Assembly (NCBI GenBank): GCA_963668695.2
Contig: CAXXLQ010000004.1
Span: 3,072,001-3,136,000 of the forward strand
From: Vicinamibacteria bacterium
GTDB lineage: Bacteria > Acidobacteriota > Vicinamibacteria > Marinacidobacterales > Marinacidobacteraceae
Direction: 5' to 3'
DNA: 64,000 nucleotides
In this document: positions 1 through 64,000 of the stretch, piece after piece
How the letters are laid out: every line of letters starts with the position of its first letter
Position numbering within the stretch: position 1 is the first letter of the stretch
Program-made: the position numbers and the translations under genes
The notes under the pieces: generated by a model
The model's input: the letters and a program-made list of their open reading frames with translations, nothing else
Databases searched by the model: none
Told to the model about the DNA's origin: nothing

Positions 1-597
1 GCCTCGGAAGCCGACTACGAACTCTTGGCAGACAGCGTCTCCATTCCTGCGGGGCAGGATCTTGCCGGAGACGCGGTCGTCGAACTCGCCGCCCTCACCG
101 ATCTCCTCTTCACGGAGGGCGCCGAAACCTTGCCGCTCAGTTTCGTCCCGCCGGCCGGTCAGGCCGTTCTCGGCGATCCGGTCGAGATCGCGATCATCGA
201 GGCCGGCGCGTCACCCTGTCCGGGGGTGATGCTGATTGGGCTGCCGTGGAGCGAGGAGGAGTCGGCCGACGAGGATATGCCGAACATGCTCGCCACCACC
301 CTGAGCATCGAGCTCGGGCCCGGCAGCGCCGGAACGCGGGTGGACCTCCTGGGTCCTTACTTCGACCTCGGCACGTACGGCCGGATCGCTGAGTCCGTGT
401 CGGCGTTCGGCATCAATCGGTGGGGCCTGCGTTCCCGGCCGGGCGCCCTCGTCCACGAACTCGACGTCAATTGGTCTGGGGAAGACTGGTTCGAGGAAGA
501 AGCGGAAGCGCGCCTGGAACTGGGCTTTGCGGGCGGCGCCTGTTCCGGCGAGCCGGTCGCATCCTGCACCAGCGCAGGCTGCGAAATCATTCCGTAG
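1..597 (+). CDS. C-terminal part of a putative surface protein with a Calx-beta-like segment (5'-truncated by window edge)
   Basis: Frame is open from base 1 (ASEADYELLADSVSIPAGQ...D..EGAETL.L), which resembles the Calx-beta DY...IPAG...D..EG.E pattern; acidic composition; Cys-containing C-terminus. Confidence 0.45.
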   Translation, partial: ASEADYELLADSVSIPAGQDLAGDAVVELAALTDLLFTEGAETLPLSFVPPAGQAVLGDPVEIAIIEAGASPCPGVMLIGLPWSEEESADEDMPNMLATTLSIELGPGSAGTRVDLLGPYFDLGTYGRIAESVSAFGINRWGLRSRPGALVHELDVNWSGEDWFEEEAEARLELGFAGGACSGEPVASCTSAGCEIIP

Positions 598-624
598 GGG
601 CGGATCTGGGCCAGCGCTACCTGG

Positions 625-704
625 CAGCCGGTGGTGAAACCCAGGCGGCCCGGTTCTCCCGGTGGGGGCTCCTCCCTCACGCGCCTTGTCAGCCGGGCAG
701 GCTG
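625..704. mobile_element. Short copy of MITE family A
   Basis: Ends CAGCCGGTGG.../...CAGGCTG, flanked by CTGG (621-624) and CTAG (705-708); shares the internal CCTCCCTCACGCGCCTTGTCAGCCGG module with other copies. Confidence 0.7.
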
Positions 705-2129
705 CTAGACCGGGGGGAGTTCCTCGTGCCAGGCGGTGCGCTCTTGATAGGCATGGGCGACCTGAAGGAGGCGCGCCTCGGAGAACGGCGGTCCGTAGAT
801 CTGGAGAGCGAGCGGCCGTTTGGGGGCCTCGGCGGAGAACCCGCAACCCATCGTGAGGCCGGGGTATCCGGTCATGTTGCCGATGAAGGTGTTCCCGGGG
901 CGGGTCGTCAGTTCATCCGGATCGGTTCCGGCCCGAACATCGCTCCCGGCTGCTTCTTCGGATCGCAGACGATCGGCAGGTGAGAACGAACTGGGCACGA
1001 TCATCACGTCGCAGTTCCGGAAGACCTCGGCCATTTCCTGCTGGAGGATGGTCCGCACCCGGAGGGCCTTGATGTAGTCGGTGGCCGGGTAGAACTTGGC
1101 CACTTCCAGGCGCTCGCGCACCAGCGGGTCAAGATCCTCGGGCTGCTCGGCGAGCCGTTTTTCGTGAAACGTCGCGGCCTCCGCCATCGCAACGATCCAG
1201 CCCGCGCTCCCCGCGAGTTGGGCGTGCGGCACCTCGACCTCGACGATCTCCGCGCCATCCGCCGTCAACAGCGCGATTGCGGTGTGGACGGCCTCCTGGA
1301 CTTCTGGCGTCGCGGCATCGAAGAAACCCGACCCCGGAACTCCGATCCGGAGGCCGGACACGTCGGGAGTGAGTCCCGCGAGGTAGTCGGGCACCGGTTG
1401 GTCGGCCGCGGTGAGATCCCGAGGATCGGCGCCGGCGATCGCGCCGAGCATGGCCGCAGCGTCCCAGGCGGTCCGGGTCATCGGGCCAGCGTGGTCGAGG
1501 GTCCAACTGAGGGTGGTGACTCCGAACCGGCTGATGCGCCCGTAGGTCTGTTTGAGGCCGATGATGCCGCAGGCGGCGGCCGGACCGCGGATGGACCCCC
1601 CGGTGTCGGTGCCGATCGAGAGCGGCACGAGGCGCGCCGCGAGCGCCGCTCCCGACCCGGACGAAGATCCCGAGGGGGTGTAGTCGGTGGCCCAGGGATT
1701 CCGCGCCGGGCCGAACCCGGAGAGCACCCCACTTCCCATTGCGAACTCGAGCAGGTTGAGCTTGCCGACCAGAATGGCCCCGGCGTCATTCAATCTCGCA
1801 GTGATCGTGGACTCGTAGTCCGGGACCCAATCTGCGGTGGCCTTCGAGCCGTTCGTCGTGAGGATGCCGGCGGTCGCGAGGATGTCTTTGGGCGCGTAGG
1901 GAATTCCGTGCAGGGGTCCGCGCCAGTTGCCGGCGGCGATTTCCGCCTCGGCTTCCCGGGCTCGCTCGCGCGCGTGGTCGCCGGTCACGGTTATGAAGGC
2001 GTTGATTGCGGGCTCCGTGGCCTCGATGTGGGCGAGGTGGGCATCCACCACTTCGACGGGTGAAAGCTCCTGACGGCGGATGCGTTCCGACAGCGACTGG
2101 GCGCTGAGCTGGCAGAGTTCGGGGATCAC
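705..2129 (-). CDS. Amidase signature family protein (GatA/AtzE-like)
   Basis: GPLHGIPYAPKD, SGSSSGS and IGTDTGGSIRGPA motifs (Lys-cisSer-Ser triad); no gatB nearby. Confidence 0.9.
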   Translation of the reverse strand: MIPELCQLSAQSLSERIRRQELSPVEVVDAHLAHIEATEPAINAFITVTGDHARERAREAEAEIAAGNWRGPLHGIPYAPKDILATAGILTTNGSKATADWVPDYESTITARLNDAGAILVGKLNLLEFAMGSGVLSGFGPARNPWATDYTPSGSSSGSGAALAARLVPLSIGTDTGGSIRGPAAACGIIGLKQTYGRISRFGVTTLSWTLDHAGPMTRTAWDAAAMLGAIAGADPRDLTAADQPVPDYLAGLTPDVSGLRIGVPGSGFFDAATPEVQEAVHTAIALLTADGAEIVEVEVPHAQLAGSAGWIVAMAEAATFHEKRLAEQPEDLDPLVRERLEVAKFYPATDYIKALRVRTILQQEMAEVFRNCDVMIVPSSFSPADRLRSEEAAGSDVRAGTDPDELTTRPGNTFIGNMTGYPGLTMGCGFSAEAPKRPLALQIYGPPFSEARLLQVAHAYQERTAWHEELPPV

Positions 2130-2131
2130 TT

Positions 2132-2449
2132 TCAGTCCCCCTCAGCTGCGGGACCCCGCGCCACGAAGAGCACGGCCGGCTCCACCAGATCTGGAATCTC
2201 GAGATCCCGGACCGCCCGGAAGAAGGCGTGATTCATCCGTACCGCCGGCAGGATCGTCGACAGACGATCAGCGGGCAGGGGATTGTCCGTCAGGCTGTTC
2301 GCGTACTCGAGCGCCGCGACCGTGGCGCCCTCGCCCGGTTTCGGGCTCGCCCCGCACCCAGCCAGGACGAGGGGCGCCGCCAAGGGGGCCACCGCGGCGC
2401 CACCCAGCAGCCGCCTACGGGTTATGGGTTTCGGATCGCGCTTGCTCAT
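2132..2449 (-). CDS. Small Tat-signal lipoprotein with GatC/AtzG-like C-terminus
   Basis: GGAGG RBS before ATG 2449; ITRRRLL twin-arginine motif; LAGC lipobox; C-terminal VRDLEIPDLVEPAVLF; ends 2 nt before the amidase start. Confidence 0.7.
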   Translation of the reverse strand: MSKRDPKPITRRRLLGGAAVAPLAAPLVLAGCGASPKPGEGATVAALEYANSLTDNPLPADRLSTILPAVRMNHAFFRAVRDLEIPDLVEPAVLFVARGPAAEGD

Positions 2450-2516
2450 AACGGACCTCCGTTGGCGGCAACCTCCTCCGCATTCTACCGGCGCTGTCTC
2501 CCGCGCAGTCCGCCAG

Positions 2517-2685
2517 GAGCCCGCAGTGAAATCCACGCGGCGTTCGGCCGGCGATCCATCCCGGCTGAACCGCGCCGCTCATCGTTGCGTTTCAGTCGGA
2601 ATACACCCGGTATTCCTCCCTCACGCGCCTTGTCAGCCGGGCGCCTCCCCGGCCTCGGCGCTCACGTGGGTTCCACCACAGGCTC
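2517..2685. mobile_element. MITE family A copy
   Basis: Termini GAGCCCGCAGTGAAATCC / GGTTCCACCACAGGCTC; flanks CCAG and CTAG; shared internal modules. Confidence 0.75.
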
Positions 2686-2722
2686 CTAGACCCATCCGCC
2701 GGACGGGGTATCCTTATTCCCC

Positions 2723-3448
2723 GTGCTGCTTCGGGAAGCGGATCGCACGGCGGTCCGGAAACACTTCGAGGACCTCGCCGGCCCCGTTTCCGCCACTCTC
2801 TATTCCAGATACGACAGCTCGCTGGTGCTCCCCGGCCGGACGTCCTGTCCGACCTGCGGAACGACCGAAGCTCTACTTCGGGAGGTGGAAGAACTCTCGG
2901 AAAAACTCACCATCGAGGTGCGCGACGTAGATCAGGTTCCGAATGCGGCACGCGATGCCGGGATCGCTCGCCTGCCGGCGATCGAACTCACCGGCGTAGC
3001 GAAGGGGAGAGTCCGATTTCTGGGGCTTCCCGACGGCCATGAGTTCGGGTCGTTGATCACCGCGGCAACCTGGGTTTCCGGAGCACCTCTGACCATTTCT
3101 GAAGAGACCAGGGGGCAGTTGTCGATGCTTCGTCGCCCCCTCCACGTCAAGGTCTTCACCACCCCTACGTGACCCTGGTGTGCGCCGGCGGCCAGTCTGG
3201 CCGTCCAGTTCGCGGTCATTAGTCCCGAGGTGACCACCGACATCGTCATGGTTCAGGAATTTCCGGATCTGGCGCGGACCTACGCGGTGGCTTCGGTGCC
3301 GCTGACCGTGGTCGAACCGCTGGAAGACGGCGCCGGATTGGTCGGGCAGGGGACGTCGCTGCTGGGCGCGCGAGGAGAGGAAGCGTTCCTCTCCGCAATC
3401 GCTGAGGTGGGCGGAATCGGGAATTCGAATCAGGATCCGGGATCGTGA
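2723..3448 (+). CDS. Protein-disulfide oxidoreductase / AhpF-NTD-like two-thioredoxin-fold protein, predicted selenoprotein (Sec at TGA 3170-3172)
   Basis: ORFs 2723-3172 and 3230-3448 are in the same frame; readthrough gives KVFTTPT-U-PWC, matching the PDO C-terminal FxTPTCPxC site; N-terminal CPTC; downstream V(A)SVP cis-Pro motif. Confidence 0.9.
3187..3205 (+). promoter_or_regulatory. Putative bacterial SECIS hairpin
   Basis: GGCGGCCA-GTC-TGGCCGTC stem-loop; loop G is the 23rd nt after the UGA. Confidence 0.65.
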
Positions 3449-4950
3449 GCATTCATCGTCGCCGGTATCCCGGAGCCGATTGGCGGATGGACCGCCGCGG
3501 CGCGCTTCGCGTTCTCTCCGGAGGGGCGGGACTCGCTTTCGGGGTTCCCGCCTTTGGACGAGAGAAGACCCCACCGTTCTCCGAGGACTCGCTTGCCGAT
3601 CTGGACCGACGGCTCCATGCGGTACGGAGGCGATTCGGCCTGCGGCGCGCCATCGGCATTCACGTCGAAGATCTCGAGACCGGCGCACCGCTGTTCAGCC
3701 ACAACGCGGACCGAACCTACGTGCCGGCCTCCGGGATGAAGCTGCCCGTCATGGCGGCCTGCCTCCACTATCTGGGGCCGAGCTACCGCTTTTCAACACA
3801 TCTCCTGGTGAATACCCCGCCAACCGAGGCCGGAGTCATCGAAGGTCCGGTCTACGTTGTCGGGTCCGGCGACCCCAGCCTGAATCGGCACGACATGGAC
3901 TTCATCGCGGACTCCCTGGCAGCGTTCGGGATCACCGAGGTCCGTGGCGACATCATTCTGGACGACTCGTTCTTCGAAGCCCAGGAGACCGATCAGGCCC
4001 TCGTGAGCCGCCGGCTCCGTTACAAGGAGCCAATTCAGAGCGCCCTCGGCTACCACTGGAACCAGGTCGAGGTCGCCGGCGTCCCAGGCTCGGGCAATCG
4101 ACCCGACGTGCGCGACGAGGGCTATGGCTATTACACCGTCCAGAACCAGATGGTGCTCCGCAATTCCGGGCGGCCCTACATCCTGGCCCAGCGCCGGGGA
4201 ACCCGGAGGATTCGTCTGCAGGGACGAATCCTCAGGAACGGCAATGAGCGCGTCGCCCGCTTCACCGCTACCGAACCGGCCCTCTATTTCGGGTACGCCC
4301 TCAAGGGCAAACTCGTCGAGCGCGGAGTCTCGGTAACCGGGGAACCACGGCGTGGTGTGATTCCGGCGCCGGGGGACAAACTCCTTCTCTACCGCAACGA
4401 ATCGGCCCCGCTGACCCAGGTCGTGGAGGCGCTCGGCAAATACAGCAACAACTGGTCCGCCGAACAATTGCTCTTCGCCGTCGGGGCCCATCGATGGGGA
4501 CCGCCCGGAACCCGCGAGAAGGGGGTTCGAGCCACCGAGGAGTACCTCGTGGGTCTCGGCTTCCCGGCTGACACTTTCTCGGTGGACGACGGCTCGGGAC
4601 TCTCGAGAAAGAACCGTTTGAGCGCCCGCCTCCTCGTCGGAGTTGTCCGCGACCTGTATAGCCAGCCGGAGCTCCGGACCGATTTCCTGTGCTCCCTCGC
4701 CGTTTCCGGAGTGGACGGCACCCTCGCCCGCCGTCTCTGGGGCGAAGAAACCCTCGGCCGGGTGATGGCCAAGACGGGAACGCTGAGCGGCGTCAGTTCG
4801 CTCTCGGGCGTAGCCTTCCCGCTGGCCGCCGAGAACCGGGCGCTCGGGTTTTCGGTGATGACGAACGGCATCCGCAACTCGTGGAATGGCGACGCGGTCG
4901 AAAACCTGATCGCCGCCGAACTCGTTCGCTGGAACGGCGTGTCCGCCTAG
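3445..4950 (+). CDS. dacB: D-Ala-D-Ala carboxypeptidase/endopeptidase (PBP4, peptidase S13)
   Basis: PASGMK (SxxK), GSGDPSL, YSNN (SxN), DGSGLSR and AKTGTL motifs; Tat-like MDRRGAL signal. Confidence 0.93.
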   Translation: MSIHRRRYPGADWRMDRRGALRVLSGGAGLAFGVPAFGREKTPPFSEDSLADLDRRLHAVRRRFGLRRAIGIHVEDLETGAPLFSHNADRTYVPASGMKLPVMAACLHYLGPSYRFSTHLLVNTPPTEAGVIEGPVYVVGSGDPSLNRHDMDFIADSLAAFGITEVRGDIILDDSFFEAQETDQALVSRRLRYKEPIQSALGYHWNQVEVAGVPGSGNRPDVRDEGYGYYTVQNQMVLRNSGRPYILAQRRGTRRIRLQGRILRNGNERVARFTATEPALYFGYALKGKLVERGVSVTGEPRRGVIPAPGDKLLLYRNESAPLTQVVEALGKYSNNWSAEQLLFAVGAHRWGPPGTREKGVRATEEYLVGLGFPADTFSVDDGSGLSRKNRLSARLLVGVVRDLYSQPELRTDFLCSLAVSGVDGTLARRLWGEETLGRVMAKTGTLSGVSSLSGVAFPLAAENRALGFSVMTNGIRNSWNGDAVENLIAAELVRWNGVSA

Positions 4951-5309
4951 CGGCCTGTGAACAAAGTCACGCGGCATTCCCGAGCCAGAAGGGATGGTGG
5001 TCGGGTGATCCCGCCCCCCGTCCCTTCCGCTCCGGGGTCTCCGCGGTGCTCCCGCCCCGCTCCGGAAGCCCGAGTCAAGAGGGATCGGGGTCGGGTGATC
5101 CCGCCCCCCGTCCCTTCCGCTCCGGGGTCTCCGCGGTGCTCCCGCCCCGCTCCGGAAGCGACCGGCGATGCATCCCGGCTGAGCCGCGCCTCTACGAGGC
5201 GCTCATCGTTGCGCTTCGACCGAAATACTCTCGGTATTCCTTCCTCGCGCGCCTTGTCAGCCGGGCGCCTCACCGGTCTCGGTGCGCACGCCACCTTGTC
5301 CACAGGCTG
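4951..5309. mobile_element. MITE family A copy with an internal 90-bp tandem duplication
   Basis: TIR CGGCCTGTGAACAAAG / CCTTGTCCACAGGCTG; CTAG duplicated at 4947-4950 and 5310-5313; internal repeat with period 90 (5001 and 5091). Confidence 0.8.
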
Positions 5310-5330
5310 CTAGCCGCGGACGGGAGAGCG

Positions 5331-6428
5331 GTGAGGGGCGTCCCCGGACTCGATCCCCCGGAATACGTCGACTGGAGCGAGGATCCGGAACTCCTCCGTG
5401 AGTTCGCGGCGGTGCCCCTGAACGACTCCGCGCGCGCTCAGATCGTTCAGGATCTCGGCGAGCCGATAAGGCTCCGCCTCTACGAAGGTCTGGTCAGGAA
5501 CCGCCTCTACGACCTTCAGTTGAAGCGGTGGGTCCGTTCCGGGGTGCTCTCCAAGGCATGGCTCGGGCCTGGCGAAGAAGCCGTGACCGTGGGGGCCTGC
5601 CACGCGTTGGAGCCGGGGGACGTGGTCGGGCCGATGATCCGCAACATCGGCGCCTTTCACGAACGGGGGATGAGTCTTGCCTCCATGTTCCGGGGAGCGC
5701 TCGGAACCGGGGACGGACCGGCACGGGGCAGGGATCTCCATTTTGGAGACCTCACGCGCGGCATCGTCGCGCCGATCAGCATGGTCGGTTCGCTGCTTCC
5801 GGTCTGCGCCGGCATGGCTCTCGCATTCCGGCTCCGGGGCGAGTCACGGGTCGCGCTGACCTGGGCAGGCGACGGCACCACCGGAACCGCGGCGTTCCAC
5901 GAAGGCATGGTCTCGGCGGTCGCGCTCAAGACCCCGCTGATCGTGGTGATTCAGAACAACCGGATCGCCCTGGGCACTCCGCTGGACGATGGAGCCGACG
6001 AACGCTTCGCGCGCCTCGGGGGCGGATACGGGATTTCCACATTGCCAGTGGATGGCAACAACGTGCTGGATGTCTTCGCGGCCACCGCACTGGCCCGGAA
6101 GGAGGCCCTGAGGCATTACCGACCCGTGTTCGTGCTTGCCGACACCTTTCGGATGGGCGGACACGCAACCCACGACGAGGGAGAGAGCCGGCGAATCCTG
6201 CCCGCCGAACTATTCGATCACTACGGGCGCCGCGATCCGGTCGGCACCTATCGAGCTTTTCTGCGGAAGGGCGGGATCGGAGGCGAGCCAGTGGCCGAAT
6301 CCGTCCTGAAGGACATCGAGGCGCGAGTCGGGGCGGAAGTCGAGAGTGCCGAACGCGAGGCGTTGGCCTCGCACCGGTTTGCGCGACCCGATCCCGCTAC
6401 GGCGGGGGAAGGGGTCTTCGCCCGCTGA
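5331..6428 (+). CDS. TPP-dependent 2-oxoacid dehydrogenase E1 alpha subunit
   Basis: GEEA, GDG...NN TPP-binding motif, VDGNNV and TFRMGGHATHD; start placed at GTG 5331 because the upstream part of the ORF is MITE sequence. Confidence 0.88.
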   Translation: MRGVPGLDPPEYVDWSEDPELLREFAAVPLNDSARAQIVQDLGEPIRLRLYEGLVRNRLYDLQLKRWVRSGVLSKAWLGPGEEAVTVGACHALEPGDVVGPMIRNIGAFHERGMSLASMFRGALGTGDGPARGRDLHFGDLTRGIVAPISMVGSLLPVCAGMALAFRLRGESRVALTWAGDGTTGTAAFHEGMVSAVALKTPLIVVIQNNRIALGTPLDDGADERFARLGGGYGISTLPVDGNNVLDVFAATALARKEALRHYRPVFVLADTFRMGGHATHDEGESRRILPAELFDHYGRRDPVGTYRAFLRKGGIGGEPVAESVLKDIEARVGAEVESAEREALASHRFARPDPATAGEGVFAR

Positions 6429-6438
6429 CGACCTTTAA

Positions 6439-6585
6439 CAACCGGTGGTGAAACCCACGCGGCGTTTGCGTTTGGGTCGAAATACACCCGGTATTCCTCC
6501 CTCACGCGCCTTGTCAGCCGGGCGCCTCGCCCCCACCGGGAGAACTGGCCGGCCTCGGCACTCACGCGGGCTCCACCACAGGCTG
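6439..6585. mobile_element. MITE family A copy
   Basis: TIR CAACCGGTGGTGAAACCC / GGGCTCCACCACAGGCTG; TTAA duplicated at 6435-6438 and 6586-6589. Confidence 0.8.
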
Positions 6586-6612
6586 TTAACTTGGGGGCTT
6601 TTGCCCGCTGAC

Positions 6613-7050
6613 CTAAAGCCGCATCTTGGCCGGGAAGTGGTTCAGCCCGAGGCGTATAGCGGTACGGTCCGTCTGGTCCACGATCGCGGCGGCGTTGATG
6701 CCGATCGCGATGACGATCGCTTCGCTGATCTCTTCCTTGGTGGCCCCGAGTTTGAGGGCCTTCTTCACATGACCGTCGAGGCATCCCTCGCACTTGGCGA
6801 TTAGCGAGCAGGCGAGCGCGATGAGCTCCTGAATCTTCGGATCCAGATGCTTGTTCTCCGAAAAATAGGTCTCTTTGTAGAACTGACCGTAGATGGCCTT
6901 CATCCGCGGCTCGATCATCGAATACGACGTCAGCGCCGAGCCGTTGTTCTTCTGTCCGCCGCTTTTTTCTTTTTCGCCGCTCCCGCGCTGCTCCGGCTCG
7001 GAGTCGATGCCGGGGATCCGGGCCTCGGGGGCCGCTGCGTTGTCCGCCAT
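6613..7050 (-). CDS. Carboxymuconolactone decarboxylase / AhpD-like protein
   Basis: LDPKIQELIALA..CEGCLDGH.KKA.KLGATKEEISEA signature with CxxC. Confidence 0.88.
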   Translation of the reverse strand: MADNAAAPEARIPGIDSEPEQRGSGEKEKSGGQKNNGSALTSYSMIEPRMKAIYGQFYKETYFSENKHLDPKIQELIALACSLIAKCEGCLDGHVKKALKLGATKEEISEAIVIAIGINAAAIVDQTDRTAIRLGLNHFPAKMRL

Positions 7051-7190
7051 TCCGGATGTTGCCTCATGCCCGCCACTCTGGCCGGGACTTCGTCTCGGGG
7101 GGACGGCGGGTGGAGCGGCCGCTTGTCTGGCGCCGCCCGCTCAGCGCGTCGAAAAGGGAGTAACCGGTGAAGGTTAGCATCAGGGAAACG

Positions 7191-7655
7191 ATGCAGACCT
7201 TTCGATGTTCCGTAGCCTTGACGGCTCCGCTCGACGCGGTCTTTGGGTTCTTTTCGAACACCAGGAATCTGGAGGTGCTGACCCCGCCGTGGCTCCGCTT
7301 CCGGGTACTCACAGAAGGAGAGATCCCGATGTCCCGCGGCACGCAGATCGACTATCGGCTGCGGCTTCGCGGTCTACCGCTCCGGTGGCGTAGCGAGATC
7401 ACCGCGTGGGAGCCGCCGCATCGCTTTGTGGACGAACAGGTAGCTGGCCCCTACCGGAGCTGGGTTCATGAACACCGCTTCGAGGCCCGCGAGCGGCCGG
7501 GCAGGGACCCGGTGGTGGTCGCTCATGATGAAGTGCACTACCAGGCCCCGGGCGGAAGGTTCGTGAACCGGTTCCTGGTTGCGCCTGACCTCGAACGAAT
7601 CTTCGCCTACCGCACCAAACGGCTGAGGGAGCGGTTCGGAACGCCCGGCGGCTGA
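7191..7655 (+). CDS. SRPBCC family protein
   Basis: VFGFFS..RNLE.LTPPW, FVDEQVAGPYRSWVHEHRF and LERIFAYR motifs; alternative start at 7167. Confidence 0.88.
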   Translation: MQTFRCSVALTAPLDAVFGFFSNTRNLEVLTPPWLRFRVLTEGEIPMSRGTQIDYRLRLRGLPLRWRSEITAWEPPHRFVDEQVAGPYRSWVHEHRFEARERPGRDPVVVAHDEVHYQAPGGRFVNRFLVAPDLERIFAYRTKRLRERFGTPGG

Positions 7656-7796
7656 TGGCTCTCGTGGGGCGGGGGCCAGAACGACTCAACCCGGGGCAAA
7701 CGGCCGGCGCCCGCCCGCAAACCCGGGCGGGCTTCTCGGACAGGGTGCCGCGAGTGCCTTGAGAATTGCTGCTGCTCGCCGCCTGCGGCGGCGAGT

Positions 7797-8300
7797 GCCG
7801 GTCTGAAGACCGGCGTTCCCAAGCCGCGCCAGCGGCTTCGGATAAGCACCGCCTCCTTCATCGGAAGTCGCGAAGGGCTGTCCTGGGTCCGGATCGTGGC
7901 TCAATCCCGATCGGAAGTCGCCCTCGCGACTTCGCATCCGCAGCCATGTCGCACCGGGGGCCCGCCCGCATATCAGGGCGCGCTTATCGGACGCCGCGCC
8001 AGCGGCTTCGGATAAGCACCGCCTCCTTCATCGGAAGTCGCGAAGGGCCGTCCTGGGTCCGGATCGTGGCTCAATCCCGATCGGAAGTCGCCCTCGCGAC
8101 TTCGCATCCGCAGCCATGTCGCACCGGGGGCCCGCCCGCATATCAGGGCGCGCTTATCGGACGCCGCGCCAGCGGTCGGACGCCGCGCCAGCGGTCTTCG
8201 GATAAGCACCGCCTCCTTCATCGGAAGTCGCGAAGGGCCGTCCTGGGTCCGGATCGTGGCTCAATCCCGATCGGAAGTCGCCTTCGCGACTTCCGATAAG
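7797..8300. repeat. REP-like hairpin followed by three tandem ~170-190 bp structured repeats (family C)
   Basis: GCCGGTC-TGAA-GACCGGC at 7797-7814; unit CGGATAAGCACCGCCTCC...GAAGTCGCGAAGG...CCYTCGCGACTTC starts near 7838, 8009 and 8198; lies between convergent genes. Confidence 0.85.
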
Positions 8301-8358
8301 GATGCTTATGTTAAATAACGAGGACAGTGAGCCGCGTCGTCCCGGAGAACAGCGGACA

Positions 8359-9258
8359 TCACCCCTGCTCGCGAAACGCCGTCACGTCGCGGTGGAAGAC
8401 GAATAGCGAATCCATGTCTTCCGACGGCGATTCGAAGTTGTAGGTTCGCCCGCCAAGCACCTTCACACGCAGGTTGTTGCTCAGGTAGTCCAGCTCGAAG
8501 CGTTCCGCCTGTGCGAACGGCAACTGGAAAGCATCCTTGTGATCCGTCCGGTAGTCGAACCCCTGGGGAGTTGCGACGAGCGTCCCTTCGCAGGATCCGA
8601 ACCGATGTTTGTGTACCACGGCCACCTTGACGTCCAGTGACGCCACCAGGTCGCCGAACACCACTCGCACCGGCACCGCTCTCCTTTCGACCGCCACCCG
8701 ACGGGAAACGATGTCGTGCCCCTCGGTAGACACCGTCAGGTTGTACTCCCCGGGCTGAAGATCCGCGATCGTGACCGGGGTGTTTCCCTTGAAGTTCCGG
8801 TCGATAAAGACGTTCGCTCCGGCGATGTCACTCTCCACGACGATGGACCCGAGCATTTCGGCGAGGGTCGCCGCCAACGAGCGGGTGCGGCCACCGCGGA
8901 TGGTGACGCTGACCTCCAGGGGATGGAAGCCTTCCTTCTCCACTCGAACCGGGTACTCACCGGCATCCAGGTCTTCCCAGGTGCCCGGAACCGTGCCAAG
9001 CACCCGGCCGTCCAGAATGACACTGGCGCCATCGGTGCCCTCGATCTGCAGGGTACCGGTGGTGGGCGGTGCCGGCGGTGGCGGCGGTGGCGCTCGCTCT
9101 GGTTCCGGCGCCTTGACCGGCGTCTCGTCGGCCGGTGCGGCTTCTTCCTCCGGGGCCGCAGGCTCCTCGCCTCCCCCACATCCTGCCAAGGCGCCGACCC
9201 CCGCCAGCAGGGCCAGTGACCCGAAGAGAATGCGCGCCCACTCAGCGAGGCGAATCAT
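8359..9258 (-). CDS. PEGA domain lipoprotein
   Basis: LAGC lipobox, Pro/Glu linker, two PEGA repeats (GASVILDG..LGTVP; GANVFID..FKGNTP), C-terminal HKHRFGSCEGTL domain. Confidence 0.85.
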   Translation of the reverse strand: MIRLAEWARILFGSLALLAGVGALAGCGGGEEPAAPEEEAAPADETPVKAPEPERAPPPPPPAPPTTGTLQIEGTDGASVILDGRVLGTVPGTWEDLDAGEYPVRVEKEGFHPLEVSVTIRGGRTRSLAATLAEMLGSIVVESDIAGANVFIDRNFKGNTPVTIADLQPGEYNLTVSTEGHDIVSRRVAVERRAVPVRVVFGDLVASLDVKVAVVHKHRFGSCEGTLVATPQGFDYRTDHKDAFQLPFAQAERFELDYLSNNLRVKVLGGRTYNFESPSEDMDSLFVFHRDVTAFREQG

Positions 9259-9760
9259 TCACGGAGCCCCCCACCTCACGGTAACCCCGGTCGTAGTAGA
9301 GAAGCGGTGCGGCGTCCTCCCGCTCTACCCTGCCCTCGGTCACCCGGCCGATGAACAGCGTGTGATCGCCCTCCCGGTGGGCGCCGACCGTGCTGCACTC
9401 GAGCCAACCGATACAGCCGGACAGTCGTGGCGGGTACCCAGCCCCGCCAGCCGCCACCGCTGCAGCAAGAGACTCGCCGAACTGATCGGCCGAGTCCAAC
9501 CCCGGCTTCGCGAAGTGGCCCGAGACGTCAGCCTGATCAGCAGCGAGAAGGTGCACCCGAAATCCCCCGGCGGCGATCGCAGCATGCGCCCGGGCGGCGT
9601 TCATGATGGAGACGAGCACTAACGGCGGTTCGAGACTCACGGGGATGAACGAACTGACGGTGATCCCTCTCGGCCCCTCTGGACCGCTCGCGGTCACGAC
9701 GGTCACAAGTTGCGGAGCGCGGCGCATCAGAGCACGAATCTCCGAGGCCGCGTCGCTCAT
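9242..9760 (-). CDS. Flavin reductase-like protein
   Basis: VTVVT, GITVSSF.PVSLEPPLV, GDHTLFIG and PLLY motifs. Confidence 0.92.
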   Translation of the reverse strand: MSDAASEIRALMRRAPQLVTVVTASGPEGPRGITVSSFIPVSLEPPLVLVSIMNAARAHAAIAAGGFRVHLLAADQADVSGHFAKPGLDSADQFGESLAAAVAAGGAGYPPRLSGCIGWLECSTVGAHREGDHTLFIGRVTEGRVEREDAAPLLYYDRGYREVGGSVNDSPR

Positions 9761-9764
9761 CCAG

Positions 9765-10244
9765 CTACGACCGCGTCTCGTCCAGTTCCTCGAAATCGGC
9801 TGTATAGCTGATGTCCACGGCGCCCTTCAGGGTGTTTGCGAGAGGGCAGCCGCGCTCATGGAAACGGAGGGCCCGTTCCGCTTCTTCGCGTTTACCGGCC
9901 GGCAACGCCACTTGGTACCGGATCCGGATGGCGCGCAACGCCATGACGCCGCCCTCGTCCACGATGTCGCCTTCGATTTCTGCCGAGAGCCGATCCGGCT
10001 GGCTCGGGATGCCGCGTACTTCGAGCGCCCGCCCGAACGTCCCCACCATTCAACCACCGGTGGCGGCCACCACGTAGTCAAGGGTCGCCGGCAACTCTTC
10101 CGCTGGCGTTACCCCATAGAAGGCAGCGATTCCGCTGTGGACGCCGAAACGGACCGGCTGCTCGAAGTCCTCAAGGAATGCCTGCCGGACCGGACCAGCC
10201 TGCTTGATGACCCGGGCGTGGCAGGTATGGACAACTTTGCTCAT
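9765..10244 (-). CDS. OsmC/Ohr-like protein, predicted selenoprotein (Sec at TGA 10052-10050)
   Basis: ORFs 10050-10346 and 9765-10049 abut in frame: LDYVVAATGG-U-MVGTF at the first OsmC Cys position; second Cys in HERGCPLANTL; ATG 10244 overlaps the upstream stop (ATGA). Confidence 0.88.
10020..10037 (-). promoter_or_regulatory. Putative bacterial SECIS hairpin
   Basis: Minus strand TTCGGGC-GGGC-GCTCGAA; loop G is the 20th nt after the UGA. Confidence 0.65.
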
Positions 10245-10786
10245 CGCGACTCTACGAAGATCTCGGAATGGAGCATCTTCACCGGGGCTCCGGCCTTCGC
10301 CGTCGGCAGGGACAGTTCCAGGGTGGTGCTGGTAGGAGCACTGCACGCGTTGTCCGTACAGAGCTGGTAGCGAACCAGCACTTCCGCATCCGCCGAACGT
10401 CCGCTCTTGAGGACAGAAGTAACGGGAATGCGGATCGCCACCGTCCCTTCGTAGAGATCGTATTCACCAAGACCGGAAAGATCCCGCCGGATCGGCTCCG
10501 GATAGAACGGCTGTCCGCTTTCGAAAGCCCCACCCTGGGCCAGTTCCACGACCGTGGCGGTGGGGAATGCCTCTTCGGGTCCGTAGAGGTGGTATCCCTC
10601 TTCGAGTTCTGCGACTACCGCGACTTCGAAGCTGTCGCCGGGACGCACCGGGGACTGGGAGGCCACCAACTCGAAGCGCGCCGCGTTCTCCCAATCGGGA
10701 ATCATCGGCGCCTGGGCGGCAAGGGCGGCAGCAAGGCCGCCGGACACGGTCAGGGCGAGGCCGGACAGCAGGAGAGAGTGTTTCAT
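10241..10786 (-). CDS. Secreted DsbD N-terminal (alpha) domain protein
   Basis: Signal peptide; GYHLY, YEG.V.I.IP and YQLCTDNAC..P motifs typical of DsbD-alpha. Confidence 0.85.
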   Translation of the reverse strand: MKHSLLLSGLALTVSGGLAAALAAQAPMIPDWENAARFELVASQSPVRPGDSFEVAVVAELEEGYHLYGPEEAFPTATVVELAQGGAFESGQPFYPEPIRRDLSGLGEYDLYEGTVAIRIPVTSVLKSGRSADAEVLVRYQLCTDNACSAPTSTTLELSLPTAKAGAPVKMLHSEIFVESR

Positions 10787-10817
10787 GGGACGAAACTCCT
10801 TGGGATTGGGCTCGCGA

Positions 10818-11390
10818 TCAGGATCCGGCGAGACGGGAGAGCTCGGAAAGGATCTCCTTGGGGGAGGTCCGGTCGCGGTAGTTCACCCACACGTTGACGA
10901 ACCGAACTACGCCGTCACCATCCACGATGATGGTTGCCGGATGGGGAATGCCTTCCCGCTCCGTGCCATTGTGCTCCGGATTGGGGATGCCGTATTCGCT
11001 GATGACCTGACCTCCGTCCACCATGATCGGGAACGTCCAGTCATTCTTCGAGAGCCACATCAGGGTGTCCCCCACCCCGTATTTGGAAACGCCGAGTACC
11101 GTGACGCCGCGCGCCTCGAACTGATCCAGGGACTCTTGCAACTCGCCGAGTTGCGCAATGCAGAATGGTCACCAACCGCCACTGCGGAAGAACTCAAGAA
11201 CGACCGGCCCTCGCTTCACGAGTTCGGAGAGTCGGTAGGAGGCGCCGTGGGCGTCCTTCAGTTCGAAATCGGGCGCGCGGGCACCAACCTTCACCGTCGG
11301 GGTGTCGGTGCCCTGCGCGGATCCGCTGGAAGGGGCGAGGCCCGTGGCCAAGCCGACGGCCAGCAATGCAGAGACAGGAAGTCGAGACAT
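10818..11390 (-). CDS. Exported AhpC/TSA (peroxiredoxin-like) redoxin, predicted selenoprotein (Sec at TGA 11171-11169)
   Basis: VGARAPDFELKD...GPVVLEFFRSGGW-U-PFC..QLGEL continues in frame into ORF 10818-11141 (PHPATIIVD.DG.VRF); N-terminal signal peptide. Confidence 0.92.
11138..11154 (-). promoter_or_regulatory. Putative bacterial SECIS hairpin
   Basis: Minus strand GCAACTC-GGC-GAGTTGC; loop G is the 22nd nt after the UGA. Confidence 0.65.
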
Positions 11391-11568
11391 GCGGGCCATT
11401 TTAGCCCGGCTGTTTCGATGCCAAGAAGACGGCCAAGGCCGAAAGGAACGATTCGTCTCCTACGGGTTTCCTGGTCGATCAGCGGCTAACCACGAATTGC
11501 GGCGCATAACGGGCCGCCCCACCAGCATTGGCCGCCGGCGTTCACCTTCGGGGACCCTGTCGATCTGT

Positions 11569-12444
11569 CTATCCTGTTGATTCACCTTCGCTTGTGTCCG
11601 ATGTCGGCGCGCCGACATCCTCACGTTGTTCTTCAAGCTGCCGTAACAACGTGCGGAGTGCCTCCACCACTTCCGCCTCCTCGACCTCACTGCGCCGGAA
11701 GGTCAACTGGAGGCGAAAGGGGCCGCCCTTGGGGGCGAACCGGAAGACAAACGGTCGCGCTCGTTCTCCCTTGGACTTTCTGCGCTTCGGGATCGGTTCA
11801 TTCAGTCCCTGGGCGAGGCGTTGGACGCACGCCAGCATGGCCTCGACATTCGGCTCGCGGGCCACTCGCAGCAACTGTCGACGAGACACGATCCCCGACG
11901 CCCAGGAGACCTCGCGGATCTCTTCCGGAATGTTGAGCAGGGCAAGCGTCTCCGTGATCGAGGTGCGTCCTTTGCCCACCCGGCGGGCGAGAGAGTCGTG
12001 AGTGTGTCCATGCTCCCTGATGAGCCCCTCGTACGCGGTGGCCTCCTCAAAGGGAGACAGGTCGTCCCGGAGCAAGTTCTCCACCAGAGCCAGCTCGAGG
12101 GCGTCCCCTGCCCCCGCCTCCCTCTCGATGCAGGGCACTTCGCGCAATCCGGCCAGCACCGCCGCCCGGTAGCGGCGTTCGCCAGCGATGATCTGAAAGT
12201 CCTTCGAGCCCAGTCGGCGCACCAGGATCGGCTGCAGGATTCCCTGGTCCCGGATCGAGGTGGCGAGCGGTTCCAGCGCTCCGATGCGTTGGCGCGGCTG
12301 ATCGGGATTGGGGTGGATCTGAGCGGTTGGGATCATCCGTTGACGGGCGCCCGGCTCATCGGGGGTCAGCCCCGCCACGTAGTGGCTGTCACGCGGTTTC
12401 AAGCTGACTTTTTCAGGAAGACCGGTTCGTTTGGACACGGGCAA
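11569..12444 (-). CDS. parB: ParB/Spo0J partition protein
   Basis: PNPDQPR, GILQPILVR, IIAGERRYRA (GxxRxxA), ENLLRDDL, HTH. Confidence 0.93.
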   Translation of the reverse strand: MPVSKRTGLPEKVSLKPRDSHYVAGLTPDEPGARQRMIPTAQIHPNPDQPRQRIGALEPLATSIRDQGILQPILVRRLGSKDFQIIAGERRYRAAVLAGLREVPCIEREAGAGDALELALVENLLRDDLSPFEEATAYEGLIREHGHTHDSLARRVGKGRTSITETLALLNIPEEIREVSWASGIVSRRQLLRVAREPNVEAMLACVQRLAQGLNEPIPKRRKSKGERARPFVFRFAPKGGPFRLQLTFRRSEVEEAEVVEALRTLLRQLEEQREDVGAPTSDTSEGESTG

Positions 12445-13189
12445 GCACCTCCCGAGACAGATGTCGGTAATCCTCAGCTCCTCGAGAGTTGGGGGCGAAC
12501 GTGAAGATGGACTCCTTGTACGCAGGACTCTCCTCGAGTCGGACGTTGCGGCTGATCAGCGTTCGGAATACCGCTTTCCCGAAATGCCCGCGGATCTTGC
12601 GGATCGCGTCCCGGGCAATCCGCGTCCGCTGATCGGCCATGGTGATCACCACCCCGAGGATGGACAGATCCGGATTGGGGCGCCGGCGGACCTGCTCGAG
12701 CGTGTCGAGGAGATCGTCGGCCCCTTCGAGGGCGTAGTACGTCGGCGGCAGCGGCAACAACAGATAGTCACTGGCAACCAGCGCATTCACCGTGATGAGC
12801 CCCAGGGTGGGAGGGGTGTCGATCACCACGAAATCGAACTGCTCCCGGACATACTGGATCCGATCCCGGAGCCGGTAATGGGCGTCGATGTCGCCAAGAA
12901 GTTGGCGCTCCAATTTGGCCAGCGAGATGCGCGCCTCGGCCACCGACAGGCGTTCCACCGATGTGGGCCTGATGATGTCCGCGAACCGCACCTCACCCGT
13001 CAGAGCCTCGAGCATTGAGGCTCTGGATGGGTCCGGGCCGATGACACTTACCGAGGCGTTTGCCTGTGGGTCCACATCAACGAGCAGCGTGCGGTGTCCG
13101 GCGTCCGCGAACGCCGCCGCCAGGTTGACCGCGGTCGTGGTCTTGGCCACCCCGCCCTTCTGATTGGCGACGGTGATGGTGGCGCGCAT
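12413..13189 (-). CDS. parA: ParA/Soj ATPase
   Basis: NQKGGVAKTTT deviant Walker A, DVDPQAN, IDTPP. Confidence 0.95.
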   Translation of the reverse strand: MRATITVANQKGGVAKTTTAVNLAAAFADAGHRTLLVDVDPQANASVSVIGPDPSRASMLEALTGEVRFADIIRPTSVERLSVAEARISLAKLERQLLGDIDAHYRLRDRIQYVREQFDFVVIDTPPTLGLITVNALVASDYLLLPLPPTYYALEGADDLLDTLEQVRRRPNPDLSILGVVITMADQRTRIARDAIRKIRGHFGKAVFRTLISRNVRLEESPAYKESIFTFAPNSRGAEDYRHLSREVLARVQTNRSS

Positions 13190-13193
13190 TTAG

Positions 13194-13363
13194 CAGCCTG
13201 TAGACAAAGTGACGTGAGCGTCGAGGCTGGGGAGGCGCCCGGCTGACAAGGCGCGATTTGGGAGGAATACCGGATGTATTCCGACCGAATCGGAACACAG
13301 AGCGTAGCGGTTCAGCCGGGATGCATCGCCCGCCGAACGCCGCGTGACTTTGTCCACAGGCTG
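13194..13363. mobile_element. MITE family A copy (inverted)
   Basis: TIR CAGCCTGTAGACAAAGT / ACTTTGTCCACAGGCTG; flanks TTAG and CTTG. Confidence 0.78.
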
Positions 13364-13371
13364 CTTGGTGC

Positions 13372-13872
13372 TCAGTGCGCGTCGCCGAGATCGTCCTCGT
13401 CGAGGGCTTCGAGCCAGTCGCCGAGCGCCTCGCTGTCCTCTGGCGGTTCCACGTCCTCTGCCATGAGCTCTTCGGCCCGCCGCGCCCCGCGCTCGATGAC
13501 ACGCGAATGGACGAAGATGGGCGCCCGGGTCCTTAGCGCCAGCGCTATCGCGTCGCTCGGGCGGGCGTCCACCGCGAGCCGCTGCCGTTTCCGCTCCAGA
13601 TGAACATGCGCATAGAAAGTGTTGTCCTGAACATCATGGATCACCACCTTGATCACCCGCGCGTCCAGCTCCCTGAGGAGTTCCCGGATCAGGTCGTGGG
13701 TGAACGGGCGCGGGGGTTCGTAGTTCTCGATCTGAAGGCCGATCGCGCGCACCTCCATGGGTCCCACCCAGATGGGAATTTCCCGATCGCCGGATTCCTC
13801 CTTGAGCATGACCACTGCGGCGCTGGTCCGCGGCACCATCAGGATCGCCTTGATGCTTACCTCAATCTCCAC
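13372..13872 (-). CDS. Bifunctional nuclease family protein (DUF151)
   Basis: IPIWVG..E, PRPFTHDL and DARPSDAIALALR motifs. Confidence 0.93.
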   Translation of the reverse strand: MEIEVSIKAILMVPRTSAAVVMLKEESGDREIPIWVGPMEVRAIGLQIENYEPPRPFTHDLIRELLRELDARVIKVVIHDVQDNTFYAHVHLERKRQRLAVDARPSDAIALALRTRAPIFVHSRVIERGARRAEELMAEDVEPPEDSEALGDWLEALDEDDLGDAH

Positions 13873-13893
13873 GGTCAGCTCCTCGTTGGTTCT

Positions 13894-15423
13894 TCATCTG
13901 GGCAGTAGCTGCTCGCGGACATTGCTGCCGGGAACCGCCTGTACTACCGGAAGAGGGATTTCGGATGTCCACGCGTCGGGATCCGCCGCGGGAGCCGGGG
14001 ATTCAAGGGCGGTCCGTCGTGGCTCCCCTGAACTCACGAGCTTTCCTATCAGGCTGTTCGGACTGAACCCGGTAATCATGACCTCGCCGAAGCCTCCGGT
14101 AGCCTCCACGGGACCGTCGAAATTGACGATCCGGTTGTCGGGGCCTCGTCCCGCAAGTTGATTGCCCTTTCGGCTGGGCCCTTCGATCAGAACTTCGACC
14201 TTGCGGCCCACGAGATCGCGGTGGAGAGACAACTGGATCTCTCGCTGTCTCGTCTGCAATTCAATTAGCCGTTCGGTTTTTTCGGTATCCGGGACATCGT
14301 CCGGCAGACGTTTCGACGCGAGTGTATGGGGACGCTCGGAGTACTTGAAGGAATACACCGATGAAAAGCGCACCTCATCGAGGAGGGTCAACGTGTCTTC
14401 GAACTCGTTCGCGGTTTCACCGCAGAACCCGACGATGAGGTCCGTGGAGAGCGCAAGGTCGGGAGCCCGCTCGCGCGCCCGGAGGACGAGTTCCAGAAAT
14501 CCCTCGCGGCTGTAACCACGACGCATGCGCTCCAGCACACTCGTCGAGCCGGATTGCGCGGGCAGATGCATGTGTGGCATCAACGGTCCCCCGGCCGCAA
14601 AACGGTCCATGAGTTCCTCGCTGAAATCCTTGGGATGAGGACTCGTAAAGCGGATCCGGCGGATTCCCGGTACTGCCCCCACCGCATCGGTCAACTCGGC
14701 AAAGCCAAGTCCATCCTCCGGATCCCGATAGGAATTCACGTTCTGGCCGAGTAGCTGGATCTCCGCGAACCCCGACGCTGTGAGGGATTCGGCTTCCCGC
14801 ACGATCGACGCTACGGTCCGGCATCGCTCACGTCCCCTGGTGAAGGGCACGACACAGAAAGAGCAGAAGTTGTCGCAGCCCTCCATGATGGTGATGTACG
14901 CCTTTACCCCGGGAATCCGATCGATCTGCTCCGGCGGGATGTCGAGGTTGTCCGGGTGCCGCCCGATTTCGACAATCCGGGACTCGCCATCGAGTAGCCG
15001 GCGCACGACATCCGGAAGACACACGAGGCTCTGGGTGCCGAGGACGAAGTCGACCGCGGGCGCCCGGCCGAAGATGGCTGCCCCTTCCTGCTGGGCCACG
15101 CATCCTGCCACGCCGATCAGTTGGGGGCGCTTCCGGCCCCGACCGACGAGCTGCTCCACGCGGGCAAAGACCTTTTCCTGCGCCTTTTCGCGAACCGAAC
15201 AGGTGTTCAGGACGACGACCTCCGCGGGTTCGGCTCCCGCCGGACGGCAGCCCAGCGTTCCGAGCGCGGCCGCCATCTTCTCCGAGTCGTGGACGTTCAT
15301 CTGGCAACCCCAGGTTTCGATCCGGAATCGGAAAGGAGCGCGCGATCCCCGGCCGGACAGGTCGCTGACTGAACCGGGAAGGGCGGCTGGACCGGCCAGG
15401 GGGTCGCTTGTCCAGACGGTCAT
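13894..15423 (-). CDS. miaB: tRNA-2-methylthio-N6-dimethylallyladenosine synthase
   Basis: GCQMNVHDSE, NTCSVREKA, GCVAQ, radical SAM CDNFCSFC, LLGQNVNSY, TRAM domain. Confidence 0.93.
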   Translation of the reverse strand: MTVWTSDPLAGPAALPGSVSDLSGRGSRAPFRFRIETWGCQMNVHDSEKMAAALGTLGCRPAGAEPAEVVVLNTCSVREKAQEKVFARVEQLVGRGRKRPQLIGVAGCVAQQEGAAIFGRAPAVDFVLGTQSLVCLPDVVRRLLDGESRIVEIGRHPDNLDIPPEQIDRIPGVKAYITIMEGCDNFCSFCVVPFTRGRERCRTVASIVREAESLTASGFAEIQLLGQNVNSYRDPEDGLGFAELTDAVGAVPGIRRIRFTSPHPKDFSEELMDRFAAGGPLMPHMHLPAQSGSTSVLERMRRGYSREGFLELVLRARERAPDLALSTDLIVGFCGETANEFEDTLTLLDEVRFSSVYSFKYSERPHTLASKRLPDDVPDTEKTERLIELQTRQREIQLSLHRDLVGRKVEVLIEGPSRKGNQLAGRGPDNRIVNFDGPVEATGGFGEVMITGFSPNSLIGKLVSSGEPRRTALESPAPAADPDAWTSEIPLPVVQAVPGSNVREQLLPR

Positions 15424-17211
15424 TCAGGAACCCGCAAACGCCCCCGGAAACCCGGCGCTGTCGCCGCCGGAAGACTCGGTGTTCGCGCCGGCGAGCAATT
15501 GCGACGCGTGCTCCCGGGCACTGTCGGTAATCTGGGGACCAGCGAGCATACGGGCGATTTCTTCGATCCGGGCGCTGTCGTCGAGGCAGCGAACGCGAAC
15601 CGCATCGCCGGATTCTAGTTTCTCGACGACCAGATGGGCTCGGCCGAGGGCCGCCACCTGAGGAAGATGCGTAACCGAGACGACCTGGCGCGACACGGCA
15701 AGACGACGAAGGCGCCGCCCGACCGCATCCGCAATGCGCCCGGACGTGCCGGTGTCCGCTTCGTCGAAGATCAGGGTATCCGCGCCTCCCTCCCCCGCCC
15801 CGGCCGCTTTGAGCGCCAGGAAAAAACGCGAGGACTCGCCACCCGATGCAACTTCGCCGATGGGAGCGGGCACCATCTCGGGACTGGCGCTGAAGAGAAA
15901 ATGGACGCGGTCCAACCCGTGCTCCGTGAAGTGCTCCGTGCCCGCGTCCACTTCCCGTTCCGATCGTCCCCGTAGAGCCTTGATCCCGATCAAGAAGCGC
16001 GCGCGCGGAATACCGAGCCCAACGAGTTCGTGCTGTACCTTGCGCGCGAGTGCCTCCCCGGCGGTCTCGCGGGCAGCGTGGAGCGATGCGGCCAGGTTCC
16101 GGTAGCGGATAGCCCCAGCCTCTGCGGCCGTCACCGCCCTTCGGCGCTCCTGGGCCTGATCGGTGAGCTCGGAGAGTGCGACCCGGATCTCTTTCGCGCG
16201 CTCGAGCAGGGCGTCGGCTCCACCCGTTCCCCCCGCATGGCGGCGCTCGAGACCGCGCAGTACGACGAGGCGGTCTTCGATCTCCGCGAGCCGCTCGGGC
16301 GCCGCCCGGACGCGGTCCCGCCGATCCCGCACGCCAGCAGCCAGATCCTCCACTTCGACGAGCAGATCCGGACGTCCGTCGAGCAGTCGGGCGGTCTCCG
16401 GGTCCAAGGCAGCCGCGCCGTCAAGCGCACGAAGCGCGATCGCCAATTGCGCACCCGCTGCCGTTTCTGACCCGTAGAGCGCCTGATATGCACTCTCGAG
16501 ACGTCCGGCGAGCTGGTCCGCATGCCCGAGTGCACGCCGCTCGACCAGCAGGGATTCCGTCTCGCCCGGTTCCGGCGCAGCGCGCTTGATCTCCTCAAGA
16601 GCGCGTTCCATCGCGGCACGCTGAAGCTCCGCCTGGCAGAGCCGGTTTTCCAGAGCGTCACGCTCGTCCTCGGCAGCGCGAAGCACCCGGAGGGCCGCCG
16701 CCACCTGCCGCCGCAAGGCGGCATGTCCGCCCACCGCATCCACGCTTTCCCGGGCAGCCCCGGGTTGGAGCAGGGCCAGATACTCTCCCTGGCTGTACAC
16801 CTCGGCAAGCAGCATTCCCACCGCCCGGAGCCCGGCCACCGGGATCGCTGCGCCGTTCAGGGAAATCCGATTGGCAGCCGAGCGCCGCCCCGGTGCGAAA
16901 CGCAGTTCCCGCCGTACCACGAGTTCGCCGTCCTCGGTCGAAACGCCAGCCTCTTCACATAGCGCCAGCAGCCGCTCGCTGGCTGCTGACGCCTCGTCCG
17001 ACAGGGTGAATCCCGCCTCGACAACAGCGCGATCTCCAGCAGGTCCTATGAGCTGGGAACGGCCGCGGCCGCCCAGGATGAGGCCCAACGCCTCCAGGAG
17101 AATGCTCTTCCCGACGCCGGTCTCGCCGGTAACGACGTTCAGGCCTTCCCCGAATTCGAGAGAGACATCCTTGAGGAGGGCGACGTTTCGCGCCCGCAGC
17201 CAGTGAAGCAT
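15424..17211 (-). CDS. recN: DNA repair protein RecN
   Basis: TGETGVGKS Walker A, coiled coil, ASGGESSR, IFDE.D.G and VTHLPQVAA; start placed at ATG 17211. Confidence 0.93.
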   Translation of the reverse strand: MLHWLRARNVALLKDVSLEFGEGLNVVTGETGVGKSILLEALGLILGGRGRSQLIGPAGDRAVVEAGFTLSDEASAASERLLALCEEAGVSTEDGELVVRRELRFAPGRRSAANRISLNGAAIPVAGLRAVGMLLAEVYSQGEYLALLQPGAARESVDAVGGHAALRRQVAAALRVLRAAEDERDALENRLCQAELQRAAMERALEEIKRAAPEPGETESLLVERRALGHADQLAGRLESAYQALYGSETAAGAQLAIALRALDGAAALDPETARLLDGRPDLLVEVEDLAAGVRDRRDRVRAAPERLAEIEDRLVVLRGLERRHAGGTGGADALLERAKEIRVALSELTDQAQERRRAVTAAEAGAIRYRNLAASLHAARETAGEALARKVQHELVGLGIPRARFLIGIKALRGRSEREVDAGTEHFTEHGLDRVHFLFSASPEMVPAPIGEVASGGESSRFFLALKAAGAGEGGADTLIFDEADTGTSGRIADAVGRRLRRLAVSRQVVSVTHLPQVAALGRAHLVVEKLESGDAVRVRCLDDSARIEEIARMLAGPQITDSAREHASQLLAGANTESSGGDSAGFPGAFAGS

Positions 17212-17360
17212 GGTGGCCAGTACGACGTTCGAGTGCGCTACAACGATGTACAGGCGGCTTCGGCCCTGCCGCCACCTGGGAAGCGCACCCCGAGGGGTGC
17301 ACACCCCGAAATGGACGAGAACCCCAACGGGTAGTGGTTGAGCATGGGTTAGGCTACTAT

Positions 17361-18227
17361 ATGTTGGGTATCCTGGTTCCTCGCCGCTTCTACGTGTTCG
17401 CCCGGTTCACGGCTTCGTGCAACGCTGTTCTCCGGGCCGGAGTCTCGCTGCTGGTGGCCCAGGCTGCATGGGCGGGACAGGAGCCACCCGAGCCTCAGGC
17501 CGCCCGTGAGACGGTAACCGCGGTTGACATCGCTTCCTCCGGAGGACTCTTCGAAGAGGGCGGTTTGCTGGCGCTGGTGGTGGAGGCGGGGCCGGTCTCC
17601 TGGTTCGTGCTGGCGACGTTGCTCTTCTTCAGCCTCGTTTCCTGGGCCATCATCCTGAACAAATCACGACGGCTCCGACAGGCAGAGCGGGACTCGGCCG
17701 CCTTCCTGAATCACTTCCGGTCCACCAAGCGGTTCGCCGACGTCGTGACCTGGGCCCGGAAAAACCCGGACAGCCCGTTGGCCCGGTTGTTCAACGCCGG
17801 CTATCAGGAGGTCCGCTATCAATCCCGGCAGGAGGACGAGGAATCCATGCGGCTTCAGGTATCCAACATGGAAGCCGTGGCGCGATCCTTGCTCCGTGCA
17901 TCCTCGGCCGAAATGGCCGCACTCGAGCACCGGATGATCTTTCTCGCCACGACCGGCGGCGCCGCTCCGTTCATCGGTCTCTTCGGGACCGTCTGGGGCA
18001 TCATGAGCGCGTTTCAGGACATAGCCCTCACTCAGGCCGCGAACATCAGCGTCGTCGCCCCGGGCGTATCGGAAGCGCTCATCGCGACCGCCGCCGGTCT
18101 GGGAGCGGCGATTCCGGCCGTCATCGCCTACAACGCTTTCCTCGCCCAGATCCGCCGCATCACAAACACCATGGACGATTTCTCGATGGAGTACGTGGCC
18201 ATGCTGGAACGGCACCTGGCCCGCTGA
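17361..18227 (+). CDS. tolQ: TolQ (MotA/TolQ/ExbB family)
   Basis: APFIGLFGTVWGIM and VVAPGVSEALIATAAGL..AIPAV; first gene of the tol-pal cluster; start uncertain. Confidence 0.88.
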   Translation: MLGILVPRRFYVFARFTASCNAVLRAGVSLLVAQAAWAGQEPPEPQAARETVTAVDIASSGGLFEEGGLLALVVEAGPVSWFVLATLLFFSLVSWAIILNKSRRLRQAERDSAAFLNHFRSTKRFADVVTWARKNPDSPLARLFNAGYQEVRYQSRQEDEESMRLQVSNMEAVARSLLRASSAEMAALEHRMIFLATTGGAAPFIGLFGTVWGIMSAFQDIALTQAANISVVAPGVSEALIATAAGLGAAIPAVIAYNAFLAQIRRITNTMDDFSMEYVAMLERHLAR

Positions 18228-18231
18228 CGAC

Positions 18232-18723
18232 ATGGCGATGGGGACCGCCGGCGGATCGGCCGGGGGTGCAGGTTCGGGTTCCGGTTCTGCGCTAGCCCAG
18301 CTCGGCGCCCGCCGGAGAGCCCCCGCGGGGAGCGCCCTCTCCGAAATCAACGTCACCCCCTTTGTGGACGTCGTGCTCGTGCTGCTGATCATCTTCATGG
18401 TGACCGCTCCGCTCCTCGTGCGATCGCTGGAGGTGAGCCTGCCCACCGCCCGGATGCGTTCCGCCGAGGCAACCGAACGCGTCATCATTACCGTCGACGC
18501 CGAGGGCCGGACATTCGTTGGCGAACGGGCCGTGAATCCGTTGCTGTTGGAGGAGCGGCTGCGTGAAATCGTCGATCTCGAGGGAGCTCGCGAAGGCTAT
18601 TTGCAAGGGGATGTCTCGCTAGAATACGGACAGGTCATCGAAGTGATCGACACGATGAAACGAGCGGGTTTTGACCGTGTCGGTCTCGTGTATGCCTACC
18701 CGGGCGAACAACGGCGGAGGTAA
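18232..18723 (+). CDS. tolR: TolR (ExbD family)
   Basis: SEINVTPFVDVVLVLLIIFMVTAP. Confidence 0.9.
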   Translation: MAMGTAGGSAGGAGSGSGSALAQLGARRRAPAGSALSEINVTPFVDVVLVLLIIFMVTAPLLVRSLEVSLPTARMRSAEATERVIITVDAEGRTFVGERAVNPLLLEERLREIVDLEGAREGYLQGDVSLEYGQVIEVIDTMKRAGFDRVGLVYAYPGEQRRR

Positions 18724-18727
18724 GCCG

Positions 18728-19687
18728 GTGCCGGATCCATCCCGGAGTCCGTCGGCTTCGCATTCACCGGCGGCAACCTTCCGATCAAGTCGGAGCGAGG
18801 ATGCGTTTCGGCGCAATCTGATGTGGTCGGCGACGGCGCATCTCGTCTTGCTGGGGGGCGCGGCCTTCGGGCTGGAACTGGATCAGGGTGCTGATCTCGC
18901 TCCCCCCTCGGCGGCCTTCATCGAACTCGGGATGTCCGGTCCGAACCCGACCCCCAATCTGGGCAGCGCCGCAGCACCGAGTCCGACGCCGCCCCCGGAA
19001 CCCGAGCCCGAACCGGAACCGCCCGCTCCCGAGCCTCCGGAGCCTGAGGCCCCAGAGCCTGAACCCCCTACCCCCGAAGCTCCGGAGTCCCGTCCGGACG
19101 TAGTTCGGCCGACAGTGGAAAACCGCGACCGGATGCCGGTTCCCGACGCCCGGGAACGCCGGCGGGCCGCCCGGCCCCAGCGTCCGGAGTCGGGTCTCAG
19201 AGGCCGCGATGCGGCCTGGGCTGACTCCGCGCGACTCGAAACCCGCCGCCCTGTCGATACGAAAGCACGCCCCAGCAGAAGCGCGGCGGCCGACGCGTCC
19301 CACGGGGCTGCCGGCAACACCGCGATCGGCCTCGGAGGAAGACCGGGGGGCACCCGCTTCGATCAGGATTTCGAGTACGCCTTCTATCAGCGCCAGATGA
19401 TCTCCCGGATCCAGGCAAACTGGCAACAGATCCCCGTTCGCGGGCGGGCCACCGTGGTGGTCCGGTTTACCATTTCCCGCGACGGCGCCGTCAGCGGCGC
19501 CGAGGTGGAGACTTCAAGCGGGCAGTCGCTCCTTGATCGTGCGGCGCTCCGGGCCGTCGTTCTGGCGGAGCCCCTGCCGCGACTTCCAGACAGCTATCCG
19601 AGAGACCGGGTCGGGGTACACCTTCTTTTCACGTATTCGCAGGACGCGGGTGGCAACCCGGAAGGACCTCCAACCGAAGCTCCATGA
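18728..19687 (+). CDS. tolA: TolA/TonB-family energy transducer
   Basis: S..AH TM motif, (PE)n linker, C-terminal TonB_C-like domain (SSG..LLDRAALRAV); located between tolR and tolB. Confidence 0.8.
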   Translation: MPDPSRSPSASHSPAATFRSSRSEDAFRRNLMWSATAHLVLLGGAAFGLELDQGADLAPPSAAFIELGMSGPNPTPNLGSAAAPSPTPPPEPEPEPEPPAPEPPEPEAPEPEPPTPEAPESRPDVVRPTVENRDRMPVPDARERRRAARPQRPESGLRGRDAAWADSARLETRRPVDTKARPSRSAAADASHGAAGNTAIGLGGRPGGTRFDQDFEYAFYQRQMISRIQANWQQIPVRGRATVVVRFTISRDGAVSGAEVETSSGQSLLDRAALRAVVLAEPLPRLPDSYPRDRVGVHLLFTYSQDAGGNPEGPPTEAP

Positions 19688-21222
19688 AACATCTTCCCCT
19701 GCCCCGCTTCGGCCTGCCCCGCTTCGGGCTTGCCCTCCTCGGCGCCGTGCTGGCCACCGGAGCCGCGGCGGGTTTCGTCCCCATTTCCGGCGTTTTCCGC
19801 TCGGGAGCCGCGGGACACCCGGTGTCCGTCGGAGTTGCAAGGCTTTTCCCGGAGTCTGGGGCAACGGACTCCCGCGCGGCCGGGGCGCCCACGGCACTCC
19901 CTCAAGAAGCCGGCGATTGGTACCTCGACATGACACGTCCGGGTGCTCCGGTCAGGATGGCCATTCCCGATTTCGAGGTGCTTCCGAGCGACTCGGGACC
20001 CGAGTCCGGTTCCGGGGAGTCTCCCGCCGACGACGGGGACACGCTGGGTGGAGAGGCGACGGAGGCTGCGTCCGTGACCAGTGCCGTGTTGTGGGATGAC
20101 ATCGAGTACGCCGGGATGTACCGGATGCTTCCCAAGCGTTTCTATCGGATCGCGGAAGCCGGGTCGGCCGAAGGAGTTATGGACTACTACCAGTGGGAGT
20201 CCATCGGAGCCGACATCGTGATCGATGGGAAGCTCTGGATCGAGGGGGACTTGCTCCTCGCCGAGGTGCGCATGCACGCCGTACGGGCGCAGGAAAACGT
20301 CTTCGGGCGACGGTACACGGCCGCGCGCGGGGCCGCCCGGACGCTGGCCCACCGGATCGCCGACGACATTCTGGAGCATGCCGGGAATTACCAGGGAGTC
20401 GCCCGAACTCGAATCGCTTTCTCCACCAGCCGATCGCAGCCGCGCAGCAAAGAGATCTACCTGATGGACTACGACGGACACGGGCAGCGCCCGGTGACTG
20501 CCAACGGTTCGCTGAACCTCACCCCGAGCTGGTCGCCGGATGGACGAGCGCTCAGCTATATCTCCTACCGCGAAGGCGCACCTTCCCTGTATCTCGCCTT
20601 CCTCTATCAGGGGCGCGGGGAAAAACTCGTGGGCGAGTTCCAGTCATTCACTCCCGCCTGGTCGCCGGATGGGCAATGGATCGCGTTCACTTCGAATCGT
20701 GACGGCCAGTCCGAGATCTACCTGGCAGCGGTGGACGGCAGCGAGTTGCGACGGCTCACCGACAACCGCGCCATTGACGTCGCACCCACCTGGTCCCCGA
20801 ACGGGCGCGCGATCGCCTTTACCTCCGACCGCACCGGAGCCCCGCAGATCTACACCATGGACCGGGACGGATTGAATTTGAGGCGGGTTTCCTTCGAAGG
20901 CTCGTACAACGATTCGCCGGCGTGGTCTCCCTCGCGGCAATACAGCGAGATCGCCTATGCCTCGCGGATCGAACGCCGCCCCTTCGACATCGTAGTACAC
21001 GACTTCGAGACCCGACAGACCCGGCAACTCACAACGGGGCGCGGCAGCAACGAGAGTCCCTCCTGGGCGCCGAATGGCCTGCACATTGCGTTCACATCCA
21101 ACCGGGCCGGTAACGACCAGGTGTTCACCATGCACCGGGACGGCTCCAACCTGAAGCAGCTCACCCGAGAAGGAAGCAATACCACCCCACGTTGGGGCAA
21201 TCCCCCTGGGGATCCGCAATGA
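19684..21222 (+). CDS. tolB: Tol-Pal beta-propeller protein TolB
   Basis: AHRIADDI, TRIAF, multiple PD40 repeats (P.WSPDG..IAFTS). Confidence 0.93.
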   Translation: MKHLPLPRFGLPRFGLALLGAVLATGAAAGFVPISGVFRSGAAGHPVSVGVARLFPESGATDSRAAGAPTALPQEAGDWYLDMTRPGAPVRMAIPDFEVLPSDSGPESGSGESPADDGDTLGGEATEAASVTSAVLWDDIEYAGMYRMLPKRFYRIAEAGSAEGVMDYYQWESIGADIVIDGKLWIEGDLLLAEVRMHAVRAQENVFGRRYTAARGAARTLAHRIADDILEHAGNYQGVARTRIAFSTSRSQPRSKEIYLMDYDGHGQRPVTANGSLNLTPSWSPDGRALSYISYREGAPSLYLAFLYQGRGEKLVGEFQSFTPAWSPDGQWIAFTSNRDGQSEIYLAAVDGSELRRLTDNRAIDVAPTWSPNGRAIAFTSDRTGAPQIYTMDRDGLNLRRVSFEGSYNDSPAWSPSRQYSEIAYASRIERRPFDIVVHDFETRQTRQLTTGRGSNESPSWAPNGLHIAFTSNRAGNDQVFTMHRDGSNLKQLTREGSNTTPRWGNPPGDPQ

Positions 21223-21229
21223 GGTCGCG

Positions 21230-21901
21230 TTGATGAGAGTCTTTTCGAGCCGCCAGGCTCCAGCAGCCCACCGCCTTTTCTTCATCACCCTCCCGGCCGC
21301 CCTGCTCGCGCTGTCGCTGGTGGGGACATCCTGTTCCTCCATCTCTCGCAGCCCGGCGACCGGAGGCGATCCGGTGGCTGCTCCCACGGCCAGGCCCGTC
21401 CAGCCTGCGGGTTCCGGGGCAGACCCGGAACCGGTACCCGAGCCGGAGCCCGCGAGTTCCGGGGGGTTGACCGAAGACGAGATCCTCGCGATCCCGCCGG
21501 AGGTCGGAGCAGAAACCGACCTGCTGGACATCGGATCGAAGAGCCTCGAGGACTTGAATGCCGAGGAGCACCTCAAGGACGTGCTTTTCGAGTACGACAG
21601 CGCTGAACTCAGTGCCACGATGCGGGCCGCTCTGGAGGAAAACGCCGATTGGTTGTCCCGCTATCCCTCGGTCCGAATTCTGGTCGAAGGGCACTGCGAT
21701 GAACGCGGCACCGTGGAATACAACCTGGCCCTCGGCGAAGGACGTGCCCGGGCTGTCCGCGATTACCTGCGGGACCTCGGCGTCGGGTCCGGCCGGATGC
21801 GGATCATCAGCTACGGCAAGGAATTCCCGCTCGATCCGGCTCACAATGACGCTGCCTGGCGGCGGAACCGCCGCGCCCATCTGGAGATCATCGCCAAGTG
21901 A
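21230..21901 (+). CDS. pal: Peptidoglycan-associated lipoprotein
   Basis: Lipobox Cys; VEGHCDERGTVEYNLALGE.RA, ISYGKEFP and NRRA motifs. Confidence 0.95.
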   Translation: MMRVFSSRQAPAAHRLFFITLPAALLALSLVGTSCSSISRSPATGGDPVAAPTARPVQPAGSGADPEPVPEPEPASSGGLTEDEILAIPPEVGAETDLLDIGSKSLEDLNAEEHLKDVLFEYDSAELSATMRAALEENADWLSRYPSVRILVEGHCDERGTVEYNLALGEGRARAVRDYLRDLGVGSGRMRIISYGKEFPLDPAHNDAAWRRNRRAHLEIIAK

Positions 21902-22791
21902 GATCTTCCCGAACCGCATTCCCGTCCGTGTCGCTTTTCGTCGGGATCCTCTTTGTTTCCCTTTCTCTGATCCCGGCCGTTCCGGAAGCACGCACTGTCA
22001 CCCAGCGGGACCAGAACCGCGTCGTGTCCGAAATTCGGCAGCTTCAGGTGCAACTGGCCACCCTTGTCGAGACGCAGACGGCTCTGTCTCAGGCAGTAGA
22101 GCGCCTTCTCGAAGATCGGGAGGAACAACTGACCGCCGATCGCCGCAGCCGTGCCGAAACTCTGAACACCCTCGACCGGATGGAGCGGAGTGTCGCCACC
22201 CTGAGCGAGGCGTTTCGGGAGGTGGGCGAGCGCCTTTCGGCTCTCATGGTGGAAGTGGAGTCGGTACGGGAGGGGCAACGCCGTGCGGCGCTTCTCGGAG
22301 CCCCCCCGGAAACGGCGGACGATACGGAACCTTCCGAGGAAGAAAATGTCGCAGCGGAGGAAGCCTCCGGGGAGGAGGACCAGGGAGCGACGGTGCTGGA
22401 CGAACCGAGCGTGTCCGAAATCTATCTGGCAGCCCAGGCCGACTACTATCAGGGGCGCTACGACCTCGCTCTGAAGGGGTTGGAGCAGGTCGCAAGCCTG
22501 GGAGGGGAACTAGCGGACAACGCCCGCTACCTCATGGGAGAATGCCTGCTGGCACAGGACCGCCTGGACCCAGCACTGGAGCAATTCGAGATTGTGATCC
22601 GGGATTCCCCGGACCGGAGAATGGAGGGTGAAGCCTGGTACAAAAAGGGTCTCATTCTCGGGCGGATGGGCCATGAGTCCGACGCACGCGAAATCTTTGA
22701 GGACATCTTGGATGTTTTTGCCGGCACCCCGGCGGCGCGTCTGGCGCAGAGAGAGCTGGACGCCATGCCCCCGAGGGATCCCGGCTGTTGA
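21898..22791 (+). CDS. cpoB: Cell division coordinator CpoB/YbgF (coiled coil + TPR)
   Basis: Signal peptide, coiled coil, TPR-like LADNARY.MGE; follows pal. Confidence 0.8.
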   Translation: MRSSRTAFPSVSLFVGILFVSLSLIPAVPEARTVTQRDQNRVVSEIRQLQVQLATLVETQTALSQAVERLLEDREEQLTADRRSRAETLNTLDRMERSVATLSEAFREVGERLSALMVEVESVREGQRRAALLGAPPETADDTEPSEEENVAAEEASGEEDQGATVLDEPSVSEIYLAAQADYYQGRYDLALKGLEQVASLGGELADNARYLMGECLLAQDRLDPALEQFEIVIRDSPDRRMEGEAWYKKGLILGRMGHESDAREIFEDILDVFAGTPAARLAQRELDAMPPRDPGC

Positions 22792-22829
22792 GAGCCGGCC
22801 GCACCACGCGGCCGGAAGGAGTAGATGTG

Positions 22830-23633
22830 ATGCGAGATGTGAACAAGGTCGTGTTGCGCGGGGTGGTTTCCGACGCCCCACGGACAAAGGTCTTCGACGA
22901 CGGGCGAAAACTCGTCAATCTGAACGTCAAGACGGTGACGATCGAGAACGACGAGACGGGCGCGATGCGGGAACGCCCAGCCTGGCACCGGGTCGCGGTG
23001 GGCGGAGACCGCAACTCGGAGATCGCCGAAAGACTGGCTCCCGACAGCCCCGTGTATGTGGAGGGACGTCTGCGAACCCGCAAGTACCGAAATCAGGAAG
23101 GCGAGGACGTGTACTCCACGGAAATCCGGGCCGAGGTCGTACGCGAAACCGAGAGCGCCGATCCCCACGTCAACCGTTCGATCGTCCTGGGGAATCTGGG
23201 GCGGACACCGGAACTGCGAAAATTCGATTCCTTCATGGTCATGAACCTTGCGGTGGCCACGAGCGAAAGCTGGTCCCGTCGGGACGGGGAATCGCGCGAA
23301 GAGACCGAATGGCATCAGGTTGCGGTGTTCGGAGAACCTGCCCAGCGCCTGGAGGGCCAACTCGAGAAGGGACAGCGAATCCTGGTGGACGGCCTGCTCC
23401 AGACCCGCAAGTACAACGACCGCAGTGGCCGGGAGCGCCGGGTCACCGAAACCCGGGCCCACTCGGTGCTGGGAAGCGGTAGCTCCCGGCGTAGCGGATA
23501 CGAAAGTGCGAACCGGGCCCCGGCCGAAAAACCTGGGGCAGACGCCGGGTTGCGCGGCGGGCAGAAACAACAGGACGCCTGGGGATCCAGCGGAGTCGAT
23601 ACCAAGGACGACGTGGACGACATCCCGTTCTGA
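22830..23633 (+). CDS. ssb: Single-stranded DNA-binding protein with two tandem OB folds
   Basis: VNKVVLRG...WHRV...VYVEGRLRTRKY, then VNRSIVLGNLG..PE...TEWHQV...VDGLLQTRKY; C-terminal DDIPF; GGAAGGAG RBS. Confidence 0.92.
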   Translation: MRDVNKVVLRGVVSDAPRTKVFDDGRKLVNLNVKTVTIENDETGAMRERPAWHRVAVGGDRNSEIAERLAPDSPVYVEGRLRTRKYRNQEGEDVYSTEIRAEVVRETESADPHVNRSIVLGNLGRTPELRKFDSFMVMNLAVATSESWSRRDGESREETEWHQVAVFGEPAQRLEGQLEKGQRILVDGLLQTRKYNDRSGRERRVTETRAHSVLGSGSSRRSGYESANRAPAEKPGADAGLRGGQKQQDAWGSSGVDTKDDVDDIPF

Positions 23634-23649
23634 CCGTCGGGCGGCCCTG

Positions 23650-24230
23650 GGGCGGGGCGCCGGAAGATCGGGACAGAACAACGACCAAGGAGACGGAGTG
23701 GTGCGCCCCACCCCAGGGCCGCCCGGCGCTCCGCGCCGGGATCGCAACTCCCTTGCACGCCTTCGGCGCGCGGCGGCGAGTTTCGATTCGACGTCGTCTT
23801 TTTGTGAAAGGGGGAGGTCCCCCTTTCACACTTTCTCCCCGATCTCGCGGGCAGCGAACGGAGTTCGCTGCCGTCAGTTTTTATTGCTTGCTTGGCCGGA
23901 CACCACCTTAGGGCGGGGCGCCGGAAGATCGGGACAGAACAACGACCAAGGAGACGGAGTGGTGCGCCCCACCCCAGGGCCGCCCGGCGCTCCGCGCCGG
24001 GATCGCAACTCCCTTGCACGCCTTCGGCGCGCGGCGGCGAGTTTCGATTCGACGTCGTCTTTTTGTGAAAGGGGGAGGTCCCCCTTTCACACTTTCTCCC
24101 CGATCTCGCGGGCAGCGAACGGAGTTCGCTGCCGTCAGTTTTTATTGCTTGCTTGGCCGGACACCACCTTAGGGTGGGGCGCTGGAAGATAAGGACCGAA
24201 CAACGACCAAGGGGACGGAGCGGGGCGCCG
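23650..24230. repeat. Tandem 261-bp repeat (family B), two full units plus a partial third
   Basis: Units start at 23650, 23911 and 24172; each full unit has the hairpin TGTGAAAGGGG...CCCCTTTCACA. Confidence 0.92.
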
Positions 24231-24330
24231 CGCTTCTGAAGTGCGGCGAGAGCCGCACGGAGACCTCGGAGCAGAAGGGGTTGGGGTCGGGGAACCCGGC
24301 GCCCAGCCGCTCCTGGCTCGGGCTTCGAAA

Positions 24331-25359
24331 GGGGATTACATACCTGAGTGACCATTTTTGGCTCTAGGCTCGCCTAGAGTCAGGTGCATGGCACACAGCG
24401 CACCCGGGAAGCACTACCGCAAGGGTCTCACCTTGCCGCAGGTCATGCGGACGTTCCGCGATGACGCCGCCGCTGAGCGATGGTTCGCCAAGGTCCGGTG
24501 GCCCGACGGCCCCCGCTGCCCCGGCTGCGGAACCGCCGACGTCCGGGCCGGGACGGCGCACAAATCCATGCCTTACCGCTGCCGCCCCTGCCGCCGCTAC
24601 TTCTCCGTCCGCATCGGCACCGTCATGGAGGACTCGAAGCTCGGCTACCAGACCTGGGCGCTCGCCATCTACCTCCTCACCACCGGCCTCGAAGGCCAGT
24701 CCTCCATGAAGCTCCACCGCGACCTCGGGATCACGCAAAAGTCGGCCTGGCATCTGGCCCACCGGATTCGGGAGACCTGGCGCGACGCACCGGCGCCCTT
24801 CGGGGGACCCGTCGAAGTGGACGAGGCCTACATCGGAGGGAAGAGGAGGAACATGAGCCTGGCCAAGAGGAGGGAAATGGCCGGCCGCGGACCCGTCGGA
24901 AAGACGATGATCGCCGGCGCCCAGAACCGGAAGACCGGCGAGATCAACGCCGCCGTCCTTCCCGACGGGACTTGGCGCGCCCTCCGGGAGTTCGTCCGGG
25001 AAGCGGCGGTGCCGGGTGCCCAGCTCTTCACGGACGACTCGGACGCCTACTCGGCTTTGCCGGAGTTCCGGCATGAGAGCGTCCATCACACGGTCCGGGA
25101 ATACGTCCGCGGGGAGGTTCACACGAACGGCATCGAAGCCTTCCGGTCGCTGCTCAAGCGGGGCTATGTCGGCACCTATCACCGCATGAGCCCGAAGCAC
25201 CTGGGTCGCTACGTGGACGAGTTCGCCGGCCGCCACAACATCCGGAGTGCCAACACCGTGGAGCAGATGCGAACCATCTCCCGCGGGTTCCTCGGACGAA
25301 GGCTGGAATACGCCACCCTCATCGCCACCCGGTGATGGTCACTCAGGTATGTAATCCCC
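24331..25359 (+). mobile_element. IS1595-family insertion sequence
   Basis: Perfect 25-bp TIR GGGGATTACATACCTGAGTGACCAT (24331-24355 / 25335-25359) enclosing a transposase. Confidence 0.93.
24388..25335 (+). CDS. IS1595-family transposase
   Basis: RWPDG..CP.C...YRC..C Zn ribbon, VEVDEAYIGG, TD, HTNGIE and SPKHLGRYVDEF motifs. Confidence 0.93.
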   Translation: MAHSAPGKHYRKGLTLPQVMRTFRDDAAAERWFAKVRWPDGPRCPGCGTADVRAGTAHKSMPYRCRPCRRYFSVRIGTVMEDSKLGYQTWALAIYLLTTGLEGQSSMKLHRDLGITQKSAWHLAHRIRETWRDAPAPFGGPVEVDEAYIGGKRRNMSLAKRREMAGRGPVGKTMIAGAQNRKTGEINAAVLPDGTWRALREFVREAAVPGAQLFTDDSDAYSALPEFRHESVHHTVREYVRGEVHTNGIEAFRSLLKRGYVGTYHRMSPKHLGRYVDEFAGRHNIRSANTVEQMRTISRGFLGRRLEYATLIATR

Positions 25360-25665
25360 AATCGAAACTCCCTGGCGCGCCATCGGCGCGCTGCGGCGAG
25401 TTCCGATTCGACGTTGTCAATTTGTGAAAGGGGGAGTTCCCCCTTTCACACTTTCCCCCCAATCTCGTGGGCAGCGAACAGAGTTCGCTGCCGTCAGTTT
25501 TTGTTGCTTGCTTGGCCGGACATCACCTTAGGGTGGGGCGCTGGAAGATAAGGACGGAACAACGACCAAGGGGACGGAGCGGTACGCCCCGCCCCAGGAC
25601 CGGCCGGCGCTCCGCGCCGGGAAGGGAACGCCGGCCAGTCCTCCCGGTGGAGCCTTCAGACCGGC
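25360..25665. repeat. Family B repeat (5'-truncated at the IS end) followed by a REP/micro-insert hybrid
   Basis: Aligns to the 261-bp unit including the TGTGAAAGGGG/CCCCTTTCACA hairpin; 25624-25665 is a REP hairpin interrupted by CCAGTCCTCCCGGTGGAG. Confidence 0.85.
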
Positions 25666-25924
25666 ACCGCGGCCCGCAGGGCCGCGAAAGCCTCGCCATC
25701 CGCTGGCATGGCGGGCACAGCGTCCTCCTCCCTCATTGCGCCGTCGGCACCAGGCATCTCCAGCTTTCCGCCTCAAACCCCCACCAAACGTGGTGTACCC
25801 GCCCCGCAAAGAGATCGCCCCACGCAGCGGGGCGAACGCTCCGCCAACTTTTCCTCATTAGCCCATCGTCGCCACCTGACGGCGAGGTGCTGTGCCAACC
25901 CGGGAAAGCTCCATCCTCTTCAAT

Positions 25925-25954
25925 CTGGCATAGCAGACAAATGTCTGCTATGCT
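25925..25954 (+). promoter_or_regulatory. lexA promoter with overlapping palindromic operator (candidate SOS box)
   Basis: GCATAGCAGACA-AA-TGTCTGCTATGC perfect 12-bp arms (25928-25953); extended -10 TGC-TATGCT ends 6 nt before GTG 25961. Confidence 0.75.
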
Positions 25955-25960
25955 GCGTGC

Positions 25961-26605
25961 GTGCCCAAAACCCCGCCGGGACAGACCCGGAACCGGATCT
26001 TTCACTTCGTCCGCGACCGCCTGCTTCAGGGCGACTCCCCTTCCCTTCGTGAGGTACAGCGGCATTTCGGTTTTCGGGCCGTCGAGACCGTCCGGGCCCA
26101 TCTCACCGCTCTCGTGGGAGAAGGACGCCTGGTCAAGGAATCGGGTCGTTCCCGCGGCTATCGGTTGCCTTCGGCGTCAGGCCAAGCGTCGAGCCAAACG
26201 TCGAGCTGGTCTCCCAACCGCCTTCAGCCGGTCCCCCTTCTGGGCGAAGTCGCCGCCGGCGGTTTCGAAGAGGCCATCGAGAACCCGGAGGGGAATCTCC
26301 CGGTAGAGATTCCCGATTCCCGGGACCTCTCGGACTATTTCGCACTCCGGGTGCGAGGGGAAAGCATGTCCGGGGCCGGCATCCTGCCCGGCGACACCGT
26401 CATCGTCGAACGCCAAGGGGCGCCAGTTTCCGGTCAGATCGTGGTGGCGCTCCTCGAAGAGGAAGCCACGGTGAAACGGCTCTACCTGGGGCAAGACGGG
26501 ATGGAACTGCGTCCGGAGAATCCCGCCTTCAAAACGCTCCGTCCACCTCCCGGGTCCTGTCGGATTCTCGGGAGAGTCGTGGAATTGCGCCGCCAATTCC
26601 GCTGA
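25961..26605 (+). CDS. lexA: SOS repressor LexA
   Basis: wHTH (PSLREV..HFGF), VPLLGEVAAG cleavage site, LRVRGESM Ser and EATVKR Lys. Confidence 0.95.
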   Translation: MPKTPPGQTRNRIFHFVRDRLLQGDSPSLREVQRHFGFRAVETVRAHLTALVGEGRLVKESGRSRGYRLPSASGQASSQTSSWSPNRLQPVPLLGEVAAGGFEEAIENPEGNLPVEIPDSRDLSDYFALRVRGESMSGAGILPGDTVIVERQGAPVSGQIVVALLEEEATVKRLYLGQDGMELRPENPAFKTLRPPPGSCRILGRVVELRRQFR

Positions 26606-26635
26606 ATATCCGATGCCCTCCGAAAGAGAACCCTG

Positions 26636-27580
26636 ATGCAGCAAACCCTCGCCCCTGCCCGGTACCAACAGCAGACGTCCTCTCCCCAATTCGGCCGGTC
26701 ACCTGCCTCCCGCAAACTTCCCAGTAAACCCCCAGACCCTCGGGGCTCCCACCCTGCCCTGTCGACCCCCCTGCCGACTCCCCTGTCGACCCCTGACTCA
26801 GGACTTCTGAAATGGGGGCTTGCCCGGCTTGCCGGCAGTCTGGTGGAAATCTCTGGAACGGCTGATTCGGGAGTCTTGTCCTCAGCGCTGGCGCTTGTTG
26901 CCGAGGCCCAGCATCATCAGGCCCGACACCACAAACAGTGTCACGGCCTGCATCCCGGTTCGCATCCGGATCCTGCTGCAGGTCCTGCTCTGGTCGCCTG
27001 GGTGGCGACAACCCACAGCCTCTTCTTCCCTCCGGACGCGTTGGAGTCCGGGATCGCTCTGGAGCGATTGGTTCTTCTTCGACTGGAAACACCGGCGGCG
27101 CAGATCCGCGCCGCTACCCGAATTGTCCACTCGGGAGCTTTTGGGCTGGTGATCGTGGACCTTGCCGATTCGGTTCAGCCGGAGAGGCCGGCCCGGAAGC
27201 CGATCCCGGAATCCATCGTGACATCCCCGCGACTTCAGAGCCCAAGAACCCAAAGATTGGAAACCCGGAATCTGATGTCCCGTCCGAACACCCCCCTCGG
27301 GGTTCCTCCCCTGTCACGGCTTGCCGGACTCGCGCACAAATACCGAACCGCTGTCGTTCTGCTGACCGACAAGCCGCCGGCCGCCCCATCGATCGACCCC
27401 CGGGTGGGGAAGCGTTTCGACGCGAGCCGCAGGGGTAACGACATCGTCATCACCGTTCTCAAGGACAAGGGAAGCCGAGGTTCTTTCTCTCCGGAATTTC
27501 CGCCGCTCCGCGACAGGGATCGCCTTTTCCCCGGATTCCGTTTCGAAAGGAAATGCCGTGAGCCGGCTGGCATGTGTTGA
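26636..27580 (+). CDS. imuA: ImuA-like inactive RecA-fold protein
   Basis: LAGSLVEISG with degenerate Walker A, FFPPD...GI.LERL and SGAFGLVIVD; located between lexA and imuB. Confidence 0.8.
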   Translation: MQQTLAPARYQQQTSSPQFGRSPASRKLPSKPPDPRGSHPALSTPLPTPLSTPDSGLLKWGLARLAGSLVEISGTADSGVLSSALALVAEAQHHQARHHKQCHGLHPGSHPDPAAGPALVAWVATTHSLFFPPDALESGIALERLVLLRLETPAAQIRAATRIVHSGAFGLVIVDLADSVQPERPARKPIPESIVTSPRLQSPRTQRLETRNLMSRPNTPLGVPPLSRLAGLAHKYRTAVVLLTDKPPAAPSIDPRVGKRFDASRRGNDIVITVLKDKGSRGSFSPEFPPLRDRDRLFPGFRFERKCREPAGMC

Positions 27581-29195
27581 CGTTCCGGCGCTGCCGCTAC
27601 AGATCTTGCTCCGGCGTCATCCCGAATGGCGGCAGGAACCGGTGGCGGTGGTCACCGAGGACAAAACGCAGGCGCGGGTTCGCTGGGCAAACCGCCGGGC
27701 AGTCACTCTCGGGGTGCGTCCGGGCATGCGGCAAGTGGCTGCAGTCGCCTGCTGTCCCGCGCTCCGGGTCGACCATGTCCGCTCTTCGGAAGTAGAACAG
27801 GAAGTCCGCCGACTGGCAGAGCGGCTCCATCGCTGGAGCCCTCAGGTCGAATCGGCTTCATCCCTTGGTCCGCAATTTGCCGGATTCGGTGCTGCCGGAA
27901 CTTTCTGGCTTCGGGCATCCGGCCTGGCCGGATTGTTTGGTCCGCTTTCAGATTGGACCGACGCACTCCACAAGGATCTCGTGGAAGACGGTTTTCATGT
28001 CTCGATCGCAGTGGGTTTCAACCGGTTCGGAACCTTTGCGGCGGCGCGGGCCATCTTCGGGCTGCAGATCTTTGAAAGTCCCACCGAGGAGAAAACCGCC
28101 GCCCTCAGGGCGCCGCTAGTTCGCTTCGGACTGTCGGAGAAGACCCTCGCCAGTCTGGAAAAACTCGGCATCTCATCTCTTCGAGACTTGCTGCGCTTGG
28201 CCGGGAATGGACTGTCCGGGAAAGGACTGGCGAGCCGCTTTGGGAAAGAAGTTCTGGAACTCCATCGTCTTTCATCCGGGGAGAATCCCACGCCCGTTTG
28301 CGACGTCTTCCGCCCGGAAACGCCGATCGAACAACGGATTTCCTTCGAGCCGCCCGAGGTCGGCATCGAACGGCTCATCTTCCACGCGAAGCGCCTCCTT
28401 GATCAGATCCTCGCCGATCTCGGCAAACAGGGGCTCGCGCTTGTCGAGCTCGCCTACGAAATGGAATGCGAGGACGCCCCGCCAATTTCCGGATCGGTCC
28501 GCCCCGCCCTTCCCACCGAAGACAGCGTGAAGCTTCTCTCCCTGCTCCGCCTGCGGCTCAGAACCATCTCCCCGGAAAACAGGGCAATCGCCAGGGGGCA
28601 GGCAGGTGAACCCGGAAGAAGGATCCTCGCCCTCGTTCTCCGTGCTCGCGGCGGCCTTTACGTCTCCGAACAGCCCGGCTTGTACCAAAGCCCCTTGTAC
28701 CAAAGCTCCGACAAGGCTCTTTCCCGGGGTCCGAAAAAGGCGTCGGAAGCGCTGGCCCAGGTTCAGGCCGAGTTTGGCGAGGACTCCCTGGTCCGATTGG
28801 AAACCCGGGATGCACATCTTCCCCGGGGGCGCTATCGCTGCCGGCCGGTCTCCCCGGAAAAGGCCGTCTCCTGCAGTTGCTCAAGCAAAAGCTTCCCGAA
28901 GGAATTTTTCGAGACCCGAGCGCCTCGCCTGATCCGCCGCATTTACGACCAGCCGCTCATCCTTCCCCATCGGGGTTCGGAGGAACCGGACGGCTGGCTG
29001 CTTCGGGGAATCGAACACGGTCCCGTTCAGAGTTACACCGGGCCCTATCGCATCTCCGGAGGCTGGTGGCGCCTCCTTTCGGGACGGCCGATCTCTCGCG
29101 ACTACTTTTTTGTCCGCCTGAAGCGCGGCGATGTCTGCTGGGTTTTCTTCGACCGGGAGCGACGCTCATGGTTCCTCGAAGGCCGCGTCGAATGA
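27558..29195 (+). CDS. imuB: ImuB, catalytically inactive Y-family polymerase-like protein
   Basis: GVRPGM, WSPQVE, QPGLY clamp-like motif, C-terminal GPYRISGGWW...RDYF...WFLEG. Confidence 0.9.
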   Translation: MSRLACVDVPALPLQILLRRHPEWRQEPVAVVTEDKTQARVRWANRRAVTLGVRPGMRQVAAVACCPALRVDHVRSSEVEQEVRRLAERLHRWSPQVESASSLGPQFAGFGAAGTFWLRASGLAGLFGPLSDWTDALHKDLVEDGFHVSIAVGFNRFGTFAAARAIFGLQIFESPTEEKTAALRAPLVRFGLSEKTLASLEKLGISSLRDLLRLAGNGLSGKGLASRFGKEVLELHRLSSGENPTPVCDVFRPETPIEQRISFEPPEVGIERLIFHAKRLLDQILADLGKQGLALVELAYEMECEDAPPISGSVRPALPTEDSVKLLSLLRLRLRTISPENRAIARGQAGEPGRRILALVLRARGGLYVSEQPGLYQSPLYQSSDKALSRGPKKASEALAQVQAEFGEDSLVRLETRDAHLPRGRYRCRPVSPEKAVSCSCSSKSFPKEFFETRAPRLIRRIYDQPLILPHRGSEEPDGWLLRGIEHGPVQSYTGPYRISGGWWRLLSGRPISRDYFFVRLKRGDVCWVFFDRERRSWFLEGRVE

Positions 29196-29229
29196 CACGT
29201 GGAAAGACAACGGATGGATAGCCCGGGCT

Positions 29230-32200
29230 TTGTACTTTCCTCTTTTCTGCAAGAGCAACGCTTCCTTCCTGGAAGGGGCGAGTCATCCTGAAGAACTGAT
29301 CGAGGAGGCCCACGCCCTCGGTCTTCCCGGGATTGCACTCACCGACCGGAACGGCCTGTACGGAGCCGTCAAGGCTCATGTCGCGGCACGGGAGCGGGGT
29401 ATCCGGTTGGTACTCGGCGCCGAAACATCGGTGGCGGCGGCCGCAACCGGAGGAGGCAGGCCAAGCGAACAGGGAAGCATCCTCCTGCTCGCCCGGAACC
29501 GGACCGGTTACCGGAATCTGTGCCGGCTCCTGACCCGGGGGCTGTTACGAGGCCCCGGCGCCGTCTCTGACAAAGACCCGAAGGGGAATTCCCTGGGCAT
29601 CCAATCCGGAACGGGCGGACCACCATCCCGTAAGGGAACCGCCGGCGTTTCCTGGGAAGAGATCGCTTCTCATGCCGAAGGGCTTCACGCACTCTGGGGA
29701 GGAGGCGTCTCCGCCCTCAAGCAGGAAACCCCTCCCGAGAAGCCGGCGCACCTGCTCCGGGAGGCTTTCGGGGAAAACATCCATGTCCTCATTACCCGGC
29801 ACCGGGCTGACAACGACGTTCCAGCAGAGGCCCTTCTTCGCCAGCGGGCGAAGCAGTACCGGATCCCGATAGCCGCCGCTACCGAGGTGCTCTACCACCG
29901 TCCGGGACGCCGGGAACTGCAGGATGTGCTCACGGCCATCCGTCACGGCGTGCCACTTCAGGGTGCCGGACGGCGTCTTCGTCCGAACGCGGAGCACTAC
30001 CTGCTTTCCCCTGCCCTATTCGCCGAACTCTTCGCCGACGATCCGGTCGCGGTCGCCCGAACCCTGGAAATCGCCGAGACCTGCCGCTTCTCGCTCGACG
30101 AACTCCGTTACCGATACCCCGCCGAGGATCTTCCCGGGGGCATGAATTCTTCAGCGCGACTCCGGGAACTGACGTTCGCAGGCGCAGCCGAGCGTTATCC
30201 CAGCGGCATTCCACCGGCGGTCAGACAGCAACTGGAAAAGGAACTGGCGCTGATCCGTGAGCTCGACTACGGCGGTTACTTCCTCACCATGGTCGAGATC
30301 GTGCGGTTTTGTCGTGAGCAGGAAATCCTCTGCCAGGGACGGGGCTCGGCAGCAAACTCGGCCGTCTGCTACTGCCTCGGCATCACTGCGGTGGACCCGG
30401 TGCGAATGGGACTTCTATTTGAGCGATTCCTGTCCCGCGAGCGCGCCGAGCCACCCGATATTGACCTGGACATCATGCATTCGCGGCGGGAAGAGGTCAT
30501 CCAGTTCCTGTACCGCAAGTACGGTGAGGGACGCGCCGCCATGGTGGCCAACACCGTCTGTTATCGGACCCGGTCGGCAATCCGGGAGGTGGGCAAGGCG
30601 CTCGGATTTTCCGAGCGATCCGTGGATCGCCTGGCCCGCGCTTTTTCTCATCACGAACCACTCTCGAGTGACCGGTTGTCCGCTGCCGGCTGGTCTTCGG
30701 AGGGACCAGCAGCCCACCATCTCCTCCGTCTCGCAAACGAGATCCAGGGGTTTCCGCGACACCTCTCGATTCATCCCGGCGGATTCCTTCTCGGAGAGGA
30801 GCCGGTCTCTCACATCGTGCCCGTCGAAAACGCCGCGATGGAGGGAAGAACGGTCATCCAGTGGAACAAGGACGACATCGAGGAACTGGGCCTTTTCAAG
30901 GTGGATCTGCTGGGACTCGGAGCCCTGACCCAACTGGATCTCTGTTTCCGGATGCTCCGGAACTCACGGGGGCTCGATATCTCCATGGCCAGCATCCCCG
31001 CCGGCGATCCGGAAACTTTCGCGATGATCCGGAATGCCGCAACCATCGGTGTTTTCCAGATCGAAAGCCGGGCCCAAATGGCCATGCTGCCGCGACTTCA
31101 GCCCCGGAACTACTACGACCTGGTGATTGAAGTGAGCATCGTTCGGCCCGGGCCCATCGCCGGAGGAATGGTGCATCCCTACCTCCGCCGCCGCCGGGGG
31201 GAAGAAGCGGTGGAATACCCTCACCCGTCCCTCCGGCCCGTTCTGGAAAAGACCCTTGGGGTACCGTTGTTTCAGGAACAGGTGATGCGGCTCGCGGTGG
31301 TCGCCGCCGACTACACCGCCGGCGAGGCCGATCAACTCCGCCGCGATATGGCTGCCTGGCGGCGCACTGGCCGGATGGAACGGCATCGGAGCCGCCTGCT
31401 TTCCCGGATGTGCGCCAAGGGGATCGCTCCCGAGTTCGCGAAACGCGTTTTCGAGCAGATTCAGGGATTTGGCGAGTACGGCTTTCCCGAAAGCCACGCC
31501 GCCAGTTTCGCTCTCATCAGCTATGCCGGCGCTTTCCTGCTCCGTCACTACCCGGCGGAGTTCGCATGTGCGCTGCTGAATGCGCAGCCGATGGGTTTTT
31601 ATGCTCCGGCAACAATCATCGAGGACGCCAAACGACGGGGAGTGCGCTTTCTTCCGGTGGATGTGACTGCGAGTAGCTGGGACTGTTCGCTGGTTACTGG
31701 CTCCACATCCTCCAGAGAAGCCGGGAAACCGGATGTCCGCATCGGCCTCCGCTACGTGAAGGGGCTCGGGTCCGTCGATGGAGAGAAGATCGTGGCGGCT
31801 CGCCGGGAGTCGCCCTTCTCTTCCATCGCCGCCTTGGCCCGCCGTACCGGTCTTGGGAAAAAGGTGATGGTTGCGCTTGCCGAGGCGGATGCACTCCAGA
31901 ACCTCGGGCCGAAAAACCGACGCGATGCGCTTTGGCAGGCGCTTGCGGCGACACCGGAAGACCCGCCCCTCCTGCGGGAAACCGTTCCCGACTTTGCCTC
32001 GCTGGACACTTTCGAATCCATCGTCTGGGACCACCGGACAACGGGCAGCAGCACCAGAGGGCATCCCCTGCTGCCGCTACGAAGCCAGCTGACCGCCGCC
32101 GGACTGCCCACGGCCCTCGGGGTAACGAAGCTTCGAAACGGGACGCGAGCGCGTTACGCGGGGATTGTGATCTGCCGCCAACGGCCGGGAACCGCTTCCG

Positions 32201-32430
32201 GGGTGGTGTTCATGACCCTGGAAGACGAAACCGGATTCGTGAATCTCGTCCTCTGGCCGGACGTCTTCGAAGAGCATCGCCACCTGGCTCAGACCCTGTC
32301 GTTCCTCGGAGCCGCCGGCCGGATTCAGGCGGAACAGGGCGTCACCCACATCGTGGTGGACCAACTCTTCCGGCCTCGGATTTCAAGGATGCCGGAACCA
32401 CCGGAGGTTCCGAGCCGCGATTTCCATTGA
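29230..32430 (+). CDS. dnaE2: Error-prone DNA polymerase DnaE2 (ImuC)
   Basis: SNASFLEGASHPEEL, CQGRGSAANS, EPPDIDLD, GFPRHLSIHPGG, YGFPESHAASF and C-terminal SRDFH; start tentatively TTG 29230. Confidence 0.96.
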   Translation: MYFPLFCKSNASFLEGASHPEELIEEAHALGLPGIALTDRNGLYGAVKAHVAARERGIRLVLGAETSVAAAATGGGRPSEQGSILLLARNRTGYRNLCRLLTRGLLRGPGAVSDKDPKGNSLGIQSGTGGPPSRKGTAGVSWEEIASHAEGLHALWGGGVSALKQETPPEKPAHLLREAFGENIHVLITRHRADNDVPAEALLRQRAKQYRIPIAAATEVLYHRPGRRELQDVLTAIRHGVPLQGAGRRLRPNAEHYLLSPALFAELFADDPVAVARTLEIAETCRFSLDELRYRYPAEDLPGGMNSSARLRELTFAGAAERYPSGIPPAVRQQLEKELALIRELDYGGYFLTMVEIVRFCREQEILCQGRGSAANSAVCYCLGITAVDPVRMGLLFERFLSRERAEPPDIDLDIMHSRREEVIQFLYRKYGEGRAAMVANTVCYRTRSAIREVGKALGFSERSVDRLARAFSHHEPLSSDRLSAAGWSSEGPAAHHLLRLANEIQGFPRHLSIHPGGFLLGEEPVSHIVPVENAAMEGRTVIQWNKDDIEELGLFKVDLLGLGALTQLDLCFRMLRNSRGLDISMASIPAGDPETFAMIRNAATIGVFQIESRAQMAMLPRLQPRNYYDLVIEVSIVRPGPIAGGMVHPYLRRRRGEEAVEYPHPSLRPVLEKTLGVPLFQEQVMRLAVVAADYTAGEADQLRRDMAAWRRTGRMERHRSRLLSRMCAKGIAPEFAKRVFEQIQGFGEYGFPESHAASFALISYAGAFLLRHYPAEFACALLNAQPMGFYAPATIIEDAKRRGVRFLPVDVTASSWDCSLVTGSTSSREAGKPDVRIGLRYVKGLGSVDGEKIVAARRESPFSSIAALARRTGLGKKVMVALAEADALQNLGPKNRRDALWQALAATPEDPPLLRETVPDFASLDTFESIVWDHRTTGSSTRGHPLLPLRSQLTAAGLPTALGVTKLRNGTRARYAGIVICRQRPGTASGVVFMTLEDETGFVNLVLWPDVFEEHRHLAQTLSFLGAAGRIQAEQGVTHIVVDQLFRPRISRMPEPPEVPSRDFH

Positions 32431-32462
32431 ACCGGAGAGGTTTTGCAAGGAGACGCTGCTAG

Positions 32463-32987
32463 CAGCCGGTGGTGGAACCCGGGTGAGCGCCGCCGGCCAG
32501 TTCTCCCGGTGGGGGCGAGGCCCAGTTCTCCCGGTGGGGCCAGTCCTCCCGGTGGGGGCCCGGCTGACAAGGCGCGTGAGGGAGGAGCCCCCACCGGGAG
32601 AACTGGCCCGGGTGTATTCCGACTGAAACGCAACGATGAGCGGCGCGAAGCGACGCGGGAACAGCCGGTGGTGGAACCCGGGTGAGCGCCGAGGCCGGCC
32701 CCCCCGGGAGGAACTGCCAGCGGCTGACGTGAGGGAGGAGCCCCCACCGGGAGAACTGGGCCGTTCTCCGACGTGGGTTTCATCACCGGTTGTTTGGCCG
32801 GGATGGATCGCCGGCCGAACGCCGCCTGGGTTTCATCACCGGTTGTTTGGCCGGGATGGATCGCGGGCCGAGCCCCCACCGGGAGAACTGGGCCGCGCGG
32901 GTTCCATTACAGGCTGTTTGGCCGGGATGGATCGCCGGGCGAGCCCCCACCGGGAGAACTGGGCCGCCTGGGTTTCACCACCGGCTG
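32463..32987. mobile_element. Expanded composite MITE family A copy
   Basis: TIR CAGCCGGTGGTGGAACCC / GGGTTTCACCACCGGCTG; CTAG duplicated at 32459-32462 and 32988-32991; internal module duplications. Confidence 0.82.
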
Positions 32988-34754
32988 CTAGTCCCCGGCT
33001 TCGCTCCCCTCCCGGACCGCCCGGAGCACCCGGGCCCGGACCCGGCGCGAAGTCGTCAGCCGGACGCTCTGTTGAGCTATTTCCTCAGCCCTCCGAGTGT
33101 CCTGAATGGCGATCAGGCGCTTCATTTCGGGAATCGCGTTCGGGCTCATCGAGAACGTCCGCACTCCAAAGCCAAGCAGCAGGGGAATCATGAGCGGCTC
33201 GGCGGCCACCTCGCCGCAGACAGCGAGCGGCAGGCCACTGCGACGGCAGACCCGGGTTACGAAGCGGACAGTGCGCAGGAGCGCCGGATGGAACGGGTCG
33301 CTGAAGTGCGCTACCCGTTCGTTCGCCCGGTCCACGCCAAACAGATACTGCATCAGGTCGTTCGTTCCGATGCTGAGGAATTCCGCCTCCTGCCCCAGCA
33401 GATCCGCGGTCGCTGCCGCCGAGGGCACTTCCAGCATGGCTCCCACCGGCACTTCGCGGAACGGAACATCCCGGTGGCGGAGCGCCCGGATCGCCGCCCG
33501 GACATGGGTCTTCGCGGCCCTGAATTCCTCGAGTCCGCCCACCATCGGGAACATCAACTGGACCTTTCCGTGGACGGCGGCACGCAGTACGGCCCGGATC
33601 TGAGTCTCGAAGATCCCCGACGCCAGCACGAGCAGCCGGATACCGCGCAAGCCGAGCGCCGGATTGAGTTCAGGGGCGCGACCGATGTCCGTCGCGCTCA
33701 GATCGAAGGCCCGGATCACCAAAGGATGCGGATCGAGAGCCTCGGCGAGATCCCGGTAGATGCGGAACTGTTCCTCCTCGGACGGGATCTCCTGGACCGC
33801 GATCCGTTCGGTGCGGAAGAGGCCGACTCCCTCGGCGCCATTGCGGCGGACGAGCTCGATCTCCCCCGGTTCGTCCATATTCGCCATCAGGACGACGCGC
33901 TCGCCGTTTGCGGTTCGGGCCAGGTCCGCGGTGGCGGCCAGCAGACGACGGCGGCGCTCACGCTCCCTCCCCCGCTTCTTCCGGTATTCGACAACGGTTT
34001 CCGGCGCGGGATTCACCACCACGAGGCCCTCAAAACCGTCGACGACGACCGGCAGGTCGGTGTGAAGGTGGTCGAGAAGTCCGGGTATCCCGGTGACGCA
34101 CGGAACATCGTGTGTCCTTGCCAGGATGGCCGTGTGGTACGTCGGCCCACCTGCCTCCATGACGACGCCCAGGATCTTGCTCCAGTCCAGTTCTGCGGTA
34201 TCCGACGGGCGAAGGTCGTCGGCTGCGACTACGTGCCGGCGTTCCCAGCGCTCCAAGCCGGGCCTCGTGGCCCCACCAAGGTTTTGGAGCACCCGCCCGC
34301 CTACATCCGCGATGTCTCCCTTCCGCTGACGCAGGTACTCGTCGGCCAGCCCGTCGAACACCGCCTCGAGCTCTCTCAGCACGGTGCGCACCGCCCATTC
34401 CGCATTCACCCGCTCTGACCGGATCACCTCCTCCACCCGTCCGACCAGCAGCGGATCGGCGAGCATCAGGCGCTGCGCTTCAAAAAGATACGCCGGGTCC
34501 TGCCCCAGGGCCCGACGGGTGGATTCGCGGATTTCGCGGAGCTGCTCCGCCGCGCGATCACGGGCCTTTCGGAAGCGGCGGATCTCGCGGCCGATCTCCC
34601 TTTGGCTGATTTCCACCCGGAACACCGGAACGGCCCGTCGCTCGAACACGATCGTCGGCGCTACGCAAATGCCGGGCGCGGCGGGTTCCCCGCGCAGTAC
34701 GGTCTCTCCCGCACGTGTCCGCACGGAATCGGTTCGGGACGCGGGCACCATCAT
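32988..34754 (-). CDS. ptsI: PTS enzyme I
   Basis: GGPTYHTAILAR phospho-His, GVGLFRTE, NPALGLRGIR, SIGTNDL.QY and CGE motifs. Confidence 0.93.
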   Translation of the reverse strand: MMVPASRTDSVRTRAGETVLRGEPAAPGICVAPTIVFERRAVPVFRVEISQREIGREIRRFRKARDRAAEQLREIRESTRRALGQDPAYLFEAQRLMLADPLLVGRVEEVIRSERVNAEWAVRTVLRELEAVFDGLADEYLRQRKGDIADVGGRVLQNLGGATRPGLERWERRHVVAADDLRPSDTAELDWSKILGVVMEAGGPTYHTAILARTHDVPCVTGIPGLLDHLHTDLPVVVDGFEGLVVVNPAPETVVEYRKKRGRERERRRRLLAATADLARTANGERVVLMANMDEPGEIELVRRNGAEGVGLFRTERIAVQEIPSEEEQFRIYRDLAEALDPHPLVIRAFDLSATDIGRAPELNPALGLRGIRLLVLASGIFETQIRAVLRAAVHGKVQLMFPMVGGLEEFRAAKTHVRAAIRALRHRDVPFREVPVGAMLEVPSAAATADLLGQEAEFLSIGTNDLMQYLFGVDRANERVAHFSDPFHPALLRTVRFVTRVCRRSGLPLAVCGEVAAEPLMIPLLLGFGVRTFSMSPNAIPEMKRLIAIQDTRRAEEIAQQSVRLTTSRRVRARVLRAVREGSEAGD

Positions 34755-35059
34755 GGCGCATCACCAAGCCGGGGCCCGTCCGATTCAGGGTGCGGAGGAT
34801 CCCCGATTCCGCCCCTGACCAGTCGCGTCAAGGCTTCGAGCGCCGCCATTGCTTCACGCCCGGAAGTGTGAATCCGCAGCCGGCGCCCCTTCCCGGCAGC
34901 AAGAAACAGGAGACCCAGGATGCTCTTCCCATCGATGGTGGTCTCGCCCCGGGTTACTGTCACCACGGCGTCGTAGCGCGTCGCCGTCTTCACAAAGCGG
35001 GCCGCCGCGCGCGCGTGCATGCCTAGCGGGTTCGTGACCAGGACCACCCGCTCCGGCAC
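34751..35059 (-). CDS. ptsH: Phosphocarrier protein HPr
   Basis: NPLGMHARAA (His15) and DGKSILGLL (Ser46). Confidence 0.93.
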   Translation of the reverse strand: MPERVVLVTNPLGMHARAAARFVKTATRYDAVVTVTRGETTIDGKSILGLLFLAAGKGRRLRIHTSGREAMAALEALTRLVRGGIGDPPHPESDGPRLGDAP

Positions 35060-35086
35060 GGTCCCTCCCCGACGATTCCCCCGGAA

Positions 35087-35578
35087 TCAGTCCTGGGTCG
35101 AGCCGGGCTGATCCTGCGGATCCGCTTCGGCCGCTTCCTCTGATTCTTCGCGCGCCGGCGCGGGGCCGAGTCCGCCGCCGAGCAATTCGGAAGCGAGGTA
35201 GATGTTCTCCTTGCCCTGATAGAGAGCCGCCCGCGCCGCCTCCGCCGGACCCACCTGTTCTTCCTCACGGATCGAAACGAGGCGAATGAGCATGGGAAGG
35301 TTCACCCCCGTCACCACTTCCACCCGGCCTTCCTCAAGTAGGCTGAGTGCCAGATTGGAAGGCGTCCCCCCGAACATGTCCGTCAGGATTACCGACCCAT
35401 CACCCCCGGAAACCCGGCCGACTGCGGTCACGATGGCCCGCTGCGCATCCTCCGGGGAATCGTGCCAACCGATGGAAACGCTGGTGGCGTTCGGAATGTC
35501 CTCCCCCGTAATCATCTCCGCAGCGGCTACCAGCTCGCGCGACAGCTGGCCGTGCGTAACCACGACAATCCCAATCAT
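35087..35578 (-). CDS. PTS EIIA component, mannose/fructose type
   Basis: IVVVTHG, ILTDMFGGTPSN and TGVNLPML motifs. Confidence 0.93.
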   Translation of the reverse strand: MIGIVVVTHGQLSRELVAAAEMITGEDIPNATSVSIGWHDSPEDAQRAIVTAVGRVSGGDGSVILTDMFGGTPSNLALSLLEEGRVEVVTGVNLPMLIRLVSIREEEQVGPAEAARAALYQGKENIYLASELLGGGLGPAPAREESEEAAEADPQDQPGSTQD

Positions 35579-35611
35579 CGGAAGCGAGTATCCGGGAGCC
35601 GCCGCGCCTGG

Positions 35612-37099
35612 TCAACTCCCGGAAGACGCGGGTGGCCGGTTGCGGTAGCGGGCCCGTCGCTCGTTGGAAGACGGAATGCGAAGCGATTTCCGATACTTGG
35701 CCACCGTCCGGCGCGCGATCATGATGCCTTCCCGGTCGAGAAGCTGCACGATCTGATCATCGGCCAACGGGTACTGCGGATCCTCGCGTTCCACGATCTT
35801 CCGGACCCGCGCCCGGACAGCCTCCGAAGACACCTGACGCCCATCCCGCAGCGACAGCGCGCTGTGAAAGAACCGGCGGAAAGCGATGACGCCGCGAGGT
35901 GTTTCCAAGTACTTGTTGCTGACGACCCGCGAGACGGTGGATTCCGCACGCCCGATGTCCTGCGCTACATCATTCAGGACCAGCGGACGGATGTGGGCAA
36001 TCCCGCGATTCAGAAAACCGGACTGTTTGCGCACGATGTCTTCAGCGACGAGGCGAACGGTTTCCCGGCGCTGCTGAACCGACCGCTGGAATCCCTTCGC
36101 GCGGACCCATGCATCCCGCGCGAACGCCCGTTCCTCGGGCGTGTGCCGGTTGGGAGTCCTGATCACCTCCCGGTACGCCCGGCTGGTGCGAAGCCTCGGG
36201 ATCCCATCGCTCATCTCGACGCGCCATTCCCCATTGAAGAGGTAGGCTCGGGCATCCGGCACCACAATCTGGGCGAGACCCGGTGAAAACCGGCTCCCCG
36301 GGCGAAAGTCCAGCGCCCCGATCCGACGGACCCAGCGCATTACGACGGTCACCTCGGTGGACATCGCACGAGCCAGCTCCCTGAACCGCTCGCGGATTAC
36401 GAGATCCAGGTGCTCCCGCACGATTGTCGCCAGTGGACCCGCGGCCTGGTTCGCCGCTTCCAACTGGACGAGCAAACACTCGGCAAGGTTCAGGCAGGCC
36501 ACGCCGGTCGGGTCGAAACGCAGAATCCGCCTCCTTACCGACTCCACGTCTTCTTCCGTCACCCCGACCGAGGCTGCAATCTCGGCTACGGAGCCGTCCA
36601 GGTACCCGCGTTCGTCCAGATTACCAATGATCTGCAGGCCTATCGTTCGCTCGAGTTCCGTATCGACGGACAGACCGAGTTGCTCGATGAGATGCTGGGC
36701 CAGCGTACGCCCCGCCGCGAGCGTTCGCTCGAGGGCGGGGGGCTCCGCTCCAAGAGCCAGCCCTCCGGTGTTCTCCTGATTCTCGAAAAAGAAATCCTCC
36801 GGCTCGATTTCCGTCATCGGATCGCGCTCGTCGTCCGACCCACTGTCGTCACTTTCGCTCCCCTCCGACTCCTCCGGCGCGGCCTCGCTGGATTCGGAGT
36901 CTTCTTCCTCTTCTTCCGTCACCTCTTCGAGCGCCGGATTCTGGAGCAGTTCCTGCTGGACCCGGACCCGCAGTTCGGTGAGGGGCAGCACAAGCATCTC
37001 GATCGTCTGCCGCACCTGCGGCGTCAACGTCAGCCGCTGCTGCTGGCGAACGCCGACCCGAAGCTCCGTTCTGGGTCCGGACCTCGGGCTCACTGCCAC
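35612..37099 (-). CDS. rpoN: RNA polymerase sigma-54 factor
   Basis: Gln/Leu-rich region I, NPALE, ESTVSRV...KY and RpoN box ARRTVAKYR. Confidence 0.96.
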   Translation of the reverse strand: MAVSPRSGPRTELRVGVRQQQRLTLTPQVRQTIEMLVLPLTELRVRVQQELLQNPALEEVTEEEEEDSESSEAAPEESEGSESDDSGSDDERDPMTEIEPEDFFFENQENTGGLALGAEPPALERTLAAGRTLAQHLIEQLGLSVDTELERTIGLQIIGNLDERGYLDGSVAEIAASVGVTEEDVESVRRRILRFDPTGVACLNLAECLLVQLEAANQAAGPLATIVREHLDLVIRERFRELARAMSTEVTVVMRWVRRIGALDFRPGSRFSPGLAQIVVPDARAYLFNGEWRVEMSDGIPRLRTSRAYREVIRTPNRHTPEERAFARDAWVRAKGFQRSVQQRRETVRLVAEDIVRKQSGFLNRGIAHIRPLVLNDVAQDIGRAESTVSRVVSNKYLETPRGVIAFRRFFHSALSLRDGRQVSSEAVRARVRKIVEREDPQYPLADDQIVQLLDREGIMIARRTVAKYRKSLRIPSSNERRARYRNRPPASSGS

Positions 37100-37947
37100 T
37101 CGAAGTCCTCCCCGAGATACGCGCGCCGCACTTCCGCACTGCTCACCAACTCCGCGGGTGTACCTTCAAAGAGGATTCGACCGTCCTCGATGATGTAGGC
37201 GCGATCGGTCACCCGGAGAGTCTCGCGGACGCTATGGTCCGTCACGAGGACTCCGAGGCCACGGTCGCGAAGCCGGCCGACGATCCTCTGCAGTTCGGAT
37301 ACCGCGATCGGGTCGATGGCGGCGAAAGGCTCGTCGAGCAACAGGAATTGCGGATCCGGAGCGAGCGCGCGGGCAATCTCCGCACGCCGCCGCTCGCCGC
37401 CGGAAAGAGAGTGCCCCAGGTTGCGCCGGCGTTCCGTAAGCCCAAACTCGGCCAGGAGCGCCTCCGCTCGTTCGCGCCGCTCCCGCCGGCCCAATCGGGG
37501 GACCTGCTCGAGAATCGCCAGCACGTTTTCCTCGACGGTGAGGCCCCGGAAGATGGACGGTTCCTGCGCGAGGTACCCGATGCCGGAACGCGCCCGCTTG
37601 TGCATGGCAAGGCCGGTGAGATCTCGATGATCAAGGGATACCGCGCCCTGATCGGGCTGGATCAATCCGACGATCATGCGAAACGTCGTCGTCTTGCCCG
37701 CGCCGTTCGGTCCAAGCAGACCCACCACCTCGCCGCTCCCGACCTGGACTGTCACCTGATCCACCACTCGGCGCTGTCCGTAGCTCTTGACCAGGTCGTG
37801 GCAGGCGAGCACGTGACCCCCGGCAGTATCTGGATCTTTCTTCGCCGGTTGCCTGTTCGTGGTCGGGAGGCGCCCTTGCAGTCGATCCTCCCTCTCCGCC
37901 ACGACGCTTCCGGACGAGCCACCGGCGCCGGAGGAGGAGACGTTCAC
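37090..37947 (-). CDS. lptB: LPS export ABC transporter ATPase
   Basis: GPNGAGKTT, GYLAQEPSIFR, LSGGERRRAEIAR, LLDEPFA.IDP and YLGEDF; start uncertain. Confidence 0.93.
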   Translation of the reverse strand: MNVSSSGAGGSSGSVVAEREDRLQGRLPTTNRQPAKKDPDTAGGHVLACHDLVKSYGQRRVVDQVTVQVGSGEVVGLLGPNGAGKTTTFRMIVGLIQPDQGAVSLDHRDLTGLAMHKRARSGIGYLAQEPSIFRGLTVEENVLAILEQVPRLGRRERRERAEALLAEFGLTERRRNLGHSLSGGERRRAEIARALAPDPQFLLLDEPFAAIDPIAVSELQRIVGRLRDRGLGVLVTDHSVRETLRVTDRAYIIEDGRILFEGTPAELVSSAEVRRAYLGEDFEWQ

Positions 37948-37954
37948 GACGTGC

Positions 37955-40090
37955 TCACCGACGGGCCCCGGCCCCCCTGTTCGCAATACGGCTCCGGGTA
38001 ACGGCCCGTCTGATCCTGGTTGGGTGAATTTCGGTCCGATTGTCCGCGAGGGCCAGTTCCAGAAGGCCTCCCTCCGAACTCCTTCCGTCCACTTCCAACA
38101 CCGCCGGGGAGCCCCAGGCGACGAGGAGATCGGCGCCGGGTTCATAGCGGATCCGCGATCCACGCACCACACTCCCCCCCCGTTCGAACCGGGCGCCCTG
38201 GATGCCCCGCACCGCTCCCAGGGATCCGTCCGCCGCGAGGTCCGCTTCGATGCGACCCGCGAAGAGCCTGCTGACCTCGCCGGATGGCTCCTGGCGTTCG
38301 AGACGAGGGGCGCCGCCATACGAAAGCTGTCCCTCGTCGGCCGCATAGCGGAAGCGCTCTGCTTGCGCACTGAAGACAAATGGAGACGCCGGCGAGGCGT
38401 CACCGACCGGAGCTACCCCCCCCTCCGCGACAGCCATCCCGTCCCCTGCCCCGGCCGGCGTGTCGGTCAAGCCGGATGCCGTCCCGGCCGATTCGGTCAG
38501 ATTGGGGACCGGCATGTCGAGTTCCAGCGAGGTAGCGACGCCACCCGTGGCCTCGATGACTCTGGCTTCAGCATCCACTTTCACTTCGTCCGAGAGAAGC
38601 CGGTTCCTGCCGAAGAGCAGCCGTACCCCACCTGTGAAGACCCCCTGGCCGCGCCCGGTCTCGATGACCCCGGAGTTCCCGGTCAGAACTACCCCTTCGA
38701 ACCGGCCCGGCAGCCAGTCCAGGCGAGCCGGCAGGAAACGGGCCGTTACCGCCCCAGCAGCCTCGACGCGGCTGGGTTCCGCGATCACCAGCCGTAGATC
38801 GCGACCCTCCAGTTCCAGGAGCGACGAATCCACGACCCGTGGATTGCCTTCGAGCACCAAGGTGTCGGAGCCGTTCCAGTGGGCGCTCTCGGCGGTCGCC
38901 GACGCCCGGCCGTAACGGGCCCTGACTCCGTCTCCGAACACGGCCGTCTCGATGTTTCCCTGCGGATCGAAGCTGACCTCCAGTTGCGACGAGTCCACGG
39001 AAATCAGTTGGCGCCGCTCATCTCCCGCGGGGAGACGGGAAGTCACCGCGCCGGTCATGTTGAGCCGCTCCGGTGTTCCCTCGGGATCCAGCGCCAAGCT
39101 TCCCTCGTCTCCCCGAAGTTCGGCTCCCGAGCCCCCGGAGAACGACGGGTTTTCCGTCACCCGCACCAAGCGCGGGATCCGTCCGTCCTTCAGCACGATT
39201 TCAAGTTCGTCGCCGCGAAGCCTCGCGGCGTCTCCATTCATCTCCTCCACGGGAGCGGCACCGCCCTCGCCGGCAGCGCCGACGAGCGTCAGTACCGTTC
39301 CAAACCCCGCCTCAATGGAGCGCATCTGGTTCCGCTCCCGATCCCGGCGGGCAATCACTGACTCTTTGGAAAAGAGCTTGATCTGGTCCGAGTCAATTTC
39401 CACCTCCCCGAACAGCGTGGTGTCGGCTGTTTCCCTATCGAAGCGCACCCGCTCGGCGACTACGGAAAAGCCGCCTTCTTCCACCGGCCCGGCAACGACG
39501 CCGTGCAAAGACACGTCTCCAGCTTCGATGTCGAACTGCATCGAAGCGGCGATTCCGACGAAATCCTCACTCCGAAACTGCACCGGGTCGCGCGACCAGA
39601 GACGGTCCGGCGCGCGCCGGAAGTGCAGGTGGGGCCCCGAAAGTTCGAGGCCTTCGACGCTGAGAAGAGCGTTGCCCAGGAACTCGACCGCCAGGGTCTG
39701 CGGATCGAGGAGGAGTTCGTCGGCGGTAACCACTGCATCTTCGCCGCCATACACCCCAATGAGACGCAGCTCGACTTCCAAAAAGCGCTGCTGACCATCG
39801 CTGCGCCCGAGCGCTTGGTCCGCCCGGCCCTGCAGCAGCGGGCGGCCCTGCTCGTCGAACCATGTGAACTCAGGCTCTTCGGAAACCACTTCCTCCCGCT
39901 CTTCGGGGATCTCATCGGCGGATTCGAACCACTCCGTGGCCCGCCTCTCAAAACCCTCCTGGAGACGAAGGACCAAGAACACCGTGAAACCCGCGAACAA
40001 GAGCACGGTAACTGCCGTGCCTATCCACCTCGAAGAGCGCGAGGCGCCCCGCCGGAGGGCGCCGGGCCCGGCGCGAGGCAGGGTGGGCAC
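37955..40090 (-). CDS. Large LptC/LptA (OstA beta-jellyroll repeat) protein
   Basis: Single N-terminal TM followed by many beta-strand repeats (G.V...G/L.G.P patterns); directly upstream of lptB. Confidence 0.7.
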   Translation of the reverse strand: MPTLPRAGPGALRRGASRSSRWIGTAVTVLLFAGFTVFLVLRLQEGFERRATEWFESADEIPEEREEVVSEEPEFTWFDEQGRPLLQGRADQALGRSDGQQRFLEVELRLIGVYGGEDAVVTADELLLDPQTLAVEFLGNALLSVEGLELSGPHLHFRRAPDRLWSRDPVQFRSEDFVGIAASMQFDIEAGDVSLHGVVAGPVEEGGFSVVAERVRFDRETADTTLFGEVEIDSDQIKLFSKESVIARRDRERNQMRSIEAGFGTVLTLVGAAGEGGAAPVEEMNGDAARLRGDELEIVLKDGRIPRLVRVTENPSFSGGSGAELRGDEGSLALDPEGTPERLNMTGAVTSRLPAGDERRQLISVDSSQLEVSFDPQGNIETAVFGDGVRARYGRASATAESAHWNGSDTLVLEGNPRVVDSSLLELEGRDLRLVIAEPSRVEAAGAVTARFLPARLDWLPGRFEGVVLTGNSGVIETGRGQGVFTGGVRLLFGRNRLLSDEVKVDAEARVIEATGGVATSLELDMPVPNLTESAGTASGLTDTPAGAGDGMAVAEGGVAPVGDASPASPFVFSAQAERFRYAADEGQLSYGGAPRLERQEPSGEVSRLFAGRIEADLAADGSLGAVRGIQGARFERGGSVVRGSRIRYEPGADLLVAWGSPAVLEVDGRSSEGGLLELALADNRTEIHPTRIRRAVTRSRIANRGAGARR

Positions 40091-40095
40091 TGGGG

Positions 40096-41151
40096 TCAGC
40101 TTGTGCCCGCCGGTCCGTAACCGGCGGCCTCCCCCGCCCCGGCCCCCTTGCCCGCCGGGGACGACACCGTTGCGGGCCGCCGGGAAGGCGCTTCCTCCAG
40201 TCCCACGTTTCCCATATTTCGAAACTTCCGATAGCGCGCCTGCCGGCGGTCCGCCGGAGCGACTTTCTCGAGAGCACGGATGGCAAGGCGCAACCTCTCA
40301 CCCAGAATCGCCGCCGCCGCGTCGTGATCAGAGTGCGCTCCTCCCGGCGGTTCCGGCACGATCTCGTCGATCAGTCCGTTCCGAAGATGCTCGGGCGCCG
40401 TGATTCGCATCCGCGCGGCCGCCTCCTCCGTAGCCGCGTACGCCGTTTCCGGGTCTTTCCACAGAATGGCCGCACATCCTTCGGGAGAAATCACCGAATA
40501 GATGGCGTTCTCCATCATGAGAATCCGGTCCCCGACCGCAATGCCGAGCGCCCCTCCGCTGCCTCCCTCGCCGATGATTGCCACCACGATCGGCACCTCG
40601 AGACGAGACATCTCGCGCAGATTCCGCGCAATGGCTTCAGCCTGCCCGCGCTCTTCCGCTTCGATGCCCGGGAACGCGCCCGGGGTATCCACCAGCGAAA
40701 TGATCGGTCTGCCGAACTTCTCGGCCATTTTCATGAGCCGCAGCGCCTTGCGATATCCCTCGGGGCGCGCCATTCCGTAGTTGCGATGAATCCGCTCCGC
40801 CGTGTCCCGGCCTTTTTGCTGCCCGATCACCATTACCGGCTTGCCCGAAAGCCATGCCGGACCTCCTACGACGGCCGGATCGTCGGCGTACCGCCGGTCT
40901 CCGTGAATCTCCGTGAACCCGGTGAAGAGGCGCCGCACGTAGTCAAGCGTGTAGGGCCGCTCCGGATGCCGGGCCACCCGAACCCGCTGCCAGGGCGTCA
41001 GTCCGGCGTAGATCCGCTGGCGCCGCCGCAGCAGTTCGCGTTCCAGCCCGGCGATCCCCACCCGGTGACTGTCGGGGTATCCGGTGAGTGCTTCGATGCG
41101 CTGAACAATTGCCTGAATGTCAGTTTCGAAGTCGAGAAACTCGCGCTGCAC
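40096..41151 (-). CDS. accA: Acetyl-CoA carboxylase carboxyltransferase alpha
   Basis: [31 protein letters not shown] and GEGGSGGAL motifs. Confidence 0.97.
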
Positions 41152-41248
41152 GATGTGAAGTCTAGCGAGCCCCGCTCAGGCAAATCCCGTACCACCGTGG
41201 CGGGGGTTTTAGGGGGGTTTGGGACGTAACGGCCCGAAGTCCGGCCGG

Positions 41249-44200
41249 TTAGCGGGCGAAAGAAGGCGGCAACTTTCCATCGAGGCGCACACTGTCCGGC
41301 CCCAGGAGTTCGGTCGCGGCTCGCGCCAGACTGCGGCAGGCGTGAACCGGAGTCGCCGTCTCCAGGATGAATTCGACCCCGGGAACGCGCAGCCTGAGCA
41401 GCAGAGGTTTCTCGCCAGGATGATGCGCGAGCAGATCCTGCAACGGAGCCTCCGTGTTCTCCGGCTCGGTCACCGACAGTTCCACCCGGCGGGCGAGTCG
41501 GAACGGCGCCTCGTCGGCGAGCAGGACTTCGGAAGCGACCAACTCGCCCCTCTGGGGGCCGCGGCCGCTCCCTCCAGATCCGCCGGTCTCGCTCTTGAAC
41601 CGCCCTCGTACGACGACCACCGGCTCGCTCTCCAGAGGGGGACACGTCTCCCACAGGTCCGGGAACACCACCACCCCGATCGCCCCCGTTTCGTCTTCAA
41701 GGGTGAAGTTACCCATCGGGCGGCCCGCCCTGGTGGTCCGCTTCCGCAGTTCGCGCACGAGTCCGACGACCCCGACCTCCGCCTTGTCTCCGGCCTTTAG
41801 CGCCGCCTCGACCGGACCGGTGACCACGGTTCCCAGTTCGGCGCGGTATTCGGTTGCCGGATGTCCTTCCCAGTAGAAGCCGAGCGCCTCGCGTTCACGC
41901 CGCAGCCGCTCCGCATCACTCCACGGCGGAGCGTCAGGAAAGACGTCAACGGAGGTTTCATTCGCGCTCCCGAAGAGGGACTGGACCCCGGCGTCCTTCC
42001 GGCCGCGAGCGCGATTGGCCGCTCCCATGGCCCCCGGGATCGCCGGGAGAATCCGCCAGCGCGGAACCTTCAGGAAATCGAGTGCCCCGGCGCAACAGAG
42101 TGCCTCTACGACTCCCCGGTTGAGAGCTTTCGGCGCCACAACCTCGAGAAGATGGTGCAGCGACTCGAACTCGCCGTATTCGCGCCGCGCGCGTTCGATT
42201 TCCCGCGCGGCTCGATTGCCAACCTGCTTGACCGCCTCCAGGCCCCAGCGGACCCCCTGCCCCTCCACGAGAGCCTCCGCACCGCTGTGCTGAACGCTGG
42301 GTGGAAGCACGGCAATCCCCGCGGCCTCGGCGCCATTCCGGATACGCGCGATCCTCTCGTCCTTGTCTCCCGACCGGTGTTGCGCGGTGAGCAGCGAAGC
42401 GAGGAAGTGCAACGGGAAGTGGGTCTTGAGCCAGCCCGCCACGTATGCCACGAGCGCATATCCCACGGCATGAGAACGGTTGAACCCGTAGCCGGCGAAC
42501 TTCGCTATCTGCTGGAACGTCTCCTCGGCGACCCGGCGGGCCAGACCGCCCGCCACGGCTCCCTCGACGAAGCGCCCTTCCTCGCGGCGCATCACTTCCG
42601 GGTCTTTCTTGCCCATCGCCTTTCGCAGAATGTCCGCCTGACCGAGCGAAAACCCGGCCAACTGCTGCGCCACCAGCATGACCTGTTCCTGGTAGACGAT
42701 CAGCCCCCGGGTTTGTGGAAAAAGAGCGCGCACGCGCGGATCCAGCTTGCCCGACAACCCGCCCTTCTTCTTGGCCGCAACAAAGTCATTCGCCATGCCG
42801 CTCTCGAGGGGGCCGGGTCGGTACAACGCGTTGAGCGCCGCCAGATCGTCCAGGGTTTCCGGTTTGTAGCTGGAGAGCAGCTCGCGCATCCCGCGGCTTT
42901 CGAACTGGAAGATGCCGTCGGTGTCCGCCCGCCCAAACAGCAAGAAGGTCTGGCGATCCCGCGGCACCTTTTCGAACCGGCCCGCGCGAATGTGTTCGAG
43001 CGCCGCCGTTTCCTCGGGCGTGCGGGCAGTGCTGTCGTCTTCCTGCACCCGCCGCGCGCAGTCATCGATCTGCGTAAGGCTTCGCAGTCCGAGGAAATCC
43101 ATCTTGAAGAGCCCGGCTTTCTCGCAGTCCTTCATGTCCCACTGGGTGCGGCGGCGAACGGTCACCTCCCTGCCTGAATCGGTTCCGTTCCGGCCGGATC
43201 CCGGGCCCTTGGTCTCCACGTCGCGGTAGAGGGGCAAGATCTCCTCGAGTGGTCCCGGGGCGATGACCACCCCGGCGGCATGGGTCCCGATGTTCCGTGG
43301 CAAACCCTCGAGCCGTTCCGCCAGTTCGAAAAGACGGGCGGTCTCCGGCGCCTGCTTCGCTTCACGGAGTTCCGGAACGCTCTCCACGGCCTGCGCGAGG
43401 CCCATGCCCTCGGGGATCAGCTTTGCGATGCGGTCCACCTGGGGCGGCGGCAACTCCAGCATCCGGCCCACATCGCGGACCACCAGCTTGGCCTGCATGG
43501 TCCCGAAGGTCATGATCTGCGCCACCCGGTCGCTGCCGTACGTCGCGGCCACATAGTCGAGCACCTCCTCGCGCCGAAATTCGCAGAAATCGATATCGAT
43601 GTCCGGCGGGCTCACCCGTTCCGGATTCAGGAAGCGCTCAAACAGGAGGCCATGCGCGAGGGGATCGATATCGGTAATGCCCAGCGCGTAAGCGACCAGG
43701 CTGCCCGCGGCCGATCCCCGGCCCGGTCCCACCGGAATCCGGCGGTCCCGGGCGTAGCGGACGAAGTCCTGCACGATGAGGAAGTACGCGGAATACCCGG
43801 TCCGCCGGATCACCTCCAGCTCCCTCGTGAGCCGGTCGTCATAGTCAGACCGGGTGGGGCGAATCCCGTGGACCTCCGGCGATTCGAGGCGCCAGGACAG
43901 CCCCCGGCGCGCACTCTCCTCCAGGTATCCGTCCAGGTTCTTTCCCTCGGGCACTTCGAAGCGCGGGAGCAGGTTTCCTTCTTCGACAACGTCGAAATCC
44001 TCAATTTGCTCGGCGATTTCGAGGGTGTTCCGGTAAGCGTCGGGGCAGCCTTCGAAAACGGTTTCCATTTGTTCCGACGTCTTGAAGAAGAACTGATCCG
44101 AATGGAACTTCAGCCGTCGCGGGTCGCTTACCGGACGGTTCACGCTGATGCACAGCCGCATATCGTGCGCTTCGGCGTCTTCCGGCGACGAGTAGTGAGA

Positions 44201-44926
44201 ATCGTTCGTGCCGACCAAAGGAATTCCGGTCTTCTTCGAAACCTCGATCACTCCGTCGCGTATTCGCCGCTCCAGGTCGGAGAGGCGTGTCCCCTCGGGC
44301 TCCGCCCCCCCCGGCGGGGTGTGGTCCATGATCTCGAGGTAGTAGTTGCCCTTGCCAAAAACCTCTTGGTAGCGGCCGGCCCACTCGACGGGGTCCCCGC
44401 CGGTGATCACCTCCCGCGGCACGATTCCCTTGGGACAGGCCGAAAGTGCGATCAGCCCCTCGTGATGCTGCTCGAGGAGACCGAAATCCATCCGCGGCTT
44501 GAAGTAGTAGCCCTCGTGGTGCGCCATCGAACTGAGCCGCATGAGGTTCCGGAAGCCCGTCCGGTTCTTCGCCAGCAGGACCAGGTGCTGATTCTCGGAA
44601 TCGGGATTTCGTTCGCGCCGATCTCCCGGGGCGACGTACGCCTCGCAGCCCAGGATGGGTTTGACTCCCGCCTCGCGGGCCGCCCGGTGAAACTTGAGAG
44701 CTCCAAAGAGATTGCCGTGGTCGGTGATCGCCACCGCCGGCATCCGGTCCCGCACCGCCATCCGGGTGACCTCGGAAAGCCGGCTCATGCCGTCAAGCAG
44801 CGAATACTCGGTGTGGGTGTGGAGGTGCACGAAGGGACGGCGCGGTCCCCTGCCCCCCGCGAAGGCGTCGCTCAACGGAGCTTCATTCCCACTCGATGGT
44901 GCCGGGCGGCTTGGAAGTGATGTCAA
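41249..44926 (-). CDS. dnaE: DNA polymerase III alpha subunit
   Basis: FVHLHTHTEYSLLDG PHP domain, GPGRGSAAGS, PDIDIDF, YGFNRSHA, OB fold; true start may be slightly downstream (TTG 44875). Confidence 0.96.
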   Translation of the reverse strand: MTSLPSRPAPSSGNEAPLSDAFAGGRGPRRPFVHLHTHTEYSLLDGMSRLSEVTRMAVRDRMPAVAITDHGNLFGALKFHRAAREAGVKPILGCEAYVAPGDRRERNPDSENQHLVLLAKNRTGFRNLMRLSSMAHHEGYYFKPRMDFGLLEQHHEGLIALSACPKGIVPREVITGGDPVEWAGRYQEVFGKGNYYLEIMDHTPPGGAEPEGTRLSDLERRIRDGVIEVSKKTGIPLVGTNDSHYSSPEDAEAHDMRLCISVNRPVSDPRRLKFHSDQFFFKTSEQMETVFEGCPDAYRNTLEIAEQIEDFDVVEEGNLLPRFEVPEGKNLDGYLEESARRGLSWRLESPEVHGIRPTRSDYDDRLTRELEVIRRTGYSAYFLIVQDFVRYARDRRIPVGPGRGSAAGSLVAYALGITDIDPLAHGLLFERFLNPERVSPPDIDIDFCEFRREEVLDYVAATYGSDRVAQIMTFGTMQAKLVVRDVGRMLELPPPQVDRIAKLIPEGMGLAQAVESVPELREAKQAPETARLFELAERLEGLPRNIGTHAAGVVIAPGPLEEILPLYRDVETKGPGSGRNGTDSGREVTVRRRTQWDMKDCEKAGLFKMDFLGLRSLTQIDDCARRVQEDDSTARTPEETAALEHIRAGRFEKVPRDRQTFLLFGRADTDGIFQFESRGMRELLSSYKPETLDDLAALNALYRPGPLESGMANDFVAAKKKGGLSGKLDPRVRALFPQTRGLIVYQEQVMLVAQQLAGFSLGQADILRKAMGKKDPEVMRREEGRFVEGAVAGGLARRVAEETFQQIAKFAGYGFNRSHAVGYALVAYVAGWLKTHFPLHFLASLLTAQHRSGDKDERIARIRNGAEAAGIAVLPPSVQHSGAEALVEGQGVRWGLEAVKQVGNRAAREIERARREYGEFESLHHLLEVVAPKALNRGVVEALCCAGALDFLKVPRWRILPAIPGAMGAANRARGRKDAGVQSLFGSANETSVDVFPDAPPWSDAERLRREREALGFYWEGHPATEYRAELGTVVTGPVEAALKAGDKAEVGVVGLVRELRKRTTRAGRPMGNFTLEDETGAIGVVVFPDLWETCPPLESEPVVVVRGRFKSETGGSGGSGRGPQRGELVASEVLLADEAPFRLARRVELSVTEPENTEAPLQDLLAHHPGEKPLLLRLRVPGVEFILETATPVHACRSLARAATELLGPDSVRLDGKLPPSFAR

Positions 44927-46424
44927 GCACTACCCGGTTCACACCCCGCACCTCACCGGTAATTCGGTTGGAGACCCGGACCAGCAACTCGTGGGGCAGC
45001 GCCGCCCAGTCGGCGGTCATGCCATCCCGACTCTCCACCACGCGGATGGCTGCTACCCGCTCGTAGGTCCGCGCGTCTCCCATGACGCCCACCGTTCGAA
45101 GCGGCAGCAGGACCACGAACGCCTGCCAAATCCGGTCGTAGTAACCCGCAGCCCGGATTTCCTCCTCGAGAACGGCGTCCGCTTCGCGCAGGACTTCAAG
45201 ACCGGACTCCTCGACCGATCCCAGCATTCGAACGGCCAGTCCGGGACCCGGGAACGGATGACGGTTCACAAGTCCTTCCGGAGCCCCCAACTGGCGCCCC
45301 AGCACCCGGACTTCGTCCTTGAAGAGTTCGCGTAGCGGTTCGATCAGCCGGAGCCGCATCCGCTTCGGCAGGCCGCCCACATTGTGGTGGCTCTTGATCA
45401 CCGCTGAGGGACCCTTCACCGAAACGCTCTCGATGACATCCGGGTAGAGCGTCCCCTGCGCCAGAAAGCGCACCTCCGGGATGTCCCGGGATGCTTCCTC
45501 GAAGACCCGAATGAACTCGCGCCCGATGATCTTCCGTTTGCGCTCCGGATCGCGCACTCCCTTCAGCCGCGCGAGAAAACGCTCCGAGGCGTCCACGACC
45601 TGGAGCGGAATCCCGAGCCCTTCCTCGAAGTCGGATCGGGCCCTTTCGGCCTCCCCTTTCCGGAGTACCCCGTTATCCACAAGGATGCAGTGGAGCCGGT
45701 CTCCGACCGCCCGGTGGACAAGCATGGCGGTGACCGTTGAGTCCACTCCGCCCGAAGCTCCGCAGACCACCTGTCCGTCTCCCACCTGAGCCCGGATCGC
45801 GGCCACCGTGCGCGCCGCGTGGGACCGGGGCGACCATCCGCCCCGGGCCCCACACACCTCGAACGCGAAATTCCTCAGAATCGCGGTGCCGTGCTCGGTG
45901 TGCACGACTTCGGGATGGAACTGCACCCCGTAGAGCCGGCGGTGGGGGTTTTCGAACGCGGCTATACGCGCCTGCCCGGTTCCCGCGGTGCGACGGAAAC
46001 CGTCCGGTAGCGCGTGGACGAGGTCTCCGTGGCTGGCCCAGGCTCGAAACCGTTCGGGCACCCCGGCGAAAAGACGCCCGCTCCCATCGTGCCCAACCTC
46101 CGCGGGACCGTACGAGCGGCGGGGTGCCGGCCGGACGTCTCCGCCGCTTTCCCGCGCGAGCAGCTGCATCCCGTAGCAGACCCCAAGTACGGGAACCGGT
46201 GGGGCGAGAACGCCGCGGGGGGCGGCCGGCGCGCCATCGCCATAGACGCTCTCCGGCCCCCCGGAAAGGATCACTCCTATCGGATTCCGTTCCCAGATAT
46301 CGTGGTCGGGGGTCGTACAGGGAAGGATCTCGCAATACACCCCCATTTCGCGGAGACGCCGGGCAATCAGCTGCGTGTACTGCGAGCCGAAATCAAGGAC
46401 GAGGAGGGATTCCGCCGGGTCCAT
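44883..46424 (-). CDS. guaA: GMP synthase (glutamine-hydrolysing)
   Basis: LDFGSQY, GVCYGMQ, QFHPEV, SGGVDS, IKSHHNVGGLP and KPPGTIEWE; start ATG 46424. Confidence 0.97.
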   Translation of the reverse strand: MDPAESLLVLDFGSQYTQLIARRLREMGVYCEILPCTTPDHDIWERNPIGVILSGGPESVYGDGAPAAPRGVLAPPVPVLGVCYGMQLLARESGGDVRPAPRRSYGPAEVGHDGSGRLFAGVPERFRAWASHGDLVHALPDGFRRTAGTGQARIAAFENPHRRLYGVQFHPEVVHTEHGTAILRNFAFEVCGARGGWSPRSHAARTVAAIRAQVGDGQVVCGASGGVDSTVTAMLVHRAVGDRLHCILVDNGVLRKGEAERARSDFEEGLGIPLQVVDASERFLARLKGVRDPERKRKIIGREFIRVFEEASRDIPEVRFLAQGTLYPDVIESVSVKGPSAVIKSHHNVGGLPKRMRLRLIEPLRELFKDEVRVLGRQLGAPEGLVNRHPFPGPGLAVRMLGSVEESGLEVLREADAVLEEEIRAAGYYDRIWQAFVVLLPLRTVGVMGDARTYERVAAIRVVESRDGMTADWAALPHELLVRVSNRITGEVRGVNRVVLDITSKPPGTIEWE

Positions 46425-46517
46425 CACAGAAGATTGGCCCCGGCCGGCGTTCCTTGTCCAGCGCGCGCTCGACGGCGATCGGCGGTGCGCGCGTTCCGCC
46501 CGCTTTCGGCGGGCAAT

Positions 46518-46541
46518 GCCGGTCTGAAGACCGGCGTTCCC
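46518..46541. repeat. REP-like hairpin
   Basis: GCCGGTC-TGAA-GACCGGCGTTCCC, identical to 7797-7820. Confidence 0.75.
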
Positions 46542-46701
46542 AAGGGACGCACCATCCGCTCGAATTGTAAGCGTGCGCGCTCTCTTCGCCGCGGCGGTTT
46601 GGCCGGACTCCGCCCCTTTTTGCCGACGCCTGCCCCGTTCGGGCCGGCGCCTGCGGCAGCCCCTTCCCGGGGATCCGTGAGCTGGCGCGCTTCGCGTCCG
46701 A

Positions 46702-48150
46702 TCAGGGCCCCCCGCGACTCGCCCGGGGACCAAAGACCGCGAGGCGACCGTCGCGGAGGCCCAAAAAGAGGCGCCGGTCACGCCATCCATCTTCTCTTGC
46801 CGCATCTCCCCGCTGGCGTACCACTCCCAGGACTTCGACGCCCAGGTCATGCGGGCGGCCGATCCGCGCGCCGGTCTCCGCATTCAACTCCACGAGCAAC
46901 CCGTCCTGGGTCACGACCAGGACGGCACCGGCGATTCGGAGCGGCGGGGCCGCCGGCCGGCCCGGCAGCGCAGTGCGCCATCGTTCCCCACCGCGTTTGG
47001 CGTCGAAGCAGTAAAGGCTGTTCGCCTTGGTGGCCGCGTACAGGCGCCCGCGGCTCAGCAGCGGCGGATGATGGAAGCCCTCGGCCAGCCGCCAGCGCCA
47101 ACGCGGCTTGCCCGAATCCAGATCCACCGCGGTGAGATCGCCGCCTTCATCTCCGAAAATCGCGAGCCTCTCCTCAGAAAGCGCGAGCACCGGCCCAGTC
47201 ACCGGTCCCGCACCCTCGGCATGCCAGCGGAGGGCGCCCGAGGTCGTTCCTCCCGAGGGGGACACCGCGGCGACTCCGCCGCTCCCGAGGGAAACCAACA
47301 AGAGCGGCGGGACGTTTCCCGCGGATTCCGCCGTAGCCGACGCTGCCGCCACCACGCTGGCGGCTTCTCCGTCCGGTAGCGCGACCTCGACAACGGCGTT
47401 CCCCGCGGGAACCCGATATCCGTGGAGAGTCCCCGCCGAAACCCAATAGAGCACCCCGCCGAACAGCGTCGCCGCCGCCGGACCACGCCCCGCCCCGGGC
47501 CCCGCCCCGGCAACCATTCCCGCGTCCGGTTTGAGCCCCGTCGAGAATCCTCCCACCCGGACACCGTCCGCGAACCGGCGCAGCGTCACGTCACCGCGCT
47601 CGTCGAGGAGCACCACGCTTCCCGAATCCTGGGCCACAAACGTCGCGTCCGCCCCCGGCAAGCCCCAGCGGGTCGCCTCTCCGTCTCGCTCGTAGGCAAT
47701 GACCTCACCGCCGGCCATATGGAGGAGGAATCCGTCCTCTGCGAAGACCATCCCGACGATGGCGGCTCCGGGAACGGGAGCCGGAGCAGCCAGCAGTCCA
47801 CCGGGGAGAATTCCCACGGGCGCGGTGGCTACCTCCGGAGCACGGCGCGCTGATTCCTCGCTCTCGCCCTCCGTTTCTTCATCCGCGCCCTCTGATGCTT
47901 CACCGGTGGCTTCCTCGCCGGCTGGCCCGGTCGCGGCGGTTTCGTCCGTGAGTGGAGGCTCTTCGGCCGGAGGCTGAGCCACCTCGCCCGTCTCTTCTTC
48001 CTCACCGGGCGGCCGCTCGGGCGGTTGGTCTGGATCCTCCGGAATCTCGTCTCCGGAGAGAGGCCCCGCATCCGAGCGCGCGACAGTCGGGATCACCAGC
48101 AAAAGACAGCTCAGCAGGCCGACAGCCCCAAAAAGAGTTCGGGTTGCCAC
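46702..48150 (-). CDS. Secreted PQQ-like beta-propeller protein (BamB-like)
   Basis: Signal peptide, acidic linker, repeated A.D..SG..RW tryptophan-docking motifs. Confidence 0.8.
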   Translation of the reverse strand: MATRTLFGAVGLLSCLLLVIPTVARSDAGPLSGDEIPEDPDQPPERPPGEEEETGEVAQPPAEEPPLTDETAATGPAGEEATGEASEGADEETEGESEESARRAPEVATAPVGILPGGLLAAPAPVPGAAIVGMVFAEDGFLLHMAGGEVIAYERDGEATRWGLPGADATFVAQDSGSVVLLDERGDVTLRRFADGVRVGGFSTGLKPDAGMVAGAGPGAGRGPAAATLFGGVLYWVSAGTLHGYRVPAGNAVVEVALPDGEAASVVAAASATAESAGNVPPLLLVSLGSGGVAAVSPSGGTTSGALRWHAEGAGPVTGPVLALSEERLAIFGDEGGDLTAVDLDSGKPRWRWRLAEGFHHPPLLSRGRLYAATKANSLYCFDAKRGGERWRTALPGRPAAPPLRIAGAVLVVTQDGLLVELNAETGARIGRPHDLGVEVLGVVRQRGDAAREDGWRDRRLFLGLRDGRLAVFGPRASRGGP

Positions 48151-48267
48151 GGGGTTTCGACGGGGACTCTCTCGTACCTTGTCTGAGCGCTCGCGTGACC
48201 TCGTCCCGGCGGCCGGCGCCGGAGCGCCATCCCGGAGGAACCGGGCGAACCTTTACCCTAGCAGTTC

Positions 48268-51200
48268 GTGAACAGAGTCCCGCGAATGCGTCGTCTGCCG
48301 CCGCTCGTGGTCGCCGTGGGGGCTTTCCTGTTCTTCGCGGCCGCGCTGTACGACGTGGCGCACCGTTTCGGCATGTTGCCGAGCGCGGTACATGCCACCC
48401 TGACCGTGGGGTCCGGCCTGGTATTGCTTGTCGTCCTCATCCGGCGCGATCTCCTCCCGCCCGACGGGCGGTGGATCGTGGCGGCGCTCTCCGGGGCAGC
48501 CCTGGTGGCTCTTTGTTGCCGGATCCCCCTGAGTCGAACCATTACCGCCGGGCCCGAATCCGCTTCGCGGGCTGCGGACCGCGTCGATGCCTTTCTCGCC
48601 GACCTCACCAGGGAAGTCGGCGACGCGGCCTATCTGGTCGCCAGAACCGCTCCCGTAGGTGCCGCGCTCGAGGGTTCCGACGCCGGCGACAGAGAAGCCG
48701 AGGCGTTCCGGGCGCTCGCTGGCTGGGCGCTCCCTGACACCATGATCGGGCAAGGTGGGGCGACGCTCTACGACCGGCAACTGCGGCCGGTCGCCTGGTC
48801 CGGGGGAAACCCGGACTTCGAGGATGCTCTCGCCGAGGCCTTTCCCGAAGGAGTTCGTGCGGAGAACTGCCCGGATCCCGCCTTCCCGCTCTTCGTGTTT
48901 AGCGAGGGCGGGCGACGCAGCTACCTCGCCGCGGCGGAATGCACCCGGAATCTTCTCGGGGTCGTGACGGTGGAAATCCCCATCCGGGAGGCGTCTCCGC
49001 CGTCTTCCGGCGCGGCGCCGGTTTCCGCGTTGGAAGCCGCCGCCGGTCGCGGGCTCGAAACCCAGTTTCTGGACGGCGCCGAAGATCTCCAGGCTCTGGC
49101 CCAGCTCTTCGAGCGGCGCGGGGACCGGTTCCTGGACGGCGCGGCAGATTCCGAGCGCTACTACTTCGCCCTGAGGGCCTACGACGGTCAGCTGCTGGGA
49201 GCCGCCAGCACCTCGGTGGCGCCGATCGCGGCGCGCCGCGCGGAACGCGAGACCGAGGCCGCGCTGTTCGCGACCCTCGCGCTGCTGGGAGGAGCGCTCA
49301 TCGCTCTACCTTGCCTGTGGCGGTTCGGGGGCCTCGGCGCATTGGCGGCCATCTGGACATTGAGGTTCAGCCTCTCGGAGCTACTCGCCACCCTACCCGC
49401 CCAACCCGGCGGACCTCTTTCGGCTACGTTGGCCGGCCCGCCGCTTCTCCCACTTCTCGCCGATTCGCCCGTCATGGCGGTTGTGACGGCGGCGGCGCTT
49501 TTCCTGTCCGCCCGGATTGTCGGAGCTCGACTTCGGCCCGGTTCCGCCCGGAATCCAACCAGCGGTCCGCTGAGCGTGGCCCGAGGTCTCGGCGCCGGCG
49601 CCACCGCGGTAGCGGCTGCCGCTCTCGTCCGTAACGCCGGCTTCTCGGGCGGGGCGCCGCTCACCCCGACCTGGGCCGTGGACACCGGATGGCCGGAAGT
49701 TCTCGGTTGGACCGCGCTCCTGCTCAGCCTTGCCGCGCTCCTACTCGTGCTCCAGAGCTTGGTGCGGCCGAGTGGGCTGGTTCTGCTCACCGCCGCCGCG
49801 GTAGTCACCGGCTCGGTAGCGTTTCTCCCCGAGGGTTCCTTTCTGTTTGCCGGACTCCCGCTGGCCGCCGCCGCCGGATTGTCACTATCGCGTCGCGGAC
49901 GGGTGTCCCTCCGGCACCTGAGGCAGCCACTGCTTTCGCACGAACCCGGTTTTGCGTTCGTAGTCGCCTTTCTGCTCTTCGCCGTCCCTTCCGTTCTTCT
50001 CTACCCGGCCATGGTCTGGCACGAAGACAACGTCCGGCAGCGCTATGCCCTGGACGCCGCTCCGGTCCAGACCCTGCGGCACCGCTTTGCCGTCTGTCAC
50101 GCGCTCGAGGAAGCCACTCGGACTCTCGACAACCAGGCATCGGCGCTGGTGCGGCTACGCCCGGACACCGCCTATCGGCTCTGGCTCGTAACGGGGTTGC
50201 CCCGCCTGACGGTGGCCAGCGCCCTCGAAGTGCGCGGTCCGGCCGGACAGCGATCACGATTCGGAGTGGGTCTCCCGCGGCGACCCGATCCCTCCTCTTC
50301 CGCTCCGTCGCCAGCGCGCTGGAATCCAATTCCAGGGTGCCAGCTTGCTTCCGGGAGCGATGCCGTCCTCGAAACCGAGCGGCAGTTTCCCTCGGGGTTG
50401 AGCGTCACTCTACGGGTAGCGGACCGTGCATCGGAGATCCCGTTCCTGCCCCGGGCGGCCGGCATCGCCGACCATTTCCTGCTCCGGGGAGATGCCGCTC
50501 CCGCCGTCTTCTACGGAAGAGACCTGCGCCTCAGGCGCCGCCGGCCAGGGGCTCAGCAAGAGCGACCCGCCAATCGGGCTGAACTCGACATCCTCGTGCA
50601 TGGCGAGCCTTTCGTTATCTCCTGGCGACGGACCGGAGCCGGCGACCACGCCGCTGCGCTCCTCGGTTGGGGATTTCTCGCGGCACTCGTCGCACTGCTG
50701 ATAGCCGTCACCTCCCGAGTCCGAATCCTCTTTCCGGGCCGGGGAGGCCGGTTCCGGCGGCGCAGTTTCCAGATGCAATTGACGGAAACCCTGGCGGCGG
50801 CCGTGCTCGTCGCGATTCTCGGAGTCGCCGTGTTCGCGCAGCAGAGGCTCGAAACTCTCCTGCAGTCCGCCAGCGACCGGGAGGCCATTTCGCGGTCATT
50901 CTCGGTCGAGCGAGTGGCGCACGAACTCGCTGCGCTCGATCCGCTGGTTCCGCCGGAGGAACTCGCCTCGCGCCTGGCGCAGGCAGCCGACCAATTGGAT
51001 ACCGATGCGGCGCTTTACAACGGCGGAGAACTCGTGGCGGTGAGCCGCCCGGAGCTCGCACAGACCGGACTCCTCCCACCGCGCCCACCACCGGCGGCGG
51101 TTCTGCCTACCGCCGAGTCTGCCGATCCCTTCCTGAGTATCCAGGAGGCCGGTTCGCTGCGCTATCGCATCGTCTGGATTCGTCTCGACACCCCTGCCCG

Positions 51201-52230
51201 GCTGCACGGTCCCCTGCTCCTGGCCGTTCCGCTGCCTGCCGACGAGGCCGCCCGCCTGGAGGGTGTCCGCGCAATCCAGAGAACCCTGTTGATGGGGAGC
51301 GGCTCGCTCGCCCTGATCTTCGCGATCGTGGTGCCCGGCCTGCTGGCACGCCGTCTGGCCGCTCCGGTCCGCGCTCTCGCGCATGCCACGGGGCAGATCG
51401 CTGACGGCGACCTGGAGGCGCGGGTACCACTGCACGGGACCCTGACGGAGCTGAGGCTGCTCGCGGCGAGCGTGGAACGACTGGTTCGACGTATTCCGGA
51501 TGTCCGGAAACAAATGCGCGAGGAGGCGGCCGCCGACCTCGCCCGACGGGTGGCGCACGACATCAAGAACGCCCTCGCGCCGATTGGACTGGCGGCGGAC
51601 TACATTCGCCGGGTGCTGCGCGATCCGCGAGGCCGGGATCCACAGCAGGCGGTCGACGAGAGCGTCTCCGAAATTCTCGGCCAGGTGGAACGCCTCCGGC
51701 GGATTTCATCGGAGTTTTCCGCGCTGGGAGCACCTCTCCGGCTGGAGACCGCTGACGTGACGAAACTGGTCCGCGACACGATGGCCCCGTATCTCCGCTC
51801 GCACGCCGGACCTCGGATCTCTTTCTCGGGGACGCCGACTCCAGTGGCGCGCGTCGATCCTGAGATCGTGGCGCGGATCGTTGAAAACCTCATGCAGAAC
51901 GCGCTGGAGGCCACGCAGGACTCTCCGAACCTGGGGGACGAGGAGGCGGAAGTCTCCGTCAGAGTGTTCCCGGTCGAGCGTGAAACGCGGATCCGGATTG
52001 AAGTCGAGGACAACGGCCCGGGTGTCCGGACCGATCTTCGCGAACGGATTTTCGATGCCGCGTTCTCGACCAGGACGCGTGGATCGGGACTCGGACTCGC
52101 GAACGCCCGTCGTTTCGCTGAGGCCCACGGCGGAAGAGTCAGCGCCGGCCCGCGCGCGGACGACCGCTCGGGACTGTTGCTCGTTGTGGAACTGCCGGTG
52201 GACGGGCCGCGGGATAGGGAACAGGTTTGA
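48268..52230 (+). CDS. Large multi-TM sensor histidine kinase (NtrY-like C-terminus)
   Basis: Many TM segments, HAMP, ARRVAHDIKNAL.PI H-box, NL..NA, EDNGPG, FSTR..GSGLGL. Confidence 0.88.
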   Translation: MNRVPRMRRLPPLVVAVGAFLFFAAALYDVAHRFGMLPSAVHATLTVGSGLVLLVVLIRRDLLPPDGRWIVAALSGAALVALCCRIPLSRTITAGPESASRAADRVDAFLADLTREVGDAAYLVARTAPVGAALEGSDAGDREAEAFRALAGWALPDTMIGQGGATLYDRQLRPVAWSGGNPDFEDALAEAFPEGVRAENCPDPAFPLFVFSEGGRRSYLAAAECTRNLLGVVTVEIPIREASPPSSGAAPVSALEAAAGRGLETQFLDGAEDLQALAQLFERRGDRFLDGAADSERYYFALRAYDGQLLGAASTSVAPIAARRAERETEAALFATLALLGGALIALPCLWRFGGLGALAAIWTLRFSLSELLATLPAQPGGPLSATLAGPPLLPLLADSPVMAVVTAAALFLSARIVGARLRPGSARNPTSGPLSVARGLGAGATAVAAAALVRNAGFSGGAPLTPTWAVDTGWPEVLGWTALLLSLAALLLVLQSLVRPSGLVLLTAAAVVTGSVAFLPEGSFLFAGLPLAAAAGLSLSRRGRVSLRHLRQPLLSHEPGFAFVVAFLLFAVPSVLLYPAMVWHEDNVRQRYALDAAPVQTLRHRFAVCHALEEATRTLDNQASALVRLRPDTAYRLWLVTGLPRLTVASALEVRGPAGQRSRFGVGLPRRPDPSSSAPSPARWNPIPGCQLASGSDAVLETERQFPSGLSVTLRVADRASEIPFLPRAAGIADHFLLRGDAAPAVFYGRDLRLRRRRPGAQQERPANRAELDILVHGEPFVISWRRTGAGDHAAALLGWGFLAALVALLIAVTSRVRILFPGRGGRFRRRSFQMQLTETLAAAVLVAILGVAVFAQQRLETLLQSASDREAISRSFSVERVAHELAALDPLVPPEELASRLAQAADQLDTDAALYNGGELVAVSRPELAQTGLLPPRPPPAAVLPTAESADPFLSIQEAGSLRYRIVWIRLDTPARLHGPLLLAVPLPADEAARLEGVRAIQRTLLMGSGSLALIFAIVVPGLLARRLAAPVRALAHATGQIADGDLEARVPLHGTLTELRLLAASVERLVRRIPDVRKQMREEAAADLARRVAHDIKNALAPIGLAADYIRRVLRDPRGRDPQQAVDESVSEILGQVERLRRISSEFSALGAPLRLETADVTKLVRDTMAPYLRSHAGPRISFSGTPTPVARVDPEIVARIVENLMQNALEATQDSPNLGDEEAEVSVRVFPVERETRIRIEVEDNGPGVRTDLRERIFDAAFSTRTRGSGLGLANARRFAEAHGGRVSAGPRADDRSGLLLVVELPVDGPRDREQV

Positions 52231-52718
52231 GGGTCATCCCGAGTTCAGCCCGCGCGCTCTGGCTCGCTCGAGCGCTGTCCGGAGCGATCCTGGCGTTTGC
52301 GCTCTGCGCTCCGGCACCGCCGCCGGATGATCTCGAGGAGGTACTGGGGCGTTTCCGGCGGGCATTCGAAGAGGCGGACGCGGGCCACCTGGAGGGCCTC
52401 TATCCGTCAGGTTGGGCCCTCGTGGCGTTCGCCGGGGAAACCCGCCGCAGTATCACCGGCGACGAATTGCGACGCGGGCTGGAGCGGCTCTTCCGGACCC
52501 GGACGCCGATCAGCTACCAGGAGCGGCCGCGTTCCATTCGCCGCTCGGCGGACGGCGGGTATGTCCTGTTCGTACCCGAATGGACCAGCATGACCACCGG
52601 GACCGACCGACATGTGGTCGAGGCGCTGCGAATCGGAATCGAACGGGCACCCGTCACGCGAAACGAAGACTCGGCTCACCGCTGGGTGATCCGCGAATTC
52701 ACCGCCTGGACACGGTAG
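52227..52718 (+). CDS. Secreted NTF2-like fold hypothetical protein
   Basis: Signal peptide; F..AFE..D...L..LY...W pattern; start overlaps the kinase stop. Confidence 0.55.
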   Translation: MRVIPSSARALWLARALSGAILAFALCAPAPPPDDLEEVLGRFRRAFEEADAGHLEGLYPSGWALVAFAGETRRSITGDELRRGLERLFRTRTPISYQERPRSIRRSADGGYVLFVPEWTSMTTGTDRHVVEALRIGIERAPVTRNEDSAHRWVIREFTAWTR

Positions 52719-52778
52719 CCGGCCCCACACCAGACGGCCGGAGACGCCGTGCTCCGGCCGACCCCCAGTCTTGCCCAG

Positions 52779-53594
52779 TCAGCGGCCGTCCGCCCGTCCT
52801 TCGCCGATCTGCGGAGACGCAGGCCCGCCCATCGCTACGGGATCCGGATCTGCGGAGCTGGTGGAAGTCGAGCGAACGAGCCGCTTGCCGAGCCTCCGCA
52901 AACCACGCAGCAGCGGTGAGGCCGCGTAGCCGGTGGCGAGGACCAGGAACATCGCCACCGGCTCCGCAATCGTCGCGACGATGAAGATCGCCAACACGAC
53001 CAGCATCCGATGGGACTGCGGCCTCCGCCCGGTCTGGCTCTTGAAGCTCGGATAGCGCACCGGGCTGCTCATCAGGAGTGCGAGCCCGAGCATTCCGAAA
53101 AGACAGGCGGCCGCCGCCACGGAGTTATCGGGAGGCGCCGGATGCCAGTAGGTCACTGCGGCTACCAAGGCGGCCGCCGCCGGCGACGACATCCCGGTGT
53201 AGTAGCGGGGATCGGCACTCAACCGCCCCACGTTGAAACGCGCGAGGCGGACAGCCGCACAGATCGTGAACAGCGCCGCAACCAGCCAGCCGGTCTGGGG
53301 CCAGCGATGCAGAACCCAGGCGTACGCCAGGACCGCAGGCGCCACGCCGAAGGAGACCATGTCCGCCAACGAGTCCAGTTCGCGGCCAAAATCGCTGGTG
53401 GCGCCGGCGAACCGCGCCACCCGGCCGTCCACCAGATCCGCAAGGATGGCGAAGCCGATGATGAGCCCGGCACTGCCGAAGTCCCCGCGAAGACTCTGGA
53501 CAATGGAGAAGAACCCCAAGAAGATGTTGGCCACCGTGAACACGGCCGGGAGCAGGAACACCCCCCTGCGCGTCCGGAGGCGCTGGCGTTTCAT
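52779..53594 (-). CDS. pssA: CDP-diacylglycerol-serine O-phosphatidyltransferase
   Basis: LP..FT.AN, D.VDG.VAR, FG.ELDSLADMVSFGVAPA and RLARFN motifs. Confidence 0.93.
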   Translation of the reverse strand: MKRQRLRTRRGVFLLPAVFTVANIFLGFFSIVQSLRGDFGSAGLIIGFAILADLVDGRVARFAGATSDFGRELDSLADMVSFGVAPAVLAYAWVLHRWPQTGWLVAALFTICAAVRLARFNVGRLSADPRYYTGMSSPAAAALVAAVTYWHPAPPDNSVAAAACLFGMLGLALLMSSPVRYPSFKSQTGRRPQSHRMLVVLAIFIVATIAEPVAMFLVLATGYAASPLLRGLRRLGKRLVRSTSTSSADPDPVAMGGPASPQIGEGRADGR

Positions 53595-54235
53595 TCCCAC
53601 TGTCCGATGACGCTGACTCCGCCGCGCACCCGGTCTCCCGGACGTACCGTGAGCCGGGCGCCGGCAGGTAGTAGAAGATCGGTCCGTGACCCGAAACGGA
53701 TGAGCCCGAAGCGTTCACCCATCCCCAGGCGGTCCCCAACGCGCACGCGGCAAACGATGCGCCGGGCGACAACACCGGCGATCTGGCGAACCCGGACCGT
53801 GCCCCGCTCGGTCGTCATCTCCAATTCGTTCCGTTCGTTCCGTTCGGCCGCGTCTTTCCGGAACGCCGCCTTGAACGCCCCTTCACGGTAGCGCACCGCG
53901 AGCACCCGGCCCGCCGTCGGAGCGCGGTTGATGTGCACGTCGAAGATCGAGAGAAAAATGCTCACCCGCTGCGTCTCCGCGTCTCCCTCTTCAGCCCGGC
54001 CCACCTCGGTGACCCTGCCGTCGGCAGGAGCGAGGATTGCATGGGCGTCATTCGGGGTACGCCTCTCCGGATCCCGGAAGAAAAAGGCGCAGAAACCGGC
54101 GCCAGCCAACAACACCCAGCCGGCCCACGAAAGGACGTCGACGCCGGCTACGCGAGCCGCAGCGAACAAGGCGACGGCGACGGCGAGCGGGGCCACCACG
54201 AAGACCCGGCCCTCCGGAGCGATCGGCAGTCTCAC
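53591..54235 (-). CDS. psd: Phosphatidylserine decarboxylase proenzyme
   Basis: FFRDPER, APADG, SIFLSIFDVH.NR.P, QIAG..ARRI and FGSR cleavage motif. Confidence 0.94.
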   Translation of the reverse strand: MRLPIAPEGRVFVVAPLAVAVALFAAARVAGVDVLSWAGWVLLAGAGFCAFFFRDPERRTPNDAHAILAPADGRVTEVGRAEEGDAETQRVSIFLSIFDVHINRAPTAGRVLAVRYREGAFKAAFRKDAAERNERNELEMTTERGTVRVRQIAGVVARRIVCRVRVGDRLGMGERFGLIRFGSRTDLLLPAGARLTVRPGDRVRGGVSVIGQWE

Positions 54236-54275
54236 GCGCCTATCGGGCAGTCTGCCGCAGAGAGAGTCGGCTCAA

Positions 54276-54507
54276 CAGTCTGTGGTGGAACTCGCGTGAG
54301 CGCCGAGAGCGGGGAGGCGCCCGGCTGACAAGGCGCGCGAGGGAGGAGCCCCCACCGGGAGAACTGGCCCGAGTGTATTTCGACCGAAGCGCAACGCAGA
54401 GTGCCGCAAAGCGCCAGTTCTCCCGGTGGGGGGCGGTTCAGCCGGGATGCATCGCCGCTCGAGCCCCCACCGGGAGAACTGGGCCGCGTGAGTTTCACCA
54501 CCGGCTG
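54276..54507. mobile_element. MITE family A copy (inverted)
   Basis: TIR CAGTCTGTGGTGGAACTC / GAGTTTCACCACCGGCTG; flanks TCAA and TTAG. Confidence 0.78.
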
Positions 54508-54518
54508 TTAGCAGCCGC

Positions 54519-54764
54519 TCAAGAGGACGTCGCAAGCGCGGCAATCTGGTCCTTCAGGGCCAGTTTGCGCTTCTTCATCACCGCCGCCTCGTGCTGCTGG
54601 CGGGGCGAGAGGTGCCCGTCCTTCGTCAGTTCTTGCAGCCGTTCGTCGAGTTCCCGGTGTCGCCGGATCAATTCCTCGAGATCGGGCATTTCCGCGGATG
54701 GGGCCATCGGGCCTGCGCCGGCCGCCGCGACGGTGTCGGTTTCGATCTGGTCTTCTTGGTTCAT
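54519..54764 (-). CDS. DUF465/YdcH-like coiled-coil protein
   Basis: GGAGG RBS; L...HRELDERL.....MKKRKLALKDQI. Confidence 0.85.
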   Translation of the reverse strand: MNQEDQIETDTVAAAGAGPMAPSAEMPDLEELIRRHRELDERLQELTKDGHLSPRQQHEAAVMKKRKLALKDQIAALATSS

Positions 54765-54836
54765 GAATGCCTCCAGAATTCCGAAGCCGTTCCGCATCGG
54801 AAGCCGCTTCGGGAAAACACGGCAGTTAGTCCGTAA

Positions 54837-55070
54837 CAGCCTGTGGACAAAGTGACGTGAGCGCTGAGGCCGGTGAGGCCCAGTTCTCCGGGGGGGCCAG
54901 TCCTCCCGGGGTGGGGGCTCGGCTGACACGAAGCGCGAGGGAGGGACCCCACCGGGAGAACTGGCCTTGGTGAATTTCGACCGAAGCGCGGCGATGAGCG
55001 ACGCAAAGCGGATTGGTGTCAGCCGGGAGGTATCGCCGGCCAAACACCGGATGACTTCGTCCACAGGCTG
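54837..55070. mobile_element. MITE family A copy (inverted)
   Basis: TIR CAGCCTGTGGAC / GTCCACAGGCTG; flanks GTAA and CTAA. Confidence 0.78.
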
Positions 55071-55793
55071 CTAAAGGGTATCGGAATGGTTGGCCAGGCC
55101 ATGGATGTCAGGATCTCGAAGATAGAGCGGTTCCAGCGTGAACTCTCCGCGTCGCGCCGCTTCGAGCCCCAACCGAAGCGCGGCCGGCGCCAAGGCTCGC
55201 TGCTCAGCCACTACCTCTACGTCCGAAGCTCCCTCCGCGATGATCTCCCGGTAGCGGGCGACAGCCGGCCCGCAAATGCGCCGCACGCGGTGCTTCGCAG
55301 CCCACCGCACGGTGTCTTGCGGCAATAGCCGGAAGGGGCCCTGCACCAGACCCTCCGGGCCGATTCCGTCGTATATGGCGGCAAACAACTCACCCCGCAG
55401 GGCATCCACGACCGCCAGCCGGCGCAGTGATGCGCCGTTCGTAGCCGCGTCGGCGTACGCCGCCGCGTCCAGACTCGAGACGCCGACAGCCCGAATCCCC
55501 GCCGCCAGAGCGAACCCCTGTGCGGTAGCAAGGCCGATCCGGAGACCCGTGAACGAGCCGGGGCCTCGCGTCGCAACCAGCATCGCGAGCTCGCCGTTTT
55601 CCAGCTTCGCCTGCTCCAGGGCCTCACGGATCGCGGGGAGCAAACTGCGAGAGTGCCGATTCGAAGGTTCGAAGGTCTGAACAACCTCTCCGGCCACGGC
55701 TGACCCGACATCTACGAACCCAAGGGCGACGCTGCCGAGCGTGCCGGTCGTATCGAGGGCCAGCACCGGGCCGGAGATCTGCTCTCCGCGCAC
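55071..55793 (-). CDS. tsaB: tRNA threonylcarbamoyladenosine biosynthesis protein TsaB
   Basis: LALDT, HS..LLP.I, GPGSFTGLRIG, DA.RGE and EPLYLR; start uncertain (GTG 55793). Confidence 0.92.
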   Translation of the reverse strand: MRGEQISGPVLALDTTGTLGSVALGFVDVGSAVAGEVVQTFEPSNRHSRSLLPAIREALEQAKLENGELAMLVATRGPGSFTGLRIGLATAQGFALAAGIRAVGVSSLDAAAYADAATNGASLRRLAVVDALRGELFAAIYDGIGPEGLVQGPFRLLPQDTVRWAAKHRVRRICGPAVARYREIIAEGASDVEVVAEQRALAPAALRLGLEAARRGEFTLEPLYLRDPDIHGLANHSDTL

Positions 55794-55867
55794 GCGCTTG
55801 GGTTCCGACTCTCGCAAGGCTCCGGCAATCCTACTTCCGGCGCTTGCCGGAGGGCCACGTTCCCGGG

Positions 55868-56195
55868 TGGCGGGTTTACGTTGGCCCGGGAGGGTGTTTC
55901 GCCGTCCCCGCCCAGGTCCACGCAACAAGCGTAGACAAAAGCGTGCGTCTCGCGGCCTACGGCCGTGATGCTTCCCAATGGCGGGTTTGCGTTGGCCCGA
56001 GAGGGTGCTTCGCCGTCCCCGCCCGGGTCCACGCAATAGGCGTAGAGAAAAGCGTGCGTCTCGCGGCCTGCGGCCGCGATGCTTCCCCAATGGCGGGTTT
56101 GCCATTGGCCCGGGAGGGTGCTTCGCCGTCCCCGCCCGGGTCCACGCGATAAGCGTAGGCAAAAGTGTGAGCTTCGCGGCCTACGCCCGCGATGC
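55868..56195. repeat. Three tandem ~111-bp repeats (family D)
   Basis: Units TGGCGGGTTT...GGGTCCACGCRA.AAGCGTAG...GCGGCCT start at 55868, 55979 and 56091. Confidence 0.9.
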
Positions 56196-56223
56196 TGGCC
56201 AGTTCTCCCGGTGGGGGCCTGCA

Positions 56224-58412
56224 CCCGACTTCGCCAAAACGTGACGTTCGGTTTCCGTAAGTCGCAGACAATACGGCCATTACAAAACAGGGTGCCAGCA
56301 GACTGGCACTACGTTTGTGTGTTTGGGTCCGGCCTTCGGCGGGTGCGCCGGCGGTAGTGGTGGGGCTCGACGCCCACCGCCCGCGCGATCTGGGCCACCT
56401 GCGCCGGGGGGCGGACATCCTGCCGATTCACGATCAGCCGTCCGTTCGTCTCCCGGATCGTGGTGGTCATCCGCACCCACGGCCGTAGCCGGGTGCGGAT
56501 CGAGTCCCACGACAGGGGGATGGCGCGCGCCTTCAGCCGGGTGCGGATCAGGTGCACCGCGTGATAGGCGAGCACCGCCAGGAAGAGGTGCGCCGCGATC
56601 CGGCGGTGCTTCACATGCCAGATCGGCCGCAGCCCCAGCTCCGTCTTGAGCGACCGGAACGTCGCCTCGATCTCCGTCAGCCGCCAGTAGGTCCGCACGA
56701 TCTGCTCTGTGCCCCAGCCCGTCTGGCTTGACCGCAGCAGATACGAACCCGCCCCCGCGTCCCGCGCCCCATAGCGCTTCGTCCGGCTCCACACCACCGC
56801 CGTCGCGTTGGGTCCCGCACCCTTCTCCACCTCCACCTCATACTGCGCCGACACCTGCCGATACCGCTCCCGGAGCCGGCCCACCGTGTCCATCACCTTC
56901 TCATACTGCTTCCGGCGGTGCGGGATCGTCAGCCCCTCGTGGAGGTGCCGCAGCGCCGTCTCATACTGCTCCCGGTGCCGCCCCAGCATCGCCTCCTCGG
57001 TGGCCCGCTTCCCCTCGCTCACCGCAACCAGCCGCACCTCCCCCTCGTCCTCCTCCAGCCTCCACGCCAAAACCTCCTGCTGCGCGCTCGTCGTCAATGT
57101 GACGTCCGCCTCCCCCTCCGGCGGCGCCGGCCGCGTCTCCCGACTCACGCAGATCCAGCCGTAGCCCCGCTCCCGAAGCCAGGCGATGTTCTCCTCCGTC
57201 GCGATCCCCGCGTCCAGGATCACCGTCGGCTTCTTCCCACCGTGCCCGCCCCCGGCATCCACCTCCGCCTCGAACCGCCCCAACGCCGCCGCCAGCGTCG
57301 CCGGCTCCGACACGTCTCCCGCCAGAACCTCGCAACCCCGCGGGAACCCCGCCCCATCCAGCGCCAGCGCCAGCGTCACCAGCGGGTGCTTCCGCCCCTC
57401 CTTCGAGCGCCCGAACCGCAACAGCTCCTTGTCCGAACGCCCCGTATACCAAGTGTTCGTCAGATCGTAGAAAACATCGTGTCCGGCAACTCCAACAGCT
57501 TCCGCTCCCGGCGGAACAGCCCCGCCTGCAACTCCCGCCGCAGCCGCCACAACACATCCCCCGTCCGGTAGAGCTTCTGGAGCGACAGCGCCTTCCCCCG
57601 ATCCAGGTCCAAAAGCTCCAGCGCCGCGCTGTCCTCCCGCAACCAGCGCAACGCCTCCCGTTCGCTGCTCGGATGCAGCATCTTCGCCACCACCAGCGCG
57701 GTGGCGATCCGCGCATCCCGGCCCCGCACCCCCTGCGCGTGCAGCAAGTCCCGAAAGCCCAGCTCCGCAAGCCCCGCCAGGCAGACGCGCTCCCCGCCTG
57801 CCGAACGGGAGTCCTCATGCTCCAGACTGTCGAGGTCCACCGTGGCCACCGCACCATCCCGGCCCGGCGTCTCCGCCCGCGGCGGCGCCAGCCCCTGGGT
57901 GCGCAGCCGGCGCACCAGGTCCTCGGCCGCCGCCTCGATGTCCGGGGGCACCGCCAACATCGGCCGTTGGCCCGCCAGCAGCACCTCGGTCACCAGAACC
58001 ACATCCCGCCACTGCTCCTTCGGAACCGGATAGTCCACGCCCAGGTTCAACAGAGACTCCTGGCGGACCTTGTCGCCGATTCGCACCGAGCGGGACAAGC
58101 GATAACTGTGCGCGGGTTCGCCGTGCTTGGTGTGGGTCTTGGTGGCGCGGATGTACACGGCGGGGCGGCGAGAGAGGCTGGGAGGGATGCCGGCGGATGG
58201 CAGAGCCAAAGTCAAGGCCTGAAACGCCATTTACAAAAGAACCTGGCACTACACGCCTCTCCCCCTCCTCCAAACCGCCGTCCGCCCACCGAGAGCCCGT
58301 TTTTGGCCCGTTTCGGACCTCCAATGGCCACTCTGGGCCCACTTTGGAGGCCGATTCGAACTTCCCTCAGCTCTGCATGCCGGCCCGACCCTCTAAAAGT
58401 GGCGAAGTCGGG
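56224..58412 (-). mobile_element. IS1634-family insertion sequence
   Basis: TIR CCCGACTTCGCCA (56224-56236) / TGGCGAAGTCGGG (58400-58412); flanks TGCA and TTCA. Confidence 0.85.
56309..58158 (-). pseudogene. IS1634-family DDE transposase with a 1-nt frameshift near 57475
   Basis: N-part YIR...YRL..SVR.G.KVRQ..LLNLG; C-part FYDLTNTW, FGRSKE, ILDAGI, Y..LTEIEATFRSLK.ELGLRP.WH; frames switch at ...LPDT/VFYD. Confidence 0.88.
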
Positions 58413-58478
58413 TTCAGACCGGCGCTCCTTAGTCGCCAGAGGTCCGCGTTCCCGTGCAGGCGGCGCATAGCTGACCGG

Positions 58479-58650
58479 GCCAAAGAAATGGCGGCGAACC
58501 GGAGGTTCGGCGTCTGCGTGACCGGGGGGAAAGTGTGAAAGGGGGGCTCGCCCCCCTTTCACAATCAGTAATGACCAATCGGAACTTGCCGCAGCCCGCC
58601 GGAGGCGGGCAAGGAAGTTTCGATTGCCGGCGCGAAGCGCCGGGCGGTTC
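58479..58650 (-). repeat. Diverged inverted copy of repeat family B
   Basis: GGAAAGTGTGAAAGGGGGG...CCCCCCTTTCACA hairpin and GCCGGCAATCGAAAC (minus strand) match family B. Confidence 0.75.
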
Positions 58651-58746
58651 CCGGACGGGGCCCGAACCCAATCAAGACCACGGTGCAAACCGGCCACACC
58701 TCTGGCCCCGTCCGGGAACCGCTCGACCCTGAGAGACAATCGCGGC

Positions 58747-61500
58747 GTGACGACGGCCCCGCGGCTCTTCCCGGATGTCCAACTGGCGCCCGCCGGGCCT
58801 CCCGGCCGCCCGCCCCGCCCACCGGGAAAAGGACGCGGCACCTCGCCGGTGATGCAGCAATATTCGGAGCTGAAGCGGGAGGCCGGGGACGCCATCCTGT
58901 TCTTCCGGATGGGCGACTTCTACGAGATGTTCTTCGAGGACGCCAAGCGGGCCGGCGAGTTGCTGGGCATCGCAGTCACGTCGCGGCAGAACGATGCCGA
59001 CGGGAAGGCGATTCCCATGGCGGGCGTCCCGTACCACGCCGCCGAGGGATACATCGCGCGCCTGGTGCGGGCCGGTCTCCGGGTCGCGGTCTGCGAACAG
59101 GTGGAACCTCCCGGTCTCTCCAAGGGGCCGGTGCGCCGGGAGATCGTGCGGGTCGCGACCCCATCGACCTATCTCGATCCGGCCTATCTTGCGGGATCCG
59201 AAGCCGCCTACCTGATGGCCGTGGCCGAGGCCGGAACGCGGACGCAGCCCCGCCTCGGAGCGGCGTGGGTGGATCTTTCCACGGGGGATTTCACCGCTGC
59301 CGAATTCTCCTCGGCTAGCCGCCTGACGGAATGCGCCGAAGCCATGGCCGGTTTCCGTCCGCGGGAACTGTTGGTCGCGGAGGGATCGCCACCGAAGGAC
59401 CTGCTTCCGGTGCTGGGAGATCTGCCTCTGTTGACGGTGCGCCCTGAGCTCTGGTTCCAGTTCGAACATGCCCGTGACACGTTACGCCGCCACTTCGGAA
59501 CCCTTTCGCTCGAATCTTTCGGCGTCGAGGGAATGCCCTCCGCCATCTGCGCGGCGGGGGCCGCGATCAGCTACCTGACGGAGACTCAACGCGGTGGGCT
59601 CCACCACCTCGGCAGCCTCAAGCGTCTGGACACGTCGGGGCGCATGCAGATCGACCACCTCACCCAGCGAAATCTGGAGTTGTTCCGGTCGCTCTCCGTA
59701 GACATGGGAACCCCGTCCGGCGCAACCCTCGTCGAGATCCTCGACAGGACCGCCACCGCGATGGGGGCCCGCTTGCTGCGGCGGCGTCTGGCTCACCCCC
59801 TGCTGGATCCTCCGCGAATCCGCGGGCGGCATCTCGCGGTGGAGGCGGTCACCCGCGACCGGAACCTCCGGCGGGAGATCACCGGCGGACTTCGAGGCTG
59901 CCCCGACCTCGAGCGACTCGCTTCGAGGGTGGCGCTTCGGATCGCGGGCCCCCGGGAATACCTCAGGCTCGCGGACGGGCTGCGTGCGGCGTCGGCGATC
60001 CGCGCCACTCTCCGAGCAGCCCATGCGGAGCCTCTTCAGGAGGTCGCCGAACGCATCCTGGAATTGCCCGCAGTACTTCGGCGCATCGAGGAAACGATCG
60101 CACCCGAAGCGCCGGTCCTCGCCCGTGAAGGCGGCGTGATTCGGGAAGGTTTCTCCCCGCAAATCGACGAGCTCCGGCGTCTCCGCTTCCACGGCCGTGA
60201 GTGCATCCGCAACATGGAGACGAACGAGAAGCAGCGCACCGGGATCACGTCGCTGCGTATCCGCCACAACCAGGTCTTCGGTTACACGATCGAGGTCCCC
60301 AAGGGTCAAACGGGCCGGGTTCCCCAGGATTACGTTCGCCGGCAGACCCTGGTGGGGGCGGAGCGCTACGTCACGGAGGAGTTGAAGGAGTTCGAGGCAC
60401 GGGTGGCGCGCGCCGACGAGGAGATCCGCGAGTTGGAGGGTGAACTGTTCCGTAGTCTCGAGGACGAAGTCGGCGACGCCGCACGCGAAATCCTGGCAAC
60501 CGCCGGCGCGATCGCCGAGGCGGATGTTGCCGCCGGACTTGCCCAAACGGCGATTACGCATCGTTACGTGAAGCCGGAGGTTCACGACGGATTCGAGATC
60601 GAAGTGCGCGGCGGAAGGCACCCCGTGGTCGAGGCACTGTCCGGCGAGGAGTTCGTGCCCAACGACCTCAGTCTCGGCGACTCCCGCTTCCTGATGATCC
60701 TCACCGGCCCCAACATGGGAGGCAAGTCCACCTTCCTGCGCCAGACCGCGCTGCACGCCGTGATGTCCCAGATGGGCTCGTTCGTCCCGGCGGAGTCGGC
60801 GCGGCTGCCGGTGGTGGATCGTGTCTTCGCCCGCGTTGGAGCATCCGACGACCTCTCCCGCGGACGGTCCACGTTCCTCACGGAAATGGAGGAAACCGCG
60901 CACATCCTCCATCACGCGACGAGTCGAAGCCTCGTCTTGCTTGACGAAGTGGGTCGGGGAACCGCGACCTACGACGGCCTGTCGCTTGCCTGGGCCATCG
61001 TCGAGCACATCGCGCGCGATCCGGGATTGCGCATGAAGACGCTCTTCGCAACCCACTACCACGAGTTGACCGCGCTGGCGAGCGCCGAAGACGGCGTCGT
61101 CAACTTCCATGTCGAAGCGCGGGAACATCGGAATGAAATCGTGTTTCTGCGCCGCGTCGCGCCTGGAGGGACCAACCGAAGCTACGGCATCCAGGTGGCA
61201 CGGCTGGCGGGGGTACCGCGGGCAGTGGTGCGTCGGGCTCATGAGGTTCTTGAGGGGCTCACCGGCGGACTCGACGGACGCGGAGCCCGTCTGCCCGCGC
61301 CCGAACCAGGGGGCCCCTACTCCCTGCTGGAACCCGCCGAAAACCAGGTGGCCGAGGCATTGAGGGCATGCGATCCCGACAGTCTCAGCCCTCGGGACGC
61401 GCTCGAACTCCTCTACCGACTACGGCGGCAACTCGATCCGGCCGGATTTGGAGCAAGCGGGCGCTCCACTTCGAACCCGGTGGAGGAAGAGGAATCCTGA
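58747..61500 (+). CDS. mutS: DNA mismatch repair protein MutS
   Basis: SPVMQQY, FFRMGDFYEMF, PMAGVP, TGPNMGGKST, STFLTEM and LDEVGRGT motifs; start uncertain. Confidence 0.96.
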   Translation: MTTAPRLFPDVQLAPAGPPGRPPRPPGKGRGTSPVMQQYSELKREAGDAILFFRMGDFYEMFFEDAKRAGELLGIAVTSRQNDADGKAIPMAGVPYHAAEGYIARLVRAGLRVAVCEQVEPPGLSKGPVRREIVRVATPSTYLDPAYLAGSEAAYLMAVAEAGTRTQPRLGAAWVDLSTGDFTAAEFSSASRLTECAEAMAGFRPRELLVAEGSPPKDLLPVLGDLPLLTVRPELWFQFEHARDTLRRHFGTLSLESFGVEGMPSAICAAGAAISYLTETQRGGLHHLGSLKRLDTSGRMQIDHLTQRNLELFRSLSVDMGTPSGATLVEILDRTATAMGARLLRRRLAHPLLDPPRIRGRHLAVEAVTRDRNLRREITGGLRGCPDLERLASRVALRIAGPREYLRLADGLRAASAIRATLRAAHAEPLQEVAERILELPAVLRRIEETIAPEAPVLAREGGVIREGFSPQIDELRRLRFHGRECIRNMETNEKQRTGITSLRIRHNQVFGYTIEVPKGQTGRVPQDYVRRQTLVGAERYVTEELKEFEARVARADEEIRELEGELFRSLEDEVGDAAREILATAGAIAEADVAAGLAQTAITHRYVKPEVHDGFEIEVRGGRHPVVEALSGEEFVPNDLSLGDSRFLMILTGPNMGGKSTFLRQTALHAVMSQMGSFVPAESARLPVVDRVFARVGASDDLSRGRSTFLTEMEETAHILHHATSRSLVLLDEVGRGTATYDGLSLAWAIVEHIARDPGLRMKTLFATHYHELTALASAEDGVVNFHVEAREHRNEIVFLRRVAPGGTNRSYGIQVARLAGVPRAVVRRAHEVLEGLTGGLDGRGARLPAPEPGGPYSLLEPAENQVAEALRACDPDSLSPRDALELLYRLRRQLDPAGFGASGRSTSNPVEEEES

Positions 61501-61563
61501 CCGCTGCCCATCGTCCGGCCGCCCGCGAAGCCCCAGGCGCAGCCATACACTCCCGCCAGTTAA

Positions 61564-62116
61564 CTGCCTGTGGACAAAGTCATGTGGCCCAGTTCTCCCG
61601 GTGCGGGCCTCGGTGCCCACCCCACTTCATCCACAGGCAGTTAACAGCCCGTGGTGAAACCCAGGCGGCGTTCGGCCGGCGATCCATCCCGGCCAAACAA
61701 CCGGTGATGAAACCCAGGCGGCGTTCGGCCGGCGATCCATCCCGGCTGAACCGCGTCGCTTCGCGCCGCTCATCGTTGCGTTTCGGTCGAAATACACCCG
61801 GGCCAGTTCTCCCGGTGGGGGCTCCTCCCTCACGCGCCTTGTCAGCCGGACCCCCACCGGGAGAACTGGGCCTCGCCCCCACCGGGAGGACTGGCCAACC
61901 TCGGCACTCACCCGGGTTCCAACACAGGCTGTTCACCGCGTCGCTGCGCGCCGCTCATCGTTGCGTTTCGGTCGAAATACACTCGGGCCAGTTCTCCCGG
62001 TGGGGGCTCCTCCCTCACGCGCCTTGTCAGCCGGACCCCCACCGGGAGAACTGGGCCTCGCCCCCACCGGGAGGACTGGCCAACCTCGGCGCTCACCCGG
62101 GTTCCAACACAGGCTG
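61564..62116. mobile_element. Two adjacent MITE family A copies (61564-61640 and 61645-62116)
   Basis: TTAA at 61560-61563, 61641-61644 and 62117-62120; TIRs CTGCCTGTGGA/TCCACAGGCAG and CAGCCCGTG/CACAGGCTG; second copy has an ~185-bp internal duplication. Confidence 0.83.
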
Positions 62117-62121
62117 TTAAC

Positions 62122-63105
62122 GTGCTGACGAACTGGCGCTGCCGGATGACTCTCATCGCCATCGCGGCGGGGATGGTCGTGCTTCCCGCCTGCGATCACG
62201 AACGGGGGCGGCCCATGGCGCTCGCAACCGGCACCACCGCGGGCGTCTACTACCCGCTGGGCGGGGCGATGGCGAGCCGTTGGACGCGCGACCTCCCCGG
62301 CGTCGTGGTCAAGGCGGAGGTCAGCGCCGGCTCGGTGACGAATCTCATCCAGGTCGCCAAGGGCGAAAGTGACATCGGCTTTGGACAAGCAGATGCGGTG
62401 GCGGACGCAATTCGCGGGACCGGCCGTTTTCCTGAACCCCTGCCCCTCGCGGTTCTCGGCCGCATCTATCCCAACATCGTGCATTTATTGAGTGTCGAAG
62501 GCCGCGGCGTGCACTCGGTAGGCGACCTTAGAGGGAAGCGAGTGTCCCTTGGGCCTCCCGGATCCGGGAACGAGGTGACCGCGAGAAATGTGCTCCGCGC
62601 GGTGGGAATCGCCGAAGAGGATTTCCGGGTACGCCAGATGAACTACAACCAGAGCATCAACGGCCTCAAGGACGGTACCGTCGACGCCGTTTTTCTCGCC
62701 GCCGGACTGGGCGTATCGTCGGTGGTCGAATTGGGTCTTACGCGGGACCTGGTGCTTGTCCCCTTCACTCCCGAAGAGATCGTTGCGGTCGAGACGGCAA
62801 ACGCCGCGTACCAGGGAATCGAGGTGCCGCCGGGCGTCTATCGCGGGGTGGACGTTCCGACGCTCACCCCCTCGCTTTGGAACATGCTCTTCGTACATCG
62901 CGACCTCCCCGCCGATGTCGCCAAGCGCCTGGCCGCCTCGCTCCTCGCCGGGCGCGAGGAGTTCCGCTCCGTCACCCGAAACGCCGAGTTCATCCAGGTT
63001 GACAGCCTCGCGGAGGTAGGGAATCTGCCACTCCACCCAGGCGCCAGAGCGTTCTACGGAGAAGAGCGTAGGCGCATCGGCGGTGCGCCCGGGAGCCTGC
63101 CCTGA
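62122..63105 (+). CDS. TAXI-family TRAP transporter solute-binding lipoprotein
   Basis: LPAC lipobox, ATG.T.GVYYPLG, GSVTN, DLRGKRVSLGPPGSG and PLHPGA..FY motifs. Confidence 0.93.
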   Translation: MLTNWRCRMTLIAIAAGMVVLPACDHERGRPMALATGTTAGVYYPLGGAMASRWTRDLPGVVVKAEVSAGSVTNLIQVAKGESDIGFGQADAVADAIRGTGRFPEPLPLAVLGRIYPNIVHLLSVEGRGVHSVGDLRGKRVSLGPPGSGNEVTARNVLRAVGIAEEDFRVRQMNYNQSINGLKDGTVDAVFLAAGLGVSSVVELGLTRDLVLVPFTPEEIVAVETANAAYQGIEVPPGVYRGVDVPTLTPSLWNMLFVHRDLPADVAKRLAASLLAGREEFRSVTRNAEFIQVDSLAEVGNLPLHPGARAFYGEERRRIGGAPGSLP

Positions 63106-63131
63106 AAGTCAGCCCAGCCCCCGCCGGAACG

Positions 63132-64000
63132 GTGTCGTTTCCGGAGGAGGCAAAGACCGCGCTTTCTCTGCCGGTTCTGCTGACCGGCGCCTCCCTCTCG
63201 CTCTTTCAACTCTGGCAGGCCGTTTTTGGCGCTCTCGGAGCCACCTGGCTCCGACCGATCCATCTCACCTGGATTCTGGCGCTCGGTTTTCTCGCGGCCG
63301 CCGCCTGCCGCCCACGTCGGGAGCGCGCCGTCGATCTCGTTCTGGTCGTGCTTTCCGTCGCCGCGGGAGTCATGGTCATCCGCTTCGACCGGCAGGGCAT
63401 CGACCACATTCTCTATGGCCTGAACACCGTCGATGTGGCCGCGGGAATCACCCTGATCGCACTCCTTCTCGAAGCCACGCGCCGGAGGGTGGGTGCGGCG
63501 ATGACCTCGGTAGTCGTCGTATTCCTGGCCTATAACGCCTTCGGTGCGTCCCTTCCCGGCATCCTGGCGCACCGCGGCTTCGAACTCGAGCGGATCGTCC
63601 GCTTTGAAGTCTTCACCGGGGCGGGGCTCTTCGGCCTCCCGATCGGAGTGGCAAGCAGCACGGTCTTCGTGTTCGTACTCTTCGGCGCGCTACTCGAGTG
63701 CACCGGCGGGGGCCGTTTCTTCATCGATCTCGCGTTCGCCGCCGCCGGGAAGTCGCGCGGTGGACCCGCGAAAGCCGCGGTCGTCGCTTCGGCGGCGCTC
63801 GGCTCCGTGTCCGGCTCCGCCATCGCCAACACCGTGACCACGGGTGCTCTCACCATCCCGATGATGAAGCGCCTGGGCTTCTCACGCGAAGAGGCCGGCG
63901 GAATCGAAGCGGCCGCGTCCACCGGGGGCCAGTTGATGCCGCCGATCATGGGGGCGGGCGCCTTCCTGATGGCGGAGCTCACCAATACCCCCTATCCGCG
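63132..64000 (+). CDS. TRAP transporter fused permease (TAXI-type), 3'-truncated by window edge
   Basis: Open frame absent from the ORF track: RPIHL, LLEATRR.VG, HRG, FVLFGALL, RGGPAKAAVVAS, VSGSAIAN.VTTG..TIPMMK..G and EAAASTGGQLMPPIMGA.AFLMAE. Confidence 0.92.
   Translation, partial: MSFPEEAKTALSLPVLLTGASLSLFQLWQAVFGALGATWLRPIHLTWILALGFLAAAACRPRRERAVDLVLVVLSVAAGVMVIRFDRQGIDHILYGLNTVDVAAGITLIALLLEATRRRVGAAMTSVVVVFLAYNAFGASLPGILAHRGFELERIVRFEVFTGAGLFGLPIGVASSTVFVFVLFGALLECTGGGRFFIDLAFAAAGKSRGGPAKAAVVASAALGSVSGSAIANTVTTGALTIPMMKRLGFSREEAGGIEAAASTGGQLMPPIMGAGAFLMAELTNTPYP

Follow-up and report, generated by a model that had tools for sequence, protein, structure and literature searches.

A non-palindromic unit of 18–21 nt in sponge-associated Vicinamibacteria, similar to the smallest mobile DNA elements so far described

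The genome of a sponge-associated Vicinamibacteria bacterium (GCA_963668695.2; 4.1 Mb, labeled G000 here) carries about 1,600 copies of a short unit whose closest likeness is to the very smallest mobile DNA elements on record. The unit enters DNA complete, in either orientation and without target duplication, and it commonly overwrites 1–4 bases. With moderate confidence, we consider it to be a very small non-autonomous mobile cassette that works like the small dispersed repeats (SDRs) of cyanobacteria. In this reading most of the ~1,600 copies would be hitch-hikers on a multiplying IS5-like MITE and on REPs, and the fast presence/absence turnover at used sites would be due in part to short-patch exchange between paralogous or allelic repeats. 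The activity that we favor would be a sequence-specific cut-and-replace reaction acting in trans, for which the only named enzyme candidate, a weak one, is the lineage's REP-associated Y1 (HUH) transposase. The window referred to below is the 64-kb stretch of contig CAXXLQ010000004.1 from 3,072,001 to 3,136,000, and the starting point was an earlier, sequence-only reading of that window.

The unit, its boundaries and its copies

The cassette core is CCAGTTCTCCCGGTGGGG, and its usual inserted form is a 20–21-mer, [G/C]CCAGTTCTCCCGGTGGGGGC. The sequence-only reading had counted roughly twenty copies in both orientations, and this agrees with the 22 matches to the 22-mer that the window contains (≤3 mismatches, both strands; 0.01 expected from shuffles); a search with the 18-mer core yielded two further decayed copies, at 54880 and 54897. 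Coordinates of all of these, and of the empty sites and host repeats, are given in Table 1. Genome-wide, the 18-mer core is present in 1,631 copies (≤2 mismatches), of which 829 are forward and 802 reverse; the cross-genome comparison gives 1,566 copies, and the rule-based assignment of sites covers 1,579.

Table 1. Copies of the unit, empty sites and host repeats in the window (S numbers are sites in the host MITE)
Feature	Position	Strand	Remarks
Unit, variant CCCGG...	648..669	+	Chimeric joint: left flank of MITE S2, right flank of S1; G001 orthologue differently arranged at the unit
Empty S1 (CACCCGG-TAT-TCCTCCC)	2598..2618	+	Unfilled MITE fragment
Empty S3/S6 region (GGGCGCCTCCCCGGCCTCGG)	2636..2660	+	MITE fragment also carrying the empty S1 at 2598..2618
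Unit at MITE S3	6529..6550	-	S1 and S2 of same MITE copy empty; whole element (6426-6596) missing in G001
Empty REP-a hairpin (GGGAACGCCGGTCTTCAGACCGGC)	7797..7820	-	
Unit in REP-a hairpin	25633..25654	+	T5C variant, 3' end decayed
Three units at MITE S3 and S6 (S6 doubled)	32495..32559	+	Spacings 25 and 18 nt; MITE in G001 has first unit only, a clean 36-nt difference at AGGC|GCC
Unit at S1, MITE of 32495..32559	32587..32608	-	Inverted pair with S6 units; G001 has the unit
Unit in rearranged MITE module	32740..32761	-	S1-type right flank
Unit at S2, tandem T-A module	32872..32893	-	
Unit at S2, terminal T-A module	32943..32964	-	
Complete host MITE	54274..54515	.	Terminal inverted repeats CAG(C/T)C(T/G)GTGGTG(G/A)AAC
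Unit at S1, MITE of 54274..54515	54348..54369	-	
Unit at S4, MITE of 54274..54515	54412..54433	+	
Unit at S2, MITE of 54274..54515	54463..54484	-	
Two decayed tandem units at S6, second MITE	54880..54914	+	
Unit at S1, MITE of 54880..54914	54945..54966	-	
Unit in lower arm of REP-a hairpin	56197..56218	+	DDE_Tnp_1 insertion sequence splits the REP loop directly after the unit
Unit in short MITE relative (ends CTGTGGACAAAGTCA...TTCATCCACAGGC)	61587..61608	+	Filled in G001 too
MITE copy, three units	61801..61896	.	S1 61801-61822 +; S6 and S3 61850-61871 and 61875-61896 -; block 61645-62108 missing in G001 and G004
Partial MITE copy adjoining 61801..61896	61986..62081	.	Same three units as that copy: 61986-62007 +; 62035-62056 -; 62060-62081 -

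The unit has well-defined limits. Information content is ~2 bits over positions 0–17 and reaches background within ~3 nt on each side, and the conserved box measures 21–23 nt. The 10-mer CCAGTTCTCC is found 1,302 times within full units and 19 times elsewhere, so stray left halves are rare. Spacings between pairs of 12-mer flanks peak at 7, 25 and 43 and more weakly near 60–61, 78–79 and 96, that is, in steps of 18, and a second series (14, 32 and 50) has the same step. The T and C variants of position 5 both recur, across many sites and species. Taken alone, this non-palindromic unit has a weak fold (about -5 kcal/mol), and no covariation was seen between its end positions. It had been claimed that the insertions sit next to CCGG; what stands of this is a G-rich left side, with G at base -2 in 1,502 of 1,630 copies and at base -3 in 1,175, whereas several junctions, AGGC|GCC, AAGCG|GC and GATCC|AT among them, have no CCGG.

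Single units make up 1,213 of the 1,396 arrays, which rules out a minisatellite or slippage array expanded in tandem at one locus only; tandem 18-nt steps number 151 and lie mostly at one MITE site. Inverted pairs of units have no spacing peak between 300 and 4,000 nt and bound no full-length element, and lacking such a peak the idea that the unit is the end of a resident insertion sequence was rejected. A phage vector was also discarded, as a viral contig collection gave one exact match. No Rfam family was matched in the whole window at gathering thresholds, and literature searches on the organism (Vicinamibacteria of sponges, Marinacidobacterium) yielded nothing on its repeats.

Host repeats and insertion into unique DNA

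About 83% of the units occupy four or five fixed sites of one ~240-nt hairpin MITE and ~11% lie in REP hairpins, so that ~94% of copies are confined to a handful of fixed sites in this MITE plus the REPs; the rule-based tally of 1,579 copies gives ~1,307 at MITE sites, ~175 in REPs and 97 elsewhere. The MITE is of the IS5 type, with terminal inverted repeats and flanking CTAG or TTAA, and it is missing at orthologous sites; a DDE_Tnp_1 insertion sequence is present within the window. The complete copy at 54274..54515 folds into a single long hairpin, with its S1 and S4 units paired to each other (-77.8 kcal/mol, z = -6.19), and it is missing from the orthologous sites of both the sister species G001 and G004. 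Its main host repeat links the unit to IS5-type MITEs, but the unit itself is, as had been proposed, too small for a normal MITE: it has no inverted ends and no target-site duplication, it is too short for two transposase-binding ends, and its junctions often lose 1–4 bases. Nor does it have a hairpin-forming imperfect palindrome of its own, as a REP or REPIN would.

The filled and empty pairs quoted by the sequence-only reading are all present in the window. The empty AATACACCCGG-TAT-TCCTCCC (~2600) has its filled form at ~61791, GGGCGCCTC-C-CCGGCCTCGG (~2640) is answered by GGGCGCCTC-GCCCCCACCGGGAGAACTGG-CCGGCCTCGG (6520-6560), and the REP GGGAACGCCGG-T-CTTCAGACCGGC (reverse of 7797-7820) by the filled REP at 25624-25665; the triple run reported at ~32494-32560 was located at 32495-32559, with the spacings listed in Table 1. 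Genome-wide, MITE site S1 reads CGGTATT when empty and CGG-GCCAG..GGGGC-T when filled. Every filled copy at a given MITE site has the identical junction, for example TAT replaced by G-unit-GC, and copying between paralogues explains this equally as well as repeated targeted insertion does. Among 108 flank clusters, an empty paralogue with exact flanks was found for 28. Sites S1 and S6, which are 27 nt apart, occur in all four combinations of states in 619 MITE copies (212, 161, 148 and 77). Four-gamete reasoning from flank SNPs at S1 was dropped because the variable bases nearby are C-to-T changes in CCGG/CGCG contexts and may recur.

Could the unit be a purely passive module, in which one or a few ancient indels of a master MITE or REP were multiplied and shuffled with no insertion of its own? 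The confinement of ~94% of copies to few sites and the sameness of the junctions at each site are what such a history would leave, as are a T5C tandem pair inherited as a block and the chimeric joints that occur at units and indicate recombination. It is nevertheless extremely unlikely, being already contradicted by copies in coding genes and by nested copies. Units lie in two or three protein-coding genes across three species, and the search for in-frame copies that had been proposed was successful, turning them up in single-copy genes. An RND efflux gene (C4:394432) of G000 and G001 carries an in-frame gain of 18 nt (GEP-GPHRENW-RDAA) in the target CCCGCGCGGG, with the insertion point CCCG|CG|CGGG, and the 18 nt are absent from 14/14 other congeners. 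The mfd gene has gained 18 nt in G012 only; 13/13 comparable congeners are 12–24 nt shorter, and for the nearest of them, G007 (93% amino-acid identity), the difference amounts to exactly 18 nt. The mfd comparison used near-full-length matches only (query from residue 1–5 to 176), and so omits G015, whose match, at a contig end, starts only at residue 34, as well as G002, which gave no match. A further copy lies in a coaBC loop of G010. By a per-unit frame test the coding insertions of G000 are limited to one gene, which suggests that true new-site events are rare.

The unit also enters itself, as the nested form TTCTCCCG[unit]GGGG is present in 64 copies in G018, a member of another genus, and in 0 copies in G000, G001, G004, G008 and G016. 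In orthologous MITEs, a single palindromic site has no unit in G000, a reverse one in G001 and a forward one in G004, and the hosts include at least three REP subfamilies, with units in unrelated subfamilies having unique flanks; these observations, too, argue against a passive module. They bear out the view that this is a discrete, non-palindromic unit that enters independently into MITE sites, at least three REP subfamilies, genes and itself. The competing scenario raised at the outset, in which all copies go back to one ancestral MITE position and spread by slippage or recombination, is excluded by these independent contexts.

Net gain per insertion is 18–19 nt (19 in some REPs), 0–4 target bases are replaced, and no target-site duplication was found at the unit junctions. 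Targets favor GC palindromes and hairpins, usually at their center or tip, as in REP stems, MITE hairpin arms, the CCCGG|TGGGG middle of the unit itself and CCCGCGCGGG; further MITE insertion points also lie in palindromes (GGC|GCC, GCCGG|C), and some sites are non-palindromic. The target rule is a loose one, with no consensus beyond G-richness on the left side plus nearby palindromes.

Such targets raise the question of untargeted templated repair, without a dedicated enzyme or sequence recognition. A stalled or broken 3' end that finishes in ...GG, within a GC palindrome or a hairpin, would now and then switch to a unit template, copy it and return, or Ku/LigD end joining would capture a stem duplex. 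We regard this as unlikely but credible. Palindrome centers and hairpin tips are targeted with the loss of 0–4 bases, one site has been filled in both orientations, many of the ~1,600 copies form perfect inverted pairs, and the prevailing G at -2 is what primer microhomology would give. The recurrent T/C variants at position 5 are expected if copies template copies, and Ku is present in G000, where there is no transposase or reverse transcriptase candidate. Template switching should, however, yield variable lengths and carry over donor flanks, and the ends are near-invariant, with 19 stray left halves to 1,302 complete units. Nor does any other repeat behave alike, since the remaining gap pieces of ≥14 nt between G000 and G001, 45 in all, hold no recurrent cassette except a 53-nt MITE module, and an 18-mer that is exact across five genera suggests sequence recognition.

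At the other extreme, a dedicated enzyme might recognize a 20-base cassette and put it in place of the 0–4 bases at the center of a GC-rich palindrome or hairpin tip, and this we think unlikely. If true, it would be a transposition chemistry outside the known DDE, HUH, serine, tyrosine and target-primed classes, one that dispenses with inverted ends and reverse transcriptase and leaves the target unduplicated. The enzyme could then be the very mover of cyanobacterial SDRs or a convergent counterpart of it.

Turnover between species, distribution and candidate enzymes

Over 804,838 aligned columns (93.9% identity) G000 and G001 have 61 units in common, 62 are specific to G000 and 29 to G001. 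The 30 indel clusters have net length differences that are mostly multiples of 18, and in one MITE the two genomes differ by five units together, which is simplest as one replacement event. Flank differences are ≤5% for 28 of 79 polymorphic units, and flanks of paralogues at MITE sites differ by 11–26% on average. Mean flank divergence is 0.20 for polymorphic units versus 0.09 for shared ones, a figure inflated by fragmented alignment gaps, and the higher divergence of the polymorphic units fits conversion or rearrangement for many events. A 21-nt insert within a G001 unit was considered as a second micro-insert family and rejected, since it has only 3 genomic matches. Read-archive contigs (Logan, four runs; window 44001-64000) break at every MITE edge and are uninformative on 18-nt heterogeneity.

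The same 18-mer is carried by 15/15 congeners and by four other genera of this family; 12 genomes from two neighboring families lack it. In a 20-genome sample of the family, 13 genomes bear units. A functional site, either protein-binding or of the DNA-uptake type, could be spread by selection or biased recombination, with the route of insertion being secondary. The 18-mer is kept exactly across genera whose proteins are ~20% different, every 100-kb bin of G000 contains units, and their density (one array per ~3 kb) and frequent inverted pairs resemble those of uptake sequences. We nonetheless find this very unlikely. Coding DNA is nearly devoid of the unit, with a single gene affected in G000; the unit arises via insertion and not point mutation, and one MITE holds the bulk of it. 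Congeners have anywhere between 8 and 1,566 copies, which is odd for a required site.

Spread by a reverse transcriptase had been suggested, and this finds no support: RVT_1 has no match in G000, and none in the 13 genomes of the family sample that bear units. For TnpB nothing in G000 scored above the cut-off, with one sub-threshold match. An IS110 bridge-type origin was set aside, since the single IS110 gene (C4:482399) has no more than two units ~400–500 nt upstream.

The remaining candidate is a Y1 transposase. REP-associated Y1_Tnp genes are found in 11 relatives and, within the family sample, in 9 of the 20 genomes, and G001 has two gene copies. The Y1 genes of G010, G008 and G014 have oppositely oriented REP-a arrays, not bare units, on both sides, and host REP-a is in this respect a textbook REP/RAYT case, a Y1 gene between inverted REP arrays. 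Such a transposase could move the unit as single-stranded DNA on cutting hairpins of the REP type, with gene-less genomes carrying fossils, and we rate this as quite unlikely. All 9 gene-bearing family genomes bear units, and among the 11 without Y1_Tnp 6 have no unit at all and one has a single match. The arrays around the gene consist of the unit's own host REP, the REP beside the gene in G014 is filled with a unit, and REPs hold most of the units that low-copy genomes possess. HUH transposition (IS200/IS605) makes no target duplication, and neither does the unit. On the other hand, no Y1 transposase was found in G000 (1,566 units), and G004 (776), G018 (259), G031 (70) and G037 (17) bear units without the gene as well. 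Lineage-specific units are more numerous in G000 than in G001 (62 versus 29), in spite of the latter's two gene copies. The units show no replication-strand bias (leading/lagging 287/296 versus 385/371), and the unit is not a hairpin. HUH insertion is not known to delete target bases, which insertion of the unit often does. The association between gene and unit is, moreover, confounded by phylogeny.

Relation to known small repeats

The sequence-only reading knew of no described element of this kind. Elements this small are indeed almost undocumented, but the cyanobacterial SDRs are the one described, and the closest, precedent. Elhai and colleagues are said to have described in 2008 the repeats SDR1-8 of Nostocaceae, 21–27 nt long and of unknown mechanism, which reportedly sit in minitransposons and other repeats and are nested within their own copies. 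SDR4-6 reportedly share a stem-loop with compensatory changes, and an RNA intermediate is said to have been proposed. In one passage of PMC4390886, SDR5 is inserted precisely between bases 3 and 4 of GCGATCGC, the HIP1 palindrome, and according to a passage of PMC5861425 repeats of the SDR kind had not been found beyond Nostocaceae.

The unit is like the SDRs in its size class, sharp ends, many copies, embedding in other repeats and filled/empty versions; like them it nests in itself, enters short palindromes and is confined to one coherent lineage. It differs in that its sequence is unrelated and its host belongs to another phylum, and in that the stem-loop with compensatory changes of SDR4-6 is not seen. 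An RNA intermediate, as proposed for SDRs, has so far gained no support for the unit, no reverse transcriptase having been found in the unit-bearing genomes sampled. The unit also overwrites 1–4 target bases, and its documented occurrences include in-frame copies in conserved genes and orthologous sites at which one species has it and another does not.

REP and REPIN elements are associated with RAYT (Y1, HUH) transposases in passages of Bertels and Rainey (2011; PMC3116915). The unit resembles them in being short, in having hundreds to thousands of intergenic copies and in living inside REPs, but it is non-palindromic, interrupts REP stems, and is most numerous in a genome without the transposase. 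Mosaic elements, such as the BIMEs of E. coli, the Neisseria NIMEs with their 20-bp dRS3 repeats and pneumococcal BOX, are similar in their short modules of variable number and order, their ~20-bp boundary repeats and recombination of the sort seen at window position 648. Their modules, however, are not known to insert alone into unique DNA, coding genes or themselves, whereas the unit inserts into genes and into its own copies. The palindromic elements of Rickettsia (100–150 bp) are found in frame in conserved protein genes, where they are tolerated. The unit likewise has in-frame copies in conserved genes, but it is 18–21 nt long and non-palindromic.

This lineage provides a second, independent and much richer case than the SDRs, with ~1,600 copies and several complete genomes at graded divergence, and it offers clean empty/filled orthologous alleles, in-frame insertions, self-nesting and an HUH candidate that is variably present. 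The question of the smallest mobile DNA can thereby be put to the test, both with comparative genomics and with simple biochemistry on oligonucleotides. The unit alters the lengths of MITE and REP hairpins, adds six residues to proteins and breaks short-read assemblies, and it is a sensitive strain marker for uncultured sponge-symbiont Acidobacteriota.

The unit and its host repeats

The sequence-only reading had put about twenty copies of a micro-insert in the window, and this is borne out: a 22-mer is matched 22 times at ≤3 mismatches, with 0.01 expected. The window spans C4:3072001-3136000 of the source genome (G000; 4.10 Mb in four contigs, 67.5% G+C), and a search of the whole genome at ≤2 mismatches locates the 18-mer core CCAGTTCTCCCGGTGGGG 1,631 times, 829 of them forward and 802 reverse. 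A per-position tally of the genome-wide copies shows near-maximal information at positions 0–17, preferences for G/C at −1, G at −2 and −3 and G-C at +18/+19, and background level further out; because of this profile we define the unit as a 21–23 nt box, [GG][G/C]CCAGTTCTCCCGGTGGGGGC. Unit-derived 10-mers are nearly confined to complete units (left half, 1,302 inside and 19 elsewhere). There is also a cousin motif, ACCCGATCATG-N-GGGTTTCTCCCGGTGGGG, which has the right two-thirds of the unit in common with it and has 18 copies in G000 at ≤1 mismatch (examples in the table).

Merging of neighboring copies gives 1,396 arrays (1,213 single, 134 double, 47 triple, and two longer), whose members are spaced 18 nt apart in 151 cases and 25 nt apart in 84, with no other spacing. 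Clustering by 20 nt of flank on each side yields 108 contexts, 73 of them singletons. In a rule-based count of 1,579 copies, with approximate classes and contig C1 left out as a duplicate of part of C4, ∼1,307 lie at four or five fixed sites of a single MITE, ∼175 in REP hairpins, and 97 elsewhere. Several C1 unit loci share identical 35-nt flanks on each side with C4 loci (e.g., C1:39964 = C4:394435) in inverted order, and C1 (144 kb) appears to be a further copy, or another haplotype, of C4:311,000–396,000, in agreement with the reported contamination of 9.3%.

The principal host element, ∼240 nt long, has terminal inverted repeats and is bordered by CTAG or TTAA; going by these flanks and by the targets of the IS5 family, we take it to be a MITE of an IS5-type element. 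A complete copy in the window (see table) folds as a single long hairpin (−77.8 kcal/mol, z = −6.19) in which two oppositely oriented units pair with each other, and is missing from the orthologous sites in both closest genomes. The left-end module of this MITE (terminal repeat plus GGCCGGCGATCCATCCCGGC hairpin) is tandemly repeated at 61640–61760 and 32770–32960 with a period of 53 nt, or of 71 nt when the unit is included, and at one locus G000 and its sister species (G001) are separated by a 53-nt indel of the module.

The REP hosts are genuine REPs. In three relatives (G010, G008, and G014) a Y1 (IS200/RAYT-type) gene sits between arrays of GGGAGCGCCGGTCTTCAGACCGGCACC that have opposite orientations. 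These loci, L292 (G010:C1:749001-754500), L293 (G008), and L295/L296 (G014), have long tandem REP-doublet arrays with a period of 80–85 nt, in one orientation upstream and the other downstream, and G008 and G014 each contain a truncated second Y1 copy. A DDE_Tnp_1 insertion sequence (window 56216 to ∼58440), of which G001 has at least 10 copies at ∼93% identity, lies directly after a unit in the hairpin loop of REP-a, the REP that carries the unit, so REPs here also serve as insertion-sequence targets.

Junctions of the unit and positions of features named in the text
Feature	Position	Strand	Empty form	Filled form	Remark
S1 junction (fixed MITE site)			CGG-TAT-TCC	CGG-GCCAG..GGGGC-TCC	
S2 junction (fixed MITE site)			CGGC-GT-TCGG	CGGC-CCAG..GGGGC-TCGG	
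S6 junction (fixed MITE site)			AGGC-GCC	AGGC-CCAG..GGGG-GCC	
REP junction			CCGG-T-CTTCAG	CCGG-CCAG..GGGGC-CTTCAG	
Complete main host MITE	window 54274-54515				terminal inverted repeats
DDE_Tnp_1 transposase ORF	window 56309-57550	minus			
Cousin motif	G000 C4: 716881, 1461602, 1462146, 2158046, 2520600				example positions

Filled and empty sites

All of the filled/empty pairs quoted in the sequence-only reading are present exactly as quoted, and the triple run it claimed is at 32495–32559. Wherever both 12-mers flanking a unit recur, the distances between them peak at 25 (filled), 7 (empty), and 43, with weaker 18-nt steps beyond and a second series at 14, 32, and 50. An empty paralog exists for 1,069 of the 1,631 copies and for 28 of the 108 contexts. 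There is a single junction pattern, in which an 18–21 nt cassette stands in place of 0–3 nt and lengthens the site by a net 18 nt, or by 19 at the fixed MITE site S3 and many REPs; filled-site junctions compared with their empty forms show no target duplication.

The claim that spread is independent of repeat family also holds, as units occur in single-copy genes, within themselves, and in both orientations at one site, and the same three observations rule out passive copying of a single ancient indel. G000 and G001 both have an in-frame unit within a single-copy RND efflux gene (C4:394432, with a duplicate on C1; ...GGEP-GPHRENW-RDAA...). The 18 nt are missing from all 14 other congeners, which read GAGCCCG-CG-CGGGAT (or variants) at this point, and the palindrome CCCGCGCGGG is the target. 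Four rows pass a frame test in G000, this gene twice and two REPs upstream of genes, and the RND gene is the only convincing coding copy there. The mfd gene of G012 encodes LGG-PPPGEL-VRP vs LGEP-RP in G000, G001, and G004; the segment is exactly 18 nt shorter in its nearest relative (G007, 93% amino-acid identity) and 12–24 nt shorter in 13 of 13 other congeners with a near-full-length match (the G015 match lies at a contig end and does not start until residue 34, and G002 had no match). A further unit is in a loop of G010 coaBC that is too variable for a clean empty allele.

The self-nested form TTCTCCCG[GCCAG..GGGGC]GGGG occurs 64 times in G018, a member of another genus, by the same three-for-twenty-one replacement, and is absent from four other genomes and from G000. 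At one locus, a GCCGGC-centered site in an orthologous MITE is empty in G000 and holds a reversed unit in G001 and a forward one in G004. Together the insertions show a complete cassette entering in either orientation, with no duplication and a small loss of target, at GC-rich and often palindromic sites.

Turnover between species

The portions of relatives compared were 1.28 Mb of G001 and 0.88 Mb of G004. Alignment of the former to G000 gave 180 nonredundant blocks (804,838 columns, 93.9% identity), which contain 123 units in G000 and 90 in G001; 61 are common, 62 G000-only, and 29 G001-only. The differences fall in 30 indel clusters with net lengths that are mostly multiples of 18 (+18, −18, +36, −36, −54). 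At one MITE the difference amounts to five units, all of them in G000 (+90), and the window MITE at 32460–32640 has three in G000 vs one in G001. The 45 remaining gap pieces of ≥14 nt include no other recurrent cassette except the 53-nt MITE module. With G004 as third genome, 12 of 25 loci could be recovered; two are filled in G000 and G004 and empty in G001, which implies loss or allele replacement, and one REP unit must be old, given two identical mutations in its G000 and G004 copies.

In situ change and gene conversion both appear to contribute to this turnover. Flanks of polymorphic units have 0.20 mismatches per column vs 0.09 for shared units, figures inflated by fragmented gap placement (medians 0.148 vs 0.034), and flanks differ by ≤5% for 28 of 79 polymorphic units. 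Random paralogs over the same span at MITE sites are 11–26% different, and a quarter to half of copies have a paralog with identical flanks. Among 619 MITE copies, sites S1 and S6, 27 nt apart, are empty/empty in 212, filled/empty in 161, filled/filled in 148, and empty/filled in 77; the occurrence of all four combinations indicates that the cassette state switches as a discrete unit over very short distances. Turnover may have two tiers: rare true insertions would found new unit sites, and frequent hitchhiking and short-patch exchange among homologous repeats would spread or erase units at existing ones.

At window 648–700, G000 has the terminal repeat, the unit, module C, and the end of the terminal repeat, and G001 has the terminal repeat, the unit, AGGA, an inverted unit, and the remainder of a MITE; the breakpoint of this rearrangement coincides exactly with the unit. 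Elsewhere, a 21-nt insert, CCTTGCATTCTCATGGAGAGT, with three genomic matches only, interrupts a REP-borne unit in G001 alone (C17 near 555,900; ortholog at G000 C4 ∼615,200), and a related string comes after an incomplete unit at G000 C1:136845 and C4:311989.

Distribution, known counterparts, and candidate activities

The 18-mer is present in 15 of 15 congeners (8 to 776 copies each) and in four further genera of the family; 12 genomes representing two other families in this order all lack it. When one genome per species was scanned for exact matches, nearly all those that matched were MAGs titled Vicinamibacteria, ‘Candidatus Marinacidobacterium’, or Acidobacteria bacterium; the stray single matches were in two actinobacteria and one short contig labeled gammaproteobacterial. 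A 6.1-kb contig (L055) of a MAG labeled Gammaproteobacteria has two units in REP contexts typical of the acidobacterial lineage, and is probably mis-binned rather than a case of horizontal transfer. Sequencing runs containing the window are sponge metagenomes or coded organisms. A full-text literature search on the organism yielded nothing on its repeats.

The unit is not a REP (it is not palindromic), a MITE (it has no inverted ends and makes no duplication), or a minisatellite (87% of arrays are single units). Its nearest described counterparts are the 21–27-nt small dispersed repeats (SDRs) of Nostocaceae, which Elhai and colleagues reportedly found in 2008 to be nested in minitransposons and in themselves and to share a stem-loop, with an RNA intermediate said to have been proposed. 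The unit resembles SDRs in size, nesting, self-nesting, and palindrome targeting, but has no convincing stem-loop or covariation and no accompanying RT. A passage in PMC4390886 gives a precise insertion point for SDR5 in the palindrome GCGATCGC, after its third base and before its fourth, and an excerpt of PMC5861425 states that no SDR-like repeat was found outside Nostocaceae. We file the unit under this known but barely studied class of repeat, as a variant not previously described.

Spread by an RT, which the sequence-only reading had named as one possibility, finds no backing: RVT_1 has no match in G000 or, among 20 genomes sampled from the family, in any that carries units, its weak matches being in two unit-free genomes only. 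G000 has one IS110 gene, Ku, and no TnpB match above cut-off. The sole suggestive enzyme candidate is the Y1 (HUH) transposase, whose own REPs are hosts of the unit. It is present in nine of the 20 genomes, all nine of which carry units, and of the 11 without it six are unit-free and one more has a single match, an association among interrelated genomes and hence not a statistical test; a separate search found it in G001 (two copies) and G009. Against Y1 moving the unit, its gene is absent from G000, which has the most units, and from G004, G018, G031, and G037; private units are more numerous in G000 than in Y1-bearing G001; and unit orientation has no replication-strand bias (287/296 vs 385/371). 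Removal of target bases would also be unlike HUH insertion, which is not known to delete them.

Template switching at broken palindromes, or capture there by end joining, would need no dedicated enzyme. Such a process agrees with the kind of target, with a left junction rich in G, and with Ku being present, but is at odds with the near-absence of partial or over-long units; we put a putative dedicated trans-acting activity ahead of untargeted repair.

The left flanks of both RAYT loci of G001 have matches in G000 (C4:2162866-2163619 and 2177420-2178537), but G000 itself contains no RAYT sequence; it seems that G000 lost the gene after diverging from G001.

Follow-up and report, generated by a model that had tools for sequence, protein, structure and literature searches.

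A cluster of five co-directional genes on the minus strand (11399/11390..8359) of a Vicinamibacteria chromosome is a real and conserved unit that, judging from its sequence, is probably co-transcribed, and it encodes two proteins that are very likely selenoproteins. The cluster lies in a 64-kb stretch of DNA, which was analysed as a whole and is referred to here as the window, from a bacterium related to Candidatus Marinacidobacterium (Vicinamibacteria, Acidobacteriota). On balance, we find it somewhat more probable than not that this operon, with its two genuine selenoproteins, serves two redox modules in two compartments rather than one relay. In 5' to 3' order, the cluster is comprised of the following elements:

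11398..11403, minus strand: -10-like hexamer TAAAAT, preceding the ATG at 11390 by 7 nt in the sequence
10818..11399, minus strand: gene for a Prx-like redoxin with an AhpC/TSA fold and the residues U77-P-F-C80; its stop TGA is at 10820..10818
10241..10786, minus strand: gene for a DsbD-alpha-like protein (DsbD_N) of 181 aa, predicted to be exported, with Cys143 and Cys148
9765..10244, minus strand: gene for a 159-aa OsmC-fold protein (U65, C133), the start of which shares ATGA with the stop of DsbD-alpha
9242..9760, minus strand: gene for an HpaC-type (HpaC/FerA-like) NAD(P)H:flavin reductase of 172 aa
8359..9258, minus strand: gene for a PEGA-domain lipoprotein of 299 aa with the lipobox LAGC, overlapping the reductase gene by 17 nt

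A first-pass annotation of this DNA had described five co-directional genes, and both the coordinates and the Pfam domains agree with it: the intergenic spacings calculated from the ORF coordinates are 31, -4, 4 and -17 nt, and the products match AhpC-TSA (101 bits), DsbD_N (47.8 bits), OsmC (47 bits), Flavin_Reduct (139 bits) and PEGA (97.6 bits), while the curated NCBIfam cut-off was reached by none of the five proteins. Of 27 near-clade loci, 26 retain the overlap between the DsbD-alpha stop and the OsmC start. The Prx-like gene likely starts at its second ATG, at position 11390. As for the -10 element that had been proposed, the hexamer is present and it recurs: in 26 of 38 sequences, an in-frame start is preceded at 5-9 nt by TAnAAT or TATAGT (with shuffled upstream regions the same search averaged 1.26 and never exceeded 5); on the other hand, a scan for the sigma-70 consensus returned 0 promoters, and a terminator scan 0 terminators. 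The position of TAAAAT probably implies a leaderless or near-leaderless transcript from a promoter of the cluster's own.

Two of the genes contain an in-frame UGA followed by a SECIS-like hairpin (nucleotides are counted from the U of UGA):

11169..11171, minus strand: in-frame UGA of the Prx-like gene (193-aa ORF), read as Sec77 in the motif W-U-P-F-C
11138..11154, minus strand: SECIS-like hairpin of the Prx-like gene, GCAACUC-GGC-GAGUUGC, stem from nt 18
10050..10052, minus strand: in-frame UGA of the OsmC gene, read as Sec65 in the motif G-G-U-M-V-G-T
10020..10037, minus strand: SECIS-like hairpin of the OsmC gene, UUCGGGC-GGGC-GCUCGAA, stem from nt 16

Comparison with relatives makes it very likely that both triplets are selenocysteine codons. 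The TGA is kept in 39/39 aligned loci of the Prx-like gene, as is Cys80 (39/39), and in 40/40 aligned loci of the OsmC gene; this retention extends in both genes down to about 46-50% protein identity, with the partner Cys kept throughout. Each UGA lies within a conserved domain, the AhpC-TSA match (residues 38-167) spanning that of the Prx-like gene. Cys is found in homologues at the OsmC site, the one where this comparison was made: position 65 is spanned by 98 of the best 150 representatives, 73 of which carry Cys and four W, and the full-length homologue P0165 reads GGC-LTGTF. Both hairpins are located shortly downstream of their UGA and have a G in the apical loop. The hairpin of the Prx-like gene is 100% paired in 31 distinct sequences, with one covarying pair (GC in 18, AU in 11, GU in 2) that changes via synonymous CAA/CAG and TTG/CTG replacements, and its covariation score was reached by 0 of 500 shuffles. 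The OsmC hairpin is intact in 22/22 distinct near-clade sequences, its basal pair being UA (18) or CG (11), and 12 distant OsmC sequences display a shifted hairpin, CGCGCRC-UGGAR-GYGCGCG. The support for these SECIS elements comes from conservation and covariation, because single-sequence folding energies after each UGA are uninformative (no better than shuffles, z -0.2 to +1.0). A longer OsmC hairpin of minimum free energy (UUCGGG...CCCGAG) was rejected, its 3' arm being altered in about 7 alignment rows as judged by eye.

That the TGAs are instead true stops, in split or decaying pseudogenes, or have been reassigned to another amino acid, is highly improbable. Public gene calls end at these TGAs, W occupies the OsmC site in the four representatives mentioned, and neither tRNA-Sec nor selA, selB or selD was seen in the window (no tRNA with ARAGORN, no Rfam match, 51 ORFs); against this stand the invariance of both TGAs with coding sequence conserved on either side, the Cys forms of OsmC and the covarying hairpins. 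TGA is also the ordinary stop of the Prx-like, DsbD-alpha and flavin reductase genes, so the codon is not reassigned genome-wide. It had been predicted that standard annotation would split such selenoproteins, and this is borne out by the public gene calls, in which 63 of 64 OsmC homologues are C-terminal fragments of 89-96 aa; among the best 150 representatives, the last residue is 64 in 24 cases and the first is 66 in 17, which looks like gene calls split at the TGA. The window contains a third candidate selenoprotein, a PDO_seleno_TRX-like protein (2723..3448, 171.8 bits) with an in-frame TGA at a CxxC position.

Both UGAs had been assigned to catalytic positions, which holds for OsmC, where U65 falls on a catalytic Cys, and calls for one correction in the Prx-like protein, where U77 does not take the place of the peroxidatic Cys. 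When the latter is aligned with AhpE, U77 stands opposite the Thr of the TxxC motif of Prx, C80 takes the Cp position, and the conserved Arg of true peroxiredoxins corresponds to Pro154. The protein does not display the PxxxT/SxxCp motif with peroxidatic Cys and the conserved Arg of true peroxiredoxins; it does combine the PF00578 fold and the UxxC of the Prx-like selenoprotein family, and by this alignment its Sec opens a thioredoxin-type UxxC and does not correspond to a peroxidatic Cys.

The second gene encodes a DsbD-alpha domain with its Ig-like fold and active-site Cys pair. Its DsbD_N match exceeds the Pfam cut-off of 25 bits, its AF2 model has a pLDDT of 86.9, and the first 16 of the Foldseek matches listed from the PDB are all nDsbD chains (TMt about 0.7). 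Aligned with E. coli nDsbD, Cys143 and Cys148 coincide with its active-site pair, in a loop one residue shorter, and both Cys codons are kept in 46/46 loci. In DsbD and ScsB the alpha domain is fused to beta and gamma domains; here the 181-aa ORF, which has neither, ends at the TGA overlapped by the OsmC start, as expected from the earlier description of an alpha domain without its membrane domain. The relatives listed, at least 120, are 169-204 aa long; longer, fused relatives were sought and none was found, which is weak evidence. A CcdA/DsbD-beta membrane electron transporter was found neither in the operon nor among the 51 ORFs of the window that were scanned. By inspection, the N-termini of the Prx-like and DsbD-alpha proteins are hydrophobic and signal-like, in keeping with the signal peptides that had been claimed for two redox members, and OsmC and the flavin reductase have no export signal.

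The OsmC model (AF2, pLDDT 96.9) finds OsmC/Ohr structures as its top PDB matches, with TMt up to 0.80, and in an alignment with Thermus OsmC (1ukk), Sec65 and Cys133 take the places of its two catalytic Cys. This is an OsmC/Ohr protein, with Sec at the first of the two catalytic positions. It scores 25.4 bits against the NCBIfam model NF041052 (OsmC_like_Se), below the cut-off of 95, and of ten relatives compared (nine Cys forms and P0191, which has W) five score 19.8-27.2 bits and five give no match. Of the 40 loci with an OsmC gene, 39 have the flavin reductase gene next to it and one (L037) ends within OsmC; this adjacency is the one observation that suggests a link between the two proteins. 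The reductase scores 1e-19 to 1e-16 against its nearest PDB flavin reductases, and it has the Flavin_Reduct domain without reaching an NCBIfam equivalog cut-off. HpaC-type reductases normally supply a partner oxygenase, and no flavin-dependent oxygenase was found in the operon, in the window or in the annotated loci of relatives. A Cys116/Cys122 dithiol of the reductase was considered as an OsmC-reducing centre and rejected: Cys122 is a family trait, invariant and also present in 4/4 aligned PDB homologues, and Cys116 (38/42) is clade-specific. The PEGA lipoprotein is probably co-transcribed here but only a syntenic neighbour; its C-terminal domain has conserved columns, matches no recognised family and returned only matches below 0.9 from the ESM Atlas.

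The neighbourhood survey that had been proposed as a check shows that the gene order of the cluster recurs in 30 of 46 Vicinamibacteria loci, the 45 close loci representing this one class only. The unrelated upstream housekeeping block MiaB-BFN-ParA-ParB is equally syntenic (41-42 of 46 loci), so that gene order within one class is weak evidence of functional coupling. It is therefore a possibility to be taken seriously, albeit a distinctly minor one, that the cluster is a set of co-transcribed stress genes whose products do not interact and depend on general reductants (thioredoxin, lipoyl proteins, CcdA), their adjacency being synteny inherited beside parAB. The synteny of MiaB, the BFN nuclease, ParA and ParB, the sampling of a single class and the separate transcription unit of PEGA in distant loci, where in the deeper clade a PilZ gene on the opposite strand stands between PEGA and the other cluster genes, all fit such a set. 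The retained DsbD-alpha/OsmC start/stop overlap argues against it, as does the persistence of both gene pairs, Prx-DsbD-alpha and OsmC-reductase, as neighbours through a rearrangement and the insertion of extra genes. Moreover, DsbD-alpha is not known to have any role beyond passing electrons to thioredoxin-fold partners.

The same rearrangement bears on the claim that NAD(P)H, the flavin reductase and Sec-OsmC feed the periplasmic Sec-redoxin/DsbD-alpha pair in a single trans-envelope relay, which we regard as improbable. In locus L034, a 3.3-kb insertion parts Prx-DsbD-alpha from OsmC-reductase and leaves each pair intact, and the selenoprotein genes are lost independently: Prx is absent and OsmC kept in L028, L029 and L045, and the reverse applies to L031 and L036. 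A relay is suggested by the presence of all genes in one tightly spaced operon, found together in the 30 loci, and by a gene of the deeper clade, located between DsbD-alpha and OsmC, for a 148-aa single-pass membrane protein. This protein, however, has no Cys in 6 of the 7 copies listed (the L031 copy has one) and is absent from the clade of the window; neither it nor a V4R protein has a homologue in the window, it has no Pfam match, and only matches below 0.9 were returned by the ESM Atlas. The lack of a polytopic thiol transporter in the operon, the missing export signals of OsmC and the reductase, the position of PEGA behind PilZ in the deeper clade and a 'Prx' without the defining Prx residues further weaken the relay.

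We prefer two modules because the L034 insertion leaves both pairs intact and because Prx and OsmC are lost independently. The first module would be periplasmic: the exported AhpC/TSA-fold redoxin, with its thioredoxin-type U-x-x-C centre, would exchange electrons with the free-standing DsbD-alpha via Cys143/Cys148, by analogy with transfer from DsbD-alpha to CcmG/DsbC or with ScsB, which keeps an exported Prx-like protein, PrxL, reduced. A membrane protein of the CcdA/DsbD-beta type, encoded at another place in the genome, would have to supply DsbD-alpha itself with electrons. Electrons might also flow the other way, with the Sec-redoxin in the place of DsbD-gamma (CcdA-type protein to redoxin to DsbD-alpha to other envelope substrates), an order that we consider unlikely. 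In its favour, the thioredoxin-fold gamma domain does reduce alpha in DsbD (their complex has been solved, 1vrs), Prx catalytic residues are missing from the Prx-like protein, and DsbD-alpha persists without Prx in five loci (L028, L029, L030, L033 and L045); this persistence also implies, against the reversed order, that DsbD-alpha can be charged without the selenoredoxin, and exported AhpC/TSA-fold proteins are known as DsbD/ScsB substrates (PMC3322552).

In the two-module reading, the second module would be cytoplasmic and would consist of an OsmC-fold hydroperoxide reductase in which Sec65 replaces the peroxidatic Cys. Sec65 would attack the peroxide and Cys133 would trap the selenenic acid as a selenenylsulfide, with the adjoining NAD(P)H:flavin reductase as a recycling partner or a co-regulated one. 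Known Ohr enzymes use lipoyl donors. A more specific proposal, rather doubtful at present, is that the HpaC-type reductase is a dedicated, lipoyl-independent NAD(P)H recycler of Sec-OsmC and DsbD-alpha a dedicated selenoredoxin shuttle, both co-regulated from one leaderless promoter; if true, cytoplasm and envelope would be protected together by a selenium-dependent defence unit of the Vicinamibacteria.

The combination had been put forward as not previously described, and our literature searches likewise found no description of these five genes together, nothing relevant on Vicinamibacteria selenoproteins or Marinacidobacter, and no account in print of this OsmC subfamily as a selenoprotein. 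Both kinds of selenoprotein and the transfer from DsbD-alpha to a redoxin are already established, and no new principle is involved. What the cluster contributes is a conserved operon with two selenoprotein genes, and a third candidate gene not far away, in an acidobacterial class that is widespread and has been little studied; it also illustrates how systematically such selenoproteins are shortened in public gene calls. The two proposed pairs, one of DsbD-alpha and a selenoredoxin, the other of Sec-OsmC and a flavin reductase, would, if real, widen the known electron supply routes for envelope reductive pathways and for OsmC/Ohr enzymes.

Compared with known systems, the first selenoprotein resembles the Prx-like thiol:disulfide oxidoreductase family (UxxC, PF00578) known from the Sargasso Sea and GOS metagenomes, which, according to PMC1088965 and PMC13188914, shares the AhpC/TSA fold, a UxxC where Prx has TxxC/TxxU, and a SECIS hairpin whose loop contains G; unlike that family, it is predicted to be exported here, and its gene stands beside those of a second selenoprotein and of a free-standing DsbD-alpha. 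Its proposed pairing recalls that of DsbD-alpha with CcmG/DsbC/DsbG and that of Caulobacter ScsB, which keeps PrxL and the peroxiredoxin PprX reduced (ScsB to PrxL / TlpA-PprX); PrxL is encoded near scsB and has no detectable peroxidase activity (PMC3322552). Common to these systems are an alpha domain of Ig fold that carries a Cys pair and an exported thioredoxin-fold or Prx-like partner, whereas here alpha is a separate protein without beta and gamma, and the partner uses Sec. Operons with more than one selenoprotein gene and a presumed common redox task are also on record (grdAB, prdBC, frhA-frhD-hdrA, Prx with SelW-like, Prx-like with AhpD-like, SAO and Tso), but none of those named in section 9 of PMC13188914 joins Prx-like, DsbD-alpha, OsmC-like and flavin reductase genes. 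The second selenoprotein has the fold of the two-cysteine OsmC/Ohr organic hydroperoxide reductases, with Sec65 and Cys133 at their catalytic positions; it differs from published OsmC-like (UxxT) selenoproteins by its motif, GG-U-[ML]-x-G-T, and by Cys homologues that also fall far below the NCBIfam cut-off, and from known OsmC/Ohr proteins by the flavin reductase that adjoins it.

The cluster comprises five genes on the minus strand, and its two redox proteins with in-frame TGA codons are predicted to be selenoproteins:

11399..10818, minus strand, Prx-like gene, with a second ATG at 11390 that coincides with the end coordinate of the first-pass annotation
10786..10241, minus strand, DsbD_N (DsbD-alpha) gene, domain confirmed by Pfam
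10244..9765, minus strand, OsmC gene, domain confirmed by Pfam
9760..9242, minus strand, flavin-reductase gene, domain confirmed by Pfam
9258..8359, minus strand, PEGA lipoprotein gene, domain confirmed by Pfam

These coordinates bear out the spacings of 31, -4, 4 and -17 nt proposed in the first-pass annotation, and each of its five domain assignments was matched by Pfam; the curated NCBIfam cut-off was reached by none of the five proteins. By inspection, signal peptides are present in the Prx-like and DsbD-alpha proteins, in line with the two redox members with signal peptides counted in the first-pass annotation, and a lipobox in the PEGA protein, while the OsmC protein and the reductase have neither.

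The window has a G+C content of 66%. ParA and ParB are encoded directly upstream of the cluster (13189..11569), and the remainder consists of ordinary chromosomal genes, including those for MiaB, Tol-Pal, two DnaE-type polymerases, RpoN and MutS. The main dnaE is located at 41249-44926, and an ImuB-like gene of the IMS family precedes the second DnaE-type polymerase gene. Transposase genes are present as well, one IS1595-type and one DDE_Tnp_1; the intervals for the transposase and ImuB-like/DnaE-type genes are 24358-25335 (+), 56309-57550 (-) and 27558-32430 (+). A 170-nt tandem repeat lies just 3' of the PEGA stop codon (7823-8352), with two copies that are 99% identical and a third at 68%; every copy contains a GC-rich palindrome (e.g. 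8269-8303), and no T-run terminator was found there. Beyond this repeat region and an SRPBCC gene (7167-7655, +), a CEGC-containing (Cys-form) protein of the AhpD/CMD family is encoded in the same orientation as the operon (6613-7050, -); its downstream synteny extends to 14 of the 46 loci.

Reading TGA as selenocysteine (U) gives W-U77-P-F-C80 in the Prx-like protein and G-G-U65-M-V-G-T in the OsmC protein, the second Cys of which is at position 133. Five lines of evidence (split gene calls, representatives, conservation, downstream hairpins and ordinary stops) agree on both TGAs as predicted Sec codons. The suspicion that annotation splits the selenoproteins was justified for OsmC, as 63 of its 64 public relatives are fragments of 89-96 aa beginning just past the TGA, and the sole full-length relative has Cys at the TGA position. 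Among the best 150 matches to the OsmC protein out of 1.84 billion representatives, 24 stop at residue 64 and 17 begin at residue 66; the 98 that cover position 65 carry Cys (73), Trp (4), or another residue or gap (21). The four OsmC-subfamily representatives with Trp exactly at the Sec position (P0191, P0235, P0287 and P0300) look like products of TGA=Trp gene calling rather than proteins with a real Trp.

Using the DsbD-alpha alignment, 46 related loci were gathered. All 39 loci aligned at the Prx site and all 40 aligned at the OsmC site retain TGA, down to approximately 46-50% protein identity, and the codons of the partner Cys alternate between TGC and TGT but always encode Cys. TGA also serves as the ordinary stop codon of the Prx-like, DsbD-alpha and reductase genes in the window and in most relatives, which excludes a genome-wide reassignment. 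No tRNA, Rfam match or sel gene was found within the window.

Conserved hairpins downstream of both TGAs likewise favor the selenocysteine reading of the first-pass annotation. The 7-bp hairpin GCARCUC-GGY-GAGYUGC 3' of the Prx TGA keeps its pairing in all 31 distinct sequences, and at one of its pairs G-C (18), A-U (11) and G-U (2) interchange by way of synonymous changes in Gln and Leu codons. Downstream of the OsmC TGA, the hairpin UUCGGGC-GGGC-GCUCGAA is kept in the window's clade, where its basal pair is U-A (18) or C-G (11), and is replaced by a shifted hairpin (CGCGCRC-UGGAR-GYGCGCG) in the 12 distant sequences. Since single-sequence folding energies after the TGAs were not better than those of shuffles, the support from these hairpins depends on the comparison between sequences.

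A crude TGA screen of the window picked up both of these sites plus a third:

2723..3448, plus strand, third candidate selenoprotein gene, TGA at 3170-3172, T-P-T-U-P-W-C motif

Its product, a two-domain protein disulfide oxidoreductase resembling the AhpF N-terminus, has CPTC in repeat one and U-P-W-C in repeat two, and aligns along its whole length with TIGR02187 (PDO_seleno_TRX) at 171.8 bits versus a cut-off of 185. An 8-bp hairpin begins 18 nt from the U of the UGA.

A consensus scan returned no sigma-70 sites and no terminators. The -10 element of the first-pass annotation is nevertheless recognizable by comparison:

11403..11398, minus strand, -10-like hexamer TAAAAT serving the ATG at 11390

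Such a hexamer (TAAAAT, TAGAAT or TATAGT) is found 5-9 nt 5' of an in-frame start codon in 26/38 sequences, versus an average of 1.26 and at most 5 for shuffled upstream regions, and the sequence flanking it has diverged. This supports both the hexamer and the start at 11390, and its position points to a leaderless transcript.

Among solved structures, the Prx-like protein is closest to AhpE, BCP and ResA. When it is aligned with AhpE, U77 occupies the position of the Thr of the Prx TxxC motif, C80 that of the peroxidatic Cys, and Pro that of the catalytic Arg; the protein is therefore not a true peroxiredoxin. The confident AF2 model of DsbD-alpha (pLDDT 86.9) has nDsbD chains as its 16 best listed PDB matches, top 10 included, and both Cys of the protein line up with the active-site pair of nDsbD. 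As first annotated, it is free-standing: a separate protein of 181 aa, whose 120 listed relatives span 169-204 aa and for which a search for longer relatives found none. The OsmC model (pLDDT 96.9) matches OsmC and Ohr structures; in the alignment with Thermus OsmC, U65 and C133 correspond to its two catalytic Cys. Membership of the curated OsmC_like_Se family was rejected (25 bits versus a cut-off of 95), and Cys relatives, where they match this family at all, score far under the cut-off. The reductase is HpaC/FerA-like. In the PEGA lipoprotein, residues ~200-299 (the C-terminal third) make up a strongly conserved domain that belongs to no recognised family, with conserved positions including H216-K-H218, C223 and F275 and Atlas matches below 0.9.

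Of the 46 loci, 45 belong to the Acidobacteriota (Vicinamibacteria, Ca. Marinacidobacterium or Marinacidobacterales), and the last is a fused ORF, 32% identical, in a Wallbacteria genome. The neighbourhood survey proposed in the first-pass annotation showed the five genes in the same order and strand in 30/46 loci; several of the other 16 end early at contig ends. The ATGA overlap between DsbD-alpha and OsmC is kept in 26/27 loci of the window's clade (L001-L027). The deeper clade (L028-L045) has additional genes (e.g. at L035:6537-6986 and L035:7931-8440): an HTH_25 gene upstream, a single-pass membrane protein of 148 aa without Pfam family between DsbD-alpha and OsmC (Cys absent in 6/7 printed copies), a V4R-domain protein that has conserved Cys and is encoded after the reductase, a PilZ gene on the opposite strand ahead of PEGA and, behind PEGA, a PTP-like phosphatase. 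In L028 (6970-7435), two tblastn pieces in different frames suggest a frameshifted OsmC gene, and in L041 (7036-7263) the gene seems to be cut off past ~75 codons; either could reflect a decaying copy or an assembly error. The upstream block of MiaB, BFN nuclease, ParA and ParB serves as a control, and its synteny holds in 41-42 of 46 loci; gene order is thus broadly frozen in the class, and order alone is no proof of functional coupling.

The single relay proposed in the first-pass annotation, linking flavin and OsmC chemistry with the periplasmic pair, is not upheld: no membrane-spanning carrier was found in the operon or among the 51 window ORFs scanned, and the two pairs come apart and are lost independently of each other. 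L028, L029, L030, L033 and L045 lack Prx, L030, L031, L033, L036 and L042 lack OsmC, and in L034 Prx-DsbD-alpha and OsmC-reductase are parted by 3.3 kb. We propose instead two modules. In the periplasm, the selenoredoxin and DsbD-alpha would swap electrons, in a direction that we can only infer, and would need a membrane donor encoded elsewhere. In the cytoplasm, Sec65 of the OsmC protein would reduce hydroperoxides and be resolved by Cys133, with the flavin reductase as candidate recycler; this link is suggested by lasting adjacency only, the reductase gene following OsmC in 39/40 OsmC-holding loci (the fortieth, L037, ends within OsmC). A bolder reading, in which a dedicated flavin-reductase-driven Sec-OsmC operates together with a free DsbD-alpha shuttle, seems to us rather unlikely.

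The first-pass annotation did not recognise the combination as a described system, and it is absent from the known selenoprotein operons listed in a 2026 review (PMC13188914); literature searches of incomplete coverage likewise returned no description of it. Selenoproteins of the Prx-like (UxxC) and OsmC-like (UxxT) kinds were already known in 2005, and the Prx-like protein belongs to the 'Prx-like UxxC' kind (PMC1088965; PMC13188914). DsbD-alpha elsewhere exchanges electrons with CcmG, DsbC and DsbD-gamma, as seen in solved complexes, and ScsB is described as exchanging electrons with the exported Prx-like protein PrxL (PMC3322552).
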